This document shows positions 1 through 64,000 of a stretch of 64,000 nucleotides of DNA, piece by piece. The DNA comes from an uncultured Gammaproteobacteria bacterium (GTDB taxonomy: Bacteria > Patescibacteriota > Microgenomatia > Levybacterales > UBA12049), in contig CAZCCG010000001.1 of assembly GCA_964497535.1 (NCBI GenBank), positions 2,688 through 66,687 on the forward strand, in the 5' to 3' direction. The notes under the pieces are model-generated. The model had not been told where the DNA came from and ran no database searches. It saw nothing but the letters and a program-made list of their open reading frames with translations. The stretch's first letter is position 1; every line of letters starts with the position of its first letter. The translations under genes and the position numbers were made by a program.

Positions 1-279
1 ATGTGTGAAGGGGTTACTTTTGCAATCCTTGGGATTATCCTATACGGCGTGGTCAGCACCTTAGCTGGGATAACCGTACAGAAATGTGGCTGGGAGGATT
101 ACCCATGGATCGGCTTTCTCATCTGGCCCATGATGGGCCTGGTAGGAAGCGGTATCGGTCTCTGGGGATGGGAATTCTGCGGATTCAATTTACTAGAGGC
201 TCTGAGCAAAGGAACGGGCTACGCACTATTAGGTATGTTGTTGGCGACCCTCGTAGGCCTATTCTTAGTAGATCGCTAG
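1..279 (+). CDS. membrane protein, 5'-truncated by the window edge (C-terminal part only)
   Basis: ORF is open from base 1. Hydrophobic TM-like segments with G/W-rich loops. Higher GC than the genome background. Confidence 0.35.
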   Translation: MCEGVTFAILGIILYGVVSTLAGITVQKCGWEDYPWIGFLIWPMMGLVGSGIGLWGWEFCGFNLLEALSKGTGYALLGMLLATLVGLFLVDR

Positions 280-299
280 TTGAGAAAGGAGCATATATC

Positions 300-653
300 A
301 TGTCTGCGATGAATCGTGTCGTGAGTTCGCAGAAGGTCTGCGAACGCTGTGGGATGCTTCTCATCTCGGGCCAGGTAAAACTGGTCCGCAACAGAGGCAT
401 CTTCTGCTTGTCCTGCGCTCCGGTGGAGCAACAGGAACAAATCAGCCAACGCTGGCACCAGTACTGGTTCAAGTGTAAAAAGCTGGGAATGACGCTCGTC
501 ATCCTCTACACTATCTTCTGGTTCGCCGTAGCCAATGCTACCATCCCTACTTGGATGGCTGCACTGGTAGCTTATCTAACCATCCTATATGCCATGGGCA
601 TGGCGCTCTTGATTCACGAAGACGTCAACGCCCAAAAAGCCGACGGGCTATAA
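300..653 (+). CDS. zinc-ribbon (CxxC...CxxC) protein with C-terminal transmembrane helices
   Basis: RBS GAAAGGAG lies 8 nt upstream of ATG at 300. CERCG...CLSC motif, followed by two hydrophobic helices. The track ORF 84-653 probably starts too early. Confidence 0.5.
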   Translation: MSAMNRVVSSQKVCERCGMLLISGQVKLVRNRGIFCLSCAPVEQQEQISQRWHQYWFKCKKLGMTLVILYTIFWFAVANATIPTWMAALVAYLTILYAMGMALLIHEDVNAQKADGL

Positions 654-661
654 CCGCACTG

Positions 662-690
662 GGGGGCCGAGTCTAACTCGGCTCCCTTTT
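662..690 (+). terminator. GC-rich hairpin plus T-run; member of the CGAGTCTNACTCG palindrome family
   Basis: ggggCCGAGTctaACTCGGctccc followed by tttt. Confidence 0.6.
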
Positions 691-770
691 CTTTTGGTAA
701 TCTATCAAACATGTGTTTAGTCTGAGCCCTCACTGCAATTCACCCTGGTTCGCAGTACAATGCGGCCAAC

Positions 771-992
771 ATGAAAACTATGAAAAACAAGTATTTCTTA
801 CATATCATTTTTACCTGGATATTTAGGCTGTTATTGGTAATGGGAGCCGTACAAATTATGGCTACCCACTCCCCTCAAGATTTATTTGGAGTAGCCGGAA
901 TTCTCTTGGGAGCAGCAGCTATGAAATTCGTCCTTCTCTGTTTTGATGAGACGATTTTCCCACCCAAACCTCTGGATGATTACCCTGCTTGA
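771..992 (+). CDS. small hydrophobic protein
   Basis: 73-aa ORF with two predicted TM helices; no recognisable family. Confidence 0.3.
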   Translation: MKTMKNKYFLHIIFTWIFRLLLVMGAVQIMATHSPQDLFGVAGILLGAAAMKFVLLCFDETIFPPKPLDDYPA

Positions 993-1083
993 AGCTACCT
1001 CCAAGCTTATACATCACATAAGGTTTGAGGCAGACCCCTGATGCCCTTTACTATTCTGATCCTTTTTGATATACTTATAGGCT

Positions 1084-1815
1084 ATGAGAAACAAGTATTT
1101 TGCTTTTGTACTATCCCTATTACTTCTGATAGGTGCGGCCCGCAACCCTATTGCTGCATTTGCAGAGCAGTCACCGCAGGAAGCCCAGCAGGAATATTAC
1201 AATCAATACATCCAGCAATATATCCAATCGATTACTACCTATTTAAATAATTACTATAGTGCTTATTATGCAGGACGCACTCCCGCGGCCGCTACTCCGC
1301 TGCTTCCTCCCACTCCAAATGCAAATCCAATTCCGTCTGTAAATCCCAATCCTAATCCGTATCCATTCCCAGCAAACCCTGGTCAAAATATCGTTGGTGG
1401 TATCTCCGCAGGACAAGTGACTGCAGGTGTCGTTATGGCTCCTACTCCCAGTCCTACCCCTACCCCCACTCCAACGCTTATGCCAACTCCCACACCAGGT
1501 ATTTCAAAACCAAGCGGCATCAAAGGCTTGGTAACAATTAGTCCGGTGTGTAACCCAAAGAAAGATCCTACCGAGCCTTGTGCCAAACCGTACCAGTCAC
1601 TCATTACAGTCAAAACTCAAGAAGGAGACTATACAGCCGGAACCGTATATTCTGACAAAAATGGTGTATTCAAACTCGACCTGGCTCCCGGAGTATACAA
1701 AGTAGTCCCGTATACGGTAAAACCCTATCCAACAACTGATGAACAAACAGTCATCGTATCAAATGGCCTCTATACAGATATCGTCGTTTCTTACGACTCC
1801 GGCAAAAAACTATAA
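1084..1815 (+). CDS. secreted protein with Pro/Thr-rich linker and C-terminal beta-rich domain
   Basis: Signal peptide MRNKYFAFVLSLLLLIGAA. Q/Y-rich region, PTPSPTPTPTPT linker, C-terminal domain with Cys pair. Confidence 0.6.
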   Translation: MRNKYFAFVLSLLLLIGAARNPIAAFAEQSPQEAQQEYYNQYIQQYIQSITTYLNNYYSAYYAGRTPAAATPLLPPTPNANPIPSVNPNPNPYPFPANPGQNIVGGISAGQVTAGVVMAPTPSPTPTPTPTLMPTPTPGISKPSGIKGLVTISPVCNPKKDPTEPCAKPYQSLITVKTQEGDYTAGTVYSDKNGVFKLDLAPGVYKVVPYTVKPYPTTDEQTVIVSNGLYTDIVVSYDSGKKL

Positions 1816-1863
1816 TCAAACACCATTGACTCTTTCCTCTTCCTTTATTAGAATGCTAACTAC

Positions 1864-2745
1864 ATGAGCTTTTTCAAAAATATCTTAGACAGTATCTATA
1901 ACCCTTCGTATTATCGACAAATCGCGCAAAAACCACTTACCTCTTCTATATCGTACTTTCTGTTATTGGCACTTCTTCTTACTGTTATCCAGACGATTAC
2001 ATTTATAAATCCTGTAAGCGCGGGTGTTACTGATCTGGTTTCAAAAGCAATCCCCAATCTCGTCAATAGCTATCCAAAGGAGTTATCAGTCACAATCAAA
2101 AATGGCTCTGTCTCCACCAATGTGAAAGAACCATATGTGATTCCTCTTCAGTCTCATAATTCTTCAGAACCAAAAAACCTTATTGTCATTACTACCAAAA
2201 AGACAGTTCCTCTTGAGCAATTTTATACCTATAATTCTCTTTTTGTACTCACTAAATATTCTCTTATCACAGTGAATAGTAGTACGAAAGCTGTCCAGGA
2301 ATTTCCCTTGCGGGATGTGAAAGATATGACCATCAACCGAACCACAATTAACCAGCAGATTACTCACATCCGTCCCTATTTCAAAACGATTGTACCGGTA
2401 CTTCTTGTCTGCATTGGTTTGGGAATATACATCGGTTATCTTCTTCGATTTGTGTATCTGCTTGCGTTGGCTCTTCTGATATTTGCTCTGATGAAATTTC
2501 TCAAACGTGATATGAAGTATGAAGATGCATACAAAATAGGCATTCATGCAATTACCGTGGGGCTTATCGTTGAAGCATTTCTTTTTCTCTTTCAATTCCA
2601 GATCCATACCGATGGCTTTCCGCTGATGACTACGCTTCTTTCTCTGATAGTGGTATATCTCAACCTGAAGGATCAACCAAAAACCAAAGTAGCAACCCCA
2701 AAACTAATAAAAAAGTCCTCCAGAAAAACCTCAAAAAAGAATTGA
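1864..2745 (+). CDS. integral membrane protein, hypothetical
   Basis: 293-aa ORF with several TM helices and a K/S-rich C-terminal tail. Confidence 0.55.
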   Translation: MSFFKNILDSIYNPSYYRQIAQKPLTSSISYFLLLALLLTVIQTITFINPVSAGVTDLVSKAIPNLVNSYPKELSVTIKNGSVSTNVKEPYVIPLQSHNSSEPKNLIVITTKKTVPLEQFYTYNSLFVLTKYSLITVNSSTKAVQEFPLRDVKDMTINRTTINQQITHIRPYFKTIVPVLLVCIGLGIYIGYLLRFVYLLALALLIFALMKFLKRDMKYEDAYKIGIHAITVGLIVEAFLFLFQFQIHTDGFPLMTTLLSLIVVYLNLKDQPKTKVATPKLIKKSSRKTSKKN

Positions 2746-2807
2746 ATCTATTTCTCTCTTACTGTCACTTGTTAGAAGTTAGAAGCTAAACAGTTTGGTC
2801 AGTTAAC

Positions 2808-2997
2808 CAATGTTCGGCCTCCAACGCAGCGGCGCACCCAAACCCTGCGGCGGCTTGCCGCGTAACCTCGACACCGTGATGCGTGGAGGGAGACCACGAG
2901 AACGGAGAGAGTGTTACAGCAGAGAAAACTAAGCTATTTGATCTGACAACCAATGTTCGGCCTCCAACGCAGCGGCGCACCCAAACCCTGCGGCGGT
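2808..2997. repeat. perfect 48-bp direct repeat (2808-2855 and 2950-2997) duplicating the 3' end of trxB
   Basis: accaatgttcggcctccaacgcagcggcgcacccaaaccctgcggcgg occurs twice, 94 bp apart. Both copies encode ...GFGCAAALEAEHWL. Confidence 0.85.
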
Positions 2998-3945
2998 GAT
3001 TGCTTGTTTATATTTTGTATCATGGACATCCCCTGCTACAAAAATTCCTTCTACATTGGTCTTGTAGTGATCGTGGATAACAATAAAACCCTCTGAATCA
3101 ACATCTATTCCTTTAAATACTTCTGTATTGGGTTTATGTCCAATTGCCACAAATACTCCATCAATAGGAAATTCCCAAATGGTTTGTTTATCATTTTTCT
3201 CAAGCGTCTTTCCTCCGGCTTGCTCGGGTGTTTGAGTTGCCATCTTATCTGCGGGCTTAATAATGATTGAGCCGTCAGAACAATGACTCACGAGCTTTAC
3301 TTTTTCAACCTTTTGCTCACCGAGTATCTCCTCTATTGTGGTATTGAAAATAACGGTAATTTTTTCATTGGCAAAGACTTTGTCTTGCATAATCTTGGAC
3401 GCCCGCAATGTATCTCCTCGATAGATAATCCATACATGACTTGCAAAGCGAGTCATAACCAATGCTTCTTCCATAGCACTGTCGCCGCCGCCGACAATAA
3501 TTACTTTTTTGTCTCTGAAAAATGGTGCATCACAAGGTGCACATGATGAAACACCCCGGCCTATTTTTTCCATTTCTCCCTTGGCACCCAACCATTTGGT
3601 ATCGGCACCGGTTGCAATAATTACACTGCGGCCTTCATAGGTTTTCTCAGCGGTTGCAACTTTAAAGGGTTTCCCGGAAAAATCTGCCGAGACAAAATCT
3701 TTTTCAATGATCTCTGCCCCATGATGCTCTGCTTGTTTACGCATATTCATCATCAAATCCGGACCTTGAATCCCTTCGGGGAAACCGGGGAAATTTTCAA
3801 CCAGAGTTGTTAATTGAAGCTGCCCGCCCCACTTGGTGCCGGCAATGATAAGTGTTTTGAGATTTGCACGGGTAGTATAAATTGCGGCTGTCAAACCGGC
3901 AGGCCCACTTCCAATGATAATAACGTCGTATAAACTTTCAGCCAT
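2929..3945 (-). CDS. trxB: thioredoxin-disulfide reductase
   Basis: MAESLYDVIIIGSGPAG FAD motif, CAPC redox-active disulfide, GGGDSA NADPH motif, C-terminal AAGFGCAAALEAE. Start ATG at 3943-3945 verified by hand. Confidence 0.9.
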   Translation of the reverse strand: MAESLYDVIIIGSGPAGLTAAIYTTRANLKTLIIAGTKWGGQLQLTTLVENFPGFPEGIQGPDLMMNMRKQAEHHGAEIIEKDFVSADFSGKPFKVATAEKTYEGRSVIIATGADTKWLGAKGEMEKIGRGVSSCAPCDAPFFRDKKVIIVGGGDSAMEEALVMTRFASHVWIIYRGDTLRASKIMQDKVFANEKITVIFNTTIEEILGEQKVEKVKLVSHCSDGSIIIKPADKMATQTPEQAGGKTLEKNDKQTIWEFPIDGVFVAIGHKPNTEVFKGIDVDSEGFIVIHDHYKTNVEGIFVAGDVHDTKYKQAITAAGFGCAAALEAEHWLSDQIA

Positions 3946-4014
3946 AGTAAAAACGAAAAACGTAAAGCGAAAAATGCAAAACAACCCATTATTTTACGCT
4001 TTGCGCTTTTAGCT

Positions 4015-4344
4015 TTACGCTTGATTCAGGACTTCTTCTACTCCCTTTTTAATATTCTCTTTGGGTTGGGCGCCAACCATAGTCTTAACCGGTTCTCCTT
4101 TTTTGAAGACCATAAGAGTTGGGATACTCATAACACTATATTGTGCAGATACCTGCTGGTTCTCATCGACATTGAGCTTGCCCACTTTTACTTTTCCTTC
4201 AAATTCTTTTGCCAATTCTTCAACAATCGGACCCACGATTTTGCAGGGTCCGCACCAGGGTGCCCAAAAATCTACCAAAACCGGCATCTCGGCTTTGAGT
4301 ACTTCTGTGTCAAAATTTGCGTCTGTTAATGTTAGTTCTGCCAT
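4015..4344 (-). CDS. trxA: thioredoxin
   Basis: WAPWCGPCK active site in a 109-aa protein. Confidence 0.9.
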
Positions 4345-4420
4345 ATCTGTAGTGTCTGTTTCCTACCCAAGACACTATTTATAGTAACAACTTACCAGGA
4401 AAGTGTCAATATCACAATTT

Positions 4421-4453
4421 AAAATAGTGGGGGGTACCAGACGATACCCCCCC
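4421..4453 (-). terminator. GC hairpin plus T-run downstream of the 4462-4836 gene on the minus strand
   Basis: GGGGGGTA-ccagacga-TACCCCCC; rc is followed by ACTATTTT. Confidence 0.55.
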
Positions 4454-4461
4454 GGTGAAAC

Positions 4462-4836
4462 TTAAGAGCATGATGCTCGTTGAACGTTTTGATCTTTGGC
4501 CATTATACGGTCGAGCTCTTGCCGACCCTTGTCAGTAAGCTCATACCGTATACTATGGTATGGACCGGCTGTAATACGGCTCACCATCTCCTCCTTCAGA
4601 AGAATCTGAAGTGCGCTATACGCGCTATCCTCAGGGATATTGGATGCAGGCACCGCCTCCCGAATTGCTCCAGAAAGATCGTTGGGGAAAAGAGGACCGG
4701 TTGCGACTGCTTTGAGGACACACTCCTGTATCCATTGGTTATTTTTGCGGGTTGCCTCCTCAGAGACTCGCCACAATCCAATACCACATATGATCAGTAA
4801 TGCAACGCATCCCACGATCACAAAACCCAAATCCAT
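4462..4836 (-). CDS. membrane-anchored winged-helix (PadR-like) protein
   Basis: Strong RBS AAGGAGCAGGAG before ATG at 4836. N-terminal TM helix, C-terminal wHTH-like segment YHSIRYELTDKGRQELDRI. Region is higher GC. Confidence 0.5.
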   Translation of the reverse strand: MDLGFVIVGCVALLIICGIGLWRVSEEATRKNNQWIQECVLKAVATGPLFPNDLSGAIREAVPASNIPEDSAYSALQILLKEEMVSRITAGPYHSIRYELTDKGRQELDRIMAKDQNVQRASCS

Positions 4837-4864
4837 CTCTCCTGCTCCTTTCTGGATTCTCTCG

Positions 4865-5227
4865 TTAGGTGTTTTGGCCGTGTTTCTTCTCCTTGCTGCG
4901 CGCAAGCTCGATTCGGCTCTCTGCAGTAAGGGTCCAACGGTTCCTACCATCTCCACCCTGTTCACGTCTGACTTTGTATGTACGCTGGAGTTGCCTCAAT
5001 GCATCCAACACTGCAGCAGCAGAAGGAGATGAGTGAGGTGATTTCGAAGCAATCACTCTTCGAATTTCACCCGTATCCAAAGGTCCAGGCTCCAGTGCTT
5101 TAAAAGCTTCTCGCTGCAGATAACGCTGGTAAGACCTCCTCCGTATTTTCAGTACTAATAACCCGATGAAAATTATTAGCACCACTCCACTGCTTACAGC
5201 CAAAGTACCAACCCATGGATGGTCCAT
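4865..5227 (-). CDS. membrane-anchored winged-helix protein, paralog-like to the 4462-4836 gene
   Basis: RBS GAAAGGAAT. N-terminal TM helix, basic stretch, C-terminal wHTH-like RWTLTAESRIELAR. Confidence 0.5.
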   Translation of the reverse strand: MDHPWVGTLAVSSGVVLIIFIGLLVLKIRRRSYQRYLQREAFKALEPGPLDTGEIRRVIASKSPHSSPSAAAVLDALRQLQRTYKVRREQGGDGRNRWTLTAESRIELARSKEKKHGQNT

Positions 5228-5394
5228 CTTGTACTATTCCTTTCAACGTACACCAATTTCCTGAGGCCACTATACTCCACCACCACCCCCTTCGCAAGCC
5301 CAACCCTTTGGATAAATATATTTTCATTTGACAGTAATTGTTCCCTGTTTTATACTTCCCCAGGCTAACCACCACACCCATGAAAGGAAGATAA

Positions 5395-5673
5395 ATGGAT
5401 CTAATGGGCTATGTGGCACAGCTTGATGTGATAGATCTCATCGGTTACGTAGCAACGGGAAGTGGTATGTGTATCTTTAGCCCTGAAGTCTTCGAGACAA
5501 TCAGGACGAAAAAGGTAGGCATGAAATGGGCAACATTGGTACTCTTGGCTGTCAACACAGTCTCCTGGGGAATTGTGGGAAACGCCAGAGGTGTAACTCC
5601 CTTAGTCGTTAGTCAAGTCATCTTAGGCCTGCATGTGCTTATCTTGTTTAGGTACAAGCTACGCTATGGATAA
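5395..5673 (+). CDS. SemiSWEET-like (PQ-loop/MtN3) three-TM sugar transporter
   Basis: 92 aa. LIGYVATGSGMCIFSPEVFETIRTKK...W...G...N...LFRYKL matches the bacterial semiSWEET pattern (PQ replaced by PE). RBS GAAAGGAAG. Confidence 0.65.
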   Translation: MDLMGYVAQLDVIDLIGYVATGSGMCIFSPEVFETIRTKKVGMKWATLVLLAVNTVSWGIVGNARGVTPLVVSQVILGLHVLILFRYKLRYG

Positions 5674-5676
5674 ATT

Positions 5677-5707
5677 GCCGGGGGGAGCAATCTCCCCGGC
5701 TCCATTT
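5677..5707 (+). terminator. hairpin GCCGGGG/CCCCGGC plus T-rich tail
   Basis: gccggggggagcaatctccccggc followed by tccatttt. Confidence 0.5.
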
Positions 5708-5776
5708 TAAATTGAAGAATTGAAGCTTGATTGAAAATTTAAAATTAGTTCGCCAACTGGCGAATTGTAAATTGAA

Positions 5777-7351
5777 TTACCCTAGGTCTTCCCGTTTGGC
5801 GTGAAGGAACAGAAACCACTGATCAAAGAAAGCAAAGAGTCCTTTAAATGGTGCTTCAATGAGAAAATCAAAAACCAAAAGGATCACATTAATCTGGGAA
5901 ATCCCCTCGGTAAGCCGCCGCCCGACTCGAATAACCGGCAGGAAAAGAAAATCGACAATAGGAGTCAAAAATCCCTGGGCATCCTCAACCGTATAGGTTT
6001 GAGGAATCAATGCAATGCGATATGCCAGAAAGGAAATAATTGCCAGGAAGAACAAAAATACTACCTGACTGACCCATTGGAATCCAATCTTGGTCAAAAT
6101 AAAGATCAACAGGCCAAAGGAGATGAAAAATGCCAAGAACCACAGCCCAGTAAAAATATTTTCCATGAGAGAATATTCTTTATCTTTTTTGATACTCAAA
6201 TTGAGTGCATTCCCCATACGCGGCTTTTCATCAAAAAGAACCGACTTCATATATTGGAATATCCGATCGGTATTTGTTTGACCCGGAGCTCGAATAAAAA
6301 ATCCGACAATCAAAAGCAGGATCGGCGGAATACCAGTATTGAGAAGTAGTGTTCCCCACTGGACTTCTCCATATAACACCCTTTCATATGTTCCTTCTAT
6401 CAAATAAGCAAACAGTGCCTTGGTAACCAAAACAAAGACGACAGAACGGATAATTGCGGTAGTTACTTTTGATCTAATTCCCGCATAGCGATTATTACAT
6501 GCATCTACAACCGCTTGCTTAAATTCTTCTTCCTTTGTAACCAGTTCTTTAAATCCGGCTCCCCGAGAACGAAGTAAATCGTCCATGATGAAAAATACTG
6601 CGGTGCGTCTGCGCACATAGGAATAGATTTTATTTCGGAATGGATAATTAAGCTGTTTATTCATTTCCATATACCCCTCTTTGAAATGTTCTACAACATG
6701 AGCGAGCGTGTGAGGCGTTAACTCCCCTAAAATCTGAGTGAATAAATAGTATTGTAAAAATGCGAGATCATTTTTGGCAAAACTACTACGGACTGCAATA
6801 TACACCTGCGCATCCCGGGTCTGTTCCTGTTCATCCGTGATTGTAATATTCTCTTTCATAATCCGGAAGATATAATTAACCATGAGTTCCTTTTGATGAT
6901 TCGGATTAATTAAATGTTCTATGTCTGAGGATAGGAGATGATAAAATAAGTCGGTGAGCACAGATTCGGATACTACTTTTTGAACCTGTATCTGTTGCTT
7001 AAATTGTTTGTATACTTCAATCTTTTCAGCAATTTTTGGGATGAGTGATTCCGGCAAACTATTATTGGGGAAATACCGCGCCCACAATAGTTCCCGTACC
7101 ATGGGCTCTGCAATCTTTTTATCCCCAAACATGGAACGCCTTCGTAAAATCCGCTCAATTGCCGCACGAAGAATCACTTCCTCTTCTTTATAATCCATGG
7201 CGTTACGCAACTTTTCATACCATGCGGCAATACGTGATACGACAGGATTGACAATAATCTTTTTCTCATGATGCTCCGTTGAAGGCTGGGTAAAGGCGGT
7301 AATTAATGCTTTGGATAAGTGAGAGACGTTTTTTTCAGGTGATTGTTCCAT
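5777..7351 (-). CDS. large membrane protein: ~300-aa cytoplasmic N-domain plus C-terminal multi-TM domain; hypothetical
   Basis: 524-aa ORF with clear hydrophobic helices in its C-terminal third. No family recognised. Confidence 0.55.
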   Translation of the reverse strand: MEQSPEKNVSHLSKALITAFTQPSTEHHEKKIIVNPVVSRIAAWYEKLRNAMDYKEEEVILRAAIERILRRRSMFGDKKIAEPMVRELLWARYFPNNSLPESLIPKIAEKIEVYKQFKQQIQVQKVVSESVLTDLFYHLLSSDIEHLINPNHQKELMVNYIFRIMKENITITDEQEQTRDAQVYIAVRSSFAKNDLAFLQYYLFTQILGELTPHTLAHVVEHFKEGYMEMNKQLNYPFRNKIYSYVRRRTAVFFIMDDLLRSRGAGFKELVTKEEEFKQAVVDACNNRYAGIRSKVTTAIIRSVVFVLVTKALFAYLIEGTYERVLYGEVQWGTLLLNTGIPPILLLIVGFFIRAPGQTNTDRIFQYMKSVLFDEKPRMGNALNLSIKKDKEYSLMENIFTGLWFLAFFISFGLLIFILTKIGFQWVSQVVFLFFLAIISFLAYRIALIPQTYTVEDAQGFLTPIVDFLFLPVIRVGRRLTEGISQINVILLVFDFLIEAPFKGLFAFFDQWFLFLHAKREDLG

Positions 7352-7427
7352 ATAAAACTGTCATTTTGAAGCAGATGCGGTATCTTTTTCAAGATGAGAT
7401 TCTATTATATATCAAATTTCAGAGGAT

Positions 7428-8141
7428 TCAAACACTCCCCAGAAGGGATTCTTGTTCCAAGGCTGATAAATCATTGATGATAATTCTCAAATGGTTATGG
7501 GTATTGATGAGCCCTTTTCGCTCCAGTTTCTCTATTTCAAGACTCACTGTCTCTCGAGTGAGACCTACCAACGATCCTATATCTTTATGAGTAAAAGGAA
7601 TTGGTATTACCAATCTATTCTCTTCCTGCTGTCCGTACCGGCGTGCATATGCAGCCAATACAGAAGCAACCTTTTCGTATGCATTGCCAAAAGCTAAATA
7701 TTCCATCCTTCTATATAGACTCCCCATCCGTTTGACTATTTTTGATGTCACTGCCAAAAGGATTTGGGGATTTGACATAATAAATTGCAAAAAAACCTCT
7801 TTGGGAGCATACACTGCGGAAACATCACACATCGGCTCTGCATAATAATCGATTGGATCATGTGCAATTGCCCACCTCAAGGGAAATAGTTCCGAAGGAC
7901 CCATAATCAACCGTGTTATTTCTTCTCCATGCCGTGATACCGAATATAATCTTACATATCCTTTCTGGATAAAATAAACACCCGTTGGCACATCATCTTC
8001 ATGGATAATAATATCGTGCTTACGATAGTTACGGACTTTATACTGGCTAAAAAACTCCTCAAGCTGACGCAATGCATCCTCACTCATACTGGAGCTATTA
8101 TACACCGTAAGAAAAAAATTGTAACCTCCTACCCGATACAA
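7428..8141 (-). CDS. Crp/Fnr-family transcriptional regulator
   Basis: cNMP-binding beta-roll (IHEDDVPTGVYFIQKGYVRLY) plus C-terminal HTH (SLVGLTRETVSLEIEKLERKGLI). Start is ambiguous: TTG at 8141 or ATG at 8087. Confidence 0.8.
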   Translation of the reverse strand: MYRVGGYNFFLTVYNSSSMSEDALRQLEEFFSQYKVRNYRKHDIIIHEDDVPTGVYFIQKGYVRLYSVSRHGEEITRLIMGPSELFPLRWAIAHDPIDYYAEPMCDVSAVYAPKEVFLQFIMSNPQILLAVTSKIVKRMGSLYRRMEYLAFGNAYEKVASVLAAYARRYGQQEENRLVIPIPFTHKDIGSLVGLTRETVSLEIEKLERKGLINTHNHLRIIINDLSALEQESLLGSV

Positions 8142-8159
8142 ATATACTAATAAATACGA

Positions 8160-8262
8160 ATTATACTAATCCTGCTATGTGGGTGATATTTATTAAAACG
8201 AAGTAATTATTCGTATCATTAGTATTGATTCGTATATTAGCATCGATTGAAGAATCTTTCTC
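8160..8262. promoter_or_regulatory. three copies of a ~16-bp motif (ATTCGTAT..ATTAGTAT and its rc) in the divergent crp-family/dsbA intergenic region
   Basis: atacgaattatactaat / attcgtatcattagtat / attcgtatattagcat. Confidence 0.4.
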
Positions 8263-8302
8263 TTGACAAATAGCCAATAGTACAATTACAATAGCGTTTA
8301 CT

Positions 8303-9115
8303 ATGGCAGTGAGAACTACACGGAAAAAAGAAGAACCTTTTACAGAAGATAGTGTATCTCACACGCCGGTAACGGTAGCAGCTCCACAAAATCCATTTGT
8401 CCCCTTTCTAGTAATTCTTTTGATTGTTGTTGCTTATTTATTGGGCATGTTAACTACCAAAGTCCAATATCTTGAACAGCAGAAGAATGGAGGAACCCAG
8501 GCAGTCGCACAGAACCAACCGGGTAGCCCTTCTGGGACGCAACCACAAGGCCCTACCCCAACACCCGGAAAAGTAAATGTTGAAGCCGGACACTTTCCTG
8601 TCAAAGGAAATAAAGACGCGAAAGTAAGCATTATTGAATTCGCGGATTTCCGCTGCCCCTTCTGTGAGAAGCTCTATACAGATGTCGAACCACAACTGAT
8701 GAAAGAGTATGTTGACAGTGGAAAAGCAAAATTCAGTTTTCGACATTATGCATTCTTAGGCCCGGCTTCAACACTTGCCTCAAATGCGGCAGAGTGTGCC
8801 AATGAACAAGGCAAATTCTGGGATTACTATGACTATTTGTACAAAAATCAACCTTCTGAAAGTGATACTTCCATGTATACCGTAGATAGCCTAACCAATA
8901 TCGCAGGTACGTTAGGGTTGGATACAACTCAATTTAACGAATGTCTCAGTGCCAACAAATATGACAAAAATGTCAGTGACGACCTGGCAGCCGGACAAAA
9001 AGCAGGAGTCAGCGGAACACCAACCGTATTTATCAATGGCACACCTGTCGTTGGGGCACAACCCTACAGTGCATTTAAAACCCTCATTGATCAAGAACTT
9101 GCGAAAAATAAATAA
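8303..9115 (+). CDS. DsbA-family thiol:disulfide oxidoreductase, membrane-anchored
   Basis: N-terminal TM helix plus thioredoxin fold with FRCPFCEKLY CxxC motif. Confidence 0.8.
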   Translation: MAVRTTRKKEEPFTEDSVSHTPVTVAAPQNPFVPFLVILLIVVAYLLGMLTTKVQYLEQQKNGGTQAVAQNQPGSPSGTQPQGPTPTPGKVNVEAGHFPVKGNKDAKVSIIEFADFRCPFCEKLYTDVEPQLMKEYVDSGKAKFSFRHYAFLGPASTLASNAAECANEQGKFWDYYDYLYKNQPSESDTSMYTVDSLTNIAGTLGLDTTQFNECLSANKYDKNVSDDLAAGQKAGVSGTPTVFINGTPVVGAQPYSAFKTLIDQELAKNK

Positions 9116-9649
9116 GTGGCTCTGCCTACCTCACATCAACACTATACGCATCTGTTTTCTGCGCCTTTTATAATTGGCAGTCTGGTTATTGCATTTCTCT
9201 ATGGCCTGCTCTCCCTCTATCTGGTCAATTATCGCCTGGTCATCGAAGAACTTGGTACCAATGCCCCTCTATGGAATAAACTACAGCTTCTGGGCAGCCT
9301 TATTCAAGGCCTGACTACTGCCTATACCAGTATCGATGTCGTGCTGCTTCTTCTGACTTCTCTATTGGTAGGAGTCAATGTCATGCTGATTATTACTGTT
9401 GTTCGCAATCTCAAAAATACGGGAGGTATTACCCTATCGGTTGGAGGAGGAAGCGTGGCAGGACTCGTCTCGACCGGTTGCGGCGCCTGCGGTTTAACGT
9501 TTCTCTCAGTAATTGGATTAACCTCTGCAACCGCCGTTCTTCCGTTCCACGGGAAAGAACTACAACTGGGAGGAGTGACTTTGCTCATTTTTTCCCTTAT
9601 TTATATGGGGAGAAAACTTACTCTCTCACGTATCTGCAAGACAAAATAA
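9116..9649 (+). CDS. polytopic membrane protein with TM-embedded CGAC (CxxC) motif; possible redox partner of DsbA (VKOR/DsbB-analog-like)
   Basis: GTG start abuts the dsbA stop. Four to five TM helices and GCGACGLTF. Confidence 0.45.
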   Translation: MALPTSHQHYTHLFSAPFIIGSLVIAFLYGLLSLYLVNYRLVIEELGTNAPLWNKLQLLGSLIQGLTTAYTSIDVVLLLLTSLLVGVNVMLIITVVRNLKNTGGITLSVGGGSVAGLVSTGCGACGLTFLSVIGLTSATAVLPFHGKELQLGGVTLLIFSLIYMGRKLTLSRICKTK

Positions 9650-9668
9650 AAAGGTACACAAAGAAAAG

Positions 9669-10394
9669 TTAGGTAAAGCGGGTTACGAGGAATATAAATG
9701 CAACTCCCAACACAGTTAACCCAATCATGGAGAAACTGCTATGTTTGCTATGCGCTTCTGGGAGCAAATCTGAGGCCCCAATATAGAGCAAAAAGCCGGC
9801 AAAAAACCCTAAGTAAAGCTGCAATACTGATGTGGGAATAACGAAAAGAAAGGTTGATAATGCCCCCAAAATTGGAGCTGCAGCATCCAAAATAAGAAGA
9901 AACAATGATTTTCTGATAGTATTTTTATGAGTCAACATAAGCGTTACCGTATTGAGTCCATCTGAAAAATCATGAGCGATAACAGCAATAGCAATCAAAA
10001 AACCTACATGAGGATTAATATGAAACCCAAGCCCTATCCCTACTCCATCCAAAAAGCTATGAAATGAAAGTCCTGAAGCACTAATAACACCAACGGTAGG
10101 ATGTTTATGTTCTTCATATTCCGTTTCATGATGAGAATGAATCAGGGCAAACTTTTCCAGCGTATGAATCACCAGAAATCCTACCACCAATGCGATCAAT
10201 CCATTTGTGATGTCTAAATTATGCTCTTGAGTTATTGCAAAAAGTTCAGGAACAATATCAAAAAAACAAACAGCCAAAAGGACACCTGCAGTAAAGCTCA
10301 TGATATAGTGAAGACGATTTTTATTTTTAATTGCAAAAAAACCTCCCAGCAAAGTTGATAAAAAAGCTCCAAATGATAACAAAATTACATTCAT
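9669..10394 (-). CDS. zupT: ZIP-family zinc transporter
   Basis: HSHHETEYEEHKH His-rich loop and HSFLDGVGIG ZIP signature. Confidence 0.85.
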   Translation of the reverse strand: MNVILLSFGAFLSTLLGGFFAIKNKNRLHYIMSFTAGVLLAVCFFDIVPELFAITQEHNLDITNGLIALVVGFLVIHTLEKFALIHSHHETEYEEHKHPTVGVISASGLSFHSFLDGVGIGLGFHINPHVGFLIAIAVIAHDFSDGLNTVTLMLTHKNTIRKSLFLLILDAAAPILGALSTFLFVIPTSVLQLYLGFFAGFLLYIGASDLLPEAHSKHSSFSMIGLTVLGVAFIFLVTRFT

Positions 10395-10396
10395 AT

Positions 10397-10828
10397 TTAT
10401 TTCTGACAGTTACTACAAAGACCGAAAAACTCAAGAGCATGGCTTTTGACTTTAAATTGCTTTTTCTTCTCAATATCTTTTTCCAAATCACTGATATTGC
10501 AATCAGAAATATCTTCAATCGAGCCGCAATTCTCACAAATTAAGTGATGGTGCTCTCCTTTTGAAACCAGCTCATACCGGAATTTTCCTTCATGAAACTG
10601 TAATTGTTTGGTCAACCCTTTTTTGGTAAAGGCATTGATAATACGAAATACGGTTGCCTGATCAGCCTCCATATCATGAGCTTTGAGGTAATCAATAATT
10701 GAAGATACATCAATCGGTTTATCTGTTTGTTCCAAAAGCTGCAAAATAGCAACACGTGCTGGAGTAGCTTTAAGCTCTGCTTCCCGCAGTTCATCTTTAC
10801 AATCATGTTTGATTCGTGCTTGTACCAT
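10397..10828 (-). CDS. zur: Fur-family metalloregulator, probably Zur
   Basis: ARVAILQLL..., HHH, CENCG...CSNC motifs. Co-transcribed upstream of the ZIP gene. Confidence 0.8.
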   Translation of the reverse strand: MVQARIKHDCKDELREAELKATPARVAILQLLEQTDKPIDVSSIIDYLKAHDMEADQATVFRIINAFTKKGLTKQLQFHEGKFRYELVSKGEHHHLICENCGSIEDISDCNISDLEKDIEKKKQFKVKSHALEFFGLCSNCQK

Positions 10829-10936
10829 ATAGTGTGATAACCTGGTGAGTTAAATCTTACAGAATCCTGCTATCTGCTTGAAAAGCAGGACTCTTTAAAA
10901 TAGAAACTTCAAGATCAAACAATGTTACTTTTGCAA

Positions 10937-10975
10937 GTAACTTGCATTAGTATATGCGATTGACTTGCATCTGTC
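10937..10975. promoter_or_regulatory. candidate Zur/Fur-type operator palindrome in the zur/yibE divergent region
   Basis: GTTACTT-ttgc-AAGTAAC palindrome (aatgttacttttgcaagtaacttgcat). Confidence 0.3.
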
Positions 10976-11052
10976 AATAGGTAAATTCCCCACATGATAC
11001 TTCTGATACCCCTGATACTCTTGATACCCTTCTTCGTGCTACAATATACCTC

Positions 11053-12162
11053 ATGAACAAGCTCTTTTTAGCATTTTTTGTGATGGTTACGACTCTATTC
11101 TTCCCTATTACGGCATGTGCGCAAGACAAAGCTCCTACGACCAGCAGTCACTATTACAAAGCAGAAGTCACGTGGATCGTATCGGAGGGAGAAAAAAAGG
11201 TTTTGGACAAGACAGTTCCCTACCAGACAGTCAAGGTAAAACTTCTGGATGGCCCCAACAAAAATAAAGAAGTAACGGTTGAGCAAGGAACTCAAACTAC
11301 TATGACCCGCGATCAACGAGTCAATGTAGGTGATACGGTCATTGTCATGCAGCTTGTAACCGACAATAAATCAAATTACTTTATTACCGATACCTACCGT
11401 CTTCCATCACTGATTATTCTGACACTCCTGTTCTTCGTTCTCGTTATCGTATTAAGCCGACTCAAGGGACTGGGATCAATTATTGGTCTTGTCGTGAGTA
11501 TCCTTATCATTAGTCAATTTATTGTTCCTGCTATTTTGGCCGGCCAAGACCCACTCCTCGTCAGCGCTCTGGGAGCAAGCGTTATTATTTGTATAACTAT
11601 TTATCTTGCTCACGGATTTTCACTCAAAACAACGCTTGCTTTGGCTTCTACGCTGATTACATTGGTCGTTGTGTGTATTCTATCAGTAGTATTTGTCAAT
11701 GTGGCGCATATTACGGGACTGGGTAATGACGATGCATATCTACTGCAATTTGGCCCAACCGGCAGCATCAATGTAAAGGGGCTGCTTCTGGGAGGCATTA
11801 TTATTGGTGCAATTGGCGTTTTGGATGATGTCACGACTGGTCTGACTGCGGCGCTATTTGAACTCAAGAGTGTCCATCCCGCTGCCAAACTGCATCATTA
11901 TCTTAAAAGTGGTATGAATATTGGCAACGAACACATCGCTTCCCTGGTAAATACGCTCGTCTTGGCATATGCAGGTGCATCGCTTCCCCTCTTTTTATTT
12001 TTAGTTATAAATCCATCCCATCAGCCGCTCTGGATGGTTATCAATAATGAATTTATTGCAGAAGAAATTGTACGAACATTAGCCGGAAGTTTCGGTCTGG
12101 TACTTGCGGTCCCTATTACTGTCCTCATCACCGCCTTTTATATATCCCGCTACGAACGCTAG
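11053..12162 (+). CDS. YibE/F-family membrane protein
   Basis: Signal peptide, a ~100-aa soluble N-domain typical of YibE/F, then a multi-TM region. Confidence 0.55.
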   Translation: MNKLFLAFFVMVTTLFFPITACAQDKAPTTSSHYYKAEVTWIVSEGEKKVLDKTVPYQTVKVKLLDGPNKNKEVTVEQGTQTTMTRDQRVNVGDTVIVMQLVTDNKSNYFITDTYRLPSLIILTLLFFVLVIVLSRLKGLGSIIGLVVSILIISQFIVPAILAGQDPLLVSALGASVIICITIYLAHGFSLKTTLALASTLITLVVVCILSVVFVNVAHITGLGNDDAYLLQFGPTGSINVKGLLLGGIIIGAIGVLDDVTTGLTAALFELKSVHPAAKLHHYLKSGMNIGNEHIASLVNTLVLAYAGASLPLFLFLVINPSHQPLWMVINNEFIAEEIVRTLAGSFGLVLAVPITVLITAFYISRYER

Positions 12163-12728
12163 GAGTGAGTAGTTTCCTGCTTTGTTTTTTGCCATTGTTT
12201 TTTCTTGAATCGTCTGACAAAGAAAATAATAAAGGTTATAGAAATAATCAAGATAGCACCACTATATATACCGGAAATCCATATACTTTGAGAAGAACCA
12301 GGAGTTTTTGCAGCTTGCTGATCAACATCAATATCATAGGTTAACGAAAATGGTTTGAAGGTTCCTGCAGTATAGGGCTTACCACTTACCTTGAGAGTAT
12401 ATTCTCCACGAGTAGGAAAAGTATAGACAACCGCCACACTGGTAAGGGTTGGACTATTTGTATTTTCGAACAAATCCTGAGAGTAGATTTCCTTTCCATT
12501 TTGGAAAATTGACAACGTACAATCACACTGTTCTGGTTTGAAACGATTTGTAGTATCTTTAAAATCTAAATAGAATGTACTTTTTGATCCAGCAATGGGA
12601 TCATCGTCAGGATCTACATGCATTACTGCCCCAATCGTCCCACCAGTTTTTAAAACATGGGCCTCAACAGGTCGAGGAAGTAGGAAACTTATTACTAGCA
12701 AAACTATAGCGTATTGTAATCTCCTCAT
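12159..12728 (-). CDS. secreted, C-terminally TM-anchored protein; hypothetical (possible metal-binding beta-sandwich)
   Basis: Signal peptide ending VEAH, C-terminal TM helix plus KKKQWQK. Confidence 0.45.
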   Translation of the reverse strand: MRRLQYAIVLLVISFLLPRPVEAHVLKTGGTIGAVMHVDPDDDPIAGSKSTFYLDFKDTTNRFKPEQCDCTLSIFQNGKEIYSQDLFENTNSPTLTSVAVVYTFPTRGEYTLKVSGKPYTAGTFKPFSLTYDIDVDQQAAKTPGSSQSIWISGIYSGAILIISITFIIFFVRRFKKKQWQKTKQETTHS

Positions 12729-12833
12729 AAAGCATCACTAGTAAATATTAAATAGCAAATATGAAATATATACACTCGGGAATAACTATTTTTTATATTT
12801 GATATGTATTTTTAATATTTAATCTTTACGATT

Positions 12834-13115
12834 TTATATCGTCGGTACTACATCAAATGACTCAAACTGCTGGTTCGGATTTTCTTCCCATTTCACCACG
12901 ACATTGCTTACTTTTGCCAGAGGTGGACCTTTCTTACAAATAGCAATAATTGTTCCCAAATCCTTTTTCTCACCTACAACTACAGCCTCAACTGATCCAT
13001 CTGTCCTATTGCGGATCCATCCCTTGAGACCAAGCTTGCGTGCTTTTCGTTTTATAAATTGCCGAAATCCAATCCCTTGTACAAAGCCGGTGATAATAAG
13101 ATGAACTTGTTTCAT
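12834..13115 (-). CDS. acyP: acylphosphatase
   Basis: VQGIGFR and GWIRNRTDGSVE signatures. Confidence 0.85.
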   Translation of the reverse strand: MKQVHLIITGFVQGIGFRQFIKRKARKLGLKGWIRNRTDGSVEAVVVGEKKDLGTIIAICKKGPPLAKVSNVVVKWEENPNQQFESFDVVPTI

Positions 13116-13116
13116 A

Positions 13117-13638
13117 CTAGAAGAAGCGTGCGCCTAACCCGGCAAGAATAATATCGCGGAAAAATCTTCCGGCAAACAGTAATATAAAAAATCGAAGCGG
13201 TGAATAGGAAGATACTCCCGCAATGATACCGACGACATCAAACAATGGGTTTGGAATAAATGCAAAAATCAAAATTACAATACCTCCATATTTTTCAAAA
13301 AGTACATGCAGTCGGGTATACCACTCATGTTTTTGCGCATTTACCAATACGCTGGTTCCTGATTTTCCCAACAGATACCCGATCATATCCCCTCCTGCTG
13401 CACCCAGGGCCGATACCAACGCCACCCATAAGATTGGATACACATGTCCCCCTGCTACAACGGTTGCAATTGCCGGAGCCGGTAAGAAAAGTGTTGCCGA
13501 ACCAATGAAATTTATTATAAATATTCCCAATAGTCCCCATGCCCTGAAATGCGCAAGATTTTGCTGAAAATAAAACGCGACAAATACAATCACCAGAGAA
13601 AGAACGAGCATGAGAATGTGAGACAATTTAATCTTCAT
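13117..13638 (-). CDS. DedA/VTT-domain membrane protein
   Basis: GSATLFLPAPA...GG...GDMIGYLLGK pattern. Confidence 0.7.
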   Translation of the reverse strand: MKIKLSHILMLVLSLVIVFVAFYFQQNLAHFRAWGLLGIFIINFIGSATLFLPAPAIATVVAGGHVYPILWVALVSALGAAGGDMIGYLLGKSGTSVLVNAQKHEWYTRLHVLFEKYGGIVILIFAFIPNPLFDVVGIIAGVSSYSPLRFFILLFAGRFFRDIILAGLGARFF

Positions 13639-13644
13639 AATAAT

Positions 13645-13775
13645 TCGGTTATCGGTTCTCAGTCTTCAGTTTTCGGATCCGAGTTTGCCAGTTTTCTGTT
13701 GATCAGTCAGAACCAATAGACTGAACCCCGATTAACCTACATCTGACAACAGATAACCGAGAACTGATAACTGGT
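13645..13775. repeat. MITE-like intergenic repeat family A, copy 1
   Basis: ttcggttatcggttctcagtcttcagttttc...gacaacagataaccgagaactgataactgg. Near-identical copies at 48585 and 56630. Confidence 0.8.
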
Positions 13776-13782
13776 TAGAGTT

Positions 13783-14055
13783 CTATTGAGTCTTTGTTGC
13801 ATTTTGCGCTTTAAGTTCCTTCAATTTCCACATAAACAGAGCTCCTTTTCGGTCTGCCTTACTATCCACACAAAACTGCAATGCCTTCTCAAGAATTGAC
13901 CGATGGGTTGTCTTTGCAAGCTTAATATAGAGACTTTTATGTTTATAGTCATCCAGTTGTTCAGCCAAATACATGCCGTATTTTTGGAATTCACGGGAAA
14001 TATATTTGTCCTGGACAGGGTTAAATGTATTGAGGATTGAAGACAGCTTTTGCAC
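13783..14055 (-). CDS. hypothetical small protein
   Basis: 90-aa ORF co-oriented with and immediately downstream of the 14064-14831 gene. Confidence 0.4.
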   Translation of the reverse strand: MQKLSSILNTFNPVQDKYISREFQKYGMYLAEQLDDYKHKSLYIKLAKTTHRSILEKALQFCVDSKADRKGALFMWKLKELKAQNATKTQ

Positions 14056-14063
14056 GAGTTTTA

Positions 14064-14831
14064 TTATACACTACTACCCCGTGGTGCTTTTAAATGAATC
14101 GTAGTGCGGGTTCCCACAATAGGACTTTTTTTTTGCGGCGGTAGTCCAAACTTCATAGAGAATTTTCCATTGATATCATAAGACACAATAGCACCTACAT
14201 CGTATGCTGGCTGCTGCTCTCTTCTAATATGAATTCTACATCCTCCTCCTGTACCTTCCCCCTTTACCATATCCGGATACCTGCCTGTTAAGTCACACAA
14301 CGCTTCGGCCGCAACAATATAATGCCCAAACCCCATAATCTGCCGGGGAGATCTCTGTAACCGGCTGGTAATTTGTGGTTCCGAAACATCCAGGTAAGGA
14401 GTAGACACGCTTGCTTGAGTTAAATACCATCCTGATTCCATATCTGGAGGATCTTGCGCCCTAAAAAAAGGTTGTCTCTTGATATACCCAAATATATCTT
14501 GCAGTTTCTCATGGTCCAAATCCTCCGGTATATAAATCATACGATACAGATGCCGCATTCGTCCTTCCAGCAGCTGTTGAGTTACCGGATCTGGATAGAC
14601 AACAGGAGCTACCGTAGGGATCCATCCGATCCTGCTTCCCCATTTATTCCATGTAGCGCTCCACCATGCATGAGTCACTTCAGGACTTACAATGCCATTT
14701 CTATATTCGGAGGCTAAATTGGAAACAAAAGTTTCGGGAGGATCTTGTGCAGATTCTTCTTGATGAGGATAGTTTCTATTGATACCATTGATGCCAGGGT
14801 AATTCCCCGGCGCATGTGCTTCGGGTCCCAT
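14064..14831 (-). CDS. hypothetical protein, higher-GC block
   Basis: 255-aa ORF with balanced composition, W/P/Y-rich. No motif recognised. Confidence 0.5.
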   Translation of the reverse strand: MGPEAHAPGNYPGINGINRNYPHQEESAQDPPETFVSNLASEYRNGIVSPEVTHAWWSATWNKWGSRIGWIPTVAPVVYPDPVTQQLLEGRMRHLYRMIYIPEDLDHEKLQDIFGYIKRQPFFRAQDPPDMESGWYLTQASVSTPYLDVSEPQITSRLQRSPRQIMGFGHYIVAAEALCDLTGRYPDMVKGEGTGGGCRIHIRREQQPAYDVGAIVSYDINGKFSMKFGLPPQKKSPIVGTRTTIHLKAPRGSSV

Positions 14832-14908
14832 AGCCTATCTTGTGTGGTTATACCACTCAACCAGGTAAATGTCAAAGCTACAAGCAGTAAATTTTGAAAG
14901 GCAAGATA

Positions 14909-15526
14909 TTATTTTGTATTGTAGCGGTTCATTGCAGCTTCAAGCCCTTGTTCCAATGCCATTGTAATAGCGTCTGCTCCCCGTTTTACCAATTCTTTTG
15001 CACGCTTACTATCTCCACCGGTAAATTTTCCCAAAACATAATCCCGGGCATCATGAATAATGTGTTTACTCATCTCGTCATGATTGTGCGAGATACCAAT
15101 TCCCATACGGAACCGCCAGAATTTGTCGGTTTTGAGTACTGTAAGAATTGACTCTACTCCCTTTTGCCCGGCAGAAGAACCTCCGAGCCTGATTTTCATG
15201 CTGCCCAATGGTAAATCTAACTCGTCTTGGATGATCCATATATCGTCCGGTTTTACTTTGTAGAAATGAGCCAAAAGACCTACTGCCATACCTGAATTAT
15301 TCATATGAGTCTTGGGCTTTGCGAGAATCACTTTTTCAAGTTTTCCATTTTTTGGTTGCCAATTGATTTCTGCTATATCGCTTTTGAACTTTGGGTCATC
15401 AGTCCATACTGTCTGCTCGACCGGTTCGAAGTCTTTGAAGAATTGCTCAACCACCATAAATCCCATATTATGGCGCGTTTTTTCATATTGTATGCCAGGA
15501 TTACCCAATCCAATAATTAATTTCAT
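14909..15526 (-). CDS. pth: peptidyl-tRNA hydrolase
   Basis: MKLIIGLGNPGIQYEKTRHNMGF, the Pth N-terminal signature. Confidence 0.9.
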   Translation of the reverse strand: MKLIIGLGNPGIQYEKTRHNMGFMVVEQFFKDFEPVEQTVWTDDPKFKSDIAEINWQPKNGKLEKVILAKPKTHMNNSGMAVGLLAHFYKVKPDDIWIIQDELDLPLGSMKIRLGGSSAGQKGVESILTVLKTDKFWRFRMGIGISHNHDEMSKHIIHDARDYVLGKFTGGDSKRAKELVKRGADAITMALEQGLEAAMNRYNTK

Positions 15527-15637
15527 TACCTCTATTCTACTCCGTTTTGTTAAAAAGTCTATGCCTTAAATCACAAAAAAGAACAGCATCAGAATTGTAA
15601 CATCCTTAAACTGTTCTTTTTATAAATAATTTCAGAA

Positions 15638-16138
15638 TTATTTATAGTAGGATTTAATTTGGAACAAGAGGTAGAACTCTACCGCTATCCAAAAGATATT
15701 CCATACTAAGCTCGCAATAGGCATGCCTCCATTTACCAGGGAAGATACTGCTGCAACTATTACATATACAACATTGAGTAATGTTACATATGTCAATAAT
15801 TTCCAACCGGACATTTTCTTATCTTTTGTTTTGGAAAAAGCCAATACTAACAGTATTCCTTCAAGAAGTGACAACAATGCCAGTACTACGAGAAAAACTG
15901 CAGTTGATACTCCTCCACCGACTGCAACTACTGGACTTGCCACAATGCTAAATAACGTTGCCAATCCTCCAAAGACAACTGAGAGTACTCCACCAATAAG
16001 AGCAAGCCATGGGGTTATGGTAACCAAAAATTCTCGTCCACCCTTTGGAAGTGGTGGAAGTGATTTATAGGTACTTTCCAGTGATACTACCCACGCGTCT
16101 GCTTGTTTGAATTCAATTGTTTTTTCTGTCATTTTCAC
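15638..16138 (-). CDS. membrane protein, hypothetical
   Basis: 166 aa with four TM helices. Confidence 0.5.
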   Translation of the reverse strand: MKMTEKTIEFKQADAWVVSLESTYKSLPPLPKGGREFLVTITPWLALIGGVLSVVFGGLATLFSIVASPVVAVGGGVSTAVFLVVLALLSLLEGILLVLAFSKTKDKKMSGWKLLTYVTLLNVVYVIVAAVSSLVNGGMPIASLVWNIFWIAVEFYLLFQIKSYYK

Positions 16139-16231
16139 TCACCTCCATTCTTGATAATCTGCCTCTAGCATCTATCATATTCACTGTACCGAAAACCAGA
16201 TGAGAAGGCAAGCCCCATTTATACGCTTATG

Positions 16232-16385
16232 GACTACAGTCTACGGTCTACAGCCAATCATGAATTAAGAATAAAGAATTATCCTTCGGCTGTGCTCAGG
16301 ACAAGTGAATCAAGGCGATACCATAACTCATAATTCATACTTCATAATTCCCAACTGTTAATTCTGAGAGGTAGTCAGTAGACTT
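16232..16385. repeat. MITE-like intergenic repeat family B, copy 1
   Basis: ...ccttcggctgtgctcaggacaagtgaatcaagg...cataactcataattcatacttcataattcccaactgttaattc, with inverted ctacagtctac / gtagac termini. Confidence 0.8.
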
Positions 16386-16388
16386 CGT

Positions 16389-17747
16389 TCAAAACAGGCC
16401 TTTCTGCTCTATTGCCATTTCCTGTTTTTGAGGTTCTTTACTCCAGATCTCTACCTTGCCATATTCCCCATCATATCCGGGGTCAATTGAGATATCTCCA
16501 TGGCGGACTTTTGCTATTCCCTCTGCTACTTTTTCCCCCCCTATTTTTTGGATTTCTGTAATATCCGATTTCAAAAGAATCTCAAGCTCTGAACCAAATG
16601 CGTTAACCAATGTATCATAGAGTCCTATTGTTTTTTGGGAAAATACAGTTGAATGCTGGCTTTCTGCCACAATTTCAAGCAACGGAACTAATTTTACATA
16701 AGGAGGTTGATGACGAGTTGAGTCCGTATACCATTTCAACCCACCCTGATTATATTTTTCCTCAAGGGTTGTAGTAGGATAAGAATCAGCAAGCTGCTGG
16801 ACCCGATATAAAACTCCTTCTGTCAAGACTTTCCCACAAACAGGACATTTATTCCCTTTTTCCTGCAGCTGTTTGGGATCTCTGACCACTTTGCAGTTGC
16901 GATGACCTGAAAAATGATATTTGCCCTCTTCCGGATAAAACTCGATTGTATAAATAACCTTGTTTTTGCCTTTTCGCATAATGGCACTTTTGAGCATTTC
17001 AAATGAAAGTTCTTCCAAATCCATAACCGTCGCTTCCCGGCCCATCTTTGCAGGACTATGTGCATCCGAAAATGAGAGAATAGACCGGTCTTTCAATTCA
17101 TCAATTGCCCAATTCATCTCAGGGTCGCTTGAAAGTCCTGTTTCAATACCATAAATATATTTCGCATAGTCCCCAAATGCTTCTTCCAGGCTGTCATATC
17201 CGCTTGCTGATCCATATATACCAAAATGCGGCGTCCAGATGTGGCATGGGATGAGAAAACTTCTCTCATCAATTTCCAGAATCAACTCCAACAGTTCTCT
17301 CGATTTCAATCCAATAATAGGTCTCCCATCAGCACTCAAATTACAACCGCGTTTTAAAAGTGCCTCATTGATCTTCTCTGCTGTCTCAAGGTTAGGAGAA
17401 AACACAAGGTTATGAATACGTCTTAGTTTGTCCTTATCTTTACAAATACTCGATATTTCCGTAGAAAGAAGAAAATATGGTTCTTTCCCTTGAGTATTTA
17501 TTTGATCTTTACTATTTGATGTTTGATTTTTTAGTCTATAAACCCCCTCATGTACCTCTTCCAGTTGTGACTTGATCTCTTTAAACCATACCGGATGGGT
17601 AAAATCAGAAGCAGTCAAAATATCCAGACCTTTTCTCCGCCCATACAAAGCCATCGTAGGCAATATCATATTCTGGCTTACCGCTCGGGAGAATCGTGAG
17701 TGTAAATGCAGATCGGTTACGTAATTCATCTGGCCATATTGTAGCAA
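16389..17747 (-). CDS. PHP-domain metal-dependent phosphoesterase with C-terminal zinc finger; Endonuclease Q-like
   Basis: DLHLHSRFS PHP HxH motif at the N-terminus. Cys cluster HRNC...KCPVCGK near the C-terminus. Confidence 0.5.
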   Translation of the reverse strand: MLQYGQMNYVTDLHLHSRFSRAVSQNMILPTMALYGRRKGLDILTASDFTHPVWFKEIKSQLEEVHEGVYRLKNQTSNSKDQINTQGKEPYFLLSTEISSICKDKDKLRRIHNLVFSPNLETAEKINEALLKRGCNLSADGRPIIGLKSRELLELILEIDERSFLIPCHIWTPHFGIYGSASGYDSLEEAFGDYAKYIYGIETGLSSDPEMNWAIDELKDRSILSFSDAHSPAKMGREATVMDLEELSFEMLKSAIMRKGKNKVIYTIEFYPEEGKYHFSGHRNCKVVRDPKQLQEKGNKCPVCGKVLTEGVLYRVQQLADSYPTTTLEEKYNQGGLKWYTDSTRHQPPYVKLVPLLEIVAESQHSTVFSQKTIGLYDTLVNAFGSELEILLKSDITEIQKIGGEKVAEGIAKVRHGDISIDPGYDGEYGKVEIWSKEPQKQEMAIEQKGLF

Positions 17748-17858
17748 AAAATTTCCCAGCTAGACACACCCGGTGTGTGGTAGGTAGACACATCAGGAAC
17801 TCTGGCTATTTCTCGTTATTGACAAATAGATTAGTTTGGGTCTACGCTAAAGCTTGTC

Positions 17859-18323
17859 ATGGGAATATCTTCTGCCGAAGCACTCTCACGGATCCATCGA
17901 CCAAATGTACATATCCCAAACCCATTGGCTTCTCTAGGGACAGGCATTGAGACACTCGCCAGGAAACTGGAACCTCCACCGCTAACAGCTGAAGAACGAG
18001 CAGAAGAAGAAATTCACAAAGCATGGGATGAATCTGCACACGACCCGCTGGTTCAACAAGCAGTGGATGTACTCAAAGGACACGCGCCGGGAACGCATAC
18101 AACGCTCCCCCATGGAACAGTATATGCAATGCGAATGGTTGAATTTCGAGATGAACAATATGAATTACAAACCAGAGTAGAATTAGGACCAGAAAACGAA
18201 AAACCTTTTGCCGAAGATCATCCGGCCAGACATTCCGAAACACCGGCATCAGAACACCCTGCTCCTCTTCCAAAACCATGGCTCCCCGTCCAATATGGAT
18301 ATGTGGGAACGCCATTTGATTGA
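17859..18323 (+). CDS. hypothetical protein; high-GC ORF overlapping the start of the downstream glycosidase gene (possible frameshifted N-terminal part)
   Basis: 154-aa ORF in a different frame from the 18208 ORF, with ~115 bp of dual coding. Confidence 0.3.
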   Translation: MGISSAEALSRIHRPNVHIPNPLASLGTGIETLARKLEPPPLTAEERAEEEIHKAWDESAHDPLVQQAVDVLKGHAPGTHTTLPHGTVYAMRMVEFRDEQYELQTRVELGPENEKPFAEDHPARHSETPASEHPAPLPKPWLPVQYGYVGTPFD

Positions 18324-19254
18324 AAAATCAGCCTCTTACGAGTATAGTAATTCCATGCCTAAACCAGCATTTGGATTAAATATTCATCTTGGCGGAATAC
18401 GATGGTTTGGGTTGGATGAAAAAGAGACAATTAAAAAATTGTTTTCTCTCCCTATTACCCGTGTCCGTATCCCTATTCCGTTTAATGAAGTAAACCCACA
18501 GAAAAATACCTGGGATTTTAGCAAACGGGACTTTTTGATTGAAGAAGCGGTTAAGCATAATTTAACCATTGATCTACAAATGGGGATTAAAACAATTGGC
18601 TGGCCAGAGGTGAATGCTCCCAATTGGTTAGCCACACAATTTCCCTATCTCAATACAAAAGGCATACAGATTGATAAAGATCCAGAGCTACAACAGTATA
18701 TTCTTACCTATCTTCAAAAGACTTCAGAACGGTATTTAAAAAACAAAGCAATAAAAACAATACAAGTAGAAAATGAACCGTTTTCCAAGCATTTGTCAGT
18801 TACAAACTATCGATATATTTCCAAGTATTTTAATGCACAAGAAATAGCTCTGGTTAAAAAACTGGATCCCTATCATCGACCATTTGTTCAAAATATCCCC
18901 TTTGATACCCCACTTGCTATACCCTCGGTGGTTAAAACTGCCGATATCATAGGTCTTAATATCTACAATCAGTACTATCTACCCCTCCCGGAAATACTGT
19001 ATTGGATGTCACTCCAAGCATGTACTGCTATTGTCAAAATGCTCGGCAAACACGTTTTTGTTACGGAATACCAATCAGCTGCATGGCTTGATGACAACAC
19101 ACCAGCTATTCCCTTTTCAACTAAGAAATTTGAACAAGGCCTTATTCACATAGCACAGTTCAAACCACAAGCAATATTTCTGTGGGATGTTGAACAGGTC
19201 CTAGCTCGTGGGACAGAGGAACACAGAGCAATCCTGGAAGACCTCCCTGTCTAA
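18208..19254 (+). CDS. glycoside hydrolase, clan GH-A TIM-barrel (GH5-like)
   Basis: QVENEP (acid/base NEP) and FVTEY (nucleophile TE) motifs in register for clan A. Start uncertain; candidate ATGs at 18286 and 18355. Confidence 0.6.
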   Translation: MPKIIRPDIPKHRHQNTLLLFQNHGSPSNMDMWERHLIEKSASYEYSNSMPKPAFGLNIHLGGIRWFGLDEKETIKKLFSLPITRVRIPIPFNEVNPQKNTWDFSKRDFLIEEAVKHNLTIDLQMGIKTIGWPEVNAPNWLATQFPYLNTKGIQIDKDPELQQYILTYLQKTSERYLKNKAIKTIQVENEPFSKHLSVTNYRYISKYFNAQEIALVKKLDPYHRPFVQNIPFDTPLAIPSVVKTADIIGLNIYNQYYLPLPEILYWMSLQACTAIVKMLGKHVFVTEYQSAAWLDDNTPAIPFSTKKFEQGLIHIAQFKPQAIFLWDVEQVLARGTEEHRAILEDLPV

Positions 19255-20087
19255 TGTTGACTCACCTATTAAATCATGACACACTACAAATGGTGAAAAA
19301 ACTTCCTAAAACTCTCACAACAGTCACCCGATTCTCCAAAACCCTTGCTTTCATTCTCTTTTTCACATTCCCCCTTGCCGGATTCTTGCTCGGCATGCAG
19401 TACCAACAAGCAGTTACTATGCAAAGCATGTTATCTGAACCGCAAAATAGCAAACGCATCCCTACCCCAAAAAATAATCCTGCAAATTGGAGAACATTTA
19501 TCAATAAAAAAATAGGATTCAGCTTTTCATATCCAGATAAATATAAATACTTACAAGAATATTTTGATAACTTTAAGTTGTCAAAATCAGGTTCTATAGC
19601 AGTACAAGATTATGATGGGTACAAACCTGTTCCGGATTCTTTTTTCCAGTTCTATATTAATATCTACGAAAATCCTAATCTATCCTTAGATCAATATGTG
19701 AATAATCTGAGAACTACCATAAAAGGACTCTCACCAAACCATACACTCGCTGAAACATCATCTGAAGTGATCAATGGAGTTACGGCAATACGAGGGCAGG
19801 AAATGGTTCATTATCAGCTTGTACCAGCTGTTTGGTTTAAATATAAAACATACTTATTTACTGTACAAATGTCTACTTCCGATCCAAATAATATAAAGAT
19901 ATTTAACCAAATTCTTTCAACTTTCAAATTCGCCGATCAACCCCAATCAAATACAATTTATTCTTGTCCAAAGACAGCTTATGTAAATTGTATGCCGGGA
20001 CCAGGAGTACAAAAACCAGAATGTTCCGGGGATTATTTGAAGTGGGCCAAGACCAACTGTCCTGGCTTCCAGGGCGGAGCCCTCTAA
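19254..20087 (+). CDS. secreted/TM-anchored hypothetical protein with Cys-rich C-terminus
   Basis: Start overlaps the glycosidase stop (taATG). N-terminal TM helix. Confidence 0.5.
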   Translation: MLTHLLNHDTLQMVKKLPKTLTTVTRFSKTLAFILFFTFPLAGFLLGMQYQQAVTMQSMLSEPQNSKRIPTPKNNPANWRTFINKKIGFSFSYPDKYKYLQEYFDNFKLSKSGSIAVQDYDGYKPVPDSFFQFYINIYENPNLSLDQYVNNLRTTIKGLSPNHTLAETSSEVINGVTAIRGQEMVHYQLVPAVWFKYKTYLFTVQMSTSDPNNIKIFNQILSTFKFADQPQSNTIYSCPKTAYVNCMPGPGVQKPECSGDYLKWAKTNCPGFQGGAL

Positions 20088-20121
20088 CTTATACAAAATA
20101 CCATATACTGTATACCATATA

Positions 20122-21945
20122 CTATTTCTTTCCCTGATCTTTATACATTGCGCTCAGTTCTTTTACTGTTGTTATATCTTCTGCTTTTTTATCATCTCGA
20201 AACTTCACAAGTCGTGGAAATCTAAGGGCATACCCTACTCCTTTTGCTCCATCTATAAGCTCCATACCTGCTGTGTGAATAGGACTTCTGGTTATTTCAT
20301 CAGCCAGTACCTCAATGACGATTTGGGGACGGATCCAGACAGAAGGAGTAATGAATGAATTTACCCGTGCTGGTTTGTGATCCACTTTTATCTTATCGGC
20401 ACGTCTGTGGATTTCAGTCCATTCTTCATCGGTAAGCCCCGTACCGATACGAGTTACTGTTACAAACTCATCTTTCTTGTCATCATAGACTCCGACAAGC
20501 AGTGATCCGGCACCAAATGATGTGCGCTTCCCCTTTCCATAGATGTATCCTAGAATCACAACGTCGATGGTGTCATGCAGTTCCCCGGCACTATGGCGCT
20601 TGAGTTTTACCCAATTAAAATTTCTTCCTCCTGCTACGTATCCAGAATCAGGCCGCTTCACTACAACCCCTTCAAGACCTTTGGAGATAGAATCATCAAG
20701 CATCAACTGTAATTCTTCAGGTTTATGTAATATTTTCCCCGGTGCCGGGATTAGCGTGTCATCACCCTGAATTGATTCCTTAAGCAATTTCATACGCTGA
20801 GTCAGGGGTGTATCAAGGAGAGATTTCCCATCAACATACAGAATGTCAAAGACAAACGCTTTGAGGGGAAGTTGTTTTGCTGTTTCTTCAATGTTGTGTT
20901 TGCGGCGTCTTTTGGTTGTTTCCTGAAACGGTAAAAATTCTTCTGATTCAGCATTGTAAGCTAATGCTTCTGAATCAAGTATTACCGTTTTTGCTTTTAC
21001 TTGTTTGAGTGTTCCTTCGATGAGTTCCGGGAACATATGGGTCATTGTTTCTAAGTTTCTGGAATACATCTCAACCTTAGTACCATTCTTGTGTATTTGC
21101 ACTCTGAACCCATCGTATTTTGGAGTTGCATGAACTCCCTGTCCAACTTGCCCTGAGCCTGCCGAAGGAGCTTGCCCTGAGCCTGCCGAAGGAGCTTGCC
21201 CTGAGCCTGCCGAAGGGTCCATCTTCTCAAATACTTTGGTGGGATTTGGGAGCCGTTCACAGAGTTCTGATCGAATGGGACGGCCAACCGTTACTTTTAA
21301 CTTCTCCACTGCCTTGAGACCATCTTCACAAAGCGTCTTACCAATAAGCCCCAGATCTGATGTTTCATTGTATGCTTTTTCAAGCAGTTTACGATTACTC
21401 TTATCTCCCAATATTGCCGTAGCCAACCCATCCAACACGGTCGGGTCTCCAATCCCAAGCCGATTGTTTCCAAGCGGTATCCGAACCAGATGTTTTGCAG
21501 CTACAGCATCCATATGCTCCAGAAGTTGCCTGAGTGCGGTTATTTTTTTCTCAACAGACCCTGCACCACCAAACTGCGCAATCTTGGTCAGCTCGTTAAA
21601 CACAGTTGTTACTGACAGTTCTTCTTTTTTTCCTTTGTGTCGTTTATGTTGTGCTAATTCAAAAGCAACAAGACCCAAATCTCCTTTTTTGTTGTAATCT
21701 GTAAGTACTTCATCTTTGGAAAGTCCAAACGCTTCTCCAATACTTTGTGCAACCATCTTGTCAGCCATGCCAATCTCAACCGGTGAGAAAAATGGCCCTA
21801 CTCTGCCTTGTGTGAGATAAATAATTTTATCAATCTCCTCTTTTTGAGCAGCTTTAAATAGATCAGACAAAATCTCGATGAGCTTCAACCGGGATGGCGT
21901 CTGCTCAAGTTTTTCAAAATATTCACTGAGAGTAGTAAATTTCAT
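20122..21945 (-). CDS. lig: ATP-dependent DNA ligase
   Basis: KYDGFRVQIH adenylation motif I (KxDG) and an OB-fold-like C-terminal domain. Confidence 0.85.
   Translation of the reverse strand: MKFTTLSEYFEKLEQTPSRLKLIEILSDLFKAAQKEEIDKIIYLTQGRVGPFFSPVEIGMADKMVAQSIGEAFGLSKDEVLTDYNKKGDLGLVAFELAQHKRHKGKKEELSVTTVFNELTKIAQFGGAGSVEKKITALRQLLEHMDAVAAKHLVRIPLGNNRLGIGDPTVLDGLATAILGDKSNRKLLEKAYNETSDLGLIGKTLCEDGLKAVEKLKVTVGRPIRSELCERLPNPTKVFEKMDPSAGSGQAPSAGSGQAPSAGSGQVGQGVHATPKYDGFRVQIHKNGTKVEMYSRNLETMTHMFPELIEGTLKQVKAKTVILDSEALAYNAESEEFLPFQETTKRRRKHNIEETAKQLPLKAFVFDILYVDGKSLLDTPLTQRMKLLKESIQGDDTLIPAPGKILHKPEELQLMLDDSISKGLEGVVVKRPDSGYVAGGRNFNWVKLKRHSAGELHDTIDVVILGYIYGKGKRTSFGAGSLLVGVYDDKKDEFVTVTRIGTGLTDEEWTEIHRRADKIKVDHKPARVNSFITPSVWIRPQIVIEVLADEITRSPIHTAGMELIDGAKGVGYALRFPRLVKFRDDKKAEDITTVKELSAMYKDQGKK
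21148..21219. repeat. in-frame 24-bp tandem repeat x3 inside the ligase gene (encodes PSAGSGQA x3)
   Basis: cttgccctgagcctgccgaaggag repeated three times. Confidence 0.85.
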
Positions 21946-21948
21946 AGA

Positions 21949-22530
21949 TTATTTTTTTGCAATAATAATAGTATCTTCTGCAAGATAAGGGGCAACCTGA
22001 GCTTGTTTTGGATAGACGAGTTCCTGCTCGATTGAGACTCTTCCGGGAATAAGCTGTTTGATAAAATCCGAAGCATTGGAACTATTGGTAGTAATAAAAA
22101 AGATTCCTCCAATCTTTAGCTGGGCAAAACATTTACGTAACGTCATCGGCCACATATTTGGTTCATTTTCAGCCTCAAAGTGCCGTAAGACTATGATGTC
22201 ATAATCACGCTCCGGAAGCATATTTTGATATACCAAATCGCCGATGCGATACGTCATGTCTACGACACTTCCATCCAGTACTTTTTGGGTAACTTCCTTG
22301 TCTTCCGGCCGAAGAAATACTCCCACAAAGCGAGGATGGACCCCGCGAGAAGAGAAATACTGCTGAAACGGCCAGATTTCAATCCCCGGTCCGTTACTGA
22401 TAACGGCGATATCTACTTCTTTTTGATCAGGAGAAAGATACCGGACAATTCCTGAGGCGCTGAGGATGCTTTGAAATGATTGCTCTGCACGCTCCCATAC
22501 AGACGGCTGTGGATTTTTTTGGTTATCCAT
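21949..22530 (-). CDS. hypothetical protein, possibly a Rossmann-fold methyltransferase
   Basis: DYDIIVLRHF...LKIGGIFF resembles SAM-MTase motifs. Lies between fic and lig. Confidence 0.4.
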   Translation of the reverse strand: MDNQKNPQPSVWERAEQSFQSILSASGIVRYLSPDQKEVDIAVISNGPGIEIWPFQQYFSSRGVHPRFVGVFLRPEDKEVTQKVLDGSVVDMTYRIGDLVYQNMLPERDYDIIVLRHFEAENEPNMWPMTLRKCFAQLKIGGIFFITTNSSNASDFIKQLIPGRVSIEQELVYPKQAQVAPYLAEDTIIIAKK

Positions 22531-22531
22531 A

Positions 22532-23581
22532 TTAGTTCATGATATATCTGGCGCCTTTCGTACTTCCATGCTTTTTGATTATACCACTCATAACCAGACC
22601 TTTTATCTCATTTAATACTGTATCTTCAGATACCATGGGAAAGAGCGTTTTAAACCCCTGGTTTTGTAAATATCCTGTTTTTTGAATATACTCAATAATG
22701 GTCAATTGCCGCTGTGTGAGCATTACCGGTTTGCCGCCAAGCTTTTCCCGCATTTTTGCGTCTACTGAAATCGTTTCTACCTTCTCTTTGATTTTTGACA
22801 GTTCAATACTCAATCCTTGCGTAAAATACTCAAGCCAAACAGTCAGATCACCATTCGTACGGCCCACCGATTGCAAAGCTTCGTAGTACTGATTCGCATC
22901 ATTATCAAAATATTCTTCTAAAGAGAAGAATTTCCGAATATCATACCCTTGCGTAAAAAGAATGAATGTCGATAACGCCCTTCCAACTCTCCCGTTACCT
23001 TCAACAAAGGGATGGATTCGTACAAATTCATAATGTACTGCCCCACTTCGAAGTACCGGATGGATATCTCCTGAGTCAGGACTATTAATAAACTCAATCA
23101 AAGCATCAATAGTTGGTTCTACTTCAGAGGGTGGTGGTGGACGAAACGTTACTTCTCCGGTAATGCTGCTTTTAATAACAACTGATGTCTTTCGATATAC
23201 TCCCTGCAGCTCATCCGGAATAATCCGATCGAGTGTTAGTTTGTGGAGGTAAAGGATCAACTCTGTGTTCAGTTTCGCTGAATTAGACTGATGAGCTTGA
23301 CCAATATACTCTATGACTTTTCTGTAATTGATGACTTCCTGGATGTCCCGCTGTCTGGCAACTACTTCTTGACCAAGCATTACTTTCTCAGCTTGTGTAA
23401 GGTTGAGAGCATTTCCTTCAATATGAGTACCATGGTATGCAGTACGTACCAATGCATCCTTTTGAAACTCTTTCTCATAGTATGGCAAGAGAGGCGCATG
23501 GTCAATCACTTCTCTGCATGCTTCAATCAGTCCGATGTTTTTGAGAATTGCGTTGGTAATACGAAAGTGAGGAGTATACAT
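22532..23581 (-). CDS. Fic/Doc-family protein (AMPylator-type)
   Basis: HPFVEGNGRVGRAL canonical Fic motif, plus a C-terminal wHTH-like segment. Confidence 0.85.
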   Translation of the reverse strand: MYTPHFRITNAILKNIGLIEACREVIDHAPLLPYYEKEFQKDALVRTAYHGTHIEGNALNLTQAEKVMLGQEVVARQRDIQEVINYRKVIEYIGQAHQSNSAKLNTELILYLHKLTLDRIIPDELQGVYRKTSVVIKSSITGEVTFRPPPPSEVEPTIDALIEFINSPDSGDIHPVLRSGAVHYEFVRIHPFVEGNGRVGRALSTFILFTQGYDIRKFFSLEEYFDNDANQYYEALQSVGRTNGDLTVWLEYFTQGLSIELSKIKEKVETISVDAKMREKLGGKPVMLTQRQLTIIEYIQKTGYLQNQGFKTLFPMVSEDTVLNEIKGLVMSGIIKKHGSTKGARYIMN

Positions 23582-23696
23582 TTGTATGAATCATGAAATA
23601 ACCTTTATTCATAATTCGTTATTCCTAATTCGGATTTAATTACCGCATATTTCCCGAATAAAGTCAACAGGAGAGGTAGTATGATATACTATTCCT

Positions 23697-23963
23697 ATGG
23701 CTGAACAAACACAGAAAGAAAAAAAGCAGCTCCATATTGAGGTAGTGCGCCAAATGATTACGCTCTCAACCGCGGGATTTGGCCTCGTAGCAGCCCTGGC
23801 GTGGAATAGCTTTATCCAAGAGTTCGTAAATAGTTATATTAAAAAATGGCTTCCGGGAGGAGGACTCATTTCCCTGCTCATCTATGCTATTATCATTACA
23901 GCCTTGGCAGTCTTTGTAACGCTCCAGCTCACGCATCTCCTAGACAGATTATCAAAGAAGTAA
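23697..23963 (+). CDS. small two-TM protein, hypothetical
   Basis: 88-aa ORF with two hydrophobic helices and a K-rich N-terminus. Confidence 0.4.
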   Translation: MAEQTQKEKKQLHIEVVRQMITLSTAGFGLVAALAWNSFIQEFVNSYIKKWLPGGGLISLLIYAIIITALAVFVTLQLTHLLDRLSKK

Positions 23964-24012
23964 TCGGCTCTCCTCAATATAATATTTATAACTTTTATAA
24001 CAATTATAAATT

Positions 24013-24687
24013 TTATAGCTCTCTTTTCTTCCAATACCGTATTCCCCACCAAATTATGATTCCGATTATCACGACAATTGTAAAGTATTTGACAAAGAAT
24101 TCCACAAGGATCACCCCAACTATATATGCCAGAGTTCCCCATATCAAACTCCAGAGAAGCTGAGACAGGAAGCTAATCAAAAGAAACTCAGGGAATGGTA
24201 TTTTGATAATCCCGGCAGCAGTTGAGAGAAATGACGCGCTTGCCGGGTGCAAATAGCCTAAAAACAGTGTTTTTTTTCTGTGGTGTCTCAACTTGTGCTC
24301 TGCTGATACAATCCCCTTCTCAAGTCCAAATCGTGCCAATAGATGATATAACCCAAAGCGTCCTAAGAAATAATTAATACATTGGGCACTGACAAATCCT
24401 ATTGTTGCCAGAATAATAACTAAGGGAAACTGAAGGGTTCCGGTTTTTGAAAGAGCAGCCCCCAACAAAATTGCTGTGGAACCGGGAACATATAATCCAA
24501 TAGGAAATGACCCTTCAAGAAGTGCTGATATAAATACGACTGGATAGCCATAGTGACGATAAAAGTCTTGTAACCAAAGGAGAATTCCGTCAGCATTGGG
24601 GATTTTGTCTCTGAACAAAAGAAAAAGAATACCATAGAAGAAAGTAAGAATAAGAATGGGGAGAAACTGTTTGAGGTGCTGCATCAC
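24013..24687 (-). CDS. DedA-family membrane protein
   Basis: YPVVFISALLEGSFPIGLYVPG... DedA core. Confidence 0.7.
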   Translation of the reverse strand: MMQHLKQFLPILILTFFYGILFLLFRDKIPNADGILLWLQDFYRHYGYPVVFISALLEGSFPIGLYVPGSTAILLGAALSKTGTLQFPLVIILATIGFVSAQCINYFLGRFGLYHLLARFGLEKGIVSAEHKLRHHRKKTLFLGYLHPASASFLSTAAGIIKIPFPEFLLISFLSQLLWSLIWGTLAYIVGVILVEFFVKYFTIVVIIGIIIWWGIRYWKKREL

Positions 24688-25535
24688 GATTGTTGTAAAA
24701 GATCCTTCATGGTATGAGGTATCTCAAGTGCCAAATCAGAAGCATTGAAGTACAGACCCATGGTAGAAAAGAGTGCTTCTCCAGCCTTTTTATTGATATA
24801 ACTACCGGCCTGCGCTGCCAAAAACGGTTCATTCTTTGTCGCAAGTGCTGCGACAAGCCCTGCCAATACATCACCTGTACCGCCTTTCGTCATCCCGGCA
24901 TTTCCTCCCAAAACTTCTACTGTCTCACTCCCATTGGAAACACTATCCTTCTCCCCCTTCAGCAAAACAATACACTTATATTCCTCCGCAAAAATCTGTG
25001 TTTGTTCTTGCAATTGATCTGTTGTTTTAAGCTTTTCGCTTTTCACTTTTCGCTTTATTATTTCGAATTCTTTCGGATGCGGTGTCAGGATTGCATTTCG
25101 GGGAATATACTCAGGTTCTATTGTCTGCAAACTTCCCCCATCAATTACCCACTTTTTATGGGGATATTTTTTGAGCAACCGCTCTGTTAATTCTTTTGTA
25201 TCATCATCCCCTGTTTCTTGACCATCAGCTCGTGGCAACCCGGGCCCAATAAGGATTGCATCTGCTTCTTCCATATAATCATCTACTTTCCCTCGAGGAA
25301 CAATAATACCGTTTCTAAATTCTTCCTTGAGTTTTTCAACAATCTGATTGTTCTCGTCCACTGATGAATAAAACACCATATCAACAATTCGAGATGCGAT
25401 TTGAAGAGCCCAGAGAGATGCGGCATGAAACAAACGGGATCCCCCAATAATCATAAGTTTCCCATTCATCCCCTTGTGAGAATCCGGTGCTGGAATATAA
25501 AGATTATGTAATATTTCAGGATCGAATGATTTCAT
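24684..25535 (-). CDS. nnrD: ADP-dependent NAD(P)H-hydrate dehydratase (YjeF C-terminal domain)
   Basis: IGGSRLFHAASLWALQIASR...GGNAGMTKGGTGDVLAG signature. 4-bp overlap with recF and dedA. Confidence 0.8.
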   Translation of the reverse strand: MKSFDPEILHNLYIPAPDSHKGMNGKLMIIGGSRLFHAASLWALQIASRIVDMVFYSSVDENNQIVEKLKEEFRNGIIVPRGKVDDYMEEADAILIGPGLPRADGQETGDDDTKELTERLLKKYPHKKWVIDGGSLQTIEPEYIPRNAILTPHPKEFEIIKRKVKSEKLKTTDQLQEQTQIFAEEYKCIVLLKGEKDSVSNGSETVEVLGGNAGMTKGGTGDVLAGLVAALATKNEPFLAAQAGSYINKKAGEALFSTMGLYFNASDLALEIPHTMKDLLQQS

Positions 25536-26581
25536 ATAGATAATTCTATCATCTTTGGCTTCTTTTTGAGTTGCTCAGTCACAAACTCCTTGTGAGTTGT
25601 AGTGAGAATTGTCTGCTGTTTTCCAATCGTATCCAAAACAAGCTGTATATGTCCTGCATCCAGTTCTGAGAAGATATCATCTAGGAGAAGCAGTGGCCGT
25701 TGACCCAAGCGGTCTTCCATGAAAGAGAGTTGCAATACTTTCAACTGTAATATTACTAACCGTTGTTGTCCCCTGGAACCGAATGACTTGACTTCATTCT
25801 GGTCACTTTTATTCATAAAGAGAAAAAAGTCGTCTCGGTGTGGACCCACTAAGGTCACTCCGGCTCCCATCTCAGCATCTTTGTACTGCAGTAGCCGTTC
25901 TTTGGAAATGATACTGCTGTCATACTCCATATGGAAAGGGAAAATGTCTTTTGGCATTTGGTTGAGAAAAGAAATGAATTCTTCCCGCTTACTGCTCACT
26001 TTCTGCCCATTTTCAATAACCATCTGATCCCAATACTCAAAACGGCTTGGATCACGACGCCCCTCTTCACGTGCTTGTTCCAAAAGTGCATTTCTCTGTC
26101 TGATCCCTTTTTCATAATTGGAAAGTGCTAATCTATACTCATGGTCGACCTGCTCCAATACCTCATTGAGAAACCGCCGCCGTTGTCCTGGAGAGCCAAT
26201 AACAACATCCAGATCAAGAGGAGTAAATAACACAAGCGGTAGTTTCCCCATAAAATCTACTCTCCGTCTGGCAATCCCATTGATTAAAAATTTCTTGAGC
26301 ATACTATGATGAGCAGAAATCTCAGGCGTTGCAACTATGATTTCAAGTTCTGTATCTCCTACTGTTCCCTGAATACGAGCCAATGATGATCCCTGATGGA
26401 TTAAGTCTTTTTCTTTTTCCGAACGAAAACTTTTACCAACTGAGAGCATATAGATAGCCTCAACACAATTGGATTTCCCCGCGGTATTGGGACCAACGAT
26501 AACAGTCAGCTTTGGATCAAATTGGAATTGGCTTTGGGAGTAACTTCTGAAATTTTGAAGAGATATATGAGATAAAAGCAT
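25532..26581 (-). CDS. recF: DNA replication and repair protein RecF
   Basis: LQNFRSY...VIVGPNTAGKSNCVEAIYMLSVGKSFR Walker A / RecF N-terminus. Confidence 0.9.
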   Translation of the reverse strand: MLLSHISLQNFRSYSQSQFQFDPKLTVIVGPNTAGKSNCVEAIYMLSVGKSFRSEKEKDLIHQGSSLARIQGTVGDTELEIIVATPEISAHHSMLKKFLINGIARRRVDFMGKLPLVLFTPLDLDVVIGSPGQRRRFLNEVLEQVDHEYRLALSNYEKGIRQRNALLEQAREEGRRDPSRFEYWDQMVIENGQKVSSKREEFISFLNQMPKDIFPFHMEYDSSIISKERLLQYKDAEMGAGVTLVGPHRDDFFLFMNKSDQNEVKSFGSRGQQRLVILQLKVLQLSFMEDRLGQRPLLLLDDIFSELDAGHIQLVLDTIGKQQTILTTTHKEFVTEQLKKKPKMIELSI

Positions 26582-26592
26582 TGTTGTGCGGA

Positions 26593-27327
26593 CTAGTCTA
26601 TCACGGTTCCGACAAAATCATTGCCTTCCAGATAGTTATTGATGTTCTCAAAATCCTCACCGCTTAAGACCACAACTCGCGCATTCAGTTCTTGAGCTTT
26701 ATGTGCAGCAACGGGGTCAAACGGCGCATTGAGGCCTGGTGTCCATTCCTCAGGAATTAATTTTCTAAACTCTTCCCATTTAATATGATCAATTGGTTTT
26801 GCGTCAGGATTTATTTTGGGATCTGCATCATAGACTTGTTTGATATTACTTAAATTCAGGATTGTTTTTACATTGTAGTCTTCAGACAGAAGCATTGCGC
26901 AGTAATCAGTAGACCATCCCGGTTTCCAACCTGAAGCAACAACAACTGGTTCTGTGGCTTTTCGAATGATTTCATAGTGTTCAATAATATGAGGATGGGC
27001 AATATCACGAAAGATAGTTCTCATGAGGTGTCCATTGAGACGGCTGGAGTGAATACCCAGCCAATCCAAATCATCACGGGTTAACTCTCCAATAACTGCT
27101 GACCCTGCTTCAATATAATGTCTGGCTGTTGCTCCTCCCCCTGTAACTAAAAAAAACTGGCGATTGCGGTTTTCTGCCAGTTTTCTGCGGATAAATTCAT
27201 TGAGTTTTTTGAGAAACTCTATATTAATTCCTCCATTGGGGACAATAAGTGACCCCCCAACGGAAATGATAATTCTATCTTCATACATGCTCCCCATACT
27301 TAAAAGTCTTAAAGGATATGGTACCAC
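26593..27327 (-). CDS. pyrH: uridylate (UMP) kinase, archaeal-like amino-acid-kinase fold
   Basis: IIISVGGSLIV...FLVTGGGATAR motifs. Confidence 0.65.
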   Translation of the reverse strand: MVPYPLRLLSMGSMYEDRIIISVGGSLIVPNGGINIEFLKKLNEFIRRKLAENRNRQFFLVTGGGATARHYIEAGSAVIGELTRDDLDWLGIHSSRLNGHLMRTIFRDIAHPHIIEHYEIIRKATEPVVVASGWKPGWSTDYCAMLLSEDYNVKTILNLSNIKQVYDADPKINPDAKPIDHIKWEEFRKLIPEEWTPGLNAPFDPVAAHKAQELNARVVVLSGEDFENINNYLEGNDFVGTVID

Positions 27328-27389
27328 GAATTAGATAAAAAAACAACCTAAATCCGCAAATATCTGCTATTAATCAGTGTAAATCTACA

Positions 27390-28280
27390 TTACTTCTGGC
27401 ACGCAAGACATACATACGTACCCCGGCCGGCAAGCATATACTTCTCAAGCAGAGTTCCACAAACTTTACATGGTTGTCCTTGCCGTCCGTATACCAAGAA
27501 ATGTTTTTGGTAGCTTCCTTCCTGCCCCAATGCATTTATATAACTGAGTTCACTTGCTCCTCCATATTTTAACCCTTTGCGTAATACTTCAAGAAGCGAC
27601 TCATACAGAATTTTTACTTCATTTTCTGTGAGTGAATTCGCCGGCCGTTTAGGATCAATTTTGGCAAGAAATAATCCGTCATTGGCATAGATATTGCCAA
27701 TTCCTCCAATCTTTTTCTGATCCATCAGAAGCACCTTGATAGCTGTTTTTGATTTAGAAAGTATTTCCTCAAATTTCTCAAGCGTTATTGTCCCCTTTTT
27801 ATCGGATGGATCCATTGGCAACTCCGGTCCCAGTTCTTTGAAAAAGACTAACTTTTGTAATTCACCAGGTGGCACGATTTTAATCCATCCAAATTGTCGA
27901 AAGTCATTGTAATACAAATAAGCTGCTTTACCTTTTTCGCTTTCAGCTTTTAGCTTGAATATCACATGAGTCCATTTGTTGGGTAACGTACTGTAGGTGC
28001 CTTTGATAACTTTTATTTCTTTCGGGGGATGATTACTTTCATCCATATAGACAAGCTGGCCAGTAAGCTTAATGTGAATTGCAATTGAGTATCCGTTATC
28101 CAGCTCAATCACCAATCCCTTTCCAAATCGTTCTACTTTAGTGACTTTTGCACCAATAATATGCTCTATCTCTCCCTGGACAATTTTTTCCAAACGGACT
28201 TCAACATCCTCAATCGTATGTCCCACAAGATATTTCTGTAGTCCCAATCTAATAGTTTCCACCTCAGGTAATTCTGGCAT
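27390..28280 (-). CDS. fpg: formamidopyrimidine-DNA glycosylase
   Basis: N-terminal MPELPEVE, C-terminal zinc finger CKVCGT...CLACQ. The track start at 28370 is too far upstream. Confidence 0.85.
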   Translation of the reverse strand: MPELPEVETIRLGLQKYLVGHTIEDVEVRLEKIVQGEIEHIIGAKVTKVERFGKGLVIELDNGYSIAIHIKLTGQLVYMDESNHPPKEIKVIKGTYSTLPNKWTHVIFKLKAESEKGKAAYLYYNDFRQFGWIKIVPPGELQKLVFFKELGPELPMDPSDKKGTITLEKFEEILSKSKTAIKVLLMDQKKIGGIGNIYANDGLFLAKIDPKRPANSLTENEVKILYESLLEVLRKGLKYGGASELSYINALGQEGSYQKHFLVYGRQGQPCKVCGTLLEKYMLAGRGTYVCLACQK

Positions 28281-28399
28281 ATTGCATATTGTAACACAGG
28301 TTATTGAATATAAAATAACGCTCTGGTATAGTGACTGCGCGCACTCAAATTGTTGAGAGGTGCAGCACATTAACTAGTGGTTGTGGAGAAAGTATAAAG

Positions 28400-28579
28400 A
28401 TGTTTGAAGAACTCGTAGGATTTCTGACTACGCGACCGATTGCTGCAGGTGCTTTAGTAACGGCAGGATTTGCCTATGTTTCCTGTGTCCTCGGCCAGAT
28501 AAAATTCTCTCGATATTGCCTGGGAATAGGATGTACACTTCTTTTGATTGAAGTGATACGCATGCGCTTGACATCCTAA
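28400..28579 (+). CDS. small membrane protein, hypothetical
   Basis: Starts MFEELVGFL, one to two TM helices. In a higher-GC block. Confidence 0.3.
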   Translation: MFEELVGFLTTRPIAAGALVTAGFAYVSCVLGQIKFSRYCLGIGCTLLLIEVIRMRLTS

Positions 28580-28586
28580 TAAGGAG

Positions 28587-28865
28587 ATGATCATGAACCG
28601 AGCCAAAAACCTCTTTACCCTGAATATGCTGGGTATGATTCTGTTAGCTGTTCTCAGCGCAGGATGTTTGCCGAATAGGCAAAACATGTATCCATCTCAA
28701 GGAGGATTTAATCCTCTGATAAAACCGACCTCGGTCATCGCGCAAGCAACCCCAACAGTAGCGCCAAGAATGTCCAACGGCATCTACCCGGATATAGAAA
28801 CCCAACGAGCCATGATGCTACTCATCATCAGACCCATAGGAGGACTCGATGTGGCAACGGATTAA
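28587..28865 (+). CDS. small lipoprotein, hypothetical
   Basis: Lipobox-like LLAVLSAGC. Confidence 0.45.
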   Translation: MIMNRAKNLFTLNMLGMILLAVLSAGCLPNRQNMYPSQGGFNPLIKPTSVIAQATPTVAPRMSNGIYPDIETQRAMMLLIIRPIGGLDVATD

Positions 28866-29043
28866 GCATCTTCTCGGATCCAAGTGGACCATGGGGTTTC
28901 TGGCATTTCTTGTAGCAGTGGGTTTCATTGCAGCCAAAAAACCGGAACTGGTGAAGGAGGTCAACGGCCCCTGGTGGGTTAGCGTCACGAGTGCCTTCTC
29001 TCTGCTCTGGAGTTGGCTACATCACCGAAACAAAGACGAGTAG
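28849..29043 (+). CDS. small membrane protein
   Basis: 64 aa with one TM helix. Confidence 0.3.
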   Translation: MWQRIKHLLGSKWTMGFLAFLVAVGFIAAKKPELVKEVNGPWWVSVTSAFSLLWSWLHHRNKDE

Positions 29044-29330
29044 GAGTGACTCTCATGCTTATACTTGCACTAGTGATTGCGGGCGTAGTCTTTGAGGGAC
29101 TTTGCCTGGTAGGACTCTACTCTATCGGAGGCCGCCACTTGGTCGAAAACGGCATCTTCTTCAGTTGCGAAGCAGTTCTGAGTGGATTTGTCCTGTGGCG
29201 CTCGGCTCTTTGGGCAGACACGATGAAGTCCTGGAGACAGCATCTGGCTGTTGGTCTCTGTATGATCGCAGCCTTCTTTACCATCCTCAGTGTAGTAGCC
29301 CTCACGCTACCCTTTATCTTGTTTGACTGA
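29013..29330 (+). CDS. membrane protein, hypothetical
   Basis: 105 aa with three TM helices. Confidence 0.4.
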   Translation: MATSPKQRRVGVTLMLILALVIAGVVFEGLCLVGLYSIGGRHLVENGIFFSCEAVLSGFVLWRSALWADTMKSWRQHLAVGLCMIAAFFTILSVVALTLPFILFD

Positions 29331-29346
29331 CCCTACAACCACCCAA

Positions 29347-29378
29347 AAGCCCCCCGCTTCGGGGGGCTTCACTTTTCT
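29347..29378. terminator. strong GC hairpin (aagccccccg-ctt-cggggggctt), bidirectional
   Basis: 10-bp stem, followed by cacttttct. Confidence 0.7.
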
Positions 29379-29381
29379 GCT

Positions 29382-30632
29382 TTAAAGGACCTTAAGTCGA
29401 TACAAATATCTAACACATACTGCTGCGATACTAATCACAACTCCAAAGCTAAAAAGAGTCAATAACAATCCCACCGAATTTGCAAAAAATCCCAAAAGAA
29501 GTACCGGAATAGGAGTCACTAATGCAATAAGAATATCAAGAAAAGAAAATACCCTTCCATGCATCTGGACAGGAGCAAACCGTTGCACCAAAGTCCTAGA
29601 TTGCACTGAAATAATAACAATACAAATACCTGCAACCATAGCTATGAGAGAAGAAAACCCCTGCAAGACAAAAGCATTCCCCTGTCCCGGCAGTATCAAC
29701 GGCAAAATACTTAATAGAATATACAAAATGGAAATCCCGATCATTGAACTAAAGATAGAAGTCTTATACCCCAACATGTTTCGTATTGAAGGCAATAGCA
29801 AAGCGCCTAACGCTAACCCTGCAATAAAAGGAATAATAAGGACATAGCTAATCATCGGAATCGGCAGAAAGAGATACCGTCTCACGTATTCCAAAAGAAT
29901 AACAGTCAATACCCCAATATTGAGCTCGACAAACGCTAATAAAAAAATTGGGATTGTTACTCTATAATTCGTCCGTAATTCCCCCAAGACATCCAGAAAT
30001 AACTGTGTTGTTTGTTTTACTACACTTTTTTCTGAAACTTCAAGCTCTACTTTTTGAATCTTTCTCAGTCCTACCAATGAAATCAAACCGACCAGAAGTA
30101 ATATACTTGCAACCACAAATGGGATACTCTGGCCGGAAGTTCCCAATCCCCCTCCCAACTGGATAATGGGTGCCGCAATAATATATCCTACAAGTACTGA
30201 TCCCAATAGAGTAAATAGAAAAAAAGTATTGGCCAACTCTAACTGATGCGGTTTGACAATTTGCGGTATTGCTGCGGCTTCTGCAGGAATAAAAAACCGA
30301 GCAACTGACGCGGTTAAAAAAGCAACGGCGATAATAGCCAGAAAATTTGTCCCTACCCATAAATACAATCCAAAAAATACAATTAAAGCAATGTCGCATA
30401 ACACCATCAACCGCTTTTTTTCGGAAAGCTCTACTAATGGACCGGCAATAATACCAAACAATAATGCGGGAATTGTGATACCAACATAAAACCATGCCTG
30501 CTTTAGCGGTGACTGTGTTGTATAAGCGATAATAAGAAGCGCTGTATAGTTACAGAGGTTAATACTTACTTGCAAAAGAACTTGATTTCCCCATACGCGT
30601 AAAAAATCAGAGTTCTTCAGAAGTGATTTCAT
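29382..30632 (-). CDS. MFS transporter
   Basis: 416 aa with 12 TM helices in a 6+6 arrangement. Confidence 0.7.
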   Translation of the reverse strand: MKSLLKNSDFLRVWGNQVLLQVSINLCNYTALLIIAYTTQSPLKQAWFYVGITIPALLFGIIAGPLVELSEKKRLMVLCDIALIVFFGLYLWVGTNFLAIIAVAFLTASVARFFIPAEAAAIPQIVKPHQLELANTFFLFTLLGSVLVGYIIAAPIIQLGGGLGTSGQSIPFVVASILLLVGLISLVGLRKIQKVELEVSEKSVVKQTTQLFLDVLGELRTNYRVTIPIFLLAFVELNIGVLTVILLEYVRRYLFLPIPMISYVLIIPFIAGLALGALLLPSIRNMLGYKTSIFSSMIGISILYILLSILPLILPGQGNAFVLQGFSSLIAMVAGICIVIISVQSRTLVQRFAPVQMHGRVFSFLDILIALVTPIPVLLLGFFANSVGLLLTLFSFGVVISIAAVCVRYLYRLKVL

Positions 30633-31249
30633 ATCGGCTGCTGCGGGATAAGATTATTAAATTTCACATTGACATAATCCAAATGAAGCAGAATGAAAAA
30701 CAACAGAATCCCCAGCGTCACAATGAATACTTCCTGTGCAATTCTTTTATGATTACGAGATAGCTTGATAGTAACAAGATAAAATAATGCTAAAAGGCTT
30801 GAAACTGAAAACATATAAATAGCATGCCACAGTCCCAATAAATTCCAGTGCCACGGTGTTGGCATGGCCCAATTTACTAAATTATTTACCGCCTGGCTGA
30901 TATGAAAATAAATCGTTATCAGTCCCCCAATAATCAAAGCTAAAGTCAAAAGTTTTTGGGTAATAACTTTTCTATTATTCAGCAAATAACTGGCGACAAT
31001 CATATTGATAATCGGCAATAAAATTCCATCACCTAGAATCGCTGATTTATAGGTCAAGCTGCTACGAAGACTTTCCACCAATGGAGAATGAATTGAATAG
31101 AGATAGATGTTGAGGATTGCGGCTGCACCGAATCCAAAAAAAAATGTTGCAATCCCAACAGAGAGAATAATATTTCTTTTACGTGCAAGGAAAGGATTTT
31201 CTTCAATTCTTTTGATAAGCAGTGCTGCTCTCATAGGCTTTTTTAACAA
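30629..31249 (-). CDS. membrane protein, hypothetical
   Basis: 206 aa with five to six TM helices. Overlaps the MFS start by 4 bp. Confidence 0.5.
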   Translation of the reverse strand: MLKKPMRAALLIKRIEENPFLARKRNIILSVGIATFFFGFGAAAILNIYLYSIHSPLVESLRSSLTYKSAILGDGILLPIINMIVASYLLNNRKVITQKLLTLALIIGGLITIYFHISQAVNNLVNWAMPTPWHWNLLGLWHAIYMFSVSSLLALFYLVTIKLSRNHKRIAQEVFIVTLGILLFFILLHLDYVNVKFNNLIPQQPI

Positions 31250-32429
31250 ATGTCTGTATTTCTTTTTGGAAACGTTCTTTTGAAAATAGAGCAGCTTGTT
31301 TGATACAAGCTTGACGTGACCATTTTATTGTATCAAATTTTTGGATTGTGGAAAGCAGAGCATTTACACTTAATTCATGAAAAAAGAGTCCTGTCTTTCC
31401 TTCAACGACAGACTCTTTGTATCCCCCGCCATAGAATGCAACAACCGGGGTACCACAGAGCATTGATTCAACCGGAGTAATCCCAAAATCTTCATCTGTT
31501 GCCAATGCCAAAAATGCTTTTGCTTGAGAATAAAGTTGTATCAATTCTTCATCAGTTACATGTCCTAAAAACTCTACATTCTTCTGTGCAAGTTTTTCAA
31601 GCTTTTTATGTTCTGTATAATACCCTGCCGCAACTCCTGCAATTTTGAGATTAAATCCCCCTTTGACTGCTGCCTCTACCGCCAAATCCAACCCCTTCCC
31701 CCCTACAATCCGCGCGAGAATAAAAAAGTACTCTTCCTTTTTATTGTCATTCTCAGCTTGACTGAGAATCGTGGATCCTCGCTTTCGCGAGGATGACTGG
31801 GAGGTATTACTCGATAACTGTTGGGGTAACGAAACCGGAGGATAAATCACTGTCGCATCACGACGATAAAACTTTTTGATCCGTGCTGCAGTTTCACGAG
31901 AGTTGGCAATAAAGTAATTTACTTTTTGTGCAGCAGTGAAATCATACATTCGCATGAAATGTCCGACAATCGCAGCATATACCCGTACCGGCCAGTATTT
32001 TTGAAACTCAATCGAAGTCTTATATCCATACAACCACCGTGGCGGCGTATGGCAGTAACAAACCTCGATAGGACTACTGCTAACTGCTAACTGATTACTA
32101 CTAACTCTTCGGGAGCCGAATCCTTTGGTTACATACCAAGAAGCTGATGAGATAACAACATCATACTGCATCAATTCCTTTTTGAATGAACCCCACACGA
32201 GCGGTGCCAAAAACCGCAGCGGACTATGCAGATAGCTTGAGAAAAATGGGATGAAGTGAACCCATGAAGGCTTAATAACTCTACTTTTGAGTTGTTGATA
32301 TGCGTATGAATCCTTTTTATAAAACGCCGTATAGATAGGCGCTTCAGGATAGAGCTCGGCCAGTGCTTCCAGCACACGCTCTGCTCCCCCATACTCTTTA
32401 ATATAGTCGTGTATTAATGCTACCTTCAT
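31203..32429 (-). CDS. glycosyltransferase family 1 (GT4-like)
   Basis: EYGGAERV N-terminus and a C-terminal E..GITPVES..CGTPVVA..GG..E motif. Internal S-rich low-complexity insert. Confidence 0.75.
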   Translation of the reverse strand: MKVALIHDYIKEYGGAERVLEALAELYPEAPIYTAFYKKDSYAYQQLKSRVIKPSWVHFIPFFSSYLHSPLRFLAPLVWGSFKKELMQYDVVISSASWYVTKGFGSRRVSSNQLAVSSSPIEVCYCHTPPRWLYGYKTSIEFQKYWPVRVYAAIVGHFMRMYDFTAAQKVNYFIANSRETAARIKKFYRRDATVIYPPVSLPQQLSSNTSQSSSRKRGSTILSQAENDNKKEEYFFILARIVGGKGLDLAVEAAVKGGFNLKIAGVAAGYYTEHKKLEKLAQKNVEFLGHVTDEELIQLYSQAKAFLALATDEDFGITPVESMLCGTPVVAFYGGGYKESVVEGKTGLFFHELSVNALLSTIQKFDTIKWSRQACIKQAALFSKERFQKEIQTFVKKAYESSTAYQKN

Positions 32430-32505
32430 AAATCCTTTCGTATTTCGGGACGCTCAGACATTCCTATATACAATATACGAAATACTAAATACAAACACGC
32501 CTTAC

Positions 32506-33423
32506 TCAAAGGAGTCCCAACTGCTCCTCCTTTTTTTCTTGTTTTTGCCGCTGAATAAATATAGGGATTCGTTTGGCCAGACTCTTAAATTCCAGCTTTT
32601 CAAACTCCGCTTCCACTCCACCCCGGTCCAATCGTGCCACTTCACATTTTTTGATGTCTATAGTCACGGGCGCGTCTGTAATAATGGTGGCTAGCTGCTT
32701 GGCCATACCAGCTGCTTCAGCACCACTCGCAAGCTTGAGAGCCAGCCCTTCATTTTTTATTTTAATCTCATCCAGGTGTTGATAAATATTCTCCAATGTC
32801 TGGTACTGCTTCAATAAATTCGCCGCACCTTTGGGACCAATTCCTGCTACCCCTGGATAATTATCAGACGCGTCTCCCACCAATGCTTTATAGTCGATCA
32901 TTTGGGTCGGATGAATACCAAACTTCTCCTCTACTTTTTGCTCATCATAGAGTTCTGTCTTGGTAACCCCAACAAGCGGCATCAGTACTTTTACCCCAGG
33001 CGTAACCAATTGCATCATATCGCGATCTCCGGTGACAATAATGACTTCATATCCATTCTTATCAAAGTGACTTGCAATCGTCCCGATCAAATCATCTGCT
33101 TCATACCCGTCAACTTCAAAAATTTGCACATGCATCTGATTAAGAACATCATGGATCAATGCTATCTGGGAAGATAGTTCGTCTGCCATTTGCGGCCGTG
33201 TAGCCTGGTATCCTGCATAGAGTTGCTTACGAAATGTTGGCTTCGGCCGATCAAAACACACAATAATATAGTCAGGCTTTTGGTCTTCCAAAATCTTGAG
33301 AAACATTGCGGAAAATCCATAGACAGCATTGGTTAACTGCCCTGAAGAATTTGAAAGCGGCGGATAGGCATGATATGCCCGATGTAAAATTGCATTTCCG
33401 TCTATAAGTACCAGCTTTTCCAT
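32506..33423 (-). CDS. 5'-3' exonuclease (Pol I N-terminal-like flap endonuclease)
   Basis: LVLIDGNAILHRAYHA..., GDRDMMQL, H3TH region. Confidence 0.85.
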   Translation of the reverse strand: MEKLVLIDGNAILHRAYHAYPPLSNSSGQLTNAVYGFSAMFLKILEDQKPDYIIVCFDRPKPTFRKQLYAGYQATRPQMADELSSQIALIHDVLNQMHVQIFEVDGYEADDLIGTIASHFDKNGYEVIIVTGDRDMMQLVTPGVKVLMPLVGVTKTELYDEQKVEEKFGIHPTQMIDYKALVGDASDNYPGVAGIGPKGAANLLKQYQTLENIYQHLDEIKIKNEGLALKLASGAEAAGMAKQLATIITDAPVTIDIKKCEVARLDRGGVEAEFEKLEFKSLAKRIPIFIQRQKQEKKEEQLGLL

Positions 33424-33485
33424 ATCCCTGATTCTAACAGAAAAGAGATACCAAAGAAACCGAGTTTCCCTGCTATAATACAGCT

Positions 33486-34091
33486 ATGATTAAAGCAATC
33501 CTTTTTGATGCCGACGGCGTTATCATCAATACTGAAATGTTTAGCGTTCAATTGGCCAAAGACTATCATATTGATCCGCAGAAATTGCTTCCTTTTTTCA
33601 AAAATGAATTCCAAAAATGTCTTACCGGCAAAGCTGACCTCAAAGTCGAATTGCAACCATACCTCAAGCAATGGGGTTGGACGAAATCTGCTGATGATTT
33701 CCTCACCTATTGGTTTGCGTCAGAACACAAAATTGATGAGTCCCTTATTGCCTACATCCAGACTCTTCGCAGAAGAGGTATACCCTGCTATATGGCAACC
33801 AACCAGGAAAAATATCGTACAGAATATTTTCTCACTCGCATGGGTTTTGCGGAAAGTTTTGATGCTATTTTTTCTTCATCCCAGTTGGGGGAGAAAAAAC
33901 CAGACACTGCATTTTTTAAAAAAATCCTCACCAATCTCAAACCGTTACAAGCAGAAGAAATTCTCTTTTGGGATAATAGCCCAAGCCACATCAACGGAGC
34001 AAAACAAGTAGGGATCCATGCGCAGCTCTATACAAACTTTGAGGATCTCAAAAAGAAAACAGACCAACTCCTAACTGTAACAACTGATTGA
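33486..34091 (+). CDS. HAD-superfamily hydrolase
   Basis: IKAILFDADGVII motif I, MATNQ, FWDNSPSHINGA. Confidence 0.75.
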   Translation: MIKAILFDADGVIINTEMFSVQLAKDYHIDPQKLLPFFKNEFQKCLTGKADLKVELQPYLKQWGWTKSADDFLTYWFASEHKIDESLIAYIQTLRRRGIPCYMATNQEKYRTEYFLTRMGFAESFDAIFSSSQLGEKKPDTAFFKKILTNLKPLQAEEILFWDNSPSHINGAKQVGIHAQLYTNFEDLKKKTDQLLTVTTD

Positions 34092-34094
34092 TAC

Positions 34095-34240
34095 CTTGAC
34101 TACAGTCTAATCATGAATTAAGAATAAAGAATTATCCTTCGGCTGTGCTCAGGACGAGTGAATCAAGGTAATACCATAACTCATAATTCATACTTCATAA
34201 TTCCCAATTGTTAACTACTGACTGCTAACTCCTCCTATAT
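34095..34240. repeat. repeat family B, copy 2
   Basis: Near-identical to 16232-16385. Confidence 0.8.
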
Positions 34241-34270
34241 ACTAAATACAAAATACTCTATACTTACCCT

Positions 34271-34510
34271 ATGTCCTGGCAGAATTTACTCTTTACCGGT
34301 GGAACGCTGATTTTTATTATTGCCTTGCTTCCCAGTGTTTTGGGCAAGAATGACAAACCAGCTATAACGACAAGTCTAGTTACGGGCATAACCCTTCTTG
34401 CTTATACGATTGCCTATATGAGTCTGCAATTTTGGAGCGCTGGAGCAATGGCATTTGCATTATCAATACTCTGGTTTATTCTTTTAATTCAGAAAATGAG
34501 AAAACAGTAA
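34271..34510 (+). CDS. small two-TM protein
   Basis: 79 aa. Confidence 0.35.
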   Translation: MSWQNLLFTGGTLIFIIALLPSVLGKNDKPAITTSLVTGITLLAYTIAYMSLQFWSAGAMAFALSILWFILLIQKMRKQ

Positions 34511-34554
34511 TACCAAAAAAAATGGCACTGTAAGATCTTTACAGTGCCCGGTAC

Positions 34555-34857
34555 CTAACGAGTAGACTCCTCTGCTAAGAAACTCCTTACCTGATCCATG
34601 AGTTTCTCAACTAACGGCAGCTTTTCATGACTCCCATCAAAATCTTCGTAAGCTTCAGCAAGCATCAGAGCAATAGTTATATTCAGTACTCCATCCTCCC
34701 TGGCCAATTGTGTAATCTGATCTCGAAGATTGCTGACGCTCGTACAGCATGCAGGAAGACCGTCCCGTTCTTTACTGATCAAACTCATCCACTCGGTGTC
34801 GGTAAGCGCAACCCTTTGCTCTTCCACAGGATCCTCCTTTTGAAGTTTTGCTCGCAA
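34555..34857 (-). CDS. hypothetical protein
   Basis: 100-aa acidic protein; no motif recognised. Confidence 0.35.
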   Translation of the reverse strand: MRAKLQKEDPVEEQRVALTDTEWMSLISKERDGLPACCTSVSNLRDQITQLAREDGVLNITIALMLAEAYEDFDGSHEKLPLVEKLMDQVRSFLAEESTR

Positions 34858-34873
34858 ACCAGTACGTAGTATA

Positions 34874-35797
34874 TCACAAAACTATAGAAGCTAAGAAAAA
34901 TATAACGGCCAAAACAACCAGCTGTATATACATCCCCGGTACCATCCCCACCCAGTGTGTATGCCAATGGGCATCTATTTTATTAAGCTTTCTAAATCCA
35001 TACCCAGGATTAAATACAAACCAAAAGAAATCCTCAAGTAATATTGCCAAACACAACACCCCAAGCATCTGCAATTCCAAAGACCAGGAAAAAGTAATCC
35101 CAAAGAAAAATCCTGCCTGCATCAGTACCACGACAAAAATAGTCAACCATGTGTGGTAGCCAGTGACTGGTCGTTGCCCAACAAAGAAATGGGAAATCTT
35201 GGTGACCATTCGCCAGGTCGGTAACTTCTGTGCCCATCCATCCACTCCCTCTACTTGTATCTCAAGCTGTGCTACAAAAAAAGAGGCTACTATTCCAAAA
35301 AGACAAATCATCATAATTGATGGGTTTGCAAGAGGAGTATCCTGAGCAATAAAACTCAACAAAAAAAAGATTACTCCACCGGTAAAAAACTTGAGATATG
35401 AAAGTGGAATTGATCCAAACCACTCGTGATGCCAGGTAATATCTTTTTGTGTGAACTTTTTCAAGCCATAATGAGGGTTGAGTACAAACCACAAGAAATC
35501 CTCAACAAGCCAAATGAAGCAAAATGCCGAAAGGATATGCAGTTCCAATGTAAGATCCCACGAAAGAGTAAGAACAAATACCCCATGCAGAAACCAAAGA
35601 ATAGTTGTAATAAGCCAAAAGTGATACCCTGTTAACGGCGCTTTTCCATAGATGATTTTCGTAAACTTATTGCGTAGTCTCCACGTGGGAAGTTTTGCTG
35701 CCCACCCATCTTTACCCTCAATTTCGATTTCAAGCTTTGCCAATGCAAAAGATACCAGAAGAATAAAGAGGATAAATGGAATAATCAGGCTACTCAT
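34874..35797 (-). CDS. membrane protein with internal tandem duplication (two ~150-aa repeats)
   Basis: KLEIEIEGKDGWAAKLPTWR...PLTGYHFWL repeated as QLEIQVEGVDGWAQKLPTWR...PVTGYHTWL. Start overlaps the ftsH stop (TAATG). Confidence 0.6.
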   Translation of the reverse strand: MSSLIIPFILFILLVSFALAKLEIEIEGKDGWAAKLPTWRLRNKFTKIIYGKAPLTGYHFWLITTILWFLHGVFVLTLSWDLTLELHILSAFCFIWLVEDFLWFVLNPHYGLKKFTQKDITWHHEWFGSIPLSYLKFFTGGVIFFLLSFIAQDTPLANPSIMMICLFGIVASFFVAQLEIQVEGVDGWAQKLPTWRMVTKISHFFVGQRPVTGYHTWLTIFVVVLMQAGFFFGITFSWSLELQMLGVLCLAILLEDFFWFVFNPGYGFRKLNKIDAHWHTHWVGMVPGMYIQLVVLAVIFFLASIVL

Positions 35798-37674
35798 TAG
35801 GATTTTACTTTGGTGGGGATAACAGTCGGTACCGTAGCTGTGGCAATTCCGATTTTGGGGCCAAGCAATGCTTTAAATTCATCAGCATCCAGTGTTTCTT
35901 TTTTCATCAGTTCTTCTGCCAAAACATCCAACTTATCATGCAGTTTTTTCAGTACCGCAATGGCTGTTTTATATCCTGCATCTGTCAATTTCTTAACTTC
36001 CATATCGATTTTTGATGCCATCTCAGGAGAAAGTTTGCTATCTTCATAGGGTGATTCTTTTTCCAGATCCAGACTCATTGGCCCCAACTCACTCATACCA
36101 TAGTCAGTTACCATAAGCCGTGCAACACGAGTTGCTTTGGCAATATCATCTGATGCTCCTGTTGTCATTTCTTTAAATATCAGATCCTCTGCCGCACGAC
36201 CTCCAAGCATCATCGCAATCATTTCAATCAAATAGGTTCTGGTCTGATGCACCATATCTTTGGGTTCGATCATGGTATGTCCTAGTGACATCCCGCGAGA
36301 AACAATAGAAATTCTATGGACCGGCTCGATGTGTGGCATCTCCCATGATACAAGCGCATGTCCTGCCTCATGGTATGCGGTCATTTTGCGGTCTTCTTCA
36401 GACTGGAGACGTCGTTTCTCAGGACCCAGCTTTACCTTTGTCGCCGCCTCTTCAATATCTTTCATGTCAATGGCTTTTTTCCCAAGACGCGCTGCCAGGA
36501 TTGCTGCTTCATTGAGCATGTTTTCCAAATCAGCACCGGAAAAACCAACAGTTCGTTTGGCCACACGTTCCCAATCAACAGCTGGCTCAAAGGGTTTGCC
36601 TTTGGCATGTATTGATAAAATTGCTTTTCGCCCAACAACATCCGGCATATCCAACGCAACACGCCGGTCAAACCGTCCAGGCCGAACCAGTGCAGGATCC
36701 AAAACATCAGGACGGTTGGTTGCTGCCATAACTACCAGTTTTTCAGTCGGTGCAAATCCATCCATTTCGACCAGAATCTGGTTGAGGGTTTGTTCGCGTT
36801 CATCGTGTCCACCCATCAGACCCATTCCCCGTTGCCGTCCAATCGCATCAACCTCATCGATAAAGATAATTGCCGGCTGGGCCTTTTTCGCAGTATTGAA
36901 TAAATCGCGTACCCGGCTTGCACCTACACCGACAAGCATTTCCATAAATTCAGATCCTGCCATTGAAAAGAATGGAACACCCGCTTCTCCTGCTGTTGCC
37001 CGTGCCAACAACGTTTTACCGGTTCCGGCCGGACCAATCATCAGTACCCCTTTGGGAGTACGAGCTCCCATTGCCTTATACTTTTCAGGATGCTTGAGAA
37101 AATCAACAATTTCTGTAAGCTCTTGCTTGGCTTCATCAACTCCCGCGACATCTTTGAAAGTAATCTGGGGCTGGTCTTTGTTGAATAATTTTGCTTTGGA
37201 CTGTCCAAATGAGAAAATATTATCTTGTGCTCCCCTTGCCTGGCGGAATATAAAGAAGAAAAAACCAATCATAAGCACAAGCGGCAATAAATTGGTAAGA
37301 AGATTCAGCCAATTGGTAACGCCTGTTTCATCTTTTACCGTAACATTGGTATTTTGCAAGGATGCTCCCGCATCTTTAAAAAGACTATAGACATTGGAAC
37401 CAGGCTCTTTCAAACTCTCTACCGAGTTACCATTTTTCAACTTTGCGGTAATTTTATTATCAGAGACGGTAATTTGTTTTACCTGACCCTTTTTTACATT
37501 TTGAATAATTTGAGAAATCGGTACAATGTTTTTATCTTCAAAGGGTGTGGCAAGCCCTGCCAAGAGAAACAGTGTAACGAGAATAAGAACTCCATACAAG
37601 ACCAGATTCTTCCAGGATAAATCAATTTTTACTTTTAGAGGTTTTTTGGAATGTCTTTTCCCATTAGAAGCCAT
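35797..37674 (-). CDS. ftsH: ATP-dependent zinc metalloprotease FtsH
   Basis: [13 protein letters not shown] Walker A, SRF, HEAGHAL zinc motif. Confidence 0.95.
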
Positions 37675-37779
37675 ATAGTAGCTTGGAGTATAGCATAAGA
37701 ATAACCCTTTGCCAACCTGAACAATTCAATAGAAAAGACCTTTTTTTTCTGAATTAATAATCTGATCCCCTTTTGAAGT

Positions 37780-38118
37780 TTGCTAATCAAAATATGTATA
37801 ATAGTTCATATGAAGCCTGAACAAGACAACCAACAATATGAAGAACTCATTGTAACATTTATAGAAAAGGGGTTAGAAAACGGGACGCTCAACATAGATC
37901 AGGCAAGAAAAATAGCAGAGAGCGCATTAACACATATTGACCCTGCTCCGACTTCACCGGAAGAATATGACCAACAAACACTAACCACCATTACTACATT
38001 TCCAGAGCTTAAACCACTTACTCCCAAAGTTGGGCAAACAGAAGATCCACAGCAATCAGATAAAGCTATTGGCGATATACATAAAGCACTACAAGACGAA
38101 CAAATCAATGATAGATAA
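37780..38118 (+). CDS. hypothetical acidic protein
   Basis: 112-aa ORF. Confidence 0.3.
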   Translation: MLIKICIIVHMKPEQDNQQYEELIVTFIEKGLENGTLNIDQARKIAESALTHIDPAPTSPEEYDQQTLTTITTFPELKPLTPKVGQTEDPQQSDKAIGDIHKALQDEQINDR

Positions 38119-39412
38119 CAACGCAGGACTGGATCAGCAATCAGCGAAACAGAACCAGCCAGAGCTTTCAGTAGTACACCCAAAAGAGCCTCCTCCCCCC
38201 CCAGAATCAGAAAAAAATGAAGGAAAGAAACTTGCTGCATTTGCACAAAGGGTGAAAAACATTGGGGGGACCGCACGAGACCGCTTAGCAGCAATAGCCT
38301 ATGAATCAGATTATAGTCCTGGAAGAGAATTCCTGCTTACACGCTTCAATCAATTTGTTGAAAGACTGCAAAGGGCTGAGAAAGAACCGCAAAAACTTGA
38401 AATGGAAACATATGGCAATATGGATGTCCTTGCCCTCTTGAGAGGAGAGTTATCAAAAGAAGATCCGACAATTCCGGAAACACAGAAACGCAAATTAATG
38501 GTTCTGCTACTCGGTGGTGGACAATCTGGCATTATTGGAGCCGGCGTTGTTCGAGCAATGGAAAAAGCTGGCGTTTTGGATACGGTAGATGGCTTCATTG
38601 GAGGATCAGCTGGATCATGTGCAATTCCCTGTATTGCAACCAGAACAACAGAACAAGGAGCGCAGATTTATCTCAAAAATGCAGAAAATAACAACTTTGT
38701 AAAATTACCAAAAGGGATACGCAACAGAGTGAAAGCACTGTGGGATTTATATCGTCATGGGTCAAAAAAAGCAGTTATCGATACAGAATTTGTTTGTAAT
38801 GAAATAAGCCAACTGGTTGATCCTAGAATTGATATGATTAAAAACTGTCATCAAGAACTCAAAGTAATTGTTATGGATACTGCTACAGGAAGACCAATGG
38901 TTGTTGATTTAAAGACACTAGAAAATCCTATGCAGGCAATACGGGGATCAACATGCGTACCAGGAGCATCAACTCTTTCTTCTGTTGAGTTGAATGGAAA
39001 ACAAGTTGCTGATGGTGCCTATGCAAAACAGATTCCTCTCCAAGAAGCTTTCCTAGAAGGAGCTACGGATGTACTGATTATTGCCAACTCACCCTTGGGA
39101 CAAGCAGGAGGAGTCTTAAGTGATTTACAAGCAATAGTAATGGCTCAAGCAGCACGAGGGTATGGATATAATAACCATGTGCGTCAAACCATTAGTGACT
39201 ATGACCAACGATGGAACGAACAATCTCGATTCGTTAATCATATTATACAAATGAATAACCCTAACCGTCGCGTTGCAGTTATGGCTCCAAAAAAAAGTGT
39301 TATTTCCCCTATCGAAGACCGAAAAGTAGTATTAGAAGATGCATTTAGTCGTGCAGAATCCTTTGGACAAGAAGTAGTAAAACCACAAAGAGCTATGGCT
39401 CAAGCAGCATAA
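38108..39412 (+). CDS. patatin-like phospholipase with ~150-aa N-terminal extension
   Basis: LLGGGQSGIIGAG (GGGxxG oxyanion loop) and GGSAGS (GxSxG). Confidence 0.6.
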   Translation: MIDNNAGLDQQSAKQNQPELSVVHPKEPPPPPESEKNEGKKLAAFAQRVKNIGGTARDRLAAIAYESDYSPGREFLLTRFNQFVERLQRAEKEPQKLEMETYGNMDVLALLRGELSKEDPTIPETQKRKLMVLLLGGGQSGIIGAGVVRAMEKAGVLDTVDGFIGGSAGSCAIPCIATRTTEQGAQIYLKNAENNNFVKLPKGIRNRVKALWDLYRHGSKKAVIDTEFVCNEISQLVDPRIDMIKNCHQELKVIVMDTATGRPMVVDLKTLENPMQAIRGSTCVPGASTLSSVELNGKQVADGAYAKQIPLQEAFLEGATDVLIIANSPLGQAGGVLSDLQAIVMAQAARGYGYNNHVRQTISDYDQRWNEQSRFVNHIIQMNNPNRRVAVMAPKKSVISPIEDRKVVLEDAFSRAESFGQEVVKPQRAMAQAA

Positions 39413-39413
39413 A

Positions 39414-40439
39414 TTACAACAGGCCCATTTTTTCTCGGACTTCTCTGACTGTTTGTTCTGCGACTGCTCGTGCTTTTTCTGCCCCCTCTGCAATAATCTG
39501 GTCTACTCTCTTTGGATCTGCTTCCAATTCTTTTCTTATCATCTGAATTGGTCGTAGATCTGTATGTATTGCTTCTGAGAGCTCTTTTTTAACATCACCA
39601 TAGCGAATACCCGTTGATTGATATTGCTTATGGAGTTCTTTCTCTTTTTCTAGTCCTTCAAATAACCGCACAAATGTCATAAGCGTTGCAATACCAGGAG
39701 CTTCTTGCCCACTTTCATTGATAAATGTAAACCTGCTATCTGTATGATGAATACTCCCCCTCCCTGAATCTGTTGGGATTTTTGCAATTTTCTCTGCAAT
39801 CGTTTTGAGTTCATCGGTCAAGTTAATATAACTTCCCTCCACACTTTTACTCATCTTCCCAACTCCGATCAGTGATGGAATATATTCTCCTTCTGTCGCA
39901 AACCGCTTGGGTTCTGGGAAGTCTGTTCCATAATCTTGATTCATCCGTCTGGCAATTTCGCGGGCAACTTCAAGATGCGGCTCCTGGTCAATACCTACCG
40001 GAACCAGTCCTGCTTTGTATACCAGAATATCTGCTGCCATCAGGACCGGATAATTGAGAAGCGCGAGCGTCGCATGATCCGGATATTGTTTGACTTTTTC
40101 TTTGAATGTCGGCAAATGCTGCATCTTGGCTATAGTAACGACTGATGACAAATAAAATGCCAATTCTATATGTTCTGGCACATCTGATTGGAGAAATAAT
40201 ACTGACTTTTGCGGATCAAGACCTGCTGCAAGATAATCAATAATTACTTCTCGTCTATTCCGGCGAAGTTCATCAATATTATAAGGAGTAGTCACCGCAT
40301 GAACATCTGCAACCATATAAAAGGTTTCATATGTTGGATCATCTTGTAACGCAAGCATGCCTTTGAGAGCACCAAGATAATTACCAAGATGTAATCTCCC
40401 GGTTGCTCGAATACCCGATAATACTCTTTTTTTATTCAT
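39414..40439 (-). CDS. trpS: tryptophan--tRNA ligase
   Basis: GIRATGRLHLGNYLG (HIGH-like) and KMSKS motifs. Confidence 0.9.
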   Translation of the reverse strand: MNKKRVLSGIRATGRLHLGNYLGALKGMLALQDDPTYETFYMVADVHAVTTPYNIDELRRNRREVIIDYLAAGLDPQKSVLFLQSDVPEHIELAFYLSSVVTIAKMQHLPTFKEKVKQYPDHATLALLNYPVLMAADILVYKAGLVPVGIDQEPHLEVAREIARRMNQDYGTDFPEPKRFATEGEYIPSLIGVGKMSKSVEGSYINLTDELKTIAEKIAKIPTDSGRGSIHHTDSRFTFINESGQEAPGIATLMTFVRLFEGLEKEKELHKQYQSTGIRYGDVKKELSEAIHTDLRPIQMIRKELEADPKRVDQIIAEGAEKARAVAEQTVREVREKMGLL

Positions 40440-40540
40440 AATTTTTGACCCCTGAGCAGATTCGAAGGACTCCTTTAGTGTAACACAAGCATTATAACTC
40501 TAGATGAGAATAGATGCTATATAAGATAGCCAAATTATAT

Positions 40541-40876
40541 TTAGCCTTGATTTTTTATGGTTTGAGGAGCAATAAATACTACTTTACGGAGTGGCATTTC
40601 ACAAATTCCTTCTTGTACGAGCTGCCCTACCACCTCGGCTTCTGGCTCATTTCCGCGTCTGCAAATCCCACGCAGTTCTACCCCAGGTACATTATGATAG
40701 ATTCCCTGTTCATCTTTACTAACATGATTTCGTGCATCAAAGGTAATTGGTCCAACGTAGACATTATCTACTGCTCTAAGCACCTCACGGGCGCGAGCTT
40801 CGTCTTCATCCCGGCAAACGAATTTAAACAACGTTATATCTGTAATCTCTCCTTCTTTCATATGGTTCACCATCAA
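40541..40876 (-). CDS. hypothetical protein
   Basis: 111-aa ORF; no family recognised. Confidence 0.4.
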   Translation of the reverse strand: MMVNHMKEGEITDITLFKFVCRDEDEARAREVLRAVDNVYVGPITFDARNHVSKDEQGIYHNVPGVELRGICRRGNEPEAEVVGQLVQEGICEMPLRKVVFIAPQTIKNQG

Positions 40877-40904
40877 TCTTTCCCAAAATTCAGGTGAGAT
40901 TCTA

Positions 40905-40930
40905 CAAAAAAACCTCTCAGCAGAGAGGTC
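40905..40930 (-). terminator. intrinsic terminator downstream of tgt
   Basis: ACCTCTC-agcag-GAGAGGT, with a T7 run on the minus strand. Confidence 0.65.
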
Positions 40931-41055
40931 TATGTATTATTCTAGCAAATCCTTCCCTGACGGGTTGGGTGTAGCACCGTGCCCTTGGCCGGTTGCTGGA
41001 TGGATCATCGAGCCAATACTCTCCCCATCTCTCACGATTTATTTAATTAATCCTA

Positions 41056-42324
41056 TTATACAAAAATCCATTGATTTTTCAAGTCGTTAAAGTTTCCCTC
41101 ACCAATTGCAGTTCTTATTTGTTCCATCAGATGGGTTAGGAAATATACATTGTGGTATGTTGCCAACCGATATGCCAATAGTTCCTGCGCTTTAAACAAA
41201 TGAGAAATATATGCGCGAGTAAAATGCTGGCAGGTATAACATTGACAACCAGGATCAATTGGCTCATTGCTTGTAGTATAAGGCGCATTGGTAATTTGCA
41301 TCGTAAAACCCTGCTTAAGAGAACCACCATTTTTTGGAGAGATATACATGTTTCCATGTCGGGCACGGCGTGTTGCTGCTACGCAATCAAATAAGTCTAT
41401 TCCCCGCTCTACTGCTTCAAACATATCGACAATTTCCCCTATACCCAGCAGATGCCGTGGTTTATCCTCTGAGAAATAGGGAACAGTCCATTCCAAAACC
41501 TGGTATAACCGTTCTTTTGTACTATATGAACCGCCAATTGAGATAGCATCAAAATGCTTGTCGGTGAATTGCGCTGATTCCTTTCTAAGATCTTCAAACA
41601 ACCCTCCATGAACTACTCCGTACATTAATTGATCCCTCCGTTTATGAACTTTCAAACTTTCAAGCCCCCACCGATTGGATCGTTCTAAAGAAAATTGTGT
41701 TTGCTCATGACCCCACAGCGGCGATTCATGGTCATCAAAAGCAACGATTAAATCTGCTCCTAATTTCTCCTGCATTTCTATTGAAGACTTTGGATCAAGA
41801 CGATGTTTGCTCCCATCCAGATGAGAATAAAATGTTACCCCATCGTGATCTATAACTGCCGGATTAATCCGCTGTGTTTTATGCATCCTAACTTCTTCAA
41901 TAGAATGCTCACTCTCGTCATTCTTTTTTCTACTTTTTTCTACTTCTTTTACTATTTCTACTTTTGTATTTACCTCTGTGAACTTCGTCAATTTCTCAGT
42001 TCCTTCTTGCGCAACTCCGAGTGAAAAGACCTGGTAGCCACCGCTATCTGTCATGATTGGTCCTTGCCAATTCATAAATGTGTGGAGACCCCCCATCTTG
42101 GCAACAGTGTCAACACCCGGACGAAGCATCAGATGATACGTATTTGCTAGTACCATCTGAACCCCGATATCCGTAAGTTCATGCGGAGAAAGGGTTTTAA
42201 CAGTTGCTTGTGTGCCAACAGGGTTAAACGTCGGAGTCAATACATCCCCATGTGGAGTTGTCAGTTTTCCAACACGAGCTTTACTCTGAGAATCTTTTTG
42301 AAGAACGTGGAACCATTTTTGCAT
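41056..42324 (-). CDS. tgt: queuine tRNA-ribosyltransferase with K/E-rich insertion
   Basis: Tgt N-terminus, catalytic Asp region, zinc site CQCYTCQHF...H. Confidence 0.9.
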   Translation of the reverse strand: MQKWFHVLQKDSQSKARVGKLTTPHGDVLTPTFNPVGTQATVKTLSPHELTDIGVQMVLANTYHLMLRPGVDTVAKMGGLHTFMNWQGPIMTDSGGYQVFSLGVAQEGTEKLTKFTEVNTKVEIVKEVEKSRKKNDESEHSIEEVRMHKTQRINPAVIDHDGVTFYSHLDGSKHRLDPKSSIEMQEKLGADLIVAFDDHESPLWGHEQTQFSLERSNRWGLESLKVHKRRDQLMYGVVHGGLFEDLRKESAQFTDKHFDAISIGGSYSTKERLYQVLEWTVPYFSEDKPRHLLGIGEIVDMFEAVERGIDLFDCVAATRRARHGNMYISPKNGGSLKQGFTMQITNAPYTTSNEPIDPGCQCYTCQHFTRAYISHLFKAQELLAYRLATYHNVYFLTHLMEQIRTAIGEGNFNDLKNQWIFV

Positions 42325-42403
42325 TTGGCAATTATATCAAACTATGCCTGTGAGGATTTTAGGGAGCTGGGGAGGAGTTTTCTCCCCAGCCGGTAATGTG
42401 ATG

Positions 42404-42919
42404 CTACGTAGAAGCTCTGGATGCGCTGTTGGCTTCCATGATCGTGCGAATTTCTTGATCATAGAACGCCTTCAAGACTACCGGAGCCTCGGAAAGATAG
42501 TATGTACGCGGTGTCGAAACAGCCAAAGCTCCGGACTCCTGCTGAAGAATCGGGAGCATATAGACAGGCTCCTTCAACAACACCCTTACTATTGGTATAT
42601 TTGCCAGTTGGCAAATAATCTCTCCAATACCAGGGTACGTTCTCCTCCCATGGATATAGATGGTCAGCTCAGGCGTATAAACGAGTGTCTGTCCCTCTAT
42701 GCTCAGATTCCAGGTAACCTTCACCCCACTTTGTGGATTGATCCAAATCGATTGATCCTTTCCGGATATGCATACGTGCACTTGCTCGGATTTACTTCCC
42801 CTAATAAGAACCAACCTATCAGTTGCAGCAACGAGCTCCTCGATTTGCCTCATGCCCAGCTGTATATCTGCAGGCATATGCTTGTGTACAAACTCCTCGA
42901 GTGCACCACCACAAAGCAT
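42404..42919 (-). CDS. hypothetical protein, higher-GC block
   Basis: 171 aa with balanced composition. The opposite-strand ORF 42344-42937 looks antisense-like. Confidence 0.4.
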   Translation of the reverse strand: MLCGGALEEFVHKHMPADIQLGMRQIEELVAATDRLVLIRGSKSEQVHVCISGKDQSIWINPQSGVKVTWNLSIEGQTLVYTPELTIYIHGRRTYPGIGEIICQLANIPIVRVLLKEPVYMLPILQQESGALAVSTPRTYYLSEAPVVLKAFYDQEIRTIMEANSASRAST

Positions 42920-43005
42920 GACTTATACTCCTTGTAGCTATTGTGTTGTACTCCGCCGTCTGCGAAGTTACGCTGAAGTATAATGATAAGAAATTATATT
43001 GTCAA

Positions 43006-44406
43006 TTATTCCTGAGGTGAATACTGAAGATTGAGGACTTCTTTTTTGAATTCAACTCCGCGCTCTTTGTAGTTTTTGAACATATCAAAGCTGGTACAGG
43101 CAGGACTGAGGAGCACCACATCGCCTGATTCTGCTATATCATAAGCATCCAATACAATCTCTTTCATGCTTTTGGCACCTTCTATTACCTGGATTCGGGA
43201 GGGAATATAGCCGATTGCTTCTTTAATTGTTGGCCACTCCAATCCTACTCCGATGATGGCTTTGATATTGAGTTGGGAATGAATCAGCTCTGCCAGACCC
43301 CTAAAGTCGCTTTTCTTGCTTGCCCCCCCTAAAATCAAAATCTCAGGCTCTGTGAAGGCCTCTATTGCTGCCATTGCCGTCTCAGGAGTTGTCGAGAAGG
43401 AATCATCATAATATCTCGCACCATTGACTTGGGCGACCAGTTCCAGCCGATGTTCAAGCCCTTTAAAGGAACGCAGGACCGAAACAATGGTGTTTTTGGA
43501 AACACCTACCAGTGTTGCAGCCATAGTTGCTGCGCAAACATTTTCCAGATTATGCCCTCCCGGAAGCAAAATTTCTTCAATTGGAAGAATGGAATCCTGT
43601 TTGCCATCTCTATTGACTACCACTGTCTTATCTTTTATAAAACAGCCTTGCTCTAGTTCCCTCTCCCGGCTGACATAGTAAACTTGACCTTGGGTGTAAA
43701 TATCCGATTCGTTTGCAGCGGGATAATCGCGATTAATAACAGCAAAATCGTCGGGAGTTTGGAACCGCAAGATGTTACGCTTGGCATCGATATACTCTTC
43801 TACTGTTTCGTGGTAGTTGCCTTTGTGGAAATCTTCCAGGTGTTCTTGGGTCACCATCAGCATTACGGCAATCTGGGGACTGAGAGTGACATCTTGGAGC
43901 TGAAAACTGGAGAGTTCCAAAACAACAATTGATCGATCATCTAATGTGTCCAAAAACTCGAAAGGAGGCCGTCCAATATTGCCACCCAAATAGGCTTTTT
44001 TTGCGTCAAGCTTGAGCATTTCGTAGATTAACGATGACGTTGTTCCCTTTCCTTTTGTGCCCGTAACACCAATAATTGGGCACGGACAAAGCTCGAAAAA
44101 AAGCTGAGTCTGGGAAGTTATCTCCACTCCCTGCTTTTTAGCCTCAACAAATTCGTTACCAAGCTTCACTCCGGGGCTTCGCAGAACTAGATCAAACTCT
44201 GTCAGATGCTCCAAATAGTCTTCCCCACCCACTAGCTTAATAGCTGTATATCCTAATCTCTTTACATCTTCTTCTAGTTCCTCGGGTGATCGTCTATCCA
44301 GTACAGTAACATCGGCTCCCTGCTTCAAAAGATAGTCAACCGAAGCTTTTCCTTCCACCCCAAATCCAACTATTGCTACTTTTTTCCCTTTAAAATCTCG
44401 TTTCAT
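43006..44406 (-). CDS. murD: UDP-N-acetylmuramoylalanine--D-glutamate ligase
   Basis: KVAIVGFGVEGKA N-terminus and GVTGTKGKGTT P-loop. Confidence 0.9.
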   Translation of the reverse strand: MKRDFKGKKVAIVGFGVEGKASVDYLLKQGADVTVLDRRSPEELEEDVKRLGYTAIKLVGGEDYLEHLTEFDLVLRSPGVKLGNEFVEAKKQGVEITSQTQLFFELCPCPIIGVTGTKGKGTTSSLIYEMLKLDAKKAYLGGNIGRPPFEFLDTLDDRSIVVLELSSFQLQDVTLSPQIAVMLMVTQEHLEDFHKGNYHETVEEYIDAKRNILRFQTPDDFAVINRDYPAANESDIYTQGQVYYVSRERELEQGCFIKDKTVVVNRDGKQDSILPIEEILLPGGHNLENVCAATMAATLVGVSKNTIVSVLRSFKGLEHRLELVAQVNGARYYDDSFSTTPETAMAAIEAFTEPEILILGGASKKSDFRGLAELIHSQLNIKAIIGVGLEWPTIKEAIGYIPSRIQVIEGAKSMKEIVLDAYDIAESGDVVLLSPACTSFDMFKNYKERGVEFKKEVLNLQYSPQE

Positions 44407-45206
44407 AGTTCTATAGAAGAAACTTCTTGTATCTTACTATCCAAGAGCTTTGGAAGCAACTGATGGATACGCTTCTCAAAGACATCTTTGTCTCCTGTAG
44501 TATAAAAAGTATAGTGAGGGTGTTCTTCCGTTCTAAGCTCATTTCGTGTTTCTAGTATGCGCTTCACCTGCCTGCCAATTGCAGCACCTGAATCAAGAAT
44601 CTGAACATCTGAACCCAAAACACGCTGAATACTGTCTCGCAGAAACGGGAAATGAGTGCAGCCTAAGGCAATAACATCTACATTTTTTCTAATCAAGGGT
44701 GCTAAGACGCCTACAAGAGTCGCTTCAAGTACCGCACCGTTGAGTTCTCCCCGCTCTACAAACGGCACGAGTTCATCAGTCCCTACTGTTATGACCTCAG
44801 AACCCTTGGCAAATTGCTCAATAAGACGCTGTTGATACTTGCTTTTGGCAGTGCCTACGGTTGAAAGAATACCGATCTTTTTGTTGTGAGTCACTCTTGC
44901 TGCTGTTTTAACAACCGGAACTGTACCAACGAGTGGAATATCTGGAAAGTCACGACGCAACCTTTCAAGGGAAGTAGTACTTGCAGTATTACATGCTATG
45001 ACAATGAGTTTCACCTGTTTTGTACGCAAAAAGGAAATAATACCTTTGGATAAGGCATAAATCTGCTCATCTGTCTTATTGCCATAGGGAGCATGTGCCC
45101 AATCGCCTACATAGATTATTGATTCCTGCGGTAATAGATTTTTGATTTCTTCCAAAACTGATAGTCCTCCCACGCCTGAATCAAATATACCAATTTGGTG
45201 CTGCAT
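44403..45206 (-). CDS. murI: glutamate racemase
   Basis: IGIFDSGVGGLSV and IACNTAST motifs. Confidence 0.9.
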   Translation of the reverse strand: MQHQIGIFDSGVGGLSVLEEIKNLLPQESIIYVGDWAHAPYGNKTDEQIYALSKGIISFLRTKQVKLIVIACNTASTTSLERLRRDFPDIPLVGTVPVVKTAARVTHNKKIGILSTVGTAKSKYQQRLIEQFAKGSEVITVGTDELVPFVERGELNGAVLEATLVGVLAPLIRKNVDVIALGCTHFPFLRDSIQRVLGSDVQILDSGAAIGRQVKRILETRNELRTEEHPHYTFYTTGDKDVFEKRIHQLLPKLLDSKIQEVSSIEL

Positions 45207-45302
45207 ACTCTTATTCTACCCTATCCATGCCACAACAGACTCCTGTTGAGTTTGACCAAAGCTAATTCAGTTGGTATAATGGCTTTCTAACATGCGGGGA
45301 AG

Positions 45303-45372
45303 TGTAGTGGTGCACAAAGGGCTCATAATCCTTTAGGCTAGGTTCGACTCTTAGCCCCGCAACTCAGGTCAT
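45303..45372 (+). tRNA. tRNA-Met (anticodon CAT); elongator, initiator or tRNA-Ile2 cannot be distinguished
   Basis: Hand-folded cloverleaf. 7-bp acceptor TGCGGGG/CCCCGCA, anticodon loop CTCATAA, T-loop TTCGACT, no encoded CCA. Confidence 0.7.
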
Positions 45373-45390
45373 TAAAGAAAAAAACCACTT

Positions 45391-45418
45391 TAGGTGGTTT
45401 TTTGTTGGAAAAATATCT
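45391..45418 (+). terminator. intrinsic terminator after tRNA-Met
   Basis: aaaaccactttaggtggtttttt. Confidence 0.65.
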
Positions 45419-45610
45419 ACCCAACCACAAAATAAAGCTACTTATAATAAACAAGTAGCTTTATTGCAAATAATAGACCATATTTTATTTCTACTCTCTT
45501 TTTTTTAACATTGGGTAAGAATCCTTGTATGCTTGCGTAAGAAAATACCCAAGTAGCCCCATATGGCTTGACAAATATAGGCCTAGAGTGATACACTTAT
45601 CTTTTCTGAT

Positions 45611-46393
45611 ATGCAAAACCCCCGAATAGTTGTTATTGCCGACTATGGTACCGGTGACCCGGCTTTTACCGAAGTAGTACTGCAGCTTGGCAAGCTTATT
45701 CCGCAGGCTACCATTCTTCCCCAATCCACTCCCCCTTTTAGTACGGTAAATACCGGTTTCTGGATCTATCAACTGGCCTTAACCAAAGACCTTAAAAATA
45801 CCTATATTTTTTCCAATACCGCTCCCCGCAAAGACGATACGAATGCACAAACCAACAACAAGGGAGAAAAACTCATGTATGCCAAGCTTACGAACGGATT
45901 TGAAATAATGGCAGTAAATGCCGGTTTTGTATTTTCTTTTGTAAAACCGTATATTGCGGAGTTTAAACAGGTTGAAGTAGCCAATGAAGGGTCACAATTC
46001 CGATCCCGGGATTTCTACCCTACCGCTGTTGCCCAAATGGTAGCACAAAACCCCGTATACCAGGGTCAAACGTGCAATCTAGGGGATATTCCTCATGTTC
46101 CCCAAAGTGTTATTGCTTCTATAGATGGATATGGCAATATAAAGACCACGATCCGAAGCTCAACAATAGCTCTTACTCCAGGACAGCATGTCCAAGTTGC
46201 TATCGGCTCACATATCCAAGAGGCAATCTACACAGATGGAGTCTTTAATATTGCAGCCGGACAATTGGCTTTTGCTCCCGGCTCCTCAGGACATGATGAT
46301 AAATTTATGGAGTTATTTGTACGGGGAAAAAGCGCTTACAAGCTATTTGAAGGGCCTTCTGTCGAACAGGAAATCAAGATAACTCCCCGTTAA
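45611..46393 (+). CDS. hypothetical protein; weak resemblance to SAM hydroxide adenosyltransferase (DUF62) N-domain
   Basis: IVVIADYGTGDPAF..EV..L pattern resembles the TDFG..DPYV start of DUF62. The rest was not checked. Confidence 0.35.
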   Translation: MQNPRIVVIADYGTGDPAFTEVVLQLGKLIPQATILPQSTPPFSTVNTGFWIYQLALTKDLKNTYIFSNTAPRKDDTNAQTNNKGEKLMYAKLTNGFEIMAVNAGFVFSFVKPYIAEFKQVEVANEGSQFRSRDFYPTAVAQMVAQNPVYQGQTCNLGDIPHVPQSVIASIDGYGNIKTTIRSSTIALTPGQHVQVAIGSHIQEAIYTDGVFNIAAGQLAFAPGSSGHDDKFMELFVRGKSAYKLFEGPSVEQEIKITPR

Positions 46394-46740
46394 TTACCGA
46401 AAAAAAGCGTCGCCCACTGTTGCCAGACCGGCACATTGGGATCAGATCCCTTCAGATCAATGCTATCCCCCGACGGTGTTGCCACCGGCAGTAAAATTTC
46501 TTCCTCATTAGGTTTGATCAAAAGAAGCTTATTACGCGCCTGTTCTTCGATAAAATGAGGAGTTTGTGCATAAGAAATCTGTGCTTTGAGCCTCATGTTG
46601 TCTTGTTTTTGGAAATCAAGCTGCTTTTGGGCCTCAATAACTAAATTCTTCTTTTGCCAGAGGGTTATAATAGAACTAATTAGACTATTGCTGATAATAA
46701 GTGCCGCAATTAGGAGAAGAAAAAACAGTACTTTTTTCAT
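46390..46740 (-). CDS. FtsB/DivIC-like septum formation initiator
   Basis: N-terminal TM helix, coiled coil, EEQARNKLLLIKPNE motif. Confidence 0.6.
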   Translation of the reverse strand: MKKVLFFLLLIAALIISNSLISSIITLWQKKNLVIEAQKQLDFQKQDNMRLKAQISYAQTPHFIEEQARNKLLLIKPNEEEILLPVATPSGDSIDLKGSDPNVPVWQQWATLFFGN

Positions 46741-46825
46741 AGGATTTTCACATTCAGCTATTTAGCCTCTAGATATTTCCAAAAACATATGTTACAATAC
46801 ATTCTATTATAGGACTAGAGCTACT

Positions 46826-47686
46826 ATGAAGCAAATCGGATTACGGGATGCCCACCATGCATTTAAAGATTTTTTAAAGGAAAAAAAGCACTCAACATCT
46901 ACCATTGTAGCATATGGCAAAGACATCGAGCAGCTTGTTTCTTTTTTGGGTGAACTTGAAAAACATCAGGTTCATGAAGTGTCCAGAGAAGACCTGGAAG
47001 CTTTTTTGGGCAAACTTTCTGGAGAAGGCTATACTCCAAAGTCACTTTCCCGCAAAATTAACTCAACTCGAACCTTTTATCGATTCCTCAAGGTAAACGA
47101 ATACCTTACCGACGACCCGTCACTTCTGATCGAACATCCTAAATATGAACTTACTCCCCCACGAATTCTGACCCCAACCGAATATAGAGCACTCCGAGAC
47201 GCAGCCCGCAATGATCCCAGAATGTTTGCTATTATTGAGCTGTTACTCCAAACCGGAATCAGAATTGGAGAATTGGCTAATTTAAGAATGTCAGATATCC
47301 AAAAAGATATGCTGCGCATCCGACCCTACGAAAAACATGAAGAAAGAACAGTTCCTCTCAACAGATCAGCCAAAGAAGCCCTCACTAGATACCTCTCTAT
47401 CCGCCCGGAAGTCAAAGAAGAAAGAATTTTTGTCACCAAATCAGGCAAACCGTTTTTGGTCAGAAACATCAGAACCGCAGTAGAACGATATTTCCGACTT
47501 GCTGAGATCAAAACAGCCAAGGTAAATGATCTACGACACACCTTTGTCGCCCATCACTTGAAACATGGAGTATCCCTTATCCTTCTCTCAAAGATACTCG
47601 GACACAAGAGACTTTCTACCACTGAACGATATCTCGAATACGTGAAAGATAGGGCTAAAGAAACCGCTACATTAACAGAATTATAA
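46826..47686 (+). CDS. tyrosine recombinase (XerC/XerD-like phage-integrase family)
   Basis: N-terminal SAM-like core-binding domain. C-terminal R...HxxR...Y: LRHTFVAHHL...LGHKRLSTTERY. Confidence 0.8.
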   Translation: MKQIGLRDAHHAFKDFLKEKKHSTSTIVAYGKDIEQLVSFLGELEKHQVHEVSREDLEAFLGKLSGEGYTPKSLSRKINSTRTFYRFLKVNEYLTDDPSLLIEHPKYELTPPRILTPTEYRALRDAARNDPRMFAIIELLLQTGIRIGELANLRMSDIQKDMLRIRPYEKHEERTVPLNRSAKEALTRYLSIRPEVKEERIFVTKSGKPFLVRNIRTAVERYFRLAEIKTAKVNDLRHTFVAHHLKHGVSLILLSKILGHKRLSTTERYLEYVKDRAKETATLTEL

Positions 47687-47729
47687 TTTTTATAATAGTT
47701 ATAAAGATTATAACTATTATATCCTTCCC

Positions 47730-48443
47730 CTACGGCAATAAAATCCTGATGAAGTTCTCAGCGTAGGTATACCCTTTTTGCTTGCCAATATCCATTGCTC
47801 GATTCCTTACTCGCTCTTCTATTTTTTTAAAGTCCTCAAACTGGCTTTTGTGTCGACGTAGTGTTTCAATTTTCTTCTCCATAGTATGGGTAATATCCAC
47901 AACCGTATCTATCTTTTCAAAGCTGGTGAGCCATAATTCTTTTACTTTGTGCGGCTTAAGGCCTTCTTTCTCATGTTCCAAGAAAGTGAGTCGGTCTCGA
48001 GCCAGTGGAAATACCGCATCGAGTGTTGCCAAGGCAGCTGCCCGATGGTCAGTGTGATTCACCATACCGCTGCCTGAAAGCAGTGAATTTGTCGAATAAT
48101 AGTAGGTCGGATCCATAGTCATGACGATATCTGGTTTCAAGGTTCGGATCAGCCGTACGATTTCTTCTTTGAGTACCTGATCAGCAACCAGTTCTGTATC
48201 AGGATGGGTCAGAAAAAAACACTGTTTGACGCCTAATACTTTATTTGCATCTTTCTGTTCTTGTTGCCGTAGCGTAATCAGCTTCTGATGAGTCATATGA
48301 GGATCTGAAGAACCCTTGGAACCGTTTGTACATAAAAGATAATATGCAGTTGCTCCCTCCCCGATCCATTTGGCAATCGTCCCTGACGCGCCAAAATCAG
48401 TATCATCCGGATGCGCACCAACCGCCAAAATTACTTTATTCAT
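47730..48443 (-). CDS. PIG-L/LmbE-family N-acetylglucosaminyl deacetylase
   Basis: ILAVGAHPDDTDFGASGT motif. Confidence 0.8.
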   Translation of the reverse strand: MNKVILAVGAHPDDTDFGASGTIAKWIGEGATAYYLLCTNGSKGSSDPHMTHQKLITLRQQEQKDANKVLGVKQCFFLTHPDTELVADQVLKEEIVRLIRTLKPDIVMTMDPTYYYSTNSLLSGSGMVNHTDHRAAALATLDAVFPLARDRLTFLEHEKEGLKPHKVKELWLTSFEKIDTVVDITHTMEKKIETLRRHKSQFEDFKKIEERVRNRAMDIGKQKGYTYAENFIRILLP

Positions 48444-48463
48444 AGTATCTCTTCTCTCAACTG

Positions 48464-48534
48464 TAGGCCCAGAGGGAATCGGACCCCCGTCAAGTGTGTA
48501 TAAGACACCCGCTCTACCATTGAGCTATGGGCCT
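48464..48534 (-). tRNA. tRNA with anticodon TAT (tRNA-Ile-UAU, AUA-decoding)
   Basis: Hand-folded. Perfect 7-bp acceptor AGGCCCA/TGGGCCT, D-arm GCTC-AATGGTA-GAGC, anticodon loop CTTATAC, T-arm GGGGG-TCCGATT-CCCTC. Confidence 0.65.
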
Positions 48535-48584
48535 GGGAACTACGTAATTTTACCAGAGAGAGCTCAAGGAGACAAGCCAGGACT

Positions 48585-48715
48585 CGGTTACCAGTTCTCT
48601 GTTTTCTGTCATCAGATAGAAGTTCGTCAGTTTTCGGTACTTCAGTTTTAACAGATTAACTGAGAACAGATAAACCCGCATCTGATAACTGACAACCAAA
48701 AACCGATAACTGAAG
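48585..48715. repeat. repeat family A, copy 2
   Basis: Diverged copy of the 13645 element. Confidence 0.7.
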
Positions 48716-48724
48716 TTTCTATTC

Positions 48725-51091
48725 TTATAATCGAGCACGTTGTCCTATTTCTGCTTCGACCACGTGTACATCGCGGCCGTATTTGAGGCGGGAAAGCTCT
48801 TTGACGAGCTCGGAGACTCTCAAGTTCATCATAGATTTCTCAACAGCAACATCTTTGGTAGTATCCAGAGAAAAGGGAGGTACCGGTTCTCCCCCCACAA
48901 TAGTACGCACATAACAATTATACTTATCGACATTAATCAAATCTGCTTCGGTAAATACTGGCGTGAATTCATGCTGCAAATAGTTGGCATCAGTCACACC
49001 TACACGGAATGACGCAATCGTACCAACGTTTCCAAAAATAGCGTTTTTGACCTCTTCATCCATTTGTCCGATAAATTGGTTGGCAACAATCAACGACAAA
49101 CGGTATTTTCGGGCTTCAGATAGTATTTGGGCAAAATCAGGAGTCGCAAAGTTTTGAAACTCATCAACATAGAGAAAGAAATCACGCCGCAGCTCTTTGG
49201 CCATTGTCTGCCGGCTCATAGCAGCCACCAAAATCTGCGGTACGATAATAAGACCCAGGAAGTTGGAGTTCTCTTCCCCGATTTTACCTTTTGATAAATC
49301 AATGAGAAGAATTTTTCCCTCATCCATAGCTTTTCGCGCGTTAAACGCGCTTTCCGATTGTCCAATAATATTTCGAATCATTTTGTTGGTAACAAAGCGG
49401 CCGAATTTGGAGACGATATAATCCAACACTTCGGATTTATGAAAATCAGAGGTTTGGGCAATCTGATCTGTCCAGTACCTTCGAATAACCGGATCTTCTA
49501 CTTTTGGCAATAACTCTTGCACAAAGTTTTGATCTGTTAATGCCCGCACTACTTCCATAAATGTCGCGCCCGGTTCATACATACAGGTAAGCATGGCATT
49601 TCGCACTGCGTGTTCAAAACGGGGTCCAATAATACCGGTCTTATTTGGATCAAAGAGCTTGTACATAAGCCCAATGACTGAAGACACTACCAAATGTTTC
49701 TGTTGCTCAGTCTCGCCATAGAGCATGTTCATACCCAATGGCCGCTGTGTATCTGAAGGATCAAAAAGAATGACGTCTTCTGCCCGATTTGGCGGCATCA
49801 GCCGCAATATATCTTCAATCAAATCACCATGAGGATCAATAACAGCCAATCCCTCGCCTGCTTTGATGTCTTGCATAATCATTGATTTCAAAAGCTCTGA
49901 TTTCCCCGTACCGGTCTTTCCAATGATATACATATGCCGCATACGATCCTCTCGTTCAATATATACGGGTTTTGAAACACCTCGAAAGACACTATTTCCC
50001 AAAAAAGTACCGCTTGTTGGCAATTTTGCAGGAGCGGGAGCCCGTTTGGAGTCGACCCAATGAATCCCGGGGGTAGTAACGCTTTTATTGGGTAAGTGGA
50101 ACAATGTTGCTAATTCTTCTGAAGATAAGATACTTTTGCCACCAAACAGGGGCATATACCGATATAAAAAGTCCTGCATAAACATATTTCTGGTAAAAAA
50201 GTATGATTTATGCTTGGTAAATGAATTGAGTCCTTCAAATTGAGCAAATGCACTTCGAATATTATGCAAATGTGCTTCCGCTGCCTCAGTACTGCTGGAG
50301 GAGACAACAATACGAATAACCGATTTAAATCCTGGTTTTGAAGTTTTGTTGTCAACCCCTTCTAATTCTTTTTGGTCTGTCGAGTAACTTGCTTTTTCAG
50401 GATTTGATTCATTCTTTTTAGTCTTGGCGAGATATTTTTTCCCAATTTTTTTCCAGGATGAATCTGCAGGCTCCAACATAATCTGAATTGCAGCCCCCTC
50501 CCCCGGAGACATTTTTGCCAATACTGAAGTTATAGAAGCCAAAGGATCAGTTGGTAAGTCTTTAAAAACCTTGATTGGCAAATAGTTGGATGATTTCAGT
50601 GTTAACGTAATAAAAGCAACCTTCCCTGTTTCAGAAAAAATATTGTATTCATTACCTACAATATTTTCTATTTTTTGCCGGGAATGTTTGGGGTCGACAA
50701 TAGTAATATCTGCCTCAGGATATGCTCCGTTGATTTGTTTTTCTACCAAATCACGATATTTATTGGGAGTATGAACATAGAAGCGGATATCCCCCGGCAT
50801 ACCGACAATTTCAAAAGAAAGTGTCGGCTGAGAACGAAAAAAATCAAGATTACCGGTCCTACGAAGAGATGAAAGGCTGGCAAACATCTGTTCGGCCGCA
50901 TCAATTTTGATCTCGTTATTGCGAGGAACAGCAATCTGCAGAAGTGTTGAGTTAAGCGCGTCTGATTCTCGTCCCCGATTTCTATACCATAACAGCAATA
51001 GACGCCCCAACAGGAACAAGAATCCTGCACCGAATAGAAGTCCCACAAGACTTACTAACAGTACCAAAAGTGATGATGTAATATCTGTCAT
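48725..51091 (-). CDS. membrane-anchored P-loop ATPase, TraG/VirD4/TraD (type-IV coupling protein) or HerA/DUF87-like
   Basis: N-terminal TM helix. MYIIGKTGTGKSELL Walker A, IDPHGDL, Walker-B-like FLYVDEFQNF, RKYRLSLIVANQ. Confidence 0.55.
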   Translation of the reverse strand: MTDITSSLLVLLVSLVGLLFGAGFLFLLGRLLLLWYRNRGRESDALNSTLLQIAVPRNNEIKIDAAEQMFASLSSLRRTGNLDFFRSQPTLSFEIVGMPGDIRFYVHTPNKYRDLVEKQINGAYPEADITIVDPKHSRQKIENIVGNEYNIFSETGKVAFITLTLKSSNYLPIKVFKDLPTDPLASITSVLAKMSPGEGAAIQIMLEPADSSWKKIGKKYLAKTKKNESNPEKASYSTDQKELEGVDNKTSKPGFKSVIRIVVSSSSTEAAEAHLHNIRSAFAQFEGLNSFTKHKSYFFTRNMFMQDFLYRYMPLFGGKSILSSEELATLFHLPNKSVTTPGIHWVDSKRAPAPAKLPTSGTFLGNSVFRGVSKPVYIEREDRMRHMYIIGKTGTGKSELLKSMIMQDIKAGEGLAVIDPHGDLIEDILRLMPPNRAEDVILFDPSDTQRPLGMNMLYGETEQQKHLVVSSVIGLMYKLFDPNKTGIIGPRFEHAVRNAMLTCMYEPGATFMEVVRALTDQNFVQELLPKVEDPVIRRYWTDQIAQTSDFHKSEVLDYIVSKFGRFVTNKMIRNIIGQSESAFNARKAMDEGKILLIDLSKGKIGEENSNFLGLIIVPQILVAAMSRQTMAKELRRDFFLYVDEFQNFATPDFAQILSEARKYRLSLIVANQFIGQMDEEVKNAIFGNVGTIASFRVGVTDANYLQHEFTPVFTEADLINVDKYNCYVRTIVGGEPVPPFSLDTTKDVAVEKSMMNLRVSELVKELSRLKYGRDVHVVEAEIGQRARL

Positions 51092-51097
51092 AGGCAG

Positions 51098-51619
51098 TTA
51101 TGCGGCTTTTTTTTGGGATATATCAAATTGCCGAAATAATTTCCGAATGAGGGTACCCAACCACAATTTAGAATCGGCTGTGTTTCTATCCGTTTTAATC
51201 ACTGTCTCAGCCTGTTGAAGTGTCATGGGAGTAGGAAACGGCATATTCACCAACCCACTTGGCTCTGTGGCAACCGGCGTTACTTCTTTGGCATGGGTTA
51301 ACCCTGCTTGTTTATCATCATAGGTAAGGCTGGGAACTTCATGATTTGGGCTCACCTCTACTCCGGCTTCTTTTACCTCAGGGTGCAATTGAGGCTCTGC
51401 TTCAGATGGCCGAATCAATGACTCCGAAGGTTTGCTGATATCGATAGAAATTGGTGCAGCTTCTTTATTGGAACCCCCTGCTACCCCAACAGGAGCACTT
51501 GGCGCTTGAGGCGTAGCTACCGGCTCTGCCACAGACGCCCCCTGACCAGATGAAGCATTTTGCTGGCTGAGTGGAGCAGTTTGTGATGGTTGCATAGCGG
51601 CTTGGTCAGAAGCATCCAT
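51098..51619 (-). CDS. hypothetical protein with long disordered A/P/S/Q-rich N-terminus and a small C-terminal domain
   Basis: 173 aa, directly upstream of and co-oriented with the ATPase. Confidence 0.45.
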   Translation of the reverse strand: MDASDQAAMQPSQTAPLSQQNASSGQGASVAEPVATPQAPSAPVGVAGGSNKEAAPISIDISKPSESLIRPSEAEPQLHPEVKEAGVEVSPNHEVPSLTYDDKQAGLTHAKEVTPVATEPSGLVNMPFPTPMTLQQAETVIKTDRNTADSKLWLGTLIRKLFRQFDISQKKAA

Positions 51620-51683
51620 ATAGGTTAATCATAGCATGAAAGAAGAATTACAACAAACAAACTGATCGGGTAACAACAAGAGT

Positions 51684-52562
51684 TTATGCAGCTTTCTTTT
51701 CTTCTTTTTTATCTTTTTTCCCTTTGCAGATACACTTATATTCTTTTTTATTCCCTCCACAAACATCACATTTTTCAATCTTTCTTTCCACATTACCAAA
51801 AAGAGCAGGCCCAACAACCAACCGCTGATAGGGTTCTAAAGAAGGAAGACTATGTGATATCTGAGCAGCTTCTGCTTCTTTCAGCTCAAAAAATCGTGCA
51901 CAACTTGCAGCACAATCTGCAACAGTTGGACCCTGATCAACAATAACCATTGTCACATCTACATTTTCTCTACATTGCCGAACAATTTCTCCTACCTGCT
52001 CTTTATGAGCTTCGTCCTTTGGTAACTCTAACAGATTAAATTTGCGGGTCTTTCCCATATCCCATCCTAACACTTCCCCATCTTGATATTCATATGCACC
52101 TTGATAAATATGCCCTCCATCTGCAACTTTTGCTCTGGGCGTATCTGCAAAAAGACTTTCAAAATGATTGTTCTGAATTGTGGGCGCTTCTTCAAACAAT
52201 GATGGCAGTGTATTATAATATTTAACCATTGATTGACTCTCATGATCAGGATGGTCGGATGTTAGAACATTGCGAGGAACACTAATCAGCCTATCAAGTA
52301 CATCCATATTAAGCCCCGGTTGTGCTAAAACTTTTAAATCTCCATTTGCAAATGATGTAGGTTGTGCATAAGGATCTTCAGGGTTTAAGATTCCGGTCAT
52401 CATCTTATCTGTCATTTCATGTGATATATCCCGTGGAAGAGGATAAGAAATATAGGAAATATTATTCCCTTGCTTTTGAATGATCTGAATAAATGCTCCA
52501 TAATCCGGACTCATCGGTTCGGCTTCTTTTATTGGGTTTGGTGCGAATTCTAGTCTTGGCAT
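51684..52562 (-). CDS. hypothetical protein with Cys/Lys-rich C-terminal tail
   Basis: 292 aa ending ...CDVCGGNKKEYKCICKGKKDKKEEKKAA. First gene of the minus-strand operon. Confidence 0.5.
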   Translation of the reverse strand: MPRLEFAPNPIKEAEPMSPDYGAFIQIIQKQGNNISYISYPLPRDISHEMTDKMMTGILNPEDPYAQPTSFANGDLKVLAQPGLNMDVLDRLISVPRNVLTSDHPDHESQSMVKYYNTLPSLFEEAPTIQNNHFESLFADTPRAKVADGGHIYQGAYEYQDGEVLGWDMGKTRKFNLLELPKDEAHKEQVGEIVRQCRENVDVTMVIVDQGPTVADCAASCARFFELKEAEAAQISHSLPSLEPYQRLVVGPALFGNVERKIEKCDVCGGNKKEYKCICKGKKDKKEEKKAA

Positions 52563-52765
52563 AATTAGTTTATGGCGCGTGGCTCGTAGCGTATGGAAAT
52601 TTCTATGTGCTATATCCTATAACCTATGCGCTCCTCTCCTCCTGTTTTTCTGTATATGGACAATTGCGACAATTATTATTACAGCAAAATCCTCTTTTTT
52701 GCAAGAATAATTTAGTAAATACTACCATCCCATTCTCATCGATAGTATACTCTTGTTCATCTCCA

Positions 52766-53365
52766 TTATTCATGGGTTCTCCATTCTATTTCTTTTTTCT
52801 TTTCTCTCATATTTACATAGCGAGCCATGGTAAATAGTACATCTGCCAAACGGTTCAGATATGCGACAATCTGCTCTTCTACCGCTTCTCCTTCAAATAA
52901 ATTAATTACTCTTCGTTCTGCCCTGCGGCAAATAGAGCGGGCCAGATGCACCGACGAACCCGCAACCGAACCGCTGGGCAAAATAAAAGAATGCATTGGC
53001 TTGAGTTTTTCAGTAAGTTCATCAATCGTCTGTTCCAATTCTTTGACACGCTTTTTTAAATATGATGGCAAGGTTTTGTGGATCTCCATTCCCTTGGTCA
53101 CATGAGTATCATGAGGGGTTGCCAACACTGCACCGATTTCAAATAAATCCTTTTGTATCTGATCCAATTCATTTTTGAAGTTCTTCTTATATTTTTGGTT
53201 TTTAACTCTCGAGTTTTGGATTTGTGCACTGGCAAAACCCAATGCGCTATTGAGTTCATCAACAGTCCCAACAGCGTCAATTCGCCCGGAGCTTTTTGAG
53301 ATTCTCTTGCCTCCAAACAGTGATGTTTCTCCCCTGTCTCCAGTACGTGTATAGATTTTACTCAT
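52766..53365 (-). CDS. pduO: PduO-type ATP:cob(I)alamin adenosyltransferase
   Basis: MSKIYTRTGDRGETSL...GRIDAVGTVDELNSALG signature. Confidence 0.85.
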   Translation of the reverse strand: MSKIYTRTGDRGETSLFGGKRISKSSGRIDAVGTVDELNSALGFASAQIQNSRVKNQKYKKNFKNELDQIQKDLFEIGAVLATPHDTHVTKGMEIHKTLPSYLKKRVKELEQTIDELTEKLKPMHSFILPSGSVAGSSVHLARSICRRAERRVINLFEGEAVEEQIVAYLNRLADVLFTMARYVNMREKKKEIEWRTHE

Positions 53366-53864
53366 AAAAAATCCTCCTTGTTTCAGAACCCAAGAAGGAT
53401 GTGCGCACAAAAAAAATCCTGCTCGGGAACATCCACCAGCTGGCGGAAAAAGTATAGTTTTCTGGCTTTCCCTTCAATTCACTCAGGTAAAGGAAAATTT
53501 ATCCTGAGCTTGTCGAAGGACAGTAGCGGCACTGCCATGGATTTGCACCATGATTGCCTATACTTCCAATTTTTTATACTACGCTCTTTCTTTTTTGCAA
53601 TCAATACCCTATAACAAATTGCCTCTGTGAAGTAACTGGAGTATAATAGCTAGATTCAAAGTTGATCAAATCACTATTTGCGATCTGATTTTCTTTGAAA
53701 TCAGTACCTTAACATGTATGGAATAAATACCCTTTTTTCTCGGCAGAGACCACAGGAATGACAGTATCACCGATACTCTTTCTTTGGTCTTTGCTAAGAG
53801 GAGGGCAAAGGAAGAAACGGTAGACAATGCATCCATTACGCAACTCTCATAAGAGAAGGAGCTA

Positions 53865-54023
53865 TGGGTCAACAAGAAATCATCCACTGTGGCCAGTGCG
53901 GGACACCCATTCACATAACTAACCTTAAGCAAGTTCCACGAGCTGAAGGGATAGAGCTGAAATGCCCCGTCTGCCACGGTACACCCATAGTCAAACCCTA
54001 CTGTGAGTCTCGCGACAATTAGG
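53865..54023 (+). CDS. small zinc-ribbon protein (52 aa), absent from the ORF track
   Basis: Strong RBS AGAAGGAG 5 nt before the ATG. MGQQEIIHCGQCGT...CPVCHG, i.e. CxxC...CxxC. Confidence 0.45.
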
Positions 54024-54032
54024 GGAGTCCTG

Positions 54033-54317
54033 ATGGATCAGATTCCACCTCTCTGTGGCATCGAACGATGCAAACCTAGGGGTAGAAAGTTCAAAGTGGT
54101 CGTTATCAACCAGCACGCGCTGGGTGATGAAGCCATCACGAGGGCACTCTCACATCAACAGGGAAACTACAACCATCCTTTGGATATTACATCTCTGCGG
54201 GAACTCAGCAAAGAGAACGCAGAAGCATGGTGCGCCATGATAAATGACGTGCATCAGAAACTGGTAGCCTTCATCACACCGCCCGAGAACAAGAAGACAG
54301 TTGCACAGGAGGCATGA
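54033..54317 (+). CDS. hypothetical protein (high-GC island)
   Basis: MDQIPPLCGIERC..., with RBS GGGGAG. Confidence 0.4.
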   Translation: MDQIPPLCGIERCKPRGRKFKVVVINQHALGDEAITRALSHQQGNYNHPLDITSLRELSKENAEAWCAMINDVHQKLVAFITPPENKKTVAQEA

Positions 54318-54318
54318 T

Positions 54319-55128
54319 ATGCAACTTCTCGATGGGAAAACTGCTCTGATCTTTGGCGTTGCCAACGAGCGTAGTTTGGCCTGGGGCATCGCACAGGCGC
54401 TTGCCGCCCAGGGTGCAATGTTGGCGTTTACTTACGCAGCAGACGCGCTGGAGAAGCGGGTTCGCCCGCTAGCTGCTCAGGTCGGTTCCCACTTCGTCGA
54501 GCGCTGCGACGTTCAAGATGACACCGAGCTGGATACGGTATTCCGTCGCTTCGGCGAAGAATATTATCCACGGCTCGATATCCTTGTTCATGCAGTTGCG
54601 TTTGCAAAGCGAGAAGAACTCGCTGGACGCTACGTAGATACCTCCCGTGAGGGATTCCAATTGGCCCTCGACGTAAGTGCCTACTCCCTGGTGGCACTTG
54701 CTAAACGAGCTGCGCCGCTGATGGCAGGCACCAACCCGAGCATCCTGACGCTGACCTACGACGGCTCGCAACGCACGTATCCCAACTATAACGTGATGGG
54801 AGTGGCAAAAGCCGCTCTTGAGGCGAGTGTGCGATACCTCGCCCGAGATTTGAGCCCGGATGGTATTCGGATCAACGCAATCTCCGCTGGTCCAGTTCGG
54901 ACACTTGCATCATCTGGAATCCGTGGATTCCACTGGATTCTGGATCATGGTGCAGAACGAGCACCGCTACGTCGTAACATCGGACAAAGTGATGTCGGGG
55001 ATGCCGCTGTCTACCTCAGCTCTGACCTGGCCCGTAATGTCACAGGTCACGTGTTGTATGTTGATGCCGGTTCTCACATTGTTGGCGCAGAGCTAGGTGC
55101 CAGCGAGCGGGAAACTGCTGGCGACTAA
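54319..55128 (+). CDS. fabI: enoyl-[acyl-carrier-protein] reductase (NADH), FabI
   Basis: LDGKTALIFGVANERSLAWGIA N-terminus and the Y-x6-K region (YNVMGVAKAALE). ~57% GC. Confidence 0.9.
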   Translation: MQLLDGKTALIFGVANERSLAWGIAQALAAQGAMLAFTYAADALEKRVRPLAAQVGSHFVERCDVQDDTELDTVFRRFGEEYYPRLDILVHAVAFAKREELAGRYVDTSREGFQLALDVSAYSLVALAKRAAPLMAGTNPSILTLTYDGSQRTYPNYNVMGVAKAALEASVRYLARDLSPDGIRINAISAGPVRTLASSGIRGFHWILDHGAERAPLRRNIGQSDVGDAAVYLSSDLARNVTGHVLYVDAGSHIVGAELGASERETAGD

Positions 55129-55462
55129 TCCATTCCACACATCCTATCAGGGCGAGAGGGTGCAATCTTGTACTCTCCGCCCTGTAATTTTTACTTTTCA
55201 GCATTGGTTCGCGTAACGATCCGCGTAGTTCAGCGGTATTTTTGCGTTCTCTCTTCTTTTCCTCTATAATTCCAAACGAAGAATAATTCAGTTCCTTGTA
55301 GACTGTTGTTTTTCGCACATTTACATGTCTGCGCAAAAAAATCTTTGTTACAGAAGCAACGGCTATGGGAAGATAACTCCTTATCTTTCTGTAGGCTTTG
55401 CTTCTTCCTTCTTGGGTGCAACCCAAGAAAAATAACAGAGAAGCACGTCAGAAAGGGAACCC

Positions 55463-55915
55463 ATGAAATACAAAAGGCTTGTGAGTATTGTAGGAAACGG
55501 GATGCTGATGGTGGCGGGTCTTGGGCTTATGACAATCCCCACCAACATGCTGGTAATCATTCTGGGGATATCAGTCTATTCTATCGGAGTACTACAGTTC
55601 ATACAAGCACTTCGGCCCAGACCCCTGGTGAGACACTATGTCACCGACTTTGGTTATCGACTCGAGTTCTACCGACAAGCAGAGCTCTGGATATTTCGAC
55701 TTCAAAGGAAAAGGGGGAACAGACGTTTTAACCAATGGTATACCATCAGTCAATCCAGCTATTCTCCCCCCTTGACTCCCACGGGACTACACAGTCTGTA
55801 CGAACAGATATATAGAGGAGTGGATGCGGGATATGACCTGGAAGCAGGACGCCTCTGGAACCATATGCTGACATACCTGCACGGGCATCAACTCTTGGTA
55901 GGAGAATCTGCGTAA
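55463..55915 (+). CDS. membrane protein, hypothetical (high-GC island)
   Basis: Two N-terminal TM helices. Confidence 0.45.
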   Translation: MKYKRLVSIVGNGMLMVAGLGLMTIPTNMLVIILGISVYSIGVLQFIQALRPRPLVRHYVTDFGYRLEFYRQAELWIFRLQRKRGNRRFNQWYTISQSSYSPPLTPTGLHSLYEQIYRGVDAGYDLEAGRLWNHMLTYLHGHQLLVGESA

Positions 55916-55928
55916 GAAAGGACTGACT

Positions 55929-56531
55929 ATGCGTATCGCAGTCTTGTCTGAGGAACCCATCACTGAGTTCCCCCAGGAGGAGGGATTCGAGTGGACACGC
56001 GTCGGTCTCGACCCAGCAACCTGGTCACCCGGAAAATTCGATTGCTTCGTAGTGAAAAGCCCATACAGGAAACTCTTTATCCAGGAAGTAACCAAGAGGT
56101 GGAAATCCCGGAGCGATTTCCCTGCAGCTCCTTACCTTATGGTGTCACGCCGAGGACGGGTTCCCAAGGATTACCGCGACGGGTTCGACGGGTATGTGGT
56201 AAAACTACAGGAACTTGTAGAGTTTGCAGGAGCCATCAGCGACCGCAAGAGAGACTACGCCAACCGTAACAGAGTAGACACCCGACCTCCGTTGGAGCCT
56301 CCCCCTGTAGGTGAGAATCTATCCTGTTCCGAGTGCGGCCTGCTTCTGCGTACGACCGATCACGAAAAAGAGGGAGAGGACTATACCCCGTTCGTAGAAG
56401 AACGAACCCGGGGATGGGAAATCCCTTGTCCGGGATGCCACAACCCCCTGCGTATCTACGAATCGGTTACTGGACCCATACCCGAGTGGCAACCCCTCGT
56501 GGATGAGGCAGACTTGGGACGAGGCGTCTAG
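55929..56531 (+). CDS. hypothetical protein with C-terminal zinc ribbon
   Basis: CSECG...CPGCHNP. Confidence 0.5.
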   Translation: MRIAVLSEEPITEFPQEEGFEWTRVGLDPATWSPGKFDCFVVKSPYRKLFIQEVTKRWKSRSDFPAAPYLMVSRRGRVPKDYRDGFDGYVVKLQELVEFAGAISDRKRDYANRNRVDTRPPLEPPPVGENLSCSECGLLLRTTDHEKEGEDYTPFVEERTRGWEIPCPGCHNPLRIYESVTGPIPEWQPLVDEADLGRGV

Positions 56532-56556
56532 TACCACGCGCAGACACACCACACCA

Positions 56557-56583
56557 GGGCGGTCGAGTCTGACTCGACCGCCC
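56557..56583. repeat. GC-rich palindromic hairpin GGTCGAGTCTGACTCGACC (family shared with 662-686 and 63894-63917)
   Basis: gggcggtcgagtctgactcgaccgccc. Confidence 0.8.
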
Positions 56584-56629
56584 CCAAACATCCTCTACTA
56601 AATGCACCCATTGAAAGCTAAAATATGAA

Positions 56630-56762
56630 GTTCGGTTATCGGTTCTCAGTCTTCGGTTTTCAGATAAAGGTTCTTCAGTTTTCTGTTTATCAGTTAGAAC
56701 CGAAAGACCGATCACTGGTAAACTTCGCTCCGACAACTGACAACAGAGAACTGATAAGTGGA
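56630..56762. repeat. repeat family A, copy 3
   Basis: ttcggttatcggttctcagtcttcggttttc...gacaacagagaactgataagtgg. Confidence 0.8.
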
Positions 56763-56827
56763 ATAGATCCGCGTAAATCCGCTCTAAATCCGTGAAAATC
56801 AATTGAGGTATTGAAGAAATTGAACTA

Positions 56828-56869
56828 TACGCCACCAGCCTCGCCAGACGCGAGTCTAGGCGGGAACGC
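56828..56869. repeat. 42-bp inverted repeat, left copy (partner at 59806-59851) flanking nrdJ-nrdR
   Basis: tacgccaccagcctcgccagacgcgagtctaggcgggaacgc. Confidence 0.9.
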
Positions 56870-56888
56870 TTCTAACTAAACACTCCGG

Positions 56889-59267
56889 TTAGCAGGCGGA
56901 ATATCCGCAGGAGAAACATTTCTTGCAGCCTTCCTGATATGCCAGGGTCCCTGATCCACAATCAGGACAAATATCAAATAAATCAGTGTTGGGTAATCCT
57001 GTCGCTCCGCCTTCCAGGGTCAATTGCTGCATCATTGAAGATTTTTCTTCTGGTTCTGCCGCAACTGTATCCGCAGCAACCGGTGCATGATTATTTAGAC
57101 TCATCTTATCCTCTACGTGCCCATTCACTACAAATCCTGAATACTTTGCCATCACTTTTGCTACGGCGTCAGGCAATGATCTCACTCGATTGGGACCAAA
57201 CCCGACACTGCCTGAACCCCCAATACCTGCTAATTCTCCAACCAACGTTCTCATACGTTCTCTCCCCGGCACCGGGCTTGAGAGCCGCAAGAACTGAGAA
57301 ATAATGCGACCCAATGCATCTGCCATTGCCATGACATCTGATCCGGATTTTCCATGGTTGATAAAGACTTCAAACGGTTCATTTCCCCCATCATGATTAA
57401 TGGTAATATACACTTTTCCGGTTGGGGTCTCAGTCGCATATGTTACTCCCTGCACAACCATGGGACGAGGCAAAATCGGCTGTTCTTTTGCTTGCTCTAC
57501 AATCTCTTTTTTGACTTCTTCTTTTTTCTGATCCTCAACACGGGAGAGTACTCCTTCGCGGGATCCATCGCGCATATAGGTTACTCCTTTGAGTCCCAGA
57601 TCATACGCTGCCATGTAGAGTATCTTTACATCCTCAACAGTGTGGGAGTTAGGAGCATTCACAGTCTTTGAAATAGATGAATCAATATATTCCTGCGCAA
57701 CTGCTTGTACCTGAGCATGCTCCATGGGGTTTAAATCGTTTGCGCCGACATAATACCCCGGCTTTTCTGCATCTGGATGGTCTTTTTTCCATTCTTCAAA
57801 GAGCGGATGATACATGATGTGTTCTCCGGTTCGATCCCGTCGGATAAAGGTGAATTCATATACCGGTTCGACCCCTGATGAGACACCGGACAGAAGACTT
57901 GTCGTACCGGTTGGGGCAATCGTCAATAGCACTGCATTACGAATCCCCTGTTTTTTAATTTTGTCCCTGATTTTCTTTGGCAATGCTTTGATGTGATAGC
58001 CTTTCATATACTTTTTATTATCAAATTTGGGGAAGGCTCCTTTTTCTTTGGCAATATCAGAAGATGCATCATAGGCATTGTCACGAAGAACCTGGAACAT
58101 CTTTCGAATCGTCGGCATTGCTTCCTCTGATCCATAGCGCAGTTTCATTTTTATCAATGCGTCAGCAAGTCCCATGATCCCCAGTCCCGTTCGTCTGATC
58201 TCTTTGGCAATCTGCTCATTCTCAGGGAAGAAATAATAAGTCTGATCAATAACATTGTCCAAAAACCGCATGGCAACACGAACATCTTTACCAAACTGGT
58301 CAAAATCAAATTTCTCATCTTTCACATACGCTGCCAGATTCATGGCACCCAGATTGCATACTGCCCATGGCCCAAGCGGTTGCTCTCCACAGGGATTGGT
58401 TGCAACCAGTCTTTCAAAATACCAGGTGTTTGACCGCTTGTTGGATCGCTCCAGAAAATGAAGTCCCGGTTCTGCACTTCTCCATGCAGCAGTACAGATC
58501 AAATCCCACAAATATTTTGCTTTGATAGTCTTGTAGACTTTGACTTTCCCACCCATTTTCTTCCATTCATCCAGTTCCCCTCTCCAATGGGTATCATAAC
58601 GGGGATCATCCAGATCAGCGTATACCAGATCCCAATCTGAATCTTTTTTGACTGCTTCCATGAAAGCATCCGATACACAAACCGACAAATTGGCACCATT
58701 GATCTTTGAGAGGTCTTGTTTGACTGTAATAAATTCTTCAACATCCGGATGCCAATCCCACAGCATAAGCATTGTGGCCCCACGACGAGTACCGCCTTGT
58801 TGCACGACATCATGAGTTGCGTAGGAGAAAAGCCCTGCCCACGTGACTGGACCCGATGAAGTTCCATTGACCTTTTTGACACGCGCGCCACGCGGTCGAA
58901 GAGATGAAAGATTAAGCCCTACTCCGCCTGAGCGGGATTGAATTTCAACCAATTGTTTGAGTGAGTCCAAAATTCCTTCTCGTGAATCTTTGGGAGATGG
59001 GATAACGAAACAATTAAAATACGTAACCTGGTATCCTGTTCCGGCACCGGATAAGATGCGCCCACCGGGAACAAATTTAAAATCGGACATGACATTATAA
59101 AATGCCTCTTCCCACTGTGCCCGTTTTGGAGCTTTTTCAATTTCTGCGATACCCCGAGCAACCCGTCTCCACATGTCTTCTGGTGTTGGTTCTGTGGGAT
59201 TCCCCTCTTTATCTTTCAAAGAGTATCGATCCAAAAATACTTTTTCGCGAATTCCGTCAAGTTTCAT
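56889..59267 (-). CDS. nrdJ: adenosylcobalamin-dependent ribonucleotide reductase (class II, monomeric type)
   Basis: NPCGEQPL active-site motif, B12-binding region, C-terminal zinc ribbon CPDCGSG...CKKCFSCG. Confidence 0.9.
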   Translation of the reverse strand: MKLDGIREKVFLDRYSLKDKEGNPTEPTPEDMWRRVARGIAEIEKAPKRAQWEEAFYNVMSDFKFVPGGRILSGAGTGYQVTYFNCFVIPSPKDSREGILDSLKQLVEIQSRSGGVGLNLSSLRPRGARVKKVNGTSSGPVTWAGLFSYATHDVVQQGGTRRGATMLMLWDWHPDVEEFITVKQDLSKINGANLSVCVSDAFMEAVKKDSDWDLVYADLDDPRYDTHWRGELDEWKKMGGKVKVYKTIKAKYLWDLICTAAWRSAEPGLHFLERSNKRSNTWYFERLVATNPCGEQPLGPWAVCNLGAMNLAAYVKDEKFDFDQFGKDVRVAMRFLDNVIDQTYYFFPENEQIAKEIRRTGLGIMGLADALIKMKLRYGSEEAMPTIRKMFQVLRDNAYDASSDIAKEKGAFPKFDNKKYMKGYHIKALPKKIRDKIKKQGIRNAVLLTIAPTGTTSLLSGVSSGVEPVYEFTFIRRDRTGEHIMYHPLFEEWKKDHPDAEKPGYYVGANDLNPMEHAQVQAVAQEYIDSSISKTVNAPNSHTVEDVKILYMAAYDLGLKGVTYMRDGSREGVLSRVEDQKKEEVKKEIVEQAKEQPILPRPMVVQGVTYATETPTGKVYITINHDGGNEPFEVFINHGKSGSDVMAMADALGRIISQFLRLSSPVPGRERMRTLVGELAGIGGSGSVGFGPNRVRSLPDAVAKVMAKYSGFVVNGHVEDKMSLNNHAPVAADTVAAEPEEKSSMMQQLTLEGGATGLPNTDLFDICPDCGSGTLAYQEGCKKCFSCGYSAC

Positions 59268-59335
59268 AATAGTCTCTGTATTGTAATACTGTTTTGTAAA
59301 GATTGAAACAAGTATTTTGCGCTAAATCTGTAATA

Positions 59336-59785
59336 CTACTGTAATAGCCTTTTTACTTCTTTTTCAAAATCTTCTACGTCGACAAAGCGCTTAAATACAC
59401 TTGAAAACCGGATATATGCTACCTTGTCAATTTTTTTCAATCGGTTTGCTGCTAAGTGTCCAATCCGTTTACTCTCTACTTCAACCGAATCGGCACTCAA
59501 AAGCTCTTTTTCTACTTCATCAACAATTCTGTCGATCTGTTCCAAAGAAACGGTCGTCTTTTCTGTTGATTTTAACAGTCCCTGTTTTAATTTTTCCCGT
59601 TTGAACTGCTCTCTCTTCCCATCCTTTTTGGTAACGAATAAGTTGACCGATTCAACCCGTTCGTATGTGGTAAACCGCTTACCGCAGTCAAGACACGAGC
59701 GACGCCTGCGAATCGTTTCCAAATCTTCACTGTCTCGCGTCTCTACTACTTCTGTTTCTCTTCCTCTGCAATACGGACACCTCAT
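59336..59785 (-). CDS. nrdR: transcriptional repressor NrdR
   Basis: MRCPYCRG...CLDCGKRFTTYERVE zinc ribbon plus ATP-cone. Confidence 0.9.
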   Translation of the reverse strand: MRCPYCRGRETEVVETRDSEDLETIRRRRSCLDCGKRFTTYERVESVNLFVTKKDGKREQFKREKLKQGLLKSTEKTTVSLEQIDRIVDEVEKELLSADSVEVESKRIGHLAANRLKKIDKVAYIRFSSVFKRFVDVEDFEKEVKRLLQ

Positions 59786-59805
59786 AACTAAGCGTTTAGT
59801 TCAAT

Positions 59806-59851
59806 AGCGTTCCCGCCTAGACTCGCGTCTGGCGAGGCTGGTAGCGTATAG
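59806..59851. repeat. 42-bp inverted repeat, right copy (one mismatch vs 56828-56869)
   Basis: rc = tacgctaccagcctcgccagacgcgagtctaggcgggaacgc. Confidence 0.9.
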
Positions 59852-60098
59852 TTGATTTCTATCGTTCAGTTATCTGCCTATAACTAAATGTTCAAAAAAT
59901 TAGCCGCTCAACGCTCACTACAACTAGTGGTAATAACTAGAATAGGACACTATATATGCGGTGTCAACTGGAAATTTCTGTATCAAAACCCAGCAGTGGT
60001 GTTTTCTAGCTTCATTCTTTGTTTTTTCAGGATTTGCTGAATTGGAGGTGAATTATTGCTGAGAAAAATTGAGTATAAAAAGATGACAACTGAAGAAT

Positions 60099-60710
60099 TT
60101 ATTGTTGGCTCTTGGGTACAAGCGGTTTTACCTGATTCTCATATTGATCTGTTCTTTTGATCAAATTCGTGAGTCGAGACACATATTTCTTGGGTGCTTT
60201 TTTGAGTAGGTCTTTATAGACTGCCTCATGCTTTTGCGCTGAAATATATACTTTTAGAATGATCTCTCCGTTGCCGATCCCCTGTTGTTTTGCTGCTTTA
60301 ATCTTTGCAATTGATTGCTCAAAATAATTTTCTCCTTTATCAAAGGTTGTAAAGGCCAATTCCTCTTTTCCCTTATGTTGTTGGTAGAGATAGAGCCCCG
60401 CTTGTAATCTTTTATCTGCTTGCAGAAGATTAAACTCTGCCTGCTTGGTAGGATCTGATATCAATAATCCAATCATACGATCTCGAAATGTTTTGAGAAT
60501 GTAGAGCGGATTATCCGGTAACAGCCCCGGATATGGCAGGACATAACTTTGGACCGGGTCGTTCTGTTGAGTAGCAGCCATCGAAGAAGAAAGCTCATGG
60601 GTTGGCAATATAATCTCCTCTTGGGCAAAAGCCACGGGAGATAGAGAAAGGATTACAAGTAGTACTATACTGAACAAAAACAATTTTTTCATAGCTATTA
60701 TCTTCTGCAT
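60099..60710 (-). CDS. secreted hypothetical protein
   Basis: Signal peptide MKKLFLFSIVLLVILSLSPVAFAQ. Confidence 0.5.
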   Translation of the reverse strand: MQKIIAMKKLFLFSIVLLVILSLSPVAFAQEEIILPTHELSSSMAATQQNDPVQSYVLPYPGLLPDNPLYILKTFRDRMIGLLISDPTKQAEFNLLQADKRLQAGLYLYQQHKGKEELAFTTFDKGENYFEQSIAKIKAAKQQGIGNGEIILKVYISAQKHEAVYKDLLKKAPKKYVSRLTNLIKRTDQYENQVKPLVPKSQQ

Positions 60711-60801
60711 TACACCCTATAACTGCTGAGATGTCAAGTAGGTAACCAAGGGAATTTACATGGATTATTGCGGATCAGTTCGAAATCGGTGGCAATCAAT
60801 G

Positions 60802-61392
60802 CTATTGAGATGTGTATCCCAGGGCTTCTAATGCAAGGCGGAGGGACTCATCCTGGTTGTGTGAATAGGTATTAATAACCAGGTCATAGTATTTAGGGTC
60901 AAAGTAATTCCAGTTGGGGTCCCCATTGGCATAGAGTCTACTCCATTTCTCCAGATTTTGGCGATCTCGTTCATGCGCTTGATGTTTTGCTTCATCAATG
61001 GTGATCCCATCCCGATTCATAAGCCGGTCTATTCGTACATCAACCTTATCCAATCCATGAGAATCCTCACACACAACAAAAATTTTAAATACTCCTTCTA
61101 TTCCCTGCGCGTCAAATCCCGCCAAATGACTCTGGATAACATGATTCGATTCTTCACGTAAAATCTTTTTCACTTTCTCTTCATATTCCAGATCGAAATT
61201 ATCAGGCCGTTTGCTCGTCTCCTCTACCGCTGCTCCAATTTCTGCCTGGACTCGGCGTAAAATTTTGCCACCTTCCAGTACTTCCCACCCAAGGATATGC
61301 CCCAACCGTTCTGCCAAAGTTGTAGCACCGGATGCAATTCTTCCTGAAACAGTTATGTTTCGAATGTTTTTGAGCTGTGCGGGTGTATCCAT
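60802..61392 (-). CDS. P-loop kinase, cytidylate-kinase-like family
   Basis: ITVSGRIASGATTLAERL P-loop-like motif in a 196-aa protein. Confidence 0.45.
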   Translation of the reverse strand: MDTPAQLKNIRNITVSGRIASGATTLAERLGHILGWEVLEGGKILRRVQAEIGAAVEETSKRPDNFDLEYEEKVKKILREESNHVIQSHLAGFDAQGIEGVFKIFVVCEDSHGLDKVDVRIDRLMNRDGITIDEAKHQAHERDRQNLEKWSRLYANGDPNWNYFDPKYYDLVINTYSHNQDESLRLALEALGYTSQ

Positions 61393-61394
61393 AG

Positions 61395-62480
61395 TTAGTT
61401 TTTTCGAAGCAGTAAAATCTCTTCTACCAGACGGTTGGCATAACCATATTCATTGTCATACCAGGCAATGACTTTGACCATATTTCCCCCTACAACTTGT
61501 GTGAGAGACAAATCGACAATTGCAGAGTGAGGATTACCAATAATATCACTTGAAACTAATGGATCTTCTGTAACTTCCAGAATACCGCGGAACGCTGAAT
61601 TTTGAGCTGCCTGATCTTTGATAACTGTATTTACTTCCTCTGTTGTAGTTTCTCTCTTCAAAAGAAAAGTGAAATCAGAAAGTGAACCAGTAATGGTTGG
61701 AACCCGCACCGAGAGTCCGCTAAAATTATTTGCCAATGCCGGAATTGCTTTTGCTGCTGCTTTTGTTGCACCGGTTGAGGTAGGAATCATATTTTGTGCT
61801 GCAGCTCGAGCCCTTCTGTAATCCTTGTGTCCCCCATCTTGTAGTCGTTGGTCCGAGGTATAACTATGAATTGTCGTCATCATAGCTTTTTCAATACCAA
61901 AATGGTCTTGCATGATTTTTGCCACCGGCGCGATACAGTTGGTTGTACAGGAAGCATTACTCACAACAGTCTCTCCCTGATAGTTTTCTGCATTTACTGA
62001 TAATACATAGGTCGGAATTGAATCTTCCTTGGCAGGTGCTGATAAGAGTACTGCCTTGGCTCCGGCCTGCATATGTAATTTAGCTTTGTCTTGTGTCAGA
62101 AAATGTCCTGTGGACTCAATTACAACATCAACATCCAAATCTTTCCACGGCAAAAGCGTTGGATCCTTTTGGGAGAAAACAGGAACCTCTTTATTATCAA
62201 TAACCAAAGACCCCAGTAAACTTGTTTTGGTATCAGGTGCCGAAGGAGCGGCTGGAGTAGCTTGTTTGATTCCCAATTCATGTCCCTGAAGCGGTCCGTA
62301 TGCACTGTCATATTTAAGAAGATACATCCACCCTTTCAAGTCTGTAGAAGAACCGGCATTAATAGCAATAACTTCCATTTCGGAATTGTGCTTTTCTAGA
62401 ATAATCCTATGGGCAACGCGTCCAATGCGTCCATAGCCATTAATAGCAACTCGTATCATAGGATGAGTATATACCGCCAT
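61395..62480 (-). CDS. gap: glyceraldehyde-3-phosphate dehydrogenase, type I, with ~30-aa insertion
   Basis: MIRVAINGYGRIGR and SNASCTTNCIAP. Start is ATG at 62480 or 62459. Confidence 0.9.
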   Translation of the reverse strand: MAVYTHPMIRVAINGYGRIGRVAHRIILEKHNSEMEVIAINAGSSTDLKGWMYLLKYDSAYGPLQGHELGIKQATPAAPSAPDTKTSLLGSLVIDNKEVPVFSQKDPTLLPWKDLDVDVVIESTGHFLTQDKAKLHMQAGAKAVLLSAPAKEDSIPTYVLSVNAENYQGETVVSNASCTTNCIAPVAKIMQDHFGIEKAMMTTIHSYTSDQRLQDGGHKDYRRARAAAQNMIPTSTGATKAAAKAIPALANNFSGLSVRVPTITGSLSDFTFLLKRETTTEEVNTVIKDQAAQNSAFRGILEVTEDPLVSSDIIGNPHSAIVDLSLTQVVGGNMVKVIAWYDNEYGYANRLVEEILLLRKN

Positions 62481-62544
62481 GATAAAACCGGCAAGTGGAT
62501 AAATCCAATGCTACTACAAAATTTTCAATTTGAAATTTTCATTG

Positions 62545-62662
62545 AATCCTTCGACTCCGCTCAGAACAAGTGAATCAAAGCAATACCATAACTCATAATT
62601 CATACTTCATGATTCCCAACTGTTAATTCTTAGCGGTAGACTGTAGTCTGTAGACCACCGTT
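62545..62662. repeat. repeat family B, copy 3
   Basis: ...gaacaagtgaatcaaagcaataccataactcataattcatacttcatgattcccaactgttaattc...gtagactgtagtctgtagacc. Confidence 0.8.
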
Positions 62663-62668
62663 ACCCTA

Positions 62669-62893
62669 TTGCATTTTGTCTTTTTCTGTGTACATACTAT
62701 ATATATGGCTAAGAAAAAAACCAAGTCATCCCCCTCTTCCCGTCGAGTCCATCCGCTTCATCGAAGTCATTCGATCTCAGGAAGTTTTAAAAAACATCCG
62801 GTGTTAACCCTATCTCTGATTGCCATGATACTGTTGTTTGTCGGAATTATTTATATTTCCCTCCTCTCTCCCTTTGTAGCAGTCCCCGCATAA
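62669..62893 (+). CDS. small membrane protein
   Basis: 74 aa, K/S-rich N-terminus plus one TM helix. Confidence 0.35.
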   Translation: MHFVFFCVHTIYMAKKKTKSSPSSRRVHPLHRSHSISGSFKKHPVLTLSLIAMILLFVGIIYISLLSPFVAVPA

Positions 62894-63061
62894 TCCTTAA
62901 AGCACAAATGAATGGTACTGCGTATTTCGTACATCGTATTTTGTATTTCGCTCTCTCTGGAATTTCCTATATACGATATACCATATACTAAATACGAACT
63001 GTAAGAAAAATTGAAGACTATGAAACAAGTAGATTTTTAGGATACGATACCCTACCCAAAC

Positions 63062-63826
63062 CTACTTGGAGGAATCCACTTTGAGAGTCTTTATTGCTTC
63101 TTGTACGGTTGTCATAAATTGAGCAGGGAAAATAATAGTTGAATTTTTTTCGGTGGAAATCTCAGCCATTGTTTGTAGTGTCCGCAGCTGGAGAGCGACG
63201 GGATGTTTTGAAATCAAATCAGCTGCTTCTCCTAATTTCTGGGCTGCTTGAAACTCTCCATCTGCCGCAATAATTTTTGCCCGTCGTTCGCGGTCTGCTT
63301 CTGCTTCTTTGGCCATTGCCCGCTGCATATTGTCCGGGAGTTGGATATCTTTGATTTCAACTGCCGTTACTTGTACTCCCCAGGGCTCAGTGTGGTTGTC
63401 TATGACATTTTTGATTTGAGTATTGATGTCTGAGGTTTTCGATAGCAACTGGTCCAACATAAACTGCCCGACGACATTGCGAACCGTTGTTTGAGATATT
63501 TGGTTAACTGCTTCATAGACATCTTCTATAGCAATCACTGACTTTTGCGGATCACTTACCAGATAATAAGCTACTGCTGCAATATCAATAGAAACATTAT
63601 CTTTTGTGATAATTTTTTGGGAAGGAATTCCCATAGTTACAGTGCGAAGGCTTACCCGCTGCATACGCTCTACAATCGGGATAAGAATAATGAGCCCCGG
63701 ACCCCTGACTCCGGTAACTCGTCCTAGGAAAAAAACAACTCCCCGCTCATACTCCTGCACCACACGAAGTGACGCAAAAAGAAAAAATAGAACAATTACG
63801 ATAAGAATCGGGATTACAAATTCCAT
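63062..63826 (-). CDS. SPFH/band-7 (stomatin/slipin-like) protein
   Basis: TM anchor plus SPFH core: [26 protein letters not shown]...[30 protein letters not shown]. Confidence 0.85.
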
Positions 63827-63893
63827 ACTTTCACTATATGAAGAAGCCAAAAGGAAGTCAATAGGAAACACAGTATTTTTTGTGGAATAAATG

Positions 63894-63917
63894 GGGGTCG
63901 AGTCAGACTCGACCCCC
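63894..63917. repeat. GC-rich palindromic hairpin GGTCGAGTCAGACTCGACC (inverted orientation of the 56557 copy) at the onset of a high-GC segment
   Basis: gggggtcgagtcagactcgacccccc; the sequence after it is visibly GC-rich. Confidence 0.8.
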
Positions 63918-64000
63918 CGACTTGGTGACTAGCGGCTCGTCGTTGGTGCCGGACAGCTTAACTGCCATGCATCCAATGGGTGCGTCCGGCACCACTGCCG

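Follow-up and report, generated by a model that had tools for sequence, protein, structure and literature searches.

Three related hairpins and the gene units in front of them

We analysed a window of 64,000 nucleotides (64 kb), part of a contig of at least 393 kb; the window is Patescibacteria-like and has 42% GC. Three GC-rich hairpins in this window have the core CGAGTC-WR-ACTCG in common, two of them on the plus strand and one in minus-strand sense. The hairpins, the gene units in front of them and the other features used below are the following:

1..653, plus strand: GC-rich unit before copy 1, with two membrane proteins, one of 92 aa (1-279) and one of 117 aa with a zinc ribbon (300-653)
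661..687, plus strand: hairpin copy 1, GGGGGGCCGAGT-CTA-ACTCGGCTCCCT, then TTTCTTTTGG
4429..4452, minus strand: GC-rich terminator-like hairpin, unrelated to the family, closing the block at 4.4-5.2 kb (winged-helix membrane proteins)
5677..5700, plus strand: GC-rich terminator-like hairpin, unrelated to the family, closing a 92-aa ORF (5395-5673) at the other end of the 4.4-5.2 kb block
29347..29369, unstranded: GC-rich hairpin, unrelated to the family, between convergent genes and closing the block at 28.3-29.3 kb
53599..56888, unstranded: whole insertion, from the stop codon of the ribonucleotide reductase (RNR) gene to the cobalamin-riboswitch-like leader of the PduO-type adenosyltransferase gene
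53864..55184, plus strand: fabI unit, with a 52-aa zinc-ribbon ORF, a 104-aa ORF, FabI (54319-55128) and a hairpin with T tail (~55148-55184)
55463..56531, plus strand: GC-rich unit before copy 2, with a 150-aa ORF and a 200-aa ORF, the latter with a C-terminal zinc ribbon
56557..56583, plus strand: hairpin copy 2, GGGCGGTCGAGT-CTG-ACTCGACCGCCC, perfect 12-bp stem, then CCAAACATCC
63893..63917, minus strand: hairpin copy 3, sense strand GGGGGTCGAGT-CTG-ACTCGACCCCC, then ATTTATTCCA
63929..64000, minus strand: 3' end of the GC-rich gene before copy 3 (72 nt in the window, the gene being cut by the window end)

The core CGAGTCNNACTCG, searched with at most one mismatch, gave 6 strand-matches at the 3 sites versus 0.40 expected in the window, a count reached in 0 out of 100 shuffles; all three related palindromes reported in an earlier note on this DNA are present at the coordinates given there. 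The 19-mer GGTCGAGTCTGACTCGACC, with up to 3 mismatches, recovered only copies 2 and 3 (0 expected in the window), which are identical at 19 of 19 bases, while copy 1 departs from both in a compensatory pair, a wobble and a single base of the loop. That note had called all three perfect palindromes, which holds for copy 2 (12 bp) and copy 3 (11 bp) but not for copy 1, where the perfect palindrome spans 7 bp only (666-682) and 12 pairs are reached via two G.U pairs. Compensatory changes were found at two stem positions, with 97% of cells paired, a weak signal in an alignment of three sequences. Outside the hairpin the three copies have no flanking similarity. They are spaced 56 kb and 7 kb apart, and all of them are extragenic singletons.

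A covariance model built from the three copies yielded nothing else significant in the window, the next match lying at 4427-4454 (E=0.82), and the hairpin at 4429-4452 was rejected as a family member on this score. A GTCTG loop motif common to more hairpins was also considered and rejected, since it showed no enrichment. Rfam contained no family for any of the hairpins. Judging from their sequences, the three copies appear to share descent, and the three hairpins therefore most likely represent a small repeat family private to the source genome; the family survey covers 64 kb of the contig, and the tie to GC-rich units rests on three copies. Independent Logan assemblies of three sequencing runs matched the window with 0 mismatches across the blocks and their flanks; thus, the block junctions are no assembly artefacts.

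The genes in front of the hairpins are mostly without known relatives. In the unit before copy 1, where GC3 reaches 0.57 and 0.68, neither protein belongs to a Pfam family and the 117-aa protein has no relatives beyond its own cluster; an AT-rich promoter-like stretch precedes this unit just upstream of the window (visible in locus L005). The ORFs of the copy-2 unit have no Pfam family either, and the 200-aa protein gave two marginal matches only among 1.84 billion representatives. Apart from weak zinc-ribbon matches, no relatives were found for the genes before copies 1 and 2. The C-terminus of the copy-3 gene loosely resembles a 158-aa secreted protein (7199-7675) in an 11.1-kb locus of a sister genome, L008 (10 of 19 aligned residues), and this homology is tentative, since the BLAST match was not significant.

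Composition and fold at the gene ends

GC content falls at the three hairpins from about 0.52-0.63 to about 0.40. Between the 300-nt flanks it differs by 0.113 at copy 1, which ranks in the top 2.7% of window positions, and by 0.140 at copy 2, in the top 0.4%; at copy 3 the last 83 nt of the window have a GC content of 0.63 versus 0.40 on the opposite side. The contrasts at all three copies agree with the proposal of the earlier note that the palindromes sit at the boundaries of GC-rich blocks. Genes in the blocks have GC3 values of 0.49-0.68, against 0.32-0.42 in core genes. Hairpins of -20 kcal/mol or lower were detected at 6 out of 6 ends of GC-rich units and at 1 out of 74 other gene ends (Fisher p = 2.3e-8; gene ends taken from simple ORF calls), so that a generic terminator of this organism, the case that the earlier note had named as fatal to its idea, does not account for them. 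The other high-GC blocks are likewise closed by strong GC hairpins (4429-4452, 5677-5700 and 29347-29369), as had been suggested, and a further strong hairpin stands immediately behind fabI (~55148-55184). These results support the view that each hairpin stands at the 3' end of a small accessory gene unit of foreign composition, and the hairpins would coincide with GC boundaries because of this foreign composition.

All three copies lie in sense orientation behind a gene: copy 1 starts 8 nt after the stop codon at 651-653, copy 2 25 nt after the one at 56529-56531, and copy 3 ~11 nt after the likely stop codon of the minus-strand gene at 63929-63931. Their folding energies range from -22 to -24.5 kcal/mol, with 0 out of 200 shuffles as stable, and their z-scores from -3.4 to -5.6 in 66-nt context and from -4.5 to -6.4 for the trimmed hairpins (copy 2: -24.5 kcal/mol, z = -5.6). 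Copy 1 folds at -22.2 kcal/mol as sense RNA versus -17.2 as antisense, and the hairpin after fabI (~55148-55184) at -27.6 versus -19.4; both are thus 5-8 kcal/mol more stable in sense because of G.U pairs, which points to a role at the RNA level on the coding strand.

Intrinsic terminators consist of a G+C-rich stem of ~5-14 bp with a loop of 3-8 nt and strongly negative folding energy, and a U-rich tract follows the stem. The three hairpins correspond to this in stem and loop (11-12 bp, G+C-rich, 3-nt loop) and in position (shortly 3' of a stop codon, on the coding strand). A U-rich tail follows copy 1 (TTTCTTTTGG) and copy 3 (ATTTATTC); both pass the rule of our terminator scan, as its best terminator-like site within 1-20 kb and 44-64 kb, respectively. 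On neither strand does copy 2 have a U tract (CCAAACATCC comes next), and it fails the scan rule for lack of the T tail; without the U tract, it is no canonical intrinsic terminator.

The fabI insertion and the sister genome

The insertion at 53599-56888 contains, in this order, the fabI unit, the copy-2 unit and a nest of private repeats. We compared 64 informative related loci. In 59 of them the RNR gene is followed by the PduO-type adenosyltransferase gene: in 44 directly, within 11-374 nt, and in 15 more with one native-GC membrane gene in between. An AdoCbl-II riboswitch lies between the RNR and PduO-type genes in the related loci tested, and fabI is absent from all 64. The fabI region is a real insertion relative to these 64 related genomes: the locus is otherwise conserved as nrdR-RNR-riboswitch-PduO, and fabI landed in a spacer of 50 nt. 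The earlier note had proposed a check for insertion polymorphisms among related genomes, and its view is supported in this respect for one block, the fabI region.

FabI is 85% and 79% identical to homologues on contigs of 70.6% and 69.7% GC with non-CPR gene content, and it nests among homologues from roughly 70% GC, non-CPR contigs in a neighbour-joining tree. These relationships indicate that FabI was taken from a clade living in roughly 70% GC bacteria. With a GC3 of 0.54, its coding sequence has drifted well towards host composition.

The window also contains private intergenic repeats: two elements of 131 nt (palindromic) and 106 nt, each in 3 copies, and an inverted pair of 53 nt that flanks nrdR-RNR. 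Two of the private repeats directly adjoin copy 2. The 53-nt inverted repeat was discarded as kin of the hairpin family, its similarity being no greater than that of shuffled sequence.

In the sister genome, the fabI unit again adjoins the RNR gene, and an unrelated canonical terminator closes it; the tentatively corresponding GC-rich secreted-protein gene, near GAPDH, likewise ends in an unrelated terminator. Both L008 terminators are different GC-rich hairpins, each with a clear run of U; what is preserved is position and structure, not sequence. The idea that the stem-loops travel with small accessory genes is contradicted for the fabI unit by this L008 copy. The copy-2 unit is missing from the L008 locus.

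Role and origin of the hairpins

The explanation that we favour, and think probable, is that the three hairpins are intrinsic (Rho-independent type) terminators or 3'-end hairpins of acquired gene units. Each would close one GC-rich, lineage-specific transcription unit in a Patescibacteria genome of roughly 42% GC. On transcription of the sense strand, an 11-12 bp stem with a 3-nt loop would form 8-25 nt after the stop codon, and with the U-rich tail that comes next in copies 1 and 3 transcription would end, or the mRNA 3' end would be protected, before the next host gene. The hairpin may be the last element held GC-rich by selection before host-like AT-rich intergenic DNA. We show where the hairpins lie, how they are oriented, how stable they are and that they go with foreign units, and also that the fabI region was inserted; that transcription ends at the hairpins we infer. 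A structural role alone, given the unrelated L008 hairpins, leaves the 19-nt identity of copies 2 and 3 unexplained, and a copying process is needed.

Such a process is at the centre of the next reading, which we regard as possible though clearly less probable: a REP-like or miniature mobile palindrome, copied by a Y1 transposase of the RAYT type or by some other enzyme able to recognise hairpins, that may double as a terminator and whose position after foreign units reflects insertion there or retention there. In its favour, the three copies are dispersed and have the hairpin alone in common, with dissimilar flanks. The 19-nt identity of copies 2 and 3, against unrelated hairpins in L008 (the second L008 unit being a tentative match), suggests recent spread within the lineage. 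The genome has other private intergenic repeats (131, 106 and 53 nt), two of them adjoining copy 2, and 3 copies per 64 kb would scale to a few dozen per genome. However, we found no Y1 transposase or RAYT among about 70 window ORFs scanned, and no copy has a GTAG-type 5' tetranucleotide next to it or a paired arrangement. All 3 copies stand in sense terminator position after GC-rich units, which has a chance of ~6e-4 at random gene ends. Finally, 1.01 Mb of related genomes contained no other member of the family, and the hairpin as a repeat is absent from 185,579 species genomes.

It is unlikely, in our estimate, that the three units came from one higher-GC genome, plasmid or phage and that the hairpins arrived with the genes. 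A GC-rich unit does precede each copy, the genes by copies 1 and 2 could have a shared source since they have no known relatives, and the L008 locus has no copy-2 unit. Against this, the 19-mer gave 2 single matches in the 185,579 species genomes and another 4 in viral contigs, never more than one per genome or contig; we treated these as chance because most of them fall within coding sequence, in unrelated DNA that is mostly GC-rich. The contigs resembling a FabI donor have no such hairpin. Among viral contigs we found no relatives of the tested island proteins, phage records have no match to the 200-aa protein, and plasmid records match island DNA only within fabI; a phage or plasmid origin of the islands was thus rejected, as these records gave nothing beyond fabI. 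The coding sequence of FabI has drifted while copies 2 and 3 are identical, which fits a recent copy better than an old transfer. Core matches in two related loci, L027 and L083, were set aside: they fall in the P2 stem, a variable part of the cobalamin riboswitch that follows the PduO-type gene, and represent one homologous site, compatible with chance.

We give a rather low probability to the idea that the hairpin is the visible end of an undescribed hairpin-dependent acquisition or relocation of genes in Patescibacteria, in which small GC-rich modules, made up of genes that have no relatives, are inserted with, or later 'capped' by, a standard stem-loop. If true, the lineage would have its own cassette-like system alongside several other private palindromic repeats.

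A double-stranded DNA site (operator, DNA uptake or restriction-modification), or chance similarity among GC-rich hairpins, is very unlikely. The palindrome is perfect with GAGTC/GACTC inside, and uptake sequences of Neisseria and Haemophilus often form terminators. But GAGTC (46 versus 45 expected) and GACTC (49 versus 55) are not over-represented in the window, so that restriction-modification was rejected; the copies lie after genes, not at promoters; and copy 1 keeps its pairing by G.U pairs, relevant only in RNA. Chance similarity is excluded for copies 2 and 3 by the core and 19-mer counts. Neisseria DUS and Haemophilus USS occur about once per kb genome-wide, many as inverted pairs, and 3 palindromes in 64 kb, with the half-site at expected frequency, are far below this density.

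The attC-like sites of an integron-type cassette system that the earlier note had compared with the hairpins can hardly be upheld, beyond the shared feature that small accessory gene units end in a stem-loop. An integron attC is an imperfect palindrome of 57-141 nt with R''-L''/L'-R' boxes and extrahelical bases, in arrays of promoterless cassettes beside intI and attI. The hairpins here are much shorter (25-27 nt), with perfect or G.U-only stems and no extrahelical bases, and no paired RYYYAAC...GTTRRRY core sites occur within 100 nt of the copies. The units are scattered, each with an AT-rich upstream region, and the window has no array, intI or attI. An integron integrase had also been suggested as something to look for, and the only tyrosine recombinase of the window (46826-47686) is Xer-like (XerC 167.8, XerD 167.3 bits) and below every curated cutoff (integron-integrase model 67.7 bits versus 265). 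The attC reading is contradicted on the defining features tested.

To return to terminators or 3'-end hairpins of acquired units, the locus is an example of how foreign genes are kept in a streamlined CPR genome: compact self-contained units with AT-rich, host-like upstream DNA and a strong GC hairpin at the 3' end. If the hairpins are only terminators, this is ordinary biology, usefully documented; the same hairpin in three units raises the answerable question of a REP-like copying process in CPR bacteria, a group from which no such process has been described. Neither terminators nor REP elements of Patescibacteria were the subject of any paper in our literature search.

Compared with known systems, the hairpins resemble Rho-independent terminators in stem, loop, sense position 8-25 nt after the stop codon and the U-rich tail of copies 1 and 3; they differ in that copy 2 has no U tract and in the near-identity of the three sequences, for which ordinary terminators have no need. 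In Enterobacteria and Pseudomonas, RAYT transposases mobilise REP elements and BIMEs; these too are short, GC-rich, extragenic and palindromic, follow genes, occur in several copies with conserved sequence and compensatory changes, and can stabilise mRNA 3' ends or terminate transcription. Here, by contrast, there is no RAYT among the window ORFs, no 5' tetranucleotide and no paired cluster, and the 3 copies known from 64 kb are all singletons after foreign genes.

Islands and transferred genes are reported to number in the hundreds in 125 aquifer Patescibacteria genomes and to cover up to 13% of genome length (PMC12455944); that paper does not mention terminators, as judged by a term search. 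Those islands and the units described here are alike as small, compositionally deviant insertions in a streamlined CPR genome. The units differ in being GC-richer than the host, in forming mini-operons of 0.7-1.3 kb, and in that a strong hairpin ends each of them, with one sequence common to three.

GC-rich blocks and the three related hairpins

The window has a GC content of 42% and belongs to a 393,298-bp NCBI contig, of which our analysis covers the window. The genes are those usual in Patescibacteria/CPR and include an ATP-dependent DNA ligase, MurD, FtsH, Tgt, NrdR with a B12-type ribonucleotide reductase (RNR), a TraD/VirD4-like ATPase and many membrane proteins without assigned function. 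The named MurD relatives were mostly 'Patescibacteria group' and 'Candidatus Levyibacteriota' (~58-63% identity). The GC-rich blocks were the following:

~1-700
~4400-5200, reaching on to the hairpin at 5677-5700
~28600-29400
~53800-56700
from 63.9 kb onward

Genes of these blocks had a GC3 of 0.49-0.68, compared with 0.32-0.42 for the core genes. Blocks and flanks were matched without mismatch by Logan assemblies of three sequencing runs, thus the junctions are real. At 4462-5227 (reverse strand) we found two neighbouring GC-rich, paralog-like genes, with a membrane anchor and a winged-helix domain (weak AphA/PadR-like match); outward-facing GC hairpins bound this block on both sides (4429-4452 and 5677-5700).

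All three related palindromes described in the earlier note were located in the window:

661-687, forward strand, hairpin copy 1, sense GGGGGGCCGAGT-CTA-ACTCGGCTCCCT
56557-56583, forward strand, hairpin copy 2, sense GGGCGGTCGAGT-CTG-ACTCGACCGCCC
63893-63917, reverse strand, hairpin copy 3, sense GGGGGTCGAGT-CTG-ACTCGACCCCC

The core pattern gave 6 strand-matches at 3 sites in the window (expected 0.4; reached by 0 out of 100 shuffles), and copies 2 and 3 have a 19-mer in common, for which the expectation is 0. The likeness ends at the hairpin, the flanks and upstream proteins being unrelated. Copy 1 is set apart from copy 3 by a compensatory pair (C-G for U-A), a G.U wobble within the stem and a single loop base, and one G-C pair is flipped in copy 2; with three sequences only, the covariation that these stem changes represent is weak. 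When the three copies were made into a covariance model, no further significant member was detected in the window (next match, E=0.82). The family was not found in 1.01 Mb of related genomes, perfect GC-rich hairpins were rare in ~1 Mb of them, and 185,579 species genomes plus viral contigs gave only single, chance-like matches. Core matches in two related genomes (CGAGTCTGACTCG in locus L027, 7374-7555; CGAGTTTGACTCG in L083, ~2940-3040, adjoined by GGTCGCGTCAGACGCGACT) lay in the variable P2 stem of a cobalamin riboswitch that follows a PduO-type adenosyltransferase gene; we took the likeness to be due to chance (best model E=0.15).

Hairpin fold and position at gene ends

Each of the three copies begins 8-25 nt past a stop codon on the coding strand, and the folding energies are -22 to -24.5 kcal/mol. 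A U-rich tail follows copies 1 and 3, which were the top terminator-like sites reported by the scan in their regions; copy 2 has no U tract. The sense fold was better than the antisense fold by 5 kcal/mol in copy 1 and by 8 kcal/mol in a separate hairpin 3' of fabI, in both cases via G.U pairs, which points to a role at the RNA level.

We surveyed the gene ends of 80 simple ORF calls in the window for hairpins of -20 kcal/mol or stronger. These were present at 6 out of 6 GC-rich unit ends, as the earlier note had proposed for the other high-GC blocks, versus 1 out of 74 other gene ends (p = 2.3e-8, Fisher's exact test), and that single case was a bidirectional hairpin shared with a GC-rich unit. 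The hairpins are therefore not the generic terminator of this organism, placed after most genes, which was the simpler possibility that the earlier note had named. In the best-supported reading, the hairpins are predicted to be of intrinsic-terminator type and to close acquired GC-rich transcription units, and three of them form one small family private to the source genome.

The fabI insertion and the sister genome

A metagenome scan recovered 80 related loci (RNR identity 66-76%), 64 of them with enough sequence past RNR to be informative. The PduO-type gene lay 11-374 nt downstream of RNR (median 186) in 44 loci and after one native-GC membrane protein gene in 15; it was not found downstream of RNR in 5 of the 64, and none of the 64 had fabI. 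An AdoCbl-II riboswitch was present between RNR and the adenosyltransferase gene in 7 out of 8 relatives tested (clear cases in a short spacer are L046, L049, L012, L076, L033 and L014). Upstream of the PduO-type gene of the window there was a weak cobalamin-riboswitch match (53439-53598, reverse strand), which scored 25.9 bits and so fell short of the gathering score, 31.5. Since relatives have the RNR-riboswitch-PduO arrangement without fabI, the stretch 53599-56888 is an insertion, made up of:

first, the fabI unit (zinc-ribbon ORF, 104-aa ORF, FabI) with its own terminator-type hairpin at ~55148-55184
second, a unit of a 150-aa and a 200-aa ORF, closed by copy 2
third, two repeats private to the source genome

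In the sister genome L008, which comes from a separate sequencing project and has 82% DNA identity to the window in the nrdR-RNR region, a likewise GC-rich fabI adjoins RNR in the same orientation, and its unit ends with GGAGGGGGCCACTGGCCCCCTCC and a T run. A second GC-rich gene of L008 adjoins GAPDH and encodes a 158-aa secreted protein, whose C-terminus may loosely resemble the truncated gene before copy 3; it ends with GGGAGGGGAGAG...CTCTTCCTCTCCC and a T run. Thus the position and structure type of the hairpin are kept 3' of the fabI unit but not its sequence, and tentatively the same would apply to the second unit. Such a pattern is expected if the role is structural, as in termination. 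The differing ends argue against hairpins that travel with the genes as a sequence-specific recombination site (tentatively for the second unit), and indicate that it was in the lineage of the window alone that copies 2 and 3 became, or stayed, identical.

Origin of the genes and of the shared hairpin sequence

FabI (54319-55128) has a close clade of relatives with 75-90% identity, within which it nests in a neighbour-joining tree without bootstrap. We placed three of them in genomic context: L089 (70.6% GC, FabI 85% identical), L090 (69.7% GC, 79%; beside UbiD, LigAB and ABC transporter genes) and a JGI contig with UbiD and Rieske genes (89%, compared at the protein level). With a GC3 of 0.54, fabI has drifted well towards host composition. 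The homologues of this enoyl-ACP reductase from metabolically versatile bacteria of ~70% GC are 79-90% identical to it; the sister genome has fabI as well, and no other gene of fatty-acid synthesis was seen in the window. No real relatives were found for the proteins preceding copies 1 and 2: the 117-aa protein before copy 1 had no match outside its own cluster in a set of 5.8 billion proteins, and the 200-aa protein before copy 2 gave two marginal zinc-ribbon matches among 1.84 billion representatives.

Two explanations are possible for how the hairpin sequence came to be common to three loci, namely a shared donor and a REP-like spread. Among the ~70 ORFs scanned in the window no RAYT gene was present, neither a GTAG-like box nor paired copies were found, and the family was absent from the relatives, with only chance-like matches elsewhere. 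However, further intergenic repeats private to the source genome exist (D1, D2 and an inverted pair flanking nrdR-RNR), and two of them adjoin copy 2, which makes it plausible that short palindromes are copied by some process. The integron attC site suggested in the earlier note was rejected, as the defining features tested fail (wrong length, near-perfect stems, no paired core sites, no arrays) and the sole recombinase of the window is Xer-like.

D1 (131 nt; 13644-13774, 48583-48713 and 56631-56761; 70-79% identity between copies) is a long imperfect palindrome of MITE-like look (-36 to -45 kcal/mol on either strand), always intergenic, with one copy directly adjoining hairpin copy 2; it was absent outside the source genome among the sequences compared. 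D2 (106 nt; 16256-16361, 34109-34214 and 62521-62626; 77-96% identity) is also dispersed and intergenic, and had no Rfam match. The inverted repeat has 53-nt arms (56818-56870 and 59806-59858; 94% complementary, extendable to ~65 nt) that flank the nrdR-RNR operon exactly, just past the RNR stop codon and just ahead of the nrdR start. Each arm contains an imperfect hairpin, CTCGC-CAGAC-GCGAG, and the 5' and 3' untranslated regions of the mRNA would be complementary to each other over ~50 nt; this repeat was absent from the sister genome and the 80 related loci.

Directly 3' of the gene for the Xer-like tyrosine recombinase (46826-47686) lies an AT-rich perfect palindrome, TATAATAGTTATAAAGATTATAACTATTATA (47691-47721), possibly a dif-like site or else a bidirectional terminator; it has a smaller relative, TTTATAACAATTATAAA, at 23994-24010. 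The region 45293-51091, which clusters tRNA-Met, the Xer-like recombinase, tRNA-Ile (rare UAU anticodon), a D1 repeat and a 788-aa TraD/VirD4-like coupling ATPase, may be the remnant of an integrated conjugative element. A 22-nt motif, ATATACTGTATACCATATACTA, was found three times near gene ends in intergenic sequence (20103-20124, 32466-32487 and 62969-62990; 82-91% identical) and is a candidate for an operator or promoter element common to these sites. A 71-nt direct duplication (2783-2853 and 2926-2996; 89% identical) of the 3' end of a thioredoxin-reductase-like gene (2929-3984) leaves a pseudo-copy just downstream of it, and a 24-nt repeat, CTTGCCCTGAGCCTGCCGAAGGAG, occurs three times in tandem (21147-21218) within the ATP-dependent DNA ligase gene.

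Finally, islands acquired by horizontal gene transfer are already documented in Patescibacteria (PMC12455944); what is new here is only the hairpin sequence common to three loci.

Follow-up and report, generated by a model that had tools for sequence, protein, structure and literature searches.

A conserved hairpin between duplicated trxB tails in Levybacteria and a candidate cassette, free of open reading frames, that may be gained and lost by recombination

The trxB gene in the window (the whole 64,000-nucleotide stretch of DNA analysed here) ends in two copies of its last codons with a conserved hairpin between them, and we recovered this layout of tail, hairpin and tail in 11 independent lineages, the window included. 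On balance, and with somewhat more confidence than doubt, we favour the explanation that a cassette of ~140-156 bp without an ORF, consisting of a replacement tail and the conserved hairpin, sits in the end of trxB, with recombination accounting for both its gain and its loss. The hairpin is base-paired and conserved in many Levybacteria/Microgenomates lineages and was seen at this position only. Along the gene, the trxB body is followed by tail A with its stop codon, a pyrimidine-rich flank, a GC-rich imperfect hairpin and tail B, and the parts of the locus are as follows (positions in the window).

2929-3945, minus strand: trxB coding sequence including tail A, from the ORF list (338 aa, MAESLYD...EHWLSDQIA*; TAG stop at 2929-2931)
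4015-4344: trxA, directly upstream of trxB
2926-2996, minus strand: repeat copy A, the translated tail (49 nt exact at 2948-2996; 71 nt at 89%)
2994 to 2929, minus strand: codons of tail A, AAGFGCAAALEAEHWLSDQIA*, which have their own stop codon and complete TrxB
2918-2928, minus strand: pyrimidine-rich 5' flank, UUUUCUCUGCU (consensus UUYCCCGGCU), directly past the tail A stop and conserved in the alignment
2862-2917, minus strand: conserved imperfect hairpin of ~56 nt, from RNAalifold and pair counts
2917-2913 with 2866-2862, minus strand: hairpin stem P1, GUAAC/GUUAC
within the hairpin, minus strand: stem P1b, CUC/GAG
2907-2902 with 2877-2872, minus strand: hairpin stem P2, CUCCGU/ACGGUG
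2898-2894 with 2886-2882, minus strand: apical hairpin stem P3, CGUGG/CCACG, a variable stem
2847-2861, minus strand: junction segment, GCGGC-AAGCC-GCCGC
2783-2853, minus strand: repeat copy B (49 nt exact at 2805-2853), outside the trxB frame (offset 143)
2851 to 2786, minus strand: tail B, AAGFGCAAALEAEHWLTDQTV*, the putative displaced tail

The 338-aa product matched an entry of a public protein collection exactly (P0001), with thousands of TrxB homologues carrying Pyr_redox domains, and a DUF1189 gene convergent with trxB has its end at 2745. The maximal exact direct repeat in the window is 49 bp long (2805-2853 = 2948-2996, offset 143); by our own arithmetic, an exact 49-mer pair is expected by chance in 64 kb at ~1e-20, and no third copy was found in the window on either strand with up to 8 mismatches allowed. 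Read on the minus strand, each copy encodes AAGFGCAAALEAEHWL, after which copy A runs on as ...SDQIA*, the true end of trxB, and copy B as ...TDQTV*. The repeat lengthens to 71 nt at 89% identity (2783-2853 vs 2926-2996), with 0 mismatches in the first 49 nt and 8 within the next 22 nt (identity 49/49, then 14/22), an abrupt fall of the kind expected where a conversion tract ends. The perfect identity over 49 bp in the window is a recent conversion tract between A and B.

An earlier note on this DNA had described a perfect duplication at 2808-2855 and 2950-2997. The repeat is real, but these two intervals are off register by 1 and are not literally identical, and the second tail, which the note called in-frame, lies at an offset of 143 (2 mod 3), so that copy B is intact only as a separate frame. 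The length of the 94-bp spacer was right (2854-2947), but it is not unrelated sequence, since it is made up of 19 nt of tail A and the conserved 75-nt element. Likewise, the GC-richness of the repeat is genuine (0.67 vs 0.42) but ordinary, being due to an Ala/Gly-rich codon motif; a GC-rich foreign origin of the repeat was ruled out, because the identical tail codons have 0.58-0.69 GC in relatives without the duplication.

The closest TrxB genes belong to metagenome-assembled genomes of Levybacteria/Microgenomates (CPR). In four of these loci (L002, L004, L007 and L011), a second trxB tail lies 121-156 nt downstream of the first, and the spacer is conserved among the window, L002, L007 and L011. 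Metagenome contigs were scanned for exact matches to one 20-base spacer pattern that included junction bases, which recovered six further true copies (L065, L078, L082, L084, L087 and L090), each between two trxB tails, together with 21 chance matches in high-GC genomes; viral contigs gave one chance match and then none. The scan missed the variants of the L108 type, and L108-L111 (four assemblies of one lineage) were found through a protein cluster. The window and these loci other than L004 constitute the 11 full occurrences, all of which have a conserved base-paired spacer of 75-95 nt. A covariance model built from ten copies gave 90-114 bits for these ten and 79 bits for L108-L111, and its match in the window spans 2840-2934 (103 bits), taking in the 5' flank. 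With this model, neither the 64-kb window nor any fetched locus showed a second hairpin copy; a weak match in L062 (100-188) lies inside a coding region and was judged to be chance. The hairpin was seen at trxB only, and the scan pattern, with its junction bases (CGCGGCA), could miss copies at other genes.

The distribution of the cassette is patchy, and other close relatives of the window, at 76%, 73% and 72% identity, are without it. Identical alleles were recovered from several assemblies, both for L108-L111 and for L004, L104 and L105. No larger inserts or half-sites were found at trxB in the ~110 fetched loci; no integrase, reverse transcriptase or transposase was found at the occupied loci, and no mobility gene was seen adjoining trxB of the window. 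The loci had no gene families in common beyond trxA, trxB and upstream neighbours, and the downstream genes vary. The earlier note had interpreted the repeats as the trace of a decayed or excised integrant. This interpretation fails, given 11 full occurrences with the same paired spacer of 75-95 nt and relatives that show the same arrangement without any larger insert or integrase, and its passing alternative, "a small non-coding insertion", came closest to the truth.

The structure was derived with RNAalifold, and covariation was counted on a ten-sequence alignment. The main helix comprises 20 pairs with 99% of cells paired across the ten sequences, and compensatory double changes were observed in 7 of the 20 pairs, one-sided changes in none. 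The covariation score of 0.249 compares with a shuffled mean of 0.080 and was reached by 0 of 500 shuffles, while slid controls gave 0.053 at most. The junction helix, whose 3' strand is formed by the first Ala codons of tail B, was 94% paired, without double changes or covariation, and the conserved GCGGC of the junction can pair equally with the first Ala codons of tail A. One G.U pair, which is present on the trxB-sense strand only, is retained in 9 of the 10 copies. Most positions of the stem and internal loops are invariant among the copies, suggesting sequence-specific recognition beyond mere stem stability. Nucleotide identity of the hairpin is ~83% among hosts with ~63% TrxB amino-acid identity, and its position is constant, 10-20 nt past the stop codon.

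No match to Rfam 15 was obtained at the locus (2650-3100, E ≤ 10); the gathering-score matches in the whole window were two tRNAs and one SAM riboswitch, all elsewhere. Folding energy was unexceptional for the 255-nt region (z = -1.15 and -0.20 on the two strands), leaving the comparative structure alone as convincing. No intrinsic terminator was found on the minus strand between 2400 and 3300, and a U-run is absent after the hairpin, the sequence 3' of which is GCGGCAAGCCGCC. A promoter and terminator scan gave nothing relevant at the locus, protein searches with the hairpin translations in five frames gave no matches, and similar hairpins or other tail duplications were found nowhere else in the window. 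The look for RNA structure in the spacer that had been proposed earlier yielded a conserved covarying hairpin with no Rfam match. By comparative analysis, the hairpin appears to be a new conserved structured element, backed by covariation and absent from Rfam.

We further compared the two tails within genomes. In nine genomes, with the window excluded, 19-38% of the first 48 nt are different between A and B; the differing codons comprise 76 synonymous and 14 non-synonymous ones, and the differences fall on the three codon positions in the proportion 22:9:85 (p = 8e-7 vs a one-copy-neutral split). Amino-acid differences are lowest for A and B within one genome, and tails of the same genome have lineage-specific residues in common (F/Y, A/S/M/Q; VQRWFEG in L090). 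The mostly synonymous nature of the differences suggests that tail B is repeatedly exposed to protein-level selection. Tail B was rejected as an independent small ORF, because it has no conserved start codon, an in-frame start after the stop of A is missing in 4/10 genomes, and the 64-aa ORF of the window has no Pfam match. Readthrough, frameshift or bypass was likewise rejected, as the A-to-B offsets of 140-156 nt cover all three residues mod 3. The simplest account of the constraint is turnover, in which B is a part-time expressed tail (in empty alleles and recombinants) and swaps patches with A; no RNA-level or translational trick that would express B from the same allele is needed, and none has positive support.

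Two groups of close relatives bear on how the tails come and go. L011 has the cassette, and L009 (92% TrxB identity) has a single tail and no cassette. Between them, divergence is 9.5% in the gene body, 29% in tail A (Fisher p = 3e-4) and 12.5% in tail B. Tail B of L011 and the single tail of L009 are 87.5% identical in nucleotides, with all differences but one synonymous, and have an unusual SMQG.DADFTAN extension in common. These divergences indicate that tail B is the orthologous tail and tail A the outlier, in line with the earlier proposal that the 3' end of trxB received an insertion carrying a replacement tail. The single tails of relatives also resemble tail B. The difference between L011 and L009 could equally be a loss in L009, and recombinational gain would be one way to account for it.

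In the clade of L082, a protein cluster at 90% identity holds two tail types. In L082 and L108-L111 the cassette is followed by the same downstream context, and their sequences run unbroken across the element at 88% identity; L107 and L112, at 88-92% nucleotide identity to L082/L108, are without it, L107 being 92% identical to L082 over 2 kb. In the single tail of L107, codons 1-12 are A-like and everything from codon 13 up to the stop is B-like, so that it is an exact A×B recombinant, and the tails of the trio L082/L108/L107 are mosaics of A-type and B-type patches. Crossovers of loss differ: that of L009 lies near codon 1, that of L107 between codons 12 and 13. The cassette is thus lost through recombination between the tails, with part of B expressed again afterwards, and A and B swap sequence patches. 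Judging from L011/L009 and L082/L107, tail B is probably the displaced native tail. The fixed att-like core implied by the integrant interpretation did not hold up, as the longest identical run of A and B is 5-22 nt in other genomes and the crossovers of loss vary.

Other observations complicate this picture. A-tail similarity tracks the TrxB body (Spearman rho 0.43) and B-tail similarity does not (rho 0.03), values that come from 48 nt and non-independent pairs; hairpin similarity, like that of the B-tail, does not follow the gene body. This pattern is the opposite of the simplest prediction of an incoming A and a native B. Moreover, the hypothetical "excised" proteins (body plus tail B) of seven cassette-bearing genomes were absent from the protein collection by exact look-up.

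Variant and decayed copies were found as well. L093, the closest relative of the window (81% TrxB identity), retains tail A with the hairpin's left half and has lost the right arm and tail B, and in L108-L111 the 3' arm of P1 is mutated and the stem broken. In L004, a spacer of ~33 nt resembles the element's left half, and after it comes a ~70-nt copy at ~93% identity that starts earlier, at YKQAIT; the identical sequence in L104 and L105 brings it to three assemblies. We read it as an A-to-B conversion that overwrote the right hairpin arm; a simple tandem duplication was rejected for L004, as the spacer is weakly like the sequence after B and the 3' UTR of L005 differs from the spacer. In L037, a shorter tail repeat (ALDASRWLEEN) flanks a different long hairpin, which matched the model weakly (25.5 bits) on the opposite strand, its apical part being recognisably similar. 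If this tentative homology is real, the orientation is not fixed, which argues for an element acting at the DNA level.

These findings can be joined in a single scheme, in which recombination, homologous or through short homology, would bring the cassette in, with the trxB body and tail A serving as its left arm and the future tail B as its right arm. The duplicated tail would make the insertion harmless and at the same time supply homology for transfer and loss, and cycling between occupied and empty alleles would hold both tails under protein-level selection. The hairpin would be selected for its own sake, most likely because its sense strand folds into a structure that an unlinked factor recognises by its sequence. 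We consider a selfish or hitch-hiking element more likely than a host 3'-UTR device, because most close relatives are without the hairpin, some lineages show decay or truncation, and a relative may be reversed; the strong conservation of the hairpin could instead be due to a host function kept over a long time by purifying selection, and not to spread. A more specific version, which we regard as unlikely, is that cassette-free trxB tails are attacked by an unlinked nuclease or recombinase, for which the hairpin is the recognition or guide structure. The cassette would then be a "rescue-carrying" homing cassette, with tail A as the rescue and tail B as the right arm.

It is possible, if rather improbable, that the hairpin is a host-beneficial 3'-UTR RNA of the trxA-trxB transcript (a stabiliser, processing site or small-RNA source) that arose once together with the tail duplication and was inherited mainly vertically, with repeated loss through the direct repeats and tail B as a by-product. 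Such a role would fit the strong conservation of sequence and pairing across deeply diverged hosts, the G.U pair conserved on the mRNA-sense strand only, the hairpin lying always 10-20 nt past the stop, the absence of mobility genes nearby, the agreement between A-tail similarity and the gene body, and the documented loss through A×B recombination. However, it leaves the protein-likeness of tail B at synonymous saturation unexplained. Without a U-tract the hairpin is not a canonical intrinsic terminator, the folding energy of the whole region is unexceptional (z = -1.15), and one-sided G-U intermediates number 0 among 20 covarying cells. It also sits poorly with most close relatives having no hairpin, with the truncation in L093 and the broken P1 in L108, and with the seemingly opposite orientation of the diverged homologue in L037. 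We hold it very unlikely that the repeats are the scar of a site-specific integration, that is, attL and attR left after an interior deletion or a minimal cis-mobilisable element excised and integrated by a helper. Direct repeats that equal the 3' end of the target gene and come with a replacement tail would be expected of such an event, and so would presence/absence polymorphism; CCGCCGC is common to the starts of A and B in most genomes, and GCCGC occurs at the tail start in 9/11 cassette-bearing vs 4/13 cassette-free genomes. Against this, no larger element or integrase occurs in any of the ~110 fetched loci and no viral contig matched, the longest identical A/B run varies from 5 to 22 nt without a fixed position, and the crossovers of loss differ (L009 near codon 1, L107 at codons 12/13). 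A 143-bp double-stranded circle would also be an unlikely integrase substrate.

Only a slight chance is left for tail switching at the RNA or translation level, in the manner of HAC1/XBP1-type unconventional splicing or T4 gene 60 hopping, by which the cassette would be removed from the transcript or bypassed by the ribosome in some molecules and one allele would yield both tails. That both tails are protein-constrained with lineage-specific residues in common, that the conserved GCGGC is able to pair with GCCGC at either tail start, and that the structure is conserved on the sense strand are all compatible with such switching, yet tail A already gives a complete protein, the A-to-B offsets are 0, 1 and 2 mod 3 across genomes, and tail A has no stop or take-off signal at its start. 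In addition, the junction helix shows no covariation, no ribozyme or intron family matched, L093 does without tail B and half the hairpin, and DNA-level loss and tail mosaics already expose B to selection. We give next to no weight to a neutral tandem duplication or an assembly artefact with nothing meaningful in between. Replication slippage can make short direct repeats at gene ends, and metagenome-derived assemblies can misjoin strain variants, but the conserved covarying spacer recurs in 11 independent lineages, identical alleles come from several independent assemblies, and the spacer is not repeated past tail B. Both doubts had been raised in the earlier note. An artefact is contradicted by the same arrangement in 10 more independent assemblies, with some alleles recovered repeatedly, and an ancient neutral duplication by a spacer that covaries, by presence that is patchy among close relatives and by a tail B that is not decaying neutrally.

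If the reading of a recombining cassette holds, it describes a minimal insertion that restores the gene end, consisting of a spare 20-codon tail and a conserved hairpin without integrase, endonuclease or ORF, and tied to a single site in a housekeeping gene of a bacterial radiation about which little is known. It would provide a clean natural example of a duplicated coding end that both renders an insertion harmless and furnishes the homology by which the insertion is transferred and lost, and the cassette may serve to trace recombination and gene flow in uncultured CPR populations. It would also explain how a displaced "pseudo-tail" can seem to be kept by selection, which calls for caution in pseudogene calling. 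Should the homing-cassette version be true, a unit of ~143 bp would insert itself by its own drive into an essential redox gene throughout Levybacteria. It would be a natural counterpart of the cleave-and-rescue drives built by engineers and, among the site-specific elements of bacteria that propagate themselves, the smallest one described.

Nothing specific was found in the literature as a described equivalent of the cassette, and its features recall several known systems in part. Diversity-generating retroelements also have a repeat of a gene 3' end (VR/TR) shortly downstream, with a hairpin nearby; this candidate was rejected, because A stands in copy B at 39/117 differences and in copy A at 26/117, the differences are mostly synonymous, and no reverse transcriptase adjoins trxB. 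An origin of the hairpin arms from trxB coding sequence by fold-back or tandem inversion was rejected too, with 5/21 positions matching in an anchored comparison by eye. Integron attC sites are similar in hairpin size, in the ...AAC / GTT... stem base, in partly unpaired spacers, in a conserved mismatch and in a variable apical stem. Compared with the attC boxes (R'' RYYYAAC, R' GTTRRRY), the window has a partial match, CTGTAAC ... GTTACGC, and the stem base is AAC/GTT in 7/10 copies and ACC/GGT in 3/10. The cassette differs in having no array and no integron integrase adjoining trxB, and attC recombination creates no tail duplication. An attC site in an array was therefore rejected, given the partial boxes, ACC/GGT in 3/10 copies and a single copy in the window and in every locus.

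Small palindromic mobile repeats include REP/REPIN sequences, MITEs, Rickettsia palindromic elements, mitochondrial GC clusters and double-hairpin elements. The cassette resembles them as a GC-rich imperfect hairpin of ~60-100 nt in an AT-richer genome, with compensatory changes and patchy presence. It differs in its single copy per 64-kb window or fetched locus, always at the 3' end of one gene, and in being flanked by a coding duplication of 36-90 nt rather than a short target-site duplication. A multi-copy REP, REPIN or MITE was rejected on these grounds, the 64-kb window and each fetched locus having a single copy, at trxB in every case.

The 3'-end-restoring islands, prophages and CIMEs share direct repeats that equal the 3' end of a gene, the proximal copy completing the gene and the distal copy being the displaced original. 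In contrast, the cassette holds ~75-95 non-coding nucleotides without integrase or cargo in any occurrence, has no fixed core and variable crossovers, and its spacer is a single conserved hairpin. Homing-endonuclease insertions (e.g., in fungal mitochondrial atp6) bring a replacement C-terminus and leave the native one downstream as a remnant, and polymorphic toxin loci of the Rhs/CdiA type show C-terminal displacement with orphan tails. Unlike in these, the tails of the cassette are functionally equivalent 20-residue ends of a housekeeping enzyme, and the cargo is the hairpin only, without a toxin/immunity pair or an endonuclease ORF. As in these, the incoming piece replaces the expressed C-terminus through recombination within a conserved stretch and the old tail downstream keeps homology, and the comparison of L011 with L009 revealed just such a foreign expressed tail with the displaced native tail downstream.

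Comparison of close strains revealed that synteny is lost exactly at the trxB stop codon between L107 (position 3154), a cassette-free locus, and its cassette-bearing relatives L082 (2200) and L108 (3606), although these strains are 88-92% identical. In L107 and in L112, likewise cassette-free, a different gene begins 13 nt past the trxB stop, whereas in L082 and L108 the sequence beyond trxB runs on into an Rrf2-family gene, so that the 3' end of trxB appears to mark a rearrangement boundary over and above the cassette itself. Divergence between the cassette-free L009 and the cassette-bearing L011 also sets in right after the trxB stop.

Downstream of trxB, cassette-free relatives have a promoter-like box (TTGACA...TATGGTAAGAT / CTATGGTATCATGTGTGAACCTAAGGAAAGGGT) and a stretch of non-coding sequence, both of them conserved, at the following positions.

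L094, 4020-4230: promoter-like box and non-coding stretch
L095, 4020-4300: the same
L098, 4040-4310: the same
L103, 3510-3740: the same
L004, 7300-7370, and L005: the same

This stretch carries no gene calls at these loci and leads into a tRNA gene in several of them; it could be a tRNA leader, or else a small RNA that annotation has missed.

The close TrxB homologues themselves span a wide length range (301-370 aa). The window TrxB (338 aa) and several relatives share an insertion of ~30-35 residues (…HCSDGSIIIKPADKMATQTPEQAGGKTLEKNDKQTIW…; residues ~222-262, window 3150-3300), which, judged by protein lengths alone, is apparently absent from the 302-309-aa relatives. The 90% cluster (P0124-P0134) holding the TrxB of the cassette-bearing L065 (P0124, 303 aa) otherwise consists of unrelated 47-50-aa peptides (MMNFDSNLHCNSYLL...), and this mixed membership looks like a clustering oddity of the protein collection rather than biology. 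Across the trxA stop/trxB start region of the window (3958-4022), a 23-nt inverted repeat with 83% complementary arms 19 nt apart could form an intergenic hairpin inside the trxA-trxB operon.

Elsewhere in the window, a 24-nt unit (CTTGCCCTGAGCCTGCCGAAGGAG) occurs three times head-to-tail at 21147-21218, two copies being identical and the third 92%. A 65-nt direct repeat of 75% identity (34973-35037 and 35441-35505, spaced 468 nt) probably reflects two related coding segments. GC content reaches 0.48-0.55 across 54001-57000, compared with 0.42 for the whole window; this interval, which matched neither rRNA nor any other Rfam family, may contain foreign or unusually composed genes. The RNA features annotated in the window include the following.

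40944-41043, minus strand: SAM riboswitch (S-box), Rfam, 48.3 bits, just over the gathering score of 44.4 bits
48463-48534, minus strand: tRNA-Ile gene, anticodon TAT, called by ARAGORN and matching the Rfam tRNA model

A tRNA-Ile with anticodon TAT is uncommon among bacteria, in which AUA is usually read by a modified CAU tRNA.

Follow-up and report, generated by a model that had tools for sequence, protein, structure and literature searches.

Heptamer-word hairpins in intergenic spacers of Microgenomates: probable gene-less forms of an IVS-type cassette

Three short repeats in the window, the whole 64-kb stretch of DNA that was analysed, are gene-less members of a family of hairpin elements of Microgenomates, here termed Family A (Table 1). 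We consider it likely that Family A represents the gene-less, solo-arms form of an intervening-sequence (IVS)-type cassette, the stem being processed as RNA and the words of which it is built being read by a protein. This is preferred over derivation from a transposase-bearing IS because the same element occurs with a gene in its loop, and within an rRNA gene and an rRNA spacer. One homologous element is encountered in three forms: bare arms in the spacers of ordinary genes, arms with a four-helix-bundle gene in the loop, and insertions inside rRNA genes.

Table 1. Coordinates of the Family A copies in the window and of their parts.
Feature	Position	Strand	Arms	Apical loop	Basis
Family A copy 1	13644..13774	+	~13644-13704 (left, GTTNTCN words) and ~13710-13774 (right, NGANAAC words)	13705-13709	Repeat family, sequence, fold, ORFs
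Family A copy 2	48583..48713	+	~48583-48646 and 48651-48713	48647-48650	Repeat family, sequence, fold
Family A copy 3	56631..56761	+	~56631-56694 and 56699-56761	56695-56698	Repeat family, sequence, fold

The initial annotation described three repeats of ~130 bp with inverted symmetry, composed of gttatc/gataac and cagtt/aactg words. Repeat searching and alignment bear this out; the copies are collinear over ~131 nt, and each folds as a hairpin and matches its own reverse complement at 61-64%. The predicted hairpins have 45-48 pairs per copy with energies of -36 to -44 kcal/mol (z -2.9 to -4.1), and the loops, of 4-5 nt, contain no ORF. The arms are heptamer arrays, each of eight to nine degenerate words that read GTTNTCN in the 5′ arm and, as the complement, NGANAAC in the 3′ arm; in copy 1 both arms show a self-match at lag 7 of at least 20 out of 28. 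The ends, CGGTTATCNGTTCTC and GAGAACNGATAACYG, are complementary, as terminal inverted repeats would be, but amount to no more than the outermost words of a hairpin that runs the whole length of the element.

Copy 1 occupies the spacer between a 90-aa ORF, with its stop at 13783, and a VTT/DedA-type gene (Pfam match VTT_dom), which has its ATG at 13638; both are on the minus strand, and 8 nt and 6 nt are left on the two sides of the copy. Copy 2 lies, as first reported, between a tRNA-Ile and a TraG/VirD4-like gene. The latter is on the minus strand and has its stop at 48725; copy 2 begins 12 nt past this stop and, read on the same strand, is upstream of a promoter-like site (48575-48547) and tRNA-Ile(tat) (48463-48534). 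Also correct was the placement of copy 3, which has the fabI block on one side and, on the other, the nrdJ-nrdR pair with its flanking inverted repeats. It is flanked by the convergent ends of a 200-aa ORF (ending at 56531) and nrdJ (ending at 56889), with a GC-rich hairpin (56557-56582) on the side of the former and a 53-nt inverted-repeat arm (56818-56870) on the side of the latter. Co-transcription with neighbours is less obvious at these convergent ends.

A profile built from the three copies detects no further copy within the 64 kb. Rfam 15 models at gathering score match only two tRNAs and a SAM riboswitch in the window, with no match at the copies and no rRNA; the copies sit in spacers of protein and tRNA genes. 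Promoter and terminator scans place no site inside any copy, the sole match being the promoter-like site that separates copy 2 from the tRNA. The right arm contains a σ70-like sequence facing outward (CTGACA-N17-GATAAC), but as a promoter this was set aside as too weak, and the promoter scan did not call it. A GC-anomalous or accessory block had been described beside each copy. A clear anomaly is confined to the fabI block, with GC of 0.52-0.56; GC is 0.451 in the 255-aa gene and 0.385 in the 90-aa gene, compared with a mean of 0.42 (sd 0.035) over the window, and the TraG-like gene belongs to the core rather than the accessory set since it retains 71-77% identity throughout Levybacteria.

Genomes and metagenomes were searched with a 21-nt degenerate word pattern and with profiles, giving approximately 25 distinct full-length copies of 120-140 nt on contigs of 36-45% GC. 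The hosts are Levy-, Collier- and Gottesmanbacteria and other Microgenomates. The profile made from the three window copies recovers full-length relatives in other genomes with E values of ~1e-22 to 1e-26, which places the family far beyond chance, and the alignment has 34 invariant and 31 nearly invariant columns out of ~130. The usual site is between genes on the same strand, with 2-42 nt separating the preceding stop from the element and 2-33 nt separating the element from the following start, and the element may lie in either orientation. A start codon is close to most related copies, at 2-33 nt, and to copy 1, at 6 nt, but not to copy 2, which faces the promoter-like site of the tRNA, or to copy 3 at its convergent gene ends. 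Two matches on viral contigs, inside coding sequence, and the Rhodospirillaceae matches of the genome scan (L002, L008, L015, L021), in repeated coding sequence, were rejected as chance.

Copies 1 and 3 had been called near-identical, and recent mobility was deduced from this. They agree at 103 of 131 positions (79%), with 70% for copies 1 and 2 and 72% for copies 2 and 3. In the alignment of 25 copies from many genomes the three window pairs have identities of 0.78, 0.71 and 0.71, compared with an all-pairs mean of 0.715 (sd 0.054). As identity within the genome equals the mean across genomes, there is no sign of recent mobility. In the nearest available relatives copy 1 is missing from the orthologous site (L032) and copy 2 from the orthologous spacers (of 41 nt in L160/L161, and in L162/L163), which indicates that copies are gained or lost individually.

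At least eight loci carry the arms split around a 124-aa four-helix-bundle gene, which in this full-length form is positioned exactly in the hairpin loop. At L025/L086, L042, L059, L085 and L152 ~380 nt separate the two arms, with the ORF between them; its stop codon, TGA, is part of the right arm's first AACTGA word. The L159 cassette is part of an 848-nt insertion in a 16S rRNA gene, at model position 1069/1070, that of L155 is in the spacer between the 23S 3′ end and 5S, and that of L157 lies between protein genes. The protein matches TIGR02436 with an E value of 2.9e-14, above the curated cut-off, and carries the database label PF05635. It is conserved, with 73-100% identity among the 120 clusters listed, compared with 50-60% for the DedA-type neighbour in most homologues listed and 71-77% for the TraG-like gene. 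No reverse transcriptase or transposase is present among the genes called beside the full-length cassettes, and no four-helix-bundle gene was detected in the 64-kb window (tblastn and a profile of 11 diverse members, E>1).

Full-length Family A resembles the S23p-type rRNA IVS of Leptospira, Coxiella burnetii and candidate phyla, in which inverted ends form a stem and a four-helix-bundle ORF occupies the loop. In the Coxiella IVS the S23p ORF follows tandem GACAGAT heptamers and is held in an inverted-repeat stem cut by RNase III (PMC4990558), so that heptamer repeats adjoin the ORF there also. The cassettes in the 16S gene and the 23S-5S spacer extend the similarity to location. In candidate-phyla rRNA genes both 23S_rRNA_IVP ORFs and short insertions lacking an ORF have been reported (PMC11270868), the latter a parallel for our gene-less form. 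There are also differences. The window copies lie outside rRNA, in protein and tRNA gene spacers, and have no ORF; and their stems, of ~60 bp, contain nothing but degenerate heptamer words, in which conserved mismatches recur at regular intervals.

How might such elements act? Copies in intergenic spacers are most likely transcribed together with their neighbours, and a transcribed copy would fold to an imperfect stem of ~60 bp. By analogy with the rRNA IVS this stem may be of the RNase III type, as excised from rRNA precursors; given its resemblance to the stems that RNase III cuts from those precursors, each copy would be a site of RNA processing or stability. The best candidate for a reader of the words is a pentameric four-helix-bundle protein, which would act in trans, and the spread of copies would involve neither target-site duplication nor a transposase.

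ERIC and YPAL sequences of enterobacteria and the Correia elements of Neisseria are imperfect palindromes of ~100-170 nt that lie between genes or cistrons and are considered to work as RNA hairpins in transcripts. Family A is likewise an intergenic imperfect palindrome, but no sequence relation to these elements was seen, and none of them is known to be built of heptamer words or linked to a four-helix-bundle gene. Correia elements differ further in their TA duplications and defined terminal repeats.

Is the stem itself under selection? In-register pairing holds for 76.1% of cells across the 25 copies, compared with 26-47% once the partner has been shifted by 1-3 columns. The variable stem positions show no covariation, pairing and covariation both being lower than in any of 500 shuffles, and columns 19/125, 26/118 and 33/111 keep their mismatches. 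What is conserved is the sequence and not the pairing. The absence of covariation and the conservation of mismatches disfavour selection for the stem as such. Within each word five of the seven positions stay conserved, including at places where the arms do not pair. This, with the lack of covariation at variable positions, suggests that the words are probably read by a protein.

The same invariant word cores and conserved mismatches could be explained at the level of DNA. Inverted word sets would then serve, in double- or single-stranded DNA, as putative targets of the four-helix-bundle pentamer or of some other factor, regulating neighbouring genes or maintaining the element, with the RNA hairpin and RNase III irrelevant. 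Strict periodicity in many unrelated word families around four-helix-bundle genes is compatible with this, as is the abutment of elements on start codons and one promoter-like site. Against it, the full-length form occupies rRNA genes and spacers, in which stems of this kind are known to serve RNA excision (PMC4990558), and words recurring every 7 bp do not stay in phase with the DNA helix. We regard a purely DNA-level array as unlikely, though it is the alternative that survives best.

That the copies are functionless selfish remnants, solo arms decaying after loss of the four-helix-bundle gene and tolerated in spacers, would suit their age and divergence, the absence of that gene nearby and the occurrence of either orientation in varied contexts. 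The variable positions are indeed saturated, with overall identity of ~71%, yet 65 of ~130 columns are invariant or nearly so between classes. Neutral decay would not keep these, nor is it easily reconciled with a length held tightly at ~120-140 nt, and we consider this explanation improbable.

The initial annotation took the elements to be MITE-like, and several attributes agree with this. Family A is short, non-coding, dispersed and symmetric from end to end, a longer gene-bearing relative with the same termini exists, and orthologous sites in relatives lack copies 1 and 2. A classical MITE would be a non-autonomous derivative of a DDE-type IS, moved in trans, with terminal inverted repeats and target-site duplications. 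Among 24 copies, with offsets allowed, no duplication consistent in length or sequence was found, the best being chance matches of 0-4 nt. In the genomes and metagenomes searched, the only longer elements with the same ends carry the 124-aa four-helix-bundle gene and not the transposase of an autonomous IS. Divergence within the genome is as large as between genomes, so a recent burst of copies is lacking, and the inverted symmetry is made of heptamer words spanning the whole element. Such an origin is already largely refuted and we assign it a very low probability; annotation as MITEs is unsuitable for repeats of this kind in candidate-phyla genomes.

Independent slippage of heptamer microsatellites with palindrome formation, and no homologous family, might be entertained given the many heptamer word types in the window (14 lag-7 regions compared with 0-3 at the other lags between 4 and 12) and the variation in heptamer number between Coxiella strains (PMC4990558), but is already refuted, and has next to no probability, because the window copies and those of other genomes align collinearly over all 130 nt, with the same ordered distinct words (ATC, CTC, TTC, TTC ... 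GAC, GAC, GAA, GAT) and the same non-periodic centre.

Periodic words are not confined to Family A. We examined 23 four-helix-bundle genes from candidate-phyla bacteria, Flavobacterium and cyanobacterial plasmids, and ~21 of them are bracketed by periodic, mostly heptamer, word arrays. Divergent genes of this type have inverted periodic arrays of their own words at candidate-phyla loci, in Flavobacterium segetis and on five of six cyanobacterial plasmids. A lag-7 self-match of at least 20 out of 28 is reached in 23 of 34 flanks; among background tiles the figure is 56 of 1185. Word arrays of this kind also occur at L001, L003, L004, L022 and L028, from other phyla, where the fetched flank has no four-helix-bundle gene.

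Heptamer repeats have been described from several lineages. The TAACTGA repeats of Beggiatoaceae, Cyanobacteria and Bacteroidetes (MacGregor 2015) are intergenic tandem words of 7 nt, and many of the arrays stop only a few nucleotides short of a start codon (PMC4679880); the GGGAATC arrays of Xanthomonas include 70-75 convergent, hairpin-forming pairs (Rehm 2015; PMC4692102). Family A shares with these, and with cyanobacterial STRR, head-to-tail 7-nt words in intergenic DNA, and its right arm is a degenerate relative (N-A-N-A-A-C-Y-G) of TAACTGA. It differs in being a homologous, collinear element of fixed length with degenerate, ordered words rather than a variable microsatellite, and in its tie to a four-helix-bundle gene, a link made neither by MacGregor (2015) nor by Rehm (2015).

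A broader proposal is possible, although we hold it only tentatively and think it may well be wrong. Four-helix-bundle (S23p/Avd-like, TIGR02436) proteins may be the partners of bacterial heptamer repeats, each lineage reading its own 7-nt word, perhaps one per pentamer subunit. The gene would travel in a hairpin of inverted arrays, and gene-less hairpins, possibly with many STRR, TAACTGA and GGGAATC arrays, would be solo arms bound in trans for spread, maintenance or RNA processing. If true, this would define a class of transposase-free mobile cassettes that also explains the S23p-type rRNA IVS. Several puzzles have until now stood unconnected, among them the nature of intergenic heptamer repeats in cyanobacteria, giant sulfur bacteria, Bacteroidetes and Xanthomonas, and the spread of rRNA IVS. 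The present observations couple a protein family to a repeat class in a concrete form that can be tested.

Many different words make up the heptamer arrays that are dispersed through the window itself. The exact TAACTGA word occurs only singly, for example at the end of copy 2, and the Family A arrays are formed of ANAACYG variants.

A repeat search of the window recovered the family A hairpins as a single family of 131-nt direct repeats, bearing out the three-copy family of the initial annotation. The copies also score as mutual inverted repeats (70-72%), and a profile built from the three matches each of them on both strands and no fourth site in the 64-kb window. Applied to unrelated assemblies, this profile yields full-length matches with E-values of approximately 1e-22 to 1e-26, which excludes chance. 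On either strand each copy is predicted to form a single long, imperfect hairpin with 45-48 pairs, at energies of -36 to -44 kcal/mol and z of -2.9 to -4.1. The 5' arm is a series of degenerate CRGTTNT heptamers, the 3' arm the complementary series ANAACYG. The latter word is a degenerate relative of TAACTGA. Beggiatoaceae, Cyanobacteria and Bacteroidetes carry TAACTGA repeats immediately ahead of start codons; a binding protein has been proposed for them but not identified (PMC4679880). Convergent GGGAATC pairs are described in Xanthomonas (PMC4692102). Rfam gave no match at any of the three copies, and promoter and terminator scans called no σ70-like promoter or intrinsic terminator within them.

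Table. Family A copies and other features; positions are those of the window unless preceded by an L-number, which denotes a locus fetched from another genome or metagenome
Feature	Position	Remarks
Family A copy 1	13644-13774	direct repeat, 131 nt
Family A copy 2	48583-48713	direct repeat, 131 nt; 70% identical to copy 1
Family A copy 3	56631-56761	direct repeat, 131 nt; 79% identical to copy 1
Small GC-rich hairpins in family A copies	L024 ~2216-2245; L026 ~1640-1680, ~2220-2247	~28-40 nt
L155 cassette		between 23S rRNA 3' end and 5S rRNA; LAGLIDADG ORFs adjoin
L157 cassette		between protein genes
L159 cassette		in 848-nt insertion, loop of 16S rRNA helix, model position 1069/1070
Extra conserved cassette flanks	L155 ~2905-2925, ~3432-3460; L159 ~880-900, ~1483-1510	AATACCGAGGGAAGCTT before, TATAGCCCYGTAWCGACTGAT after
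255-aa ORF	14064-14831	no Pfam match
tRNA-Ile (anticodon UAU)	48463-48534
Inverted repeat flanking nrdJ-nrdR	56818-56870, 59806-59858	53 nt, 94% complementary
GC-rich palindromes	56557-56582, 63893-63918	26 nt, GGGCGGTCGAGTCTGACTCGACCGCC type; 92% complementary to each other
AAACGNA words	3946-4027	spacer
AAATATN words	12734-12829	hairpin, spacer
TATACNA words	20090-20127, 32460-32498, 34232-34267, and 62960 within 62906-63004	spacers
CTTTTCG words	25020-25065	spacer
Second three-copy family	16256-16361, 34109-34214, 62521-62626	106 nt; 96% and 77% identity
GTAGACT/CTACAGT arrays	16225-16255, 16370-16385, 62630-62660	flank second three-copy family
CTTGYCCTGAGC....CGAAGG motif	21147-21218; 53498-53521	three tandem 24-nt copies in ORF 20122-21945(-); single copy
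CTAACTG-type array	32072-32110	in frame in 408-aa ORF (31203-32429, minus strand)
CTGATAC/GTATCAG array	10985-11035; L032 7250-7300	one-sided; just upstream of YibE_F gene
71-nt direct repeat	2783-2853, 2926-2996	89% identical, 143 nt apart
SAM riboswitch	40944-41043	minus strand; Rfam RF00162, 48.3 bits; upstream of minus-strand ORF 39414-40439

A 21-nt degenerate word pattern was used in one genome scan (29 stretches, against approximately four expected by chance on our rough estimate) and one metagenome scan (at least 120 stretches), and profile searches sorted the matches into three groups. Approximately 25 are distinct, full-length, collinear copies of 120-140 nt, in contigs of 36-45% GC from Levybacteria, Collierbacteria, Gottesmanbacteria and other Microgenomates. 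The words also occur as plain arrays in Flavobacterium segetis, Daejeonella, Lutibacter, Acidobacteria, Pirellulales and others, and the remainder are chance matches in coding sequence. Alignment of 25 copies gives 34 invariant and 31 nearly invariant columns, with an overall identity of 77% per column. Small GC-rich hairpins (e.g. CCCGCCCCGCTTCGCGGAGCGAGGCCGGG) are inserted in, or replace, outer words of some copies in other genomes and may represent a second, smaller element that targets family A hairpins.

Comparison with these genomes shows that family A represents solo arms, the gene-less state of a hairpin cassette carrying a four-helix-bundle gene, which also exists as an intervening sequence (IVS) of rRNA. 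In loci L025/L086, L042, L059, L085 and L152 the arms stand approximately 380 nt apart around a 124-aa ORF. This ORF, with a leader of approximately 25 nt, is placed exactly at the apical loop of the gene-less copies, and the right arm supplies its TGA stop within the first AACTGA word. Its product hits TIGR02436, 'four helix bundle protein', over the curated cut-off (E 2.9e-14) and is marked in the database as PF05635, '23S rRNA-intervening sequence protein'. It is unusually conserved, the best 120 clusters being 73-100% identical, from Levy-, Gottesman-, Daviesbacteria and others. No homologue is encoded within the 64-kb window. In the L159 cassette a complete gene-less hairpin lies directly 5' of the ATG and an extra right arm follows the stop. 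The cassettes of L155 and L159, both in rRNA-operon contexts, have extra flanks in common, suggesting that a larger conserved insertion unit may surround the hairpin cassette.

The pieces have precedents. The Coxiella IVS has three to four tandem GACAGAT heptamers ahead of the S23p ORF, all inside a terminal-inverted-repeat stem that is cut by RNase III (PMC4990558), and rRNA genes of candidate phyla contain 23S_rRNA_IVP ORFs as well as short insertions without an ORF, presumed intervening sequences (PMC11270868). Family A is real, yet it is assembled from known parts, namely IVS-type cassettes and heptamer repeats. The four-helix-bundle family is not named in two papers on heptamer repeats (PMC4679880 and PMC4692102); in the literature searched, only the Coxiella paper came up for the two together, and the link may already have been published elsewhere.

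In the loci fetched, other, divergent four-helix-bundle genes are likewise enclosed by inverted periodic arrays, and the word differs from gene to gene: ATAGANN/NNTCTAT, TTAGAAG/CTTCTAA, an 8-nt GNTATATN word, AGTTATN, AATTTTC/GAAAATT, GCAACAA, TAGTATT and a double layer with GTGAACN inside GANAACN. The F. segetis gene, only 27% identical, is found between long GTTNTC/GANAAC arrays. On cyanobacterial plasmids five of the six genes annotated 'four helix bundle / S23 ribosomal protein' have periodic flanks (GGGAAAA/TTTTCCC, GGTGACA/TGTCACC, GCAGGGA/TCCCTGC, GGGTGTG/CACACCC), with direct G-rich arrays at the Oscillatoria gene. Self-matching at an offset of 7 nt (at least 20 of 28) was scored in 23/34 flanks of the first 17 genes, compared to 56/1185 background tiles from the same loci; overall, approximately 21 of 23 genes have periodic arms. 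That such genes and heptamer words form a general recognition system is a tentative idea, which we consider rather unlikely. On the Anabaena sp. 90 plasmid pANA02 (L167) the gene with GGTGACA/TGTCACC arms lies within a CRISPR-cas operon, with cas6 on one side and cas4 on the other.

What is conserved in family A? For a hairpin of 55 pairs, 76.1% of cells hold standard pairs in register, and the register is real because sliding the 3' partner by one to three columns reduces pairing to 26-47%. All 500 column shuffles, however, pair as well as or better than the actual alignment, covariation scores lower (0.077) than the mean of the shuffles (0.117), and variable word positions display no compensatory change. 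Conservation extends to three mismatches, one C/A (columns 19/125) and two U/C (columns 26/118 and 33/111). It is therefore the words, not the pairs, that are preserved, by selection or by a templated process.

The window copies are probably co-transcribed with their neighbours; copy 1 has no room for a promoter of its own. The transcript would then form a long imperfect stem that probably acts as a processing or stability site of the RNase III type, the role that by analogy these arms must have within rRNA. Since the 7-nt word grammar is conserved regardless of pairing and is specific to each protein lineage, the sequences suggest that the pentameric four-helix-bundle protein may read the words and act on solo arms in trans. 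Among the alternatives, a binding array acting purely at the DNA level is plausible and carries the most weight. Neutral remnants come next and are disfavoured by the pattern of conservation, in that variable positions are saturated yet 65 of approximately 130 columns are fixed or nearly so across classes.

The classical MITE, the reading of the initial annotation, ranks lower and fails its defining tests of duplication, transposase partner and recent movement. None of 24 copies examined has a target-site duplication, and in place of an insertion sequence with the same termini there is a gene-bearing relative that lacks a transposase. No transposase or reverse transcriptase is present among the genes called beside the L155, L157 and L159 cassettes. 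Copies 1 and 3, thought near-identical, agree at 103 of 131 positions, and identity between copies 2 and 3 is 72%. Nothing indicates recent movement, as the window pairs (0.78, 0.71, 0.71) are no more alike than copies of different genomes (mean 0.715, sd 0.054). The copies are nevertheless not permanent occupants of their sites. Locus L032, from a related species with the same gene order and a DedA 82% identical, is without copy 1, having 35 nt where the window has 150 nt (13639-13788). In relatives whose TraG-like gene is 77% identical (L160-L163), the copy 2 site holds no element: tRNA-Ile(tat) either follows a 41-nt spacer or is encoded on the opposite strand. The contexts of full-length cassettes also differ between genomes. 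These observations indicate gain and loss site by site, through a mechanism without target-site duplication. Independent slippage, the weakest alternative, is refuted by the collinearity of the copies.

The spacer filled by copy 1 separates two minus-strand genes: a 90-aa ORF, whose stop is 8 nt before the copy, and a VTT/DedA-type membrane protein, whose ATG follows 6 nt after it. Copy 2 is 12 nt past the stop of a TraG/VirD4-like coupling protein and, on that strand, upstream of a promoter-like TTGTCT-17-TAAAAT and then tRNA-Ile(tat). Copy 3 is between convergent gene ends, those of a 200-aa ORF with a GC-rich hairpin and of the nrdJ-nrdR pair. The proposal that every copy borders a GC-anomalous or accessory block survives in part. 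GC is clearly raised in the fabI block (0.52-0.56, window 0.42) and mildly so in the 255-aa gene near copy 1 (0.451); the 90-aa gene is low (0.385), and the TraG-like gene, 71-77% identical across Levybacteria, is not accessory.

The 255-aa ORF is missing from the L032 syntenic block, where the next gene after pth is the 90-aa ORF homologue. The adjacency of tRNA-Ile(UAU) and the TraG/VirD4-like gene recurs in all four related loci (L160-L163) and is conserved in the lineage. Each arm of the inverted repeat around nrdJ-nrdR contains a GC-rich mini-hairpin, like those nested in family A copies of other genomes. The 26-nt palindromes are each 3' of a gene end and terminator-like, without a T run.

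The window has 14 regions of 7-base periodicity, against 0-3 at other lags from 4 to 12 (threshold 20 matches in 28). This periodicity is a trait of the spacers of this genome and, because several different words are used, family A is one word-family in a broader class of heptamer-word hairpins. The AAATATN hairpin occupies a spacer beside the operon of copy 1 that is only 42 nt long in L032. The second three-copy family is likewise a heptamer-word hairpin (AATNANG/CATAANT), with a central, GC-richer insert, CCTTCGGCTGTGCTCAGGACAAG, that is the reverse complement of the CTTGYCCTGAGC....CGAAGG motif. The CTAACTG-type array encodes ...RRVSSNQLAVSSS..., and the 71-nt repeat contains a GC-rich CCAATGTTCGGCCTCCAACGCAGCGGCGCACCCAAACCCTGCGGCGG. 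A SAM riboswitch was also identified. The CTGATAC/GTATCAG array, unlike family A copies 1 and 2, is retained at the equivalent site in L032.

Follow-up and report, generated by a model that had tools for sequence, protein, structure and literature searches.

Family B, a dispersed mosaic of heptamer arrays and a 23-nt module in a Candidatus Levybacteria genome

A Candidatus Levybacteria (CPR) MAG carries a genuine mosaic repeat, family B, that is dispersed and non-coding; our verdict is that it is real, is mobile or duplicative, and belongs to the STRR/SDR/BIME type. The window, meaning the whole 64-kb stretch of DNA analysed (64,000 nt), contains three copies on the + strand, as a sequence-only reading had proposed: c1 (16232-16384), c2 (34098-34235) and c3 (62546-62656). 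The element is dispersed and multicopy, and its copies are short, at 111-153 nt (164 nt if the entire c1 block is counted). They are AT-rich and non-coding, and no ORF is conserved across them. Local alignments among these three copies in the 64-kb window give pairwise identities of 87-94% over 81-120 nt: about 94% for c1-c2 (16248-16367 vs 34100-34221), about 87% for c1-c3 (16281-16384 vs 62546-62649) and about 89% for c2-c3 (34134-34214 vs 62546-62626). The core earlier described as common to the copies is borne out by alignment and by an exact 28-mer, ATACCATAACTCATAATTCATACTTCAT, that occurs three times in the window and never in 100 shuffles. A repeat search delimits the family (there D2) at 16256-16361, 34109-34214 (96%) and 62521-62626 (77% ungapped). 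At one mismatch or less, CTACAGTCTAC occurs 6 times vs 0.54 expected, and five of these six lie at element ends. No further whole-element copy was found in the sequence collections scanned.

Each copy is a nested assembly. At the centre are a 23-nt module, CCTTCGRCTNNGCTCAGRACRAG, and a 12-nt spacer; flanking these is an inner pair of inverted 7-nt repeat arrays, with (AATNATG)4 at left and (CATNATT)n at right, and the outer arrays are (CTACAGT)n to the left of that pair and (ACTGTAG)n to its right. From left to right, c1 consists of an outer array CTACAGT CTACGGT CTACAG (16234-16253), an inner left arm of heptamers AATCATG AATTAAG AATAAAG AATTAT (16256-16282, 81% complementary to 16330-16350), the module CCTTCGGCTGTGCTCAGGACAAG (16283-16305; the module family is also found in IMG/VR contigs and Levybacteria genes), the spacer TGAATCAAGGCG (16306-16317), an inner right arm CATAACT CATAATT CATACTT CATAATT CCCAACT GTTAATT (16318-16364) and outer right heptamers GGTAGTCAGTAGACT (16370-16384). 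In c2, a short outer left end GACTACAGTCT (34098-34108) is followed by the inner left arm (34109-34135), module (34136-34158), spacer (34159-34170), inner right arm (34171-34215) and a right-hand heptamer array TACTGACTGCTAACTCCTCC (34216-34235) unlike the right ends of the other copies. Copy c3 comprises the module (62548-62570), spacer (62571-62582), inner right arm (62583-62629) and an outer right array GGTAGACT GTAGTCT GTAGACC (62635-62656), and has a small AT-rich palindrome (62518-62547) in place of the family left arms. Similarity between c1 and c2 begins in the outer array and stops in a heptamer array; between c1 and c3 it begins at 16281, 2 nt ahead of the module's 5' edge at 16283, and the left flank of c3 is unrelated. 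The three copies carry differing subsets of common modules, and the constituent modules also occur independently elsewhere.

The copies had been placed in intergenic positions between convergent or tandem genes. They do lie in spacers, but c3 is between divergent genes (GAPDH on the - strand, a small ORF on the + strand) and the c2 block begins inside the 3' end of a HAD gene, for which it provides the stop codon. The HAD protein is 201 aa here vs 180 aa in the relative (L039), and the c2 spacer is 179 nt vs 47 nt, with a net extra of about 144 nt. The c1 spacer, downstream of EndoQ, is about 256 nt vs 98 nt in L037, where the c1 block (16225-16388, + strand) is absent and its flanks, GGCCTGTT (stop) and TTTTCGGTACAGT, are conserved. 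The orthologous c1 and c2 spacers are empty in the closest available relative, and these copies are therefore recent insertions or duplications. Synteny is lost around c3 in the relative, and the empty-site comparison covers c1 and c2. An (ATACNNN)5 array adjoining c2 is conserved in position.

On sequence comparison, the module evidently exists alone, is present or absent between orthologous sites, and occurs both between genes and in frame within them. Seven copies lie in the window, and a search at three or fewer mismatches returns four matches vs 0.12 expected. A solo variant (CCTTCGAATCTGCTCAGGGG; 40449-40468, - strand) sits 9 nt upstream of the trpS start codon without heptamers, and the 28-nt block that contains it is absent from L039. 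Three perfect tandem copies of a 24-nt variant (CTCCTTCGGCAGGCTCAGGGCAAG; 21147-21216, - strand) lie in frame in the ATP-dependent DNA ligase gene and encode PSAGSGQA three times, in the linker that joins the N-terminal domain to the adenylation domain. Relative to orthologues, in-frame module insertions occur in this ligase, in GAPDH and RNR of one other Levybacteria sequence (L113) and in CobA of another (L114); identical codons are used, and the module-derived peptide PSA(S/G)SGQ is present in all four proteins. The GAPDH loops of other Levybacteria carry the module in other reading frames.

In unrelated, phage-like contigs of IMG/VR, 78 module matches fall on 68 loci vs 3 loci for a reversed-string control, an enrichment of about 25-fold over the control pattern. 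A perfect stem of 9 bp or more encloses the module in 5.4% of these matches (0.09% of controls), and a heptamer array adjoins it in 6.8% (1.6% of controls); the majority of copies are neither in hairpin loops nor beside heptamers. There was no Rfam match in the module-bearing loci, and the module DNA and peptide strings had no match in the literature text searched. The module, CCTTCG(A/G)CTNNGCTCAGGAC(A)AG, might be a cross-phylum very small mobile element of CPR and of phage or other bacterial contigs, copied by a transposase-independent mechanism into hairpin loops, into heptamer arrays and in frame into genes, with family B composites as vehicles or by-products. We hold this broader proposal to be doubtful, if worth stating. 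The term cross-phylum is based on the G+C of the IMG/VR contigs, which spans 0.37-0.72.

Heptamer arrays are the dominant short-period repeat here and are strongly intergenic. The window contains 17 period-7 arrays, vs 0-6 for other periods within 3-12 and none in shuffles, and 12 of the 17 are wholly intergenic although about 90% of the window is ORF. Their units include NNNCAGT and AACTGNN types, which we take to be like those of STRR and TAACTGA repeats. One array, (ACTGCTA)n (32072-32106, + strand), lies inside a GT4 glycosyltransferase gene, in a loop unlike the relative's sequence, and is of the heptamer type of the c2 right flank. This is the stretch that had been taken for an embedded fragment of the element; the heptamers are present there, but they are not a piece of the core. 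Beyond the window, the right-arm 22-mer finds 30 loci in Bacteroidota, CPR, FCPU426, Fibrobacter and Geobacteraceae, all of them solely (CATAAYT)n arrays, often as inverted pairs. That such units arise in many phyla could suggest that the three copies are non-homologous arrays which converged independently on similar units. We give this almost no credence: the copies agree at 87-94% in a 35-nt centre that is not periodic and in the exact succession of seven different heptamer units, the identical 28-mer in all three has a chance expectation of 0, and the aperiodic centre together with the shared unit order rules out independent convergence of the arrays.

The MITE-like label that the sequence-only reading gave to family B is only partly supported. 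MITEs are defined by terminal inverted repeats (TIRs), target-site duplication, a stable stem-loop and mobilisation by a cognate IS (PMC10969869). Family B is short, AT-rich, intergenic and multicopy, with empty sites, but it is modular, its ends are tandem repeats, and it shows neither a clear target-site duplication nor a stable stem-loop. The proposed ctacagtctac/gtagactgtag TIRs exist as heptamers, and c1 has both ends, but they are tandem 7-nt repeats and not unique termini; the two inverted ends quoted as a pair do not belong to one copy, the left being that of c1 and the right that of c3. A search for inverted ends, expected in a MITE at about 4-30 bp, found both only in c1 (16238-16251 vs 16371-16384; 14 nt, 86% complementary), a short left end only in c2 and a right end only in c3, and heptamer number in the ends varies from copy to copy. 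Aligning the copies, as had been suggested for defining TIRs and target-site duplications, yielded imperfect TIR-like ends in c1 but no clear duplication, and alignment to the empty L037 site showed none at c1. At c2, a 7-nt direct repeat AACTCCT flanks the insertion (34066-34072 and 34227-34233, + strand) and is a possible but ambiguous duplication; it is part of heptamer arrays, and the empty site in L039 already has the similar heptamers AATCTCC and AATTCTT. The three copies fold no better than shuffled sequence as RNA (z = +0.24 to -1.05) or as DNA (z = +0.35 to -1.8).

It is on the whole unlikely, in our assessment, that family B is a classical MITE, an internally deleted IS derivative served in trans by a transposase from elsewhere in the genome, with c2 and c3 truncated or decayed and the heptamer ends as TIRs. 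Size, AT-richness and intergenic location fit this explanation, as do the empty c1 and c2 sites, the inverted ends of c1, a perfect 13-nt inverted match of the c1 left end to the c3 right end, and the AACTCCT repeat. Nor do ragged ends exclude transposition, because truncated copies are common in known MITE families (PMC10969869). However, c1 has no target-site duplication, the apparent one at c2 belongs to arrays already at the empty site, the ends are tandem repeats that differ in copy number, and there is no stable stem-loop. Among about 50 window proteins there is no transposase, only a XerC/D-like recombinase. The left half of c3 is replaced by unrelated sequence with the switch 2 nt before the module boundary, and the constituent modules are found independently, which likewise count against a classical MITE.

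Movement as single-stranded DNA, in the manner of REPINs or REPs, would account for the missing target-site duplication and the nested inverted arms: hairpin inverted repeats would be mobilised by a Y1 (HUH) RAYT or IS200/IS605-type transposase, with GTAG/CTAC of the outer heptamers as the recognition tetranucleotide. The outer units do carry GTAG, because they read GTAGACT or GTAGTCT; the neighbouring family A elements are true imperfect palindromes (z about -2), and the module elsewhere is sometimes within hairpin loops. We nevertheless regard this as distinctly improbable, since no Y1 transposase, RAYT or TnpB was found in the 64-kb window, the units are tandem heptamers and not 20-40-nt palindromic REPs with a GTAG or CGTC head in inverted doublets, and family B folds no better than shuffled sequence. 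The heptamer units are non-palindromic, GTAG occurs only within GTAGACT or GTAGTCT, and it may be a mere part of an NNNCAGT-type heptamer. A functional cis-element or small RNA conserved for host use (a terminator, mRNA stabiliser, translational regulator or protein-binding array) is very improbable. Copies do sit in gene spacers, the (ATACNNN)5 array near c2 is kept in position in the relative, and heptamer arrays upstream of Beggiatoaceae start codons have been proposed as post-transcriptional regulatory sites (PMC4679880). Yet the copies have no consistent orientation relative to the genes beside them: c1 runs antisense to tandem genes, c2 is sense and c3 lies in a divergent spacer. No conserved promoter or terminator was found at the copies, and Rfam gave nothing at the gathering threshold and nothing but noise up to E = 10. 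The fold z-scores fall short of significance, substitutions in c3 disrupt small predicted stems with no compensation, and the same spacers lack the element in the close relative.

The explanation that we propose instead, to which we give about an even chance as a whole, is that family B is selfish, non-autonomous DNA that would spread via copying of segments between heptamer arrays or hairpin loops and not by cut-and-paste with defined TIRs. The copying might proceed by template switching or gene conversion, with the 7-nt microhomology as primer, or alternatively through a single-strand hairpin pathway without target duplication. The module would be a very small element with a mobility of its own, and family B one composite bearing it. 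Host function would be unnecessary: new stop codons, the HAD C-terminal extension, longer spacers and peptide linkers could all be side effects. The explanation rests on three copies in a 64-kb window; in the remaining 330 kb or so of the source contig there may be true termini, a better-defined consensus and a cognate IS. The imperfect inverted ends of c1 and the c2 direct repeat, possibly a real target-site duplication, are among the points that we counted against the proposal.

Several known repeats resemble parts of this mosaic. The SDRs of Nostocaceae, reportedly described by Elhai et al. in 2008, are said to be dispersed repeats of 21-27 nt whose mobility was deduced by comparing orthologous regions; to our knowledge they have been reported only in Nostocaceae. 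The central 23-24-nt module is likewise a very small dispersed repeat, is also found inside other repeats, and has a putative mobility deduced by similar reasoning, from presence and absence at trpS, GAPDH, RNR and CobA. Unlike SDRs, it is found in CPR genomes, turns up in IMG/VR contigs whose G+C is 37-72% and is repeatedly in frame in genes; the likeness is one of description. Prokaryotic MITEs such as Correia, Nezha, Chunjie and QMITE (PMC10969869) are also <500 bp, AT-rich, non-coding, intergenic and multicopy, are present or absent between related genomes and may fuse to or change neighbouring ORF ends. In contrast, family B ends are tandem heptamer arrays complete in one of three copies, its copies share different module subsets, and it is without a clear target-site duplication, a stable stem-loop or a cognate IS in the window.

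Closer to the arrays are the cyanobacterial STRR heptamer repeats, the TAACTGA heptamer repeats of Beggiatoaceae, Cyanobacteria and Bacteroidetes (PMC4679880) and the heptanucleotide LSSRs of Mrazek et al. 2007, as far as that same paper summarises them. All have tandem 7-nt units of several types with a strong intergenic bias, often beside start or stop codons, and indels in 7-nt steps between relatives. Here, in contrast, nested inverted pairs surround a non-periodic module, the entire composite is duplicated and the host is a CPR bacterium, a group for which we found no such heptamer arrays described in the literature. BIMEs and REPINs, mosaics or doublets of REP units (PMC3116915, PMC3733652), share short units in alternating orientation with extra motifs between them, dispersal in spacers and no target-site duplication, but their units are 20-40-nt palindromes, whereas those of family B are 7-nt tandem repeats with weak hairpin potential and no RAYT in the window. 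Rickettsia palindromic elements, to go by their summary in PMC10969869, are selfish DNA tolerated in frame in housekeeping genes, where they add peptide in loops or linkers as the module does. By that summary they are about 100-150 nt, whereas the module is about 24 nt, non-palindromic and unrelated in sequence, and the family B composite is intergenic.

If the module does move as a unit across phyla, it would imply that DNA can be inserted by a mechanism independent of both TIRs and target duplication, and would extend the idea of very small mobile repeats beyond Nostocaceae. CPR genomes are tiny and are usually regarded as carrying few repeats and little mobile DNA. In this 64-kb window, seven copies of the 23-nt module occur together with two dispersed composite families and 17 heptamer arrays. 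In practice, such modules create small ORFs that are spurious, and marker genes such as GAPDH and RNR acquire lineage-specific indels from them. The repeats in the window alter gene ends and equip housekeeping enzymes with inserted peptide linkers. They also fragment short-read assemblies; contigs assembled from short reads of the same organism stop within 31-mers common to the copies.

Family B comprises three copies in the window, all on the + strand, at 16232-16384 (c1), 34098-34235 (c2) and 62546-62656 (c3). The common core that the sequence-only reading had placed at three sites is borne out by direct reading and by alignment as one shared + strand sequence. Local alignment gives identities of about 94% for c1 and c2 (16248-16367 versus 34100-34221, 120 nt), about 87% for c1 and c3 (16281-16384 versus 62546-62649, 104 nt) and about 89% for c2 and c3 (34134-34214 versus 62546-62626, 81 nt), and a whole-window repeat search reported repeat family D2 at 16256-16361, 34109-34214 (96%) and 62521-62626 (77% without gaps). 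The window contains precisely three occurrences of the 28-mer ATACCATAACTCATAATTCATACTTCAT and 100 shuffles contain none, which, together with the shared alignment, places the core as quoted far beyond chance.

Most of family B consists of 7-nt units (Tandem Repeats Finder and a lag-7 scan) around a 23-nt non-periodic centre, here called the module. In c1, an outer left array (16234-16253, CTACAGT CTACGGT CTACAG) is followed by an inner left arm (16256-16282, AATCATG AATTAAG AATAAAG AATTAT), the module (16283-16305, CCTTCGGCTGTGCTCAGGACAAG), a spacer (16306-16317, TGAATCAAGGCG), an inner right arm (16318-16364, CATAACT CATAATT CATACTT CATAATT CCCAACT GTTAATT) that is 81% complementary to the left one, and outer right units (16370-16384, GGTAGTCAGTAGACT). 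In c2, the outer left array is shorter than in c1 and the right-hand array is a different one (TACTGACTGCTAACTCCTCC). Copy c3 starts 2 nt before the module's 5' edge (62546 versus 62548), and to its left is an AT-rich palindrome that is unrelated to family B and unique in the window. Because ends and arms differ copy by copy, the common parts of the three copies represent different modular subsets, and similarity between copies ends within heptamer arrays or at most 2 nt from the module edge. The end sequence CTACAGTCTAC (≤1 mismatch) occurs six times versus 0.54 expected, five times at element ends. The ctacagtctac/gtagactgtag terminal inverted repeats attributed to the family, however, combine the left end of c1 with the right end of c3. 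Within single copies, both outer ends are found only in c1 (16238-16251 versus 16371-16384, 14 nt, 86% complementary); c2 has the inner pair of arms only, and c3 has no inverted arms.

Family B is a real repeat family with recent activity. For the flanking EndoQ, GAPDH and HAD proteins, the best named homologues belong to Candidatus Levybacteria/Patescibacteria, and the nearest relative reached, in Logan sample SRR21359062, has three syntenic loci (L037, L038 and L039) with protein identities to the window of 84% (EndoQ), 80% (GAPDH) and 76% (HAD). At the c1 locus, the spacer between EndoQ and the next gene is 98 nt in the relative versus about 256 nt in the window, and alignment indicates that block 16225-16388 is wholly absent from the relative, with both flanks conserved. 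At the c2 locus, the spacer is 47 nt versus 179 nt, and the window has about 144 extra nt between conserved anchors. The c2 block begins within the last codons of the HAD hydrolase gene (33486-34091, +) and encodes roughly the last 10 residues (…DQLLTVTTD) and a new TGA stop, the protein being 201 aa in the window versus 180 aa in the relative. Both genomes share the (ATACNNN)5 array that directly precedes the next start codon. No family B copy occurs within the 38 kb of the relative examined, and synteny upstream of GAPDH, the c3 locus, is lost in L038 and in two other Levybacteria loci, L113 and L114. At the synteny break in L038, a high-GC ORF just upstream of GAPDH (9420-9896) is without a window counterpart and probably represents foreign DNA inserted there. 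Contigs assembled from short reads of the window's organism end where 31-mers become common to the copies (L036 at window position 16325, L040 and L041 at about 34138). No target-site duplication was found at c1. The c2 block is flanked by a 7-nt direct repeat, AACTCCT (34066-34072 and 34227-34233), whose status as a target-site duplication is ambiguous because the empty site already has two similar heptamers.

The gene settings of the copies differ. Copy c1 is between two tandem - strand genes (the EndoQ stop and the next gene's start) and c2 is between two tandem + strand genes (HAD and a small membrane protein), as in the proposed placement between convergent or tandem genes, but c3 is flanked by divergent genes, GAPDH (-) and a small ORF (+). 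The orientation of family B relative to transcription is thus inconsistent. A host functional element, either an RNA or a terminator, would fit the position of all three copies between genes, but we consider this very improbable. Consensus scans found no element conserved among the three cores that could be a promoter or terminator, and no ORF is common to the three copies, which leads us to reject a small protein. A structured RNA is also rejected: Rfam has nothing at the gathering threshold at family B and nothing credible when E values up to 10 are allowed (its matches in the whole window are two tRNAs and a SAM riboswitch), folding of either RNA strand (z +0.24 to -1.05) or of the DNA (z +0.35 to -1.8) is not better than for shuffled sequences, and substitutions between copies are not compensatory. 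Independent convergence of three arrays is excluded by the common aperiodic centre.

Measured against published criteria for MITEs (PMC10969869), family B is MITE-like in size, composition, location, copy number and empty sites. It differs in having no clear target-site duplication and no stable stem-loop. Its inverted ends, both present in c1 alone, are tandem heptamers that may or may not count as terminal inverted repeats, and the window contains no cognate IS. The label of a MITE with terminal inverted repeats is only partly right; a classical MITE with decayed copies is an unlikely source. A REPIN-like system mobilised by a Y1 transposase, for which the inverted arms of c1 and c2 might speak, appears quite improbable. 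A Pfam search of about 50 window proteins yielded no transposase of any class and a single recombinase, a XerC/D-like tyrosine one (46826-47686). The reading with the best support takes family B to be mosaic DNA that is selfish, duplicative and non-coding, a construction that recalls BIMEs. Nested inverted heptamer arrays enclose a 23-nt mini-element, and on this reading the composite has been copied at least twice recently, given the c1/c2 identity. We infer that 7-nt microhomology may prime template switching or gene conversion as the route of spread, or that spread may follow a single-strand hairpin pathway. Copying is favoured over DDE cut-and-paste because the similarity limits are in arrays or at the module edge, there is no clear target-site duplication, and the ends are tandem repeats.

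Searches for the whole element elsewhere yielded no match by phage BLAST, no match to the module-to-arm junction in IMG/VR, and only four chance matches, in high-GC coding DNA, in a metagenome scan with the left-half pattern. A genome contig scan with the right-arm 22-mer returned only generic heptamer arrays, at 30 loci from Bacteroidota, Levybacteria, Saccharibacteria, FCPU426, Fibrobacter and Geobacteraceae. Every one of these loci has a (CATAAYT)n array, often as an inverted pair round a short loop, and the family B centre is absent beside the 22-mer in all 30. Among the scan matches (L002-L031), (AATTATG)n…(CATAATT)n inverted-array hairpins occur in gene spacers of many Bacteroidota MAGs and isolates, frequently just ahead of a start codon or separating a stop from a start, with at least seven such loci in one Spirosomataceae MAG. 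The relative's GAPDH gene matches 22 of 24 positions of the family B left arm, adjoining the module. Similar (GAATNAR)n arrays also occur, in other reading frames, in PGK and GT genes of the relative; the resemblance is therefore read as common heptamer-array sequence in preference to capture of the left arm and module from the GAPDH gene.

Heptamer arrays are a property of the window's genome. The window has 17 period-7 arrays versus 0-6 for other periods from 3 to 12, and none in shuffles; 12 of the 17 are wholly intergenic, and the window is about 90% ORF. Two are inside genes, for NAD(P)HX dehydratase (25023-25059) and a GT4 glycosyltransferase (32072-32106). The latter is the fragment previously noted in the glycosyltransferase gene, now recognised as a period-7 array, and the encoded loop differs in sequence from its counterpart in the relative. 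Some of the relative's own arrays are inside GAPDH, PGK and GT loops, in different frames. Those in PGK (L038 7616-7646) and GT4 (L039 about 4300-4346, -) encode loops that differ between orthologues; in coding arrays, three heptamers add exactly seven codons. The window's arrays resemble cyanobacterial STRRs and TAACTGA repeats, the latter described in Beggiatoaceae, Cyanobacteria and Bacteroidetes (PMC4679880). A literature search found no report of MITEs or heptamer repeats in CPR bacteria, and family B extends the known kinds of small bacterial repeats to an unusual host.

Other array families also occur in the window. Family A comprises three imperfect palindromes of roughly 130 nt (13644-13774, 48583-48713 and 56631-56761) composed wholly of TAACTGA-like heptamers, with (NCAGTTN)n to the left and (NAACTGN)n to the right. 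Every copy can be aligned to its own reverse complement, its termini pair over 14-15 bp, and z for the DNA fold is about -2. Arrays of (ATACNNN)4-5 follow TCC or TTCC at 20090-20125, 32461-32496, 34232-34267 and 62964-62999 (repeat families D3/D5). Two genes that overlap by 4 nt in L039 are 76 nt apart in the window, with the array at 32461 filling the spacer, and the array at 62961-63000 has an inverted partner at 62921-62948, between convergent genes.

The module also repeats independently of family B. At ≤3 mismatches it has four matches in the window versus 0.12 expected, and a looser pattern adds three. The seven copies are the centres of c1, c2 and c3, a solo copy at 40449-40468 (-; GGAGTCCTTCGAATCTGCTCAGGGG in 40441-40470) 9 nt upstream of the trpS start, and three perfect tandem 24-nt copies (21147-21216, -) in frame in an ATP-dependent DNA ligase gene (ORF 20122-21945). 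The 28-nt block of the trpS copy is absent from L039; it brings AAGGAG, which could act as a ribosome-binding site. The ligase copies encode PSAGSGQA three times, in the linker that joins the N-terminal domain to the adenylation domain, and their perfect identity suggests a very recent expansion. In other Levybacteria, the module is an in-frame insertion relative to orthologues in L113 GAPDH (GDPSASSGQGI versus GGDI or EDTI), L113 RNR (RVSPSASSGQAKKEE versus RVE------DQKKEE) and L114 CobA (NNPSAGSGRGKV versus EGEA------V). All these in-frame modules use the codons CCT TCG GCN NGC TCA GGN. The GAPDH hypervariable loop of other species has module-like peptides in other frames, of which the DSSASPQN type is confirmed at the DNA level in L038 and SFDSAQDK (P0205) is known from protein alone. 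Identical codons, the use of several frames and the non-coding copies argue for homology of the module at the DNA level and not for peptide selection. The GAPDH loop itself, after YGPL..H.L (window 62200-62320, -; L038 10173-10235), is hypervariable among Levybacteria, in length as well as sequence, and its DNA is heptamer array plus module read in different frames (DSSASPQN, SFDSAQDK, NPKSETNPN…).

The exact pattern CCTTCGRCTNNGCTCAGRAC has 78 matches on 68 IMG/VR loci, versus three loci for a reversed-string control; several contigs have 2-5 copies, and the consensus runs beyond the searched pattern (…GGACAGGC). The G+C content of these loci ranges from 37 to 72%. In some (L065, L084, L109, L104 and L093), the module is directly between heptamer arrays. 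An adjoining heptamer array is found for 6.8% of matches versus 1.6% of controls, and a perfect enclosing stem of at least 9 bp for 5.4% versus 0.09%, as in L061, where the module forms the hairpin loop between GGGGCGCAATA and TATTGCGCCCC. Rfam gave no match on the module-bearing loci, and the papers searched included none on the module DNA or its translated peptides. The module is dispersed independently, possibly across phyla, and is the more interesting lead. It is tolerated in housekeeping genes, like Rickettsia palindromic elements, at one-fifth their size. In behaviour it also resembles the small dispersed repeats of Nostocaceae; those repeats, of 21-27 nt (Elhai, 2008), are reportedly absent outside that family.

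Several other features of the window merit mention. A relatively GC-rich 53-nt inverted repeat (56818-56870 and 59806-59858, 94% complementary) brackets the nrdR-ribonucleotide reductase operon; it is absent around this operon in L038, L113 and L114 and has no Rfam match. A 71-nt direct repeat (2783-2853 and 2926-2996, 89% identical, 143 nt apart) with a GC-rich core (CCAATGTTCGGCCTCCAACGCAGCGGCGCACCCAAACCCTGCGGCGG) adjoins the thioredoxin reductase gene. The SAM riboswitch (S box, 40944-41043, -; 48.3 bits versus a gathering score of 44.4) precedes a small - strand ORF (40541-40876, 111 aa) with an equivalent 102-aa gene in L039. The GC-rich palindrome GGGCGGTCGAGTCTGACTCGACCGCC occurs twice (56557-56582 and 63893-63918), each copy forming a hairpin that is possibly a terminator. 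Finally, the XerC/D-like recombinase gene, tRNA-Ile(UAU) (48463-48534), the middle family A copy and a gene for a 788-aa VirD4/TraG-like coupling-protein homologue (48725-51091) cluster at 46826-51619, a region that may belong to an integrated or conjugative element.
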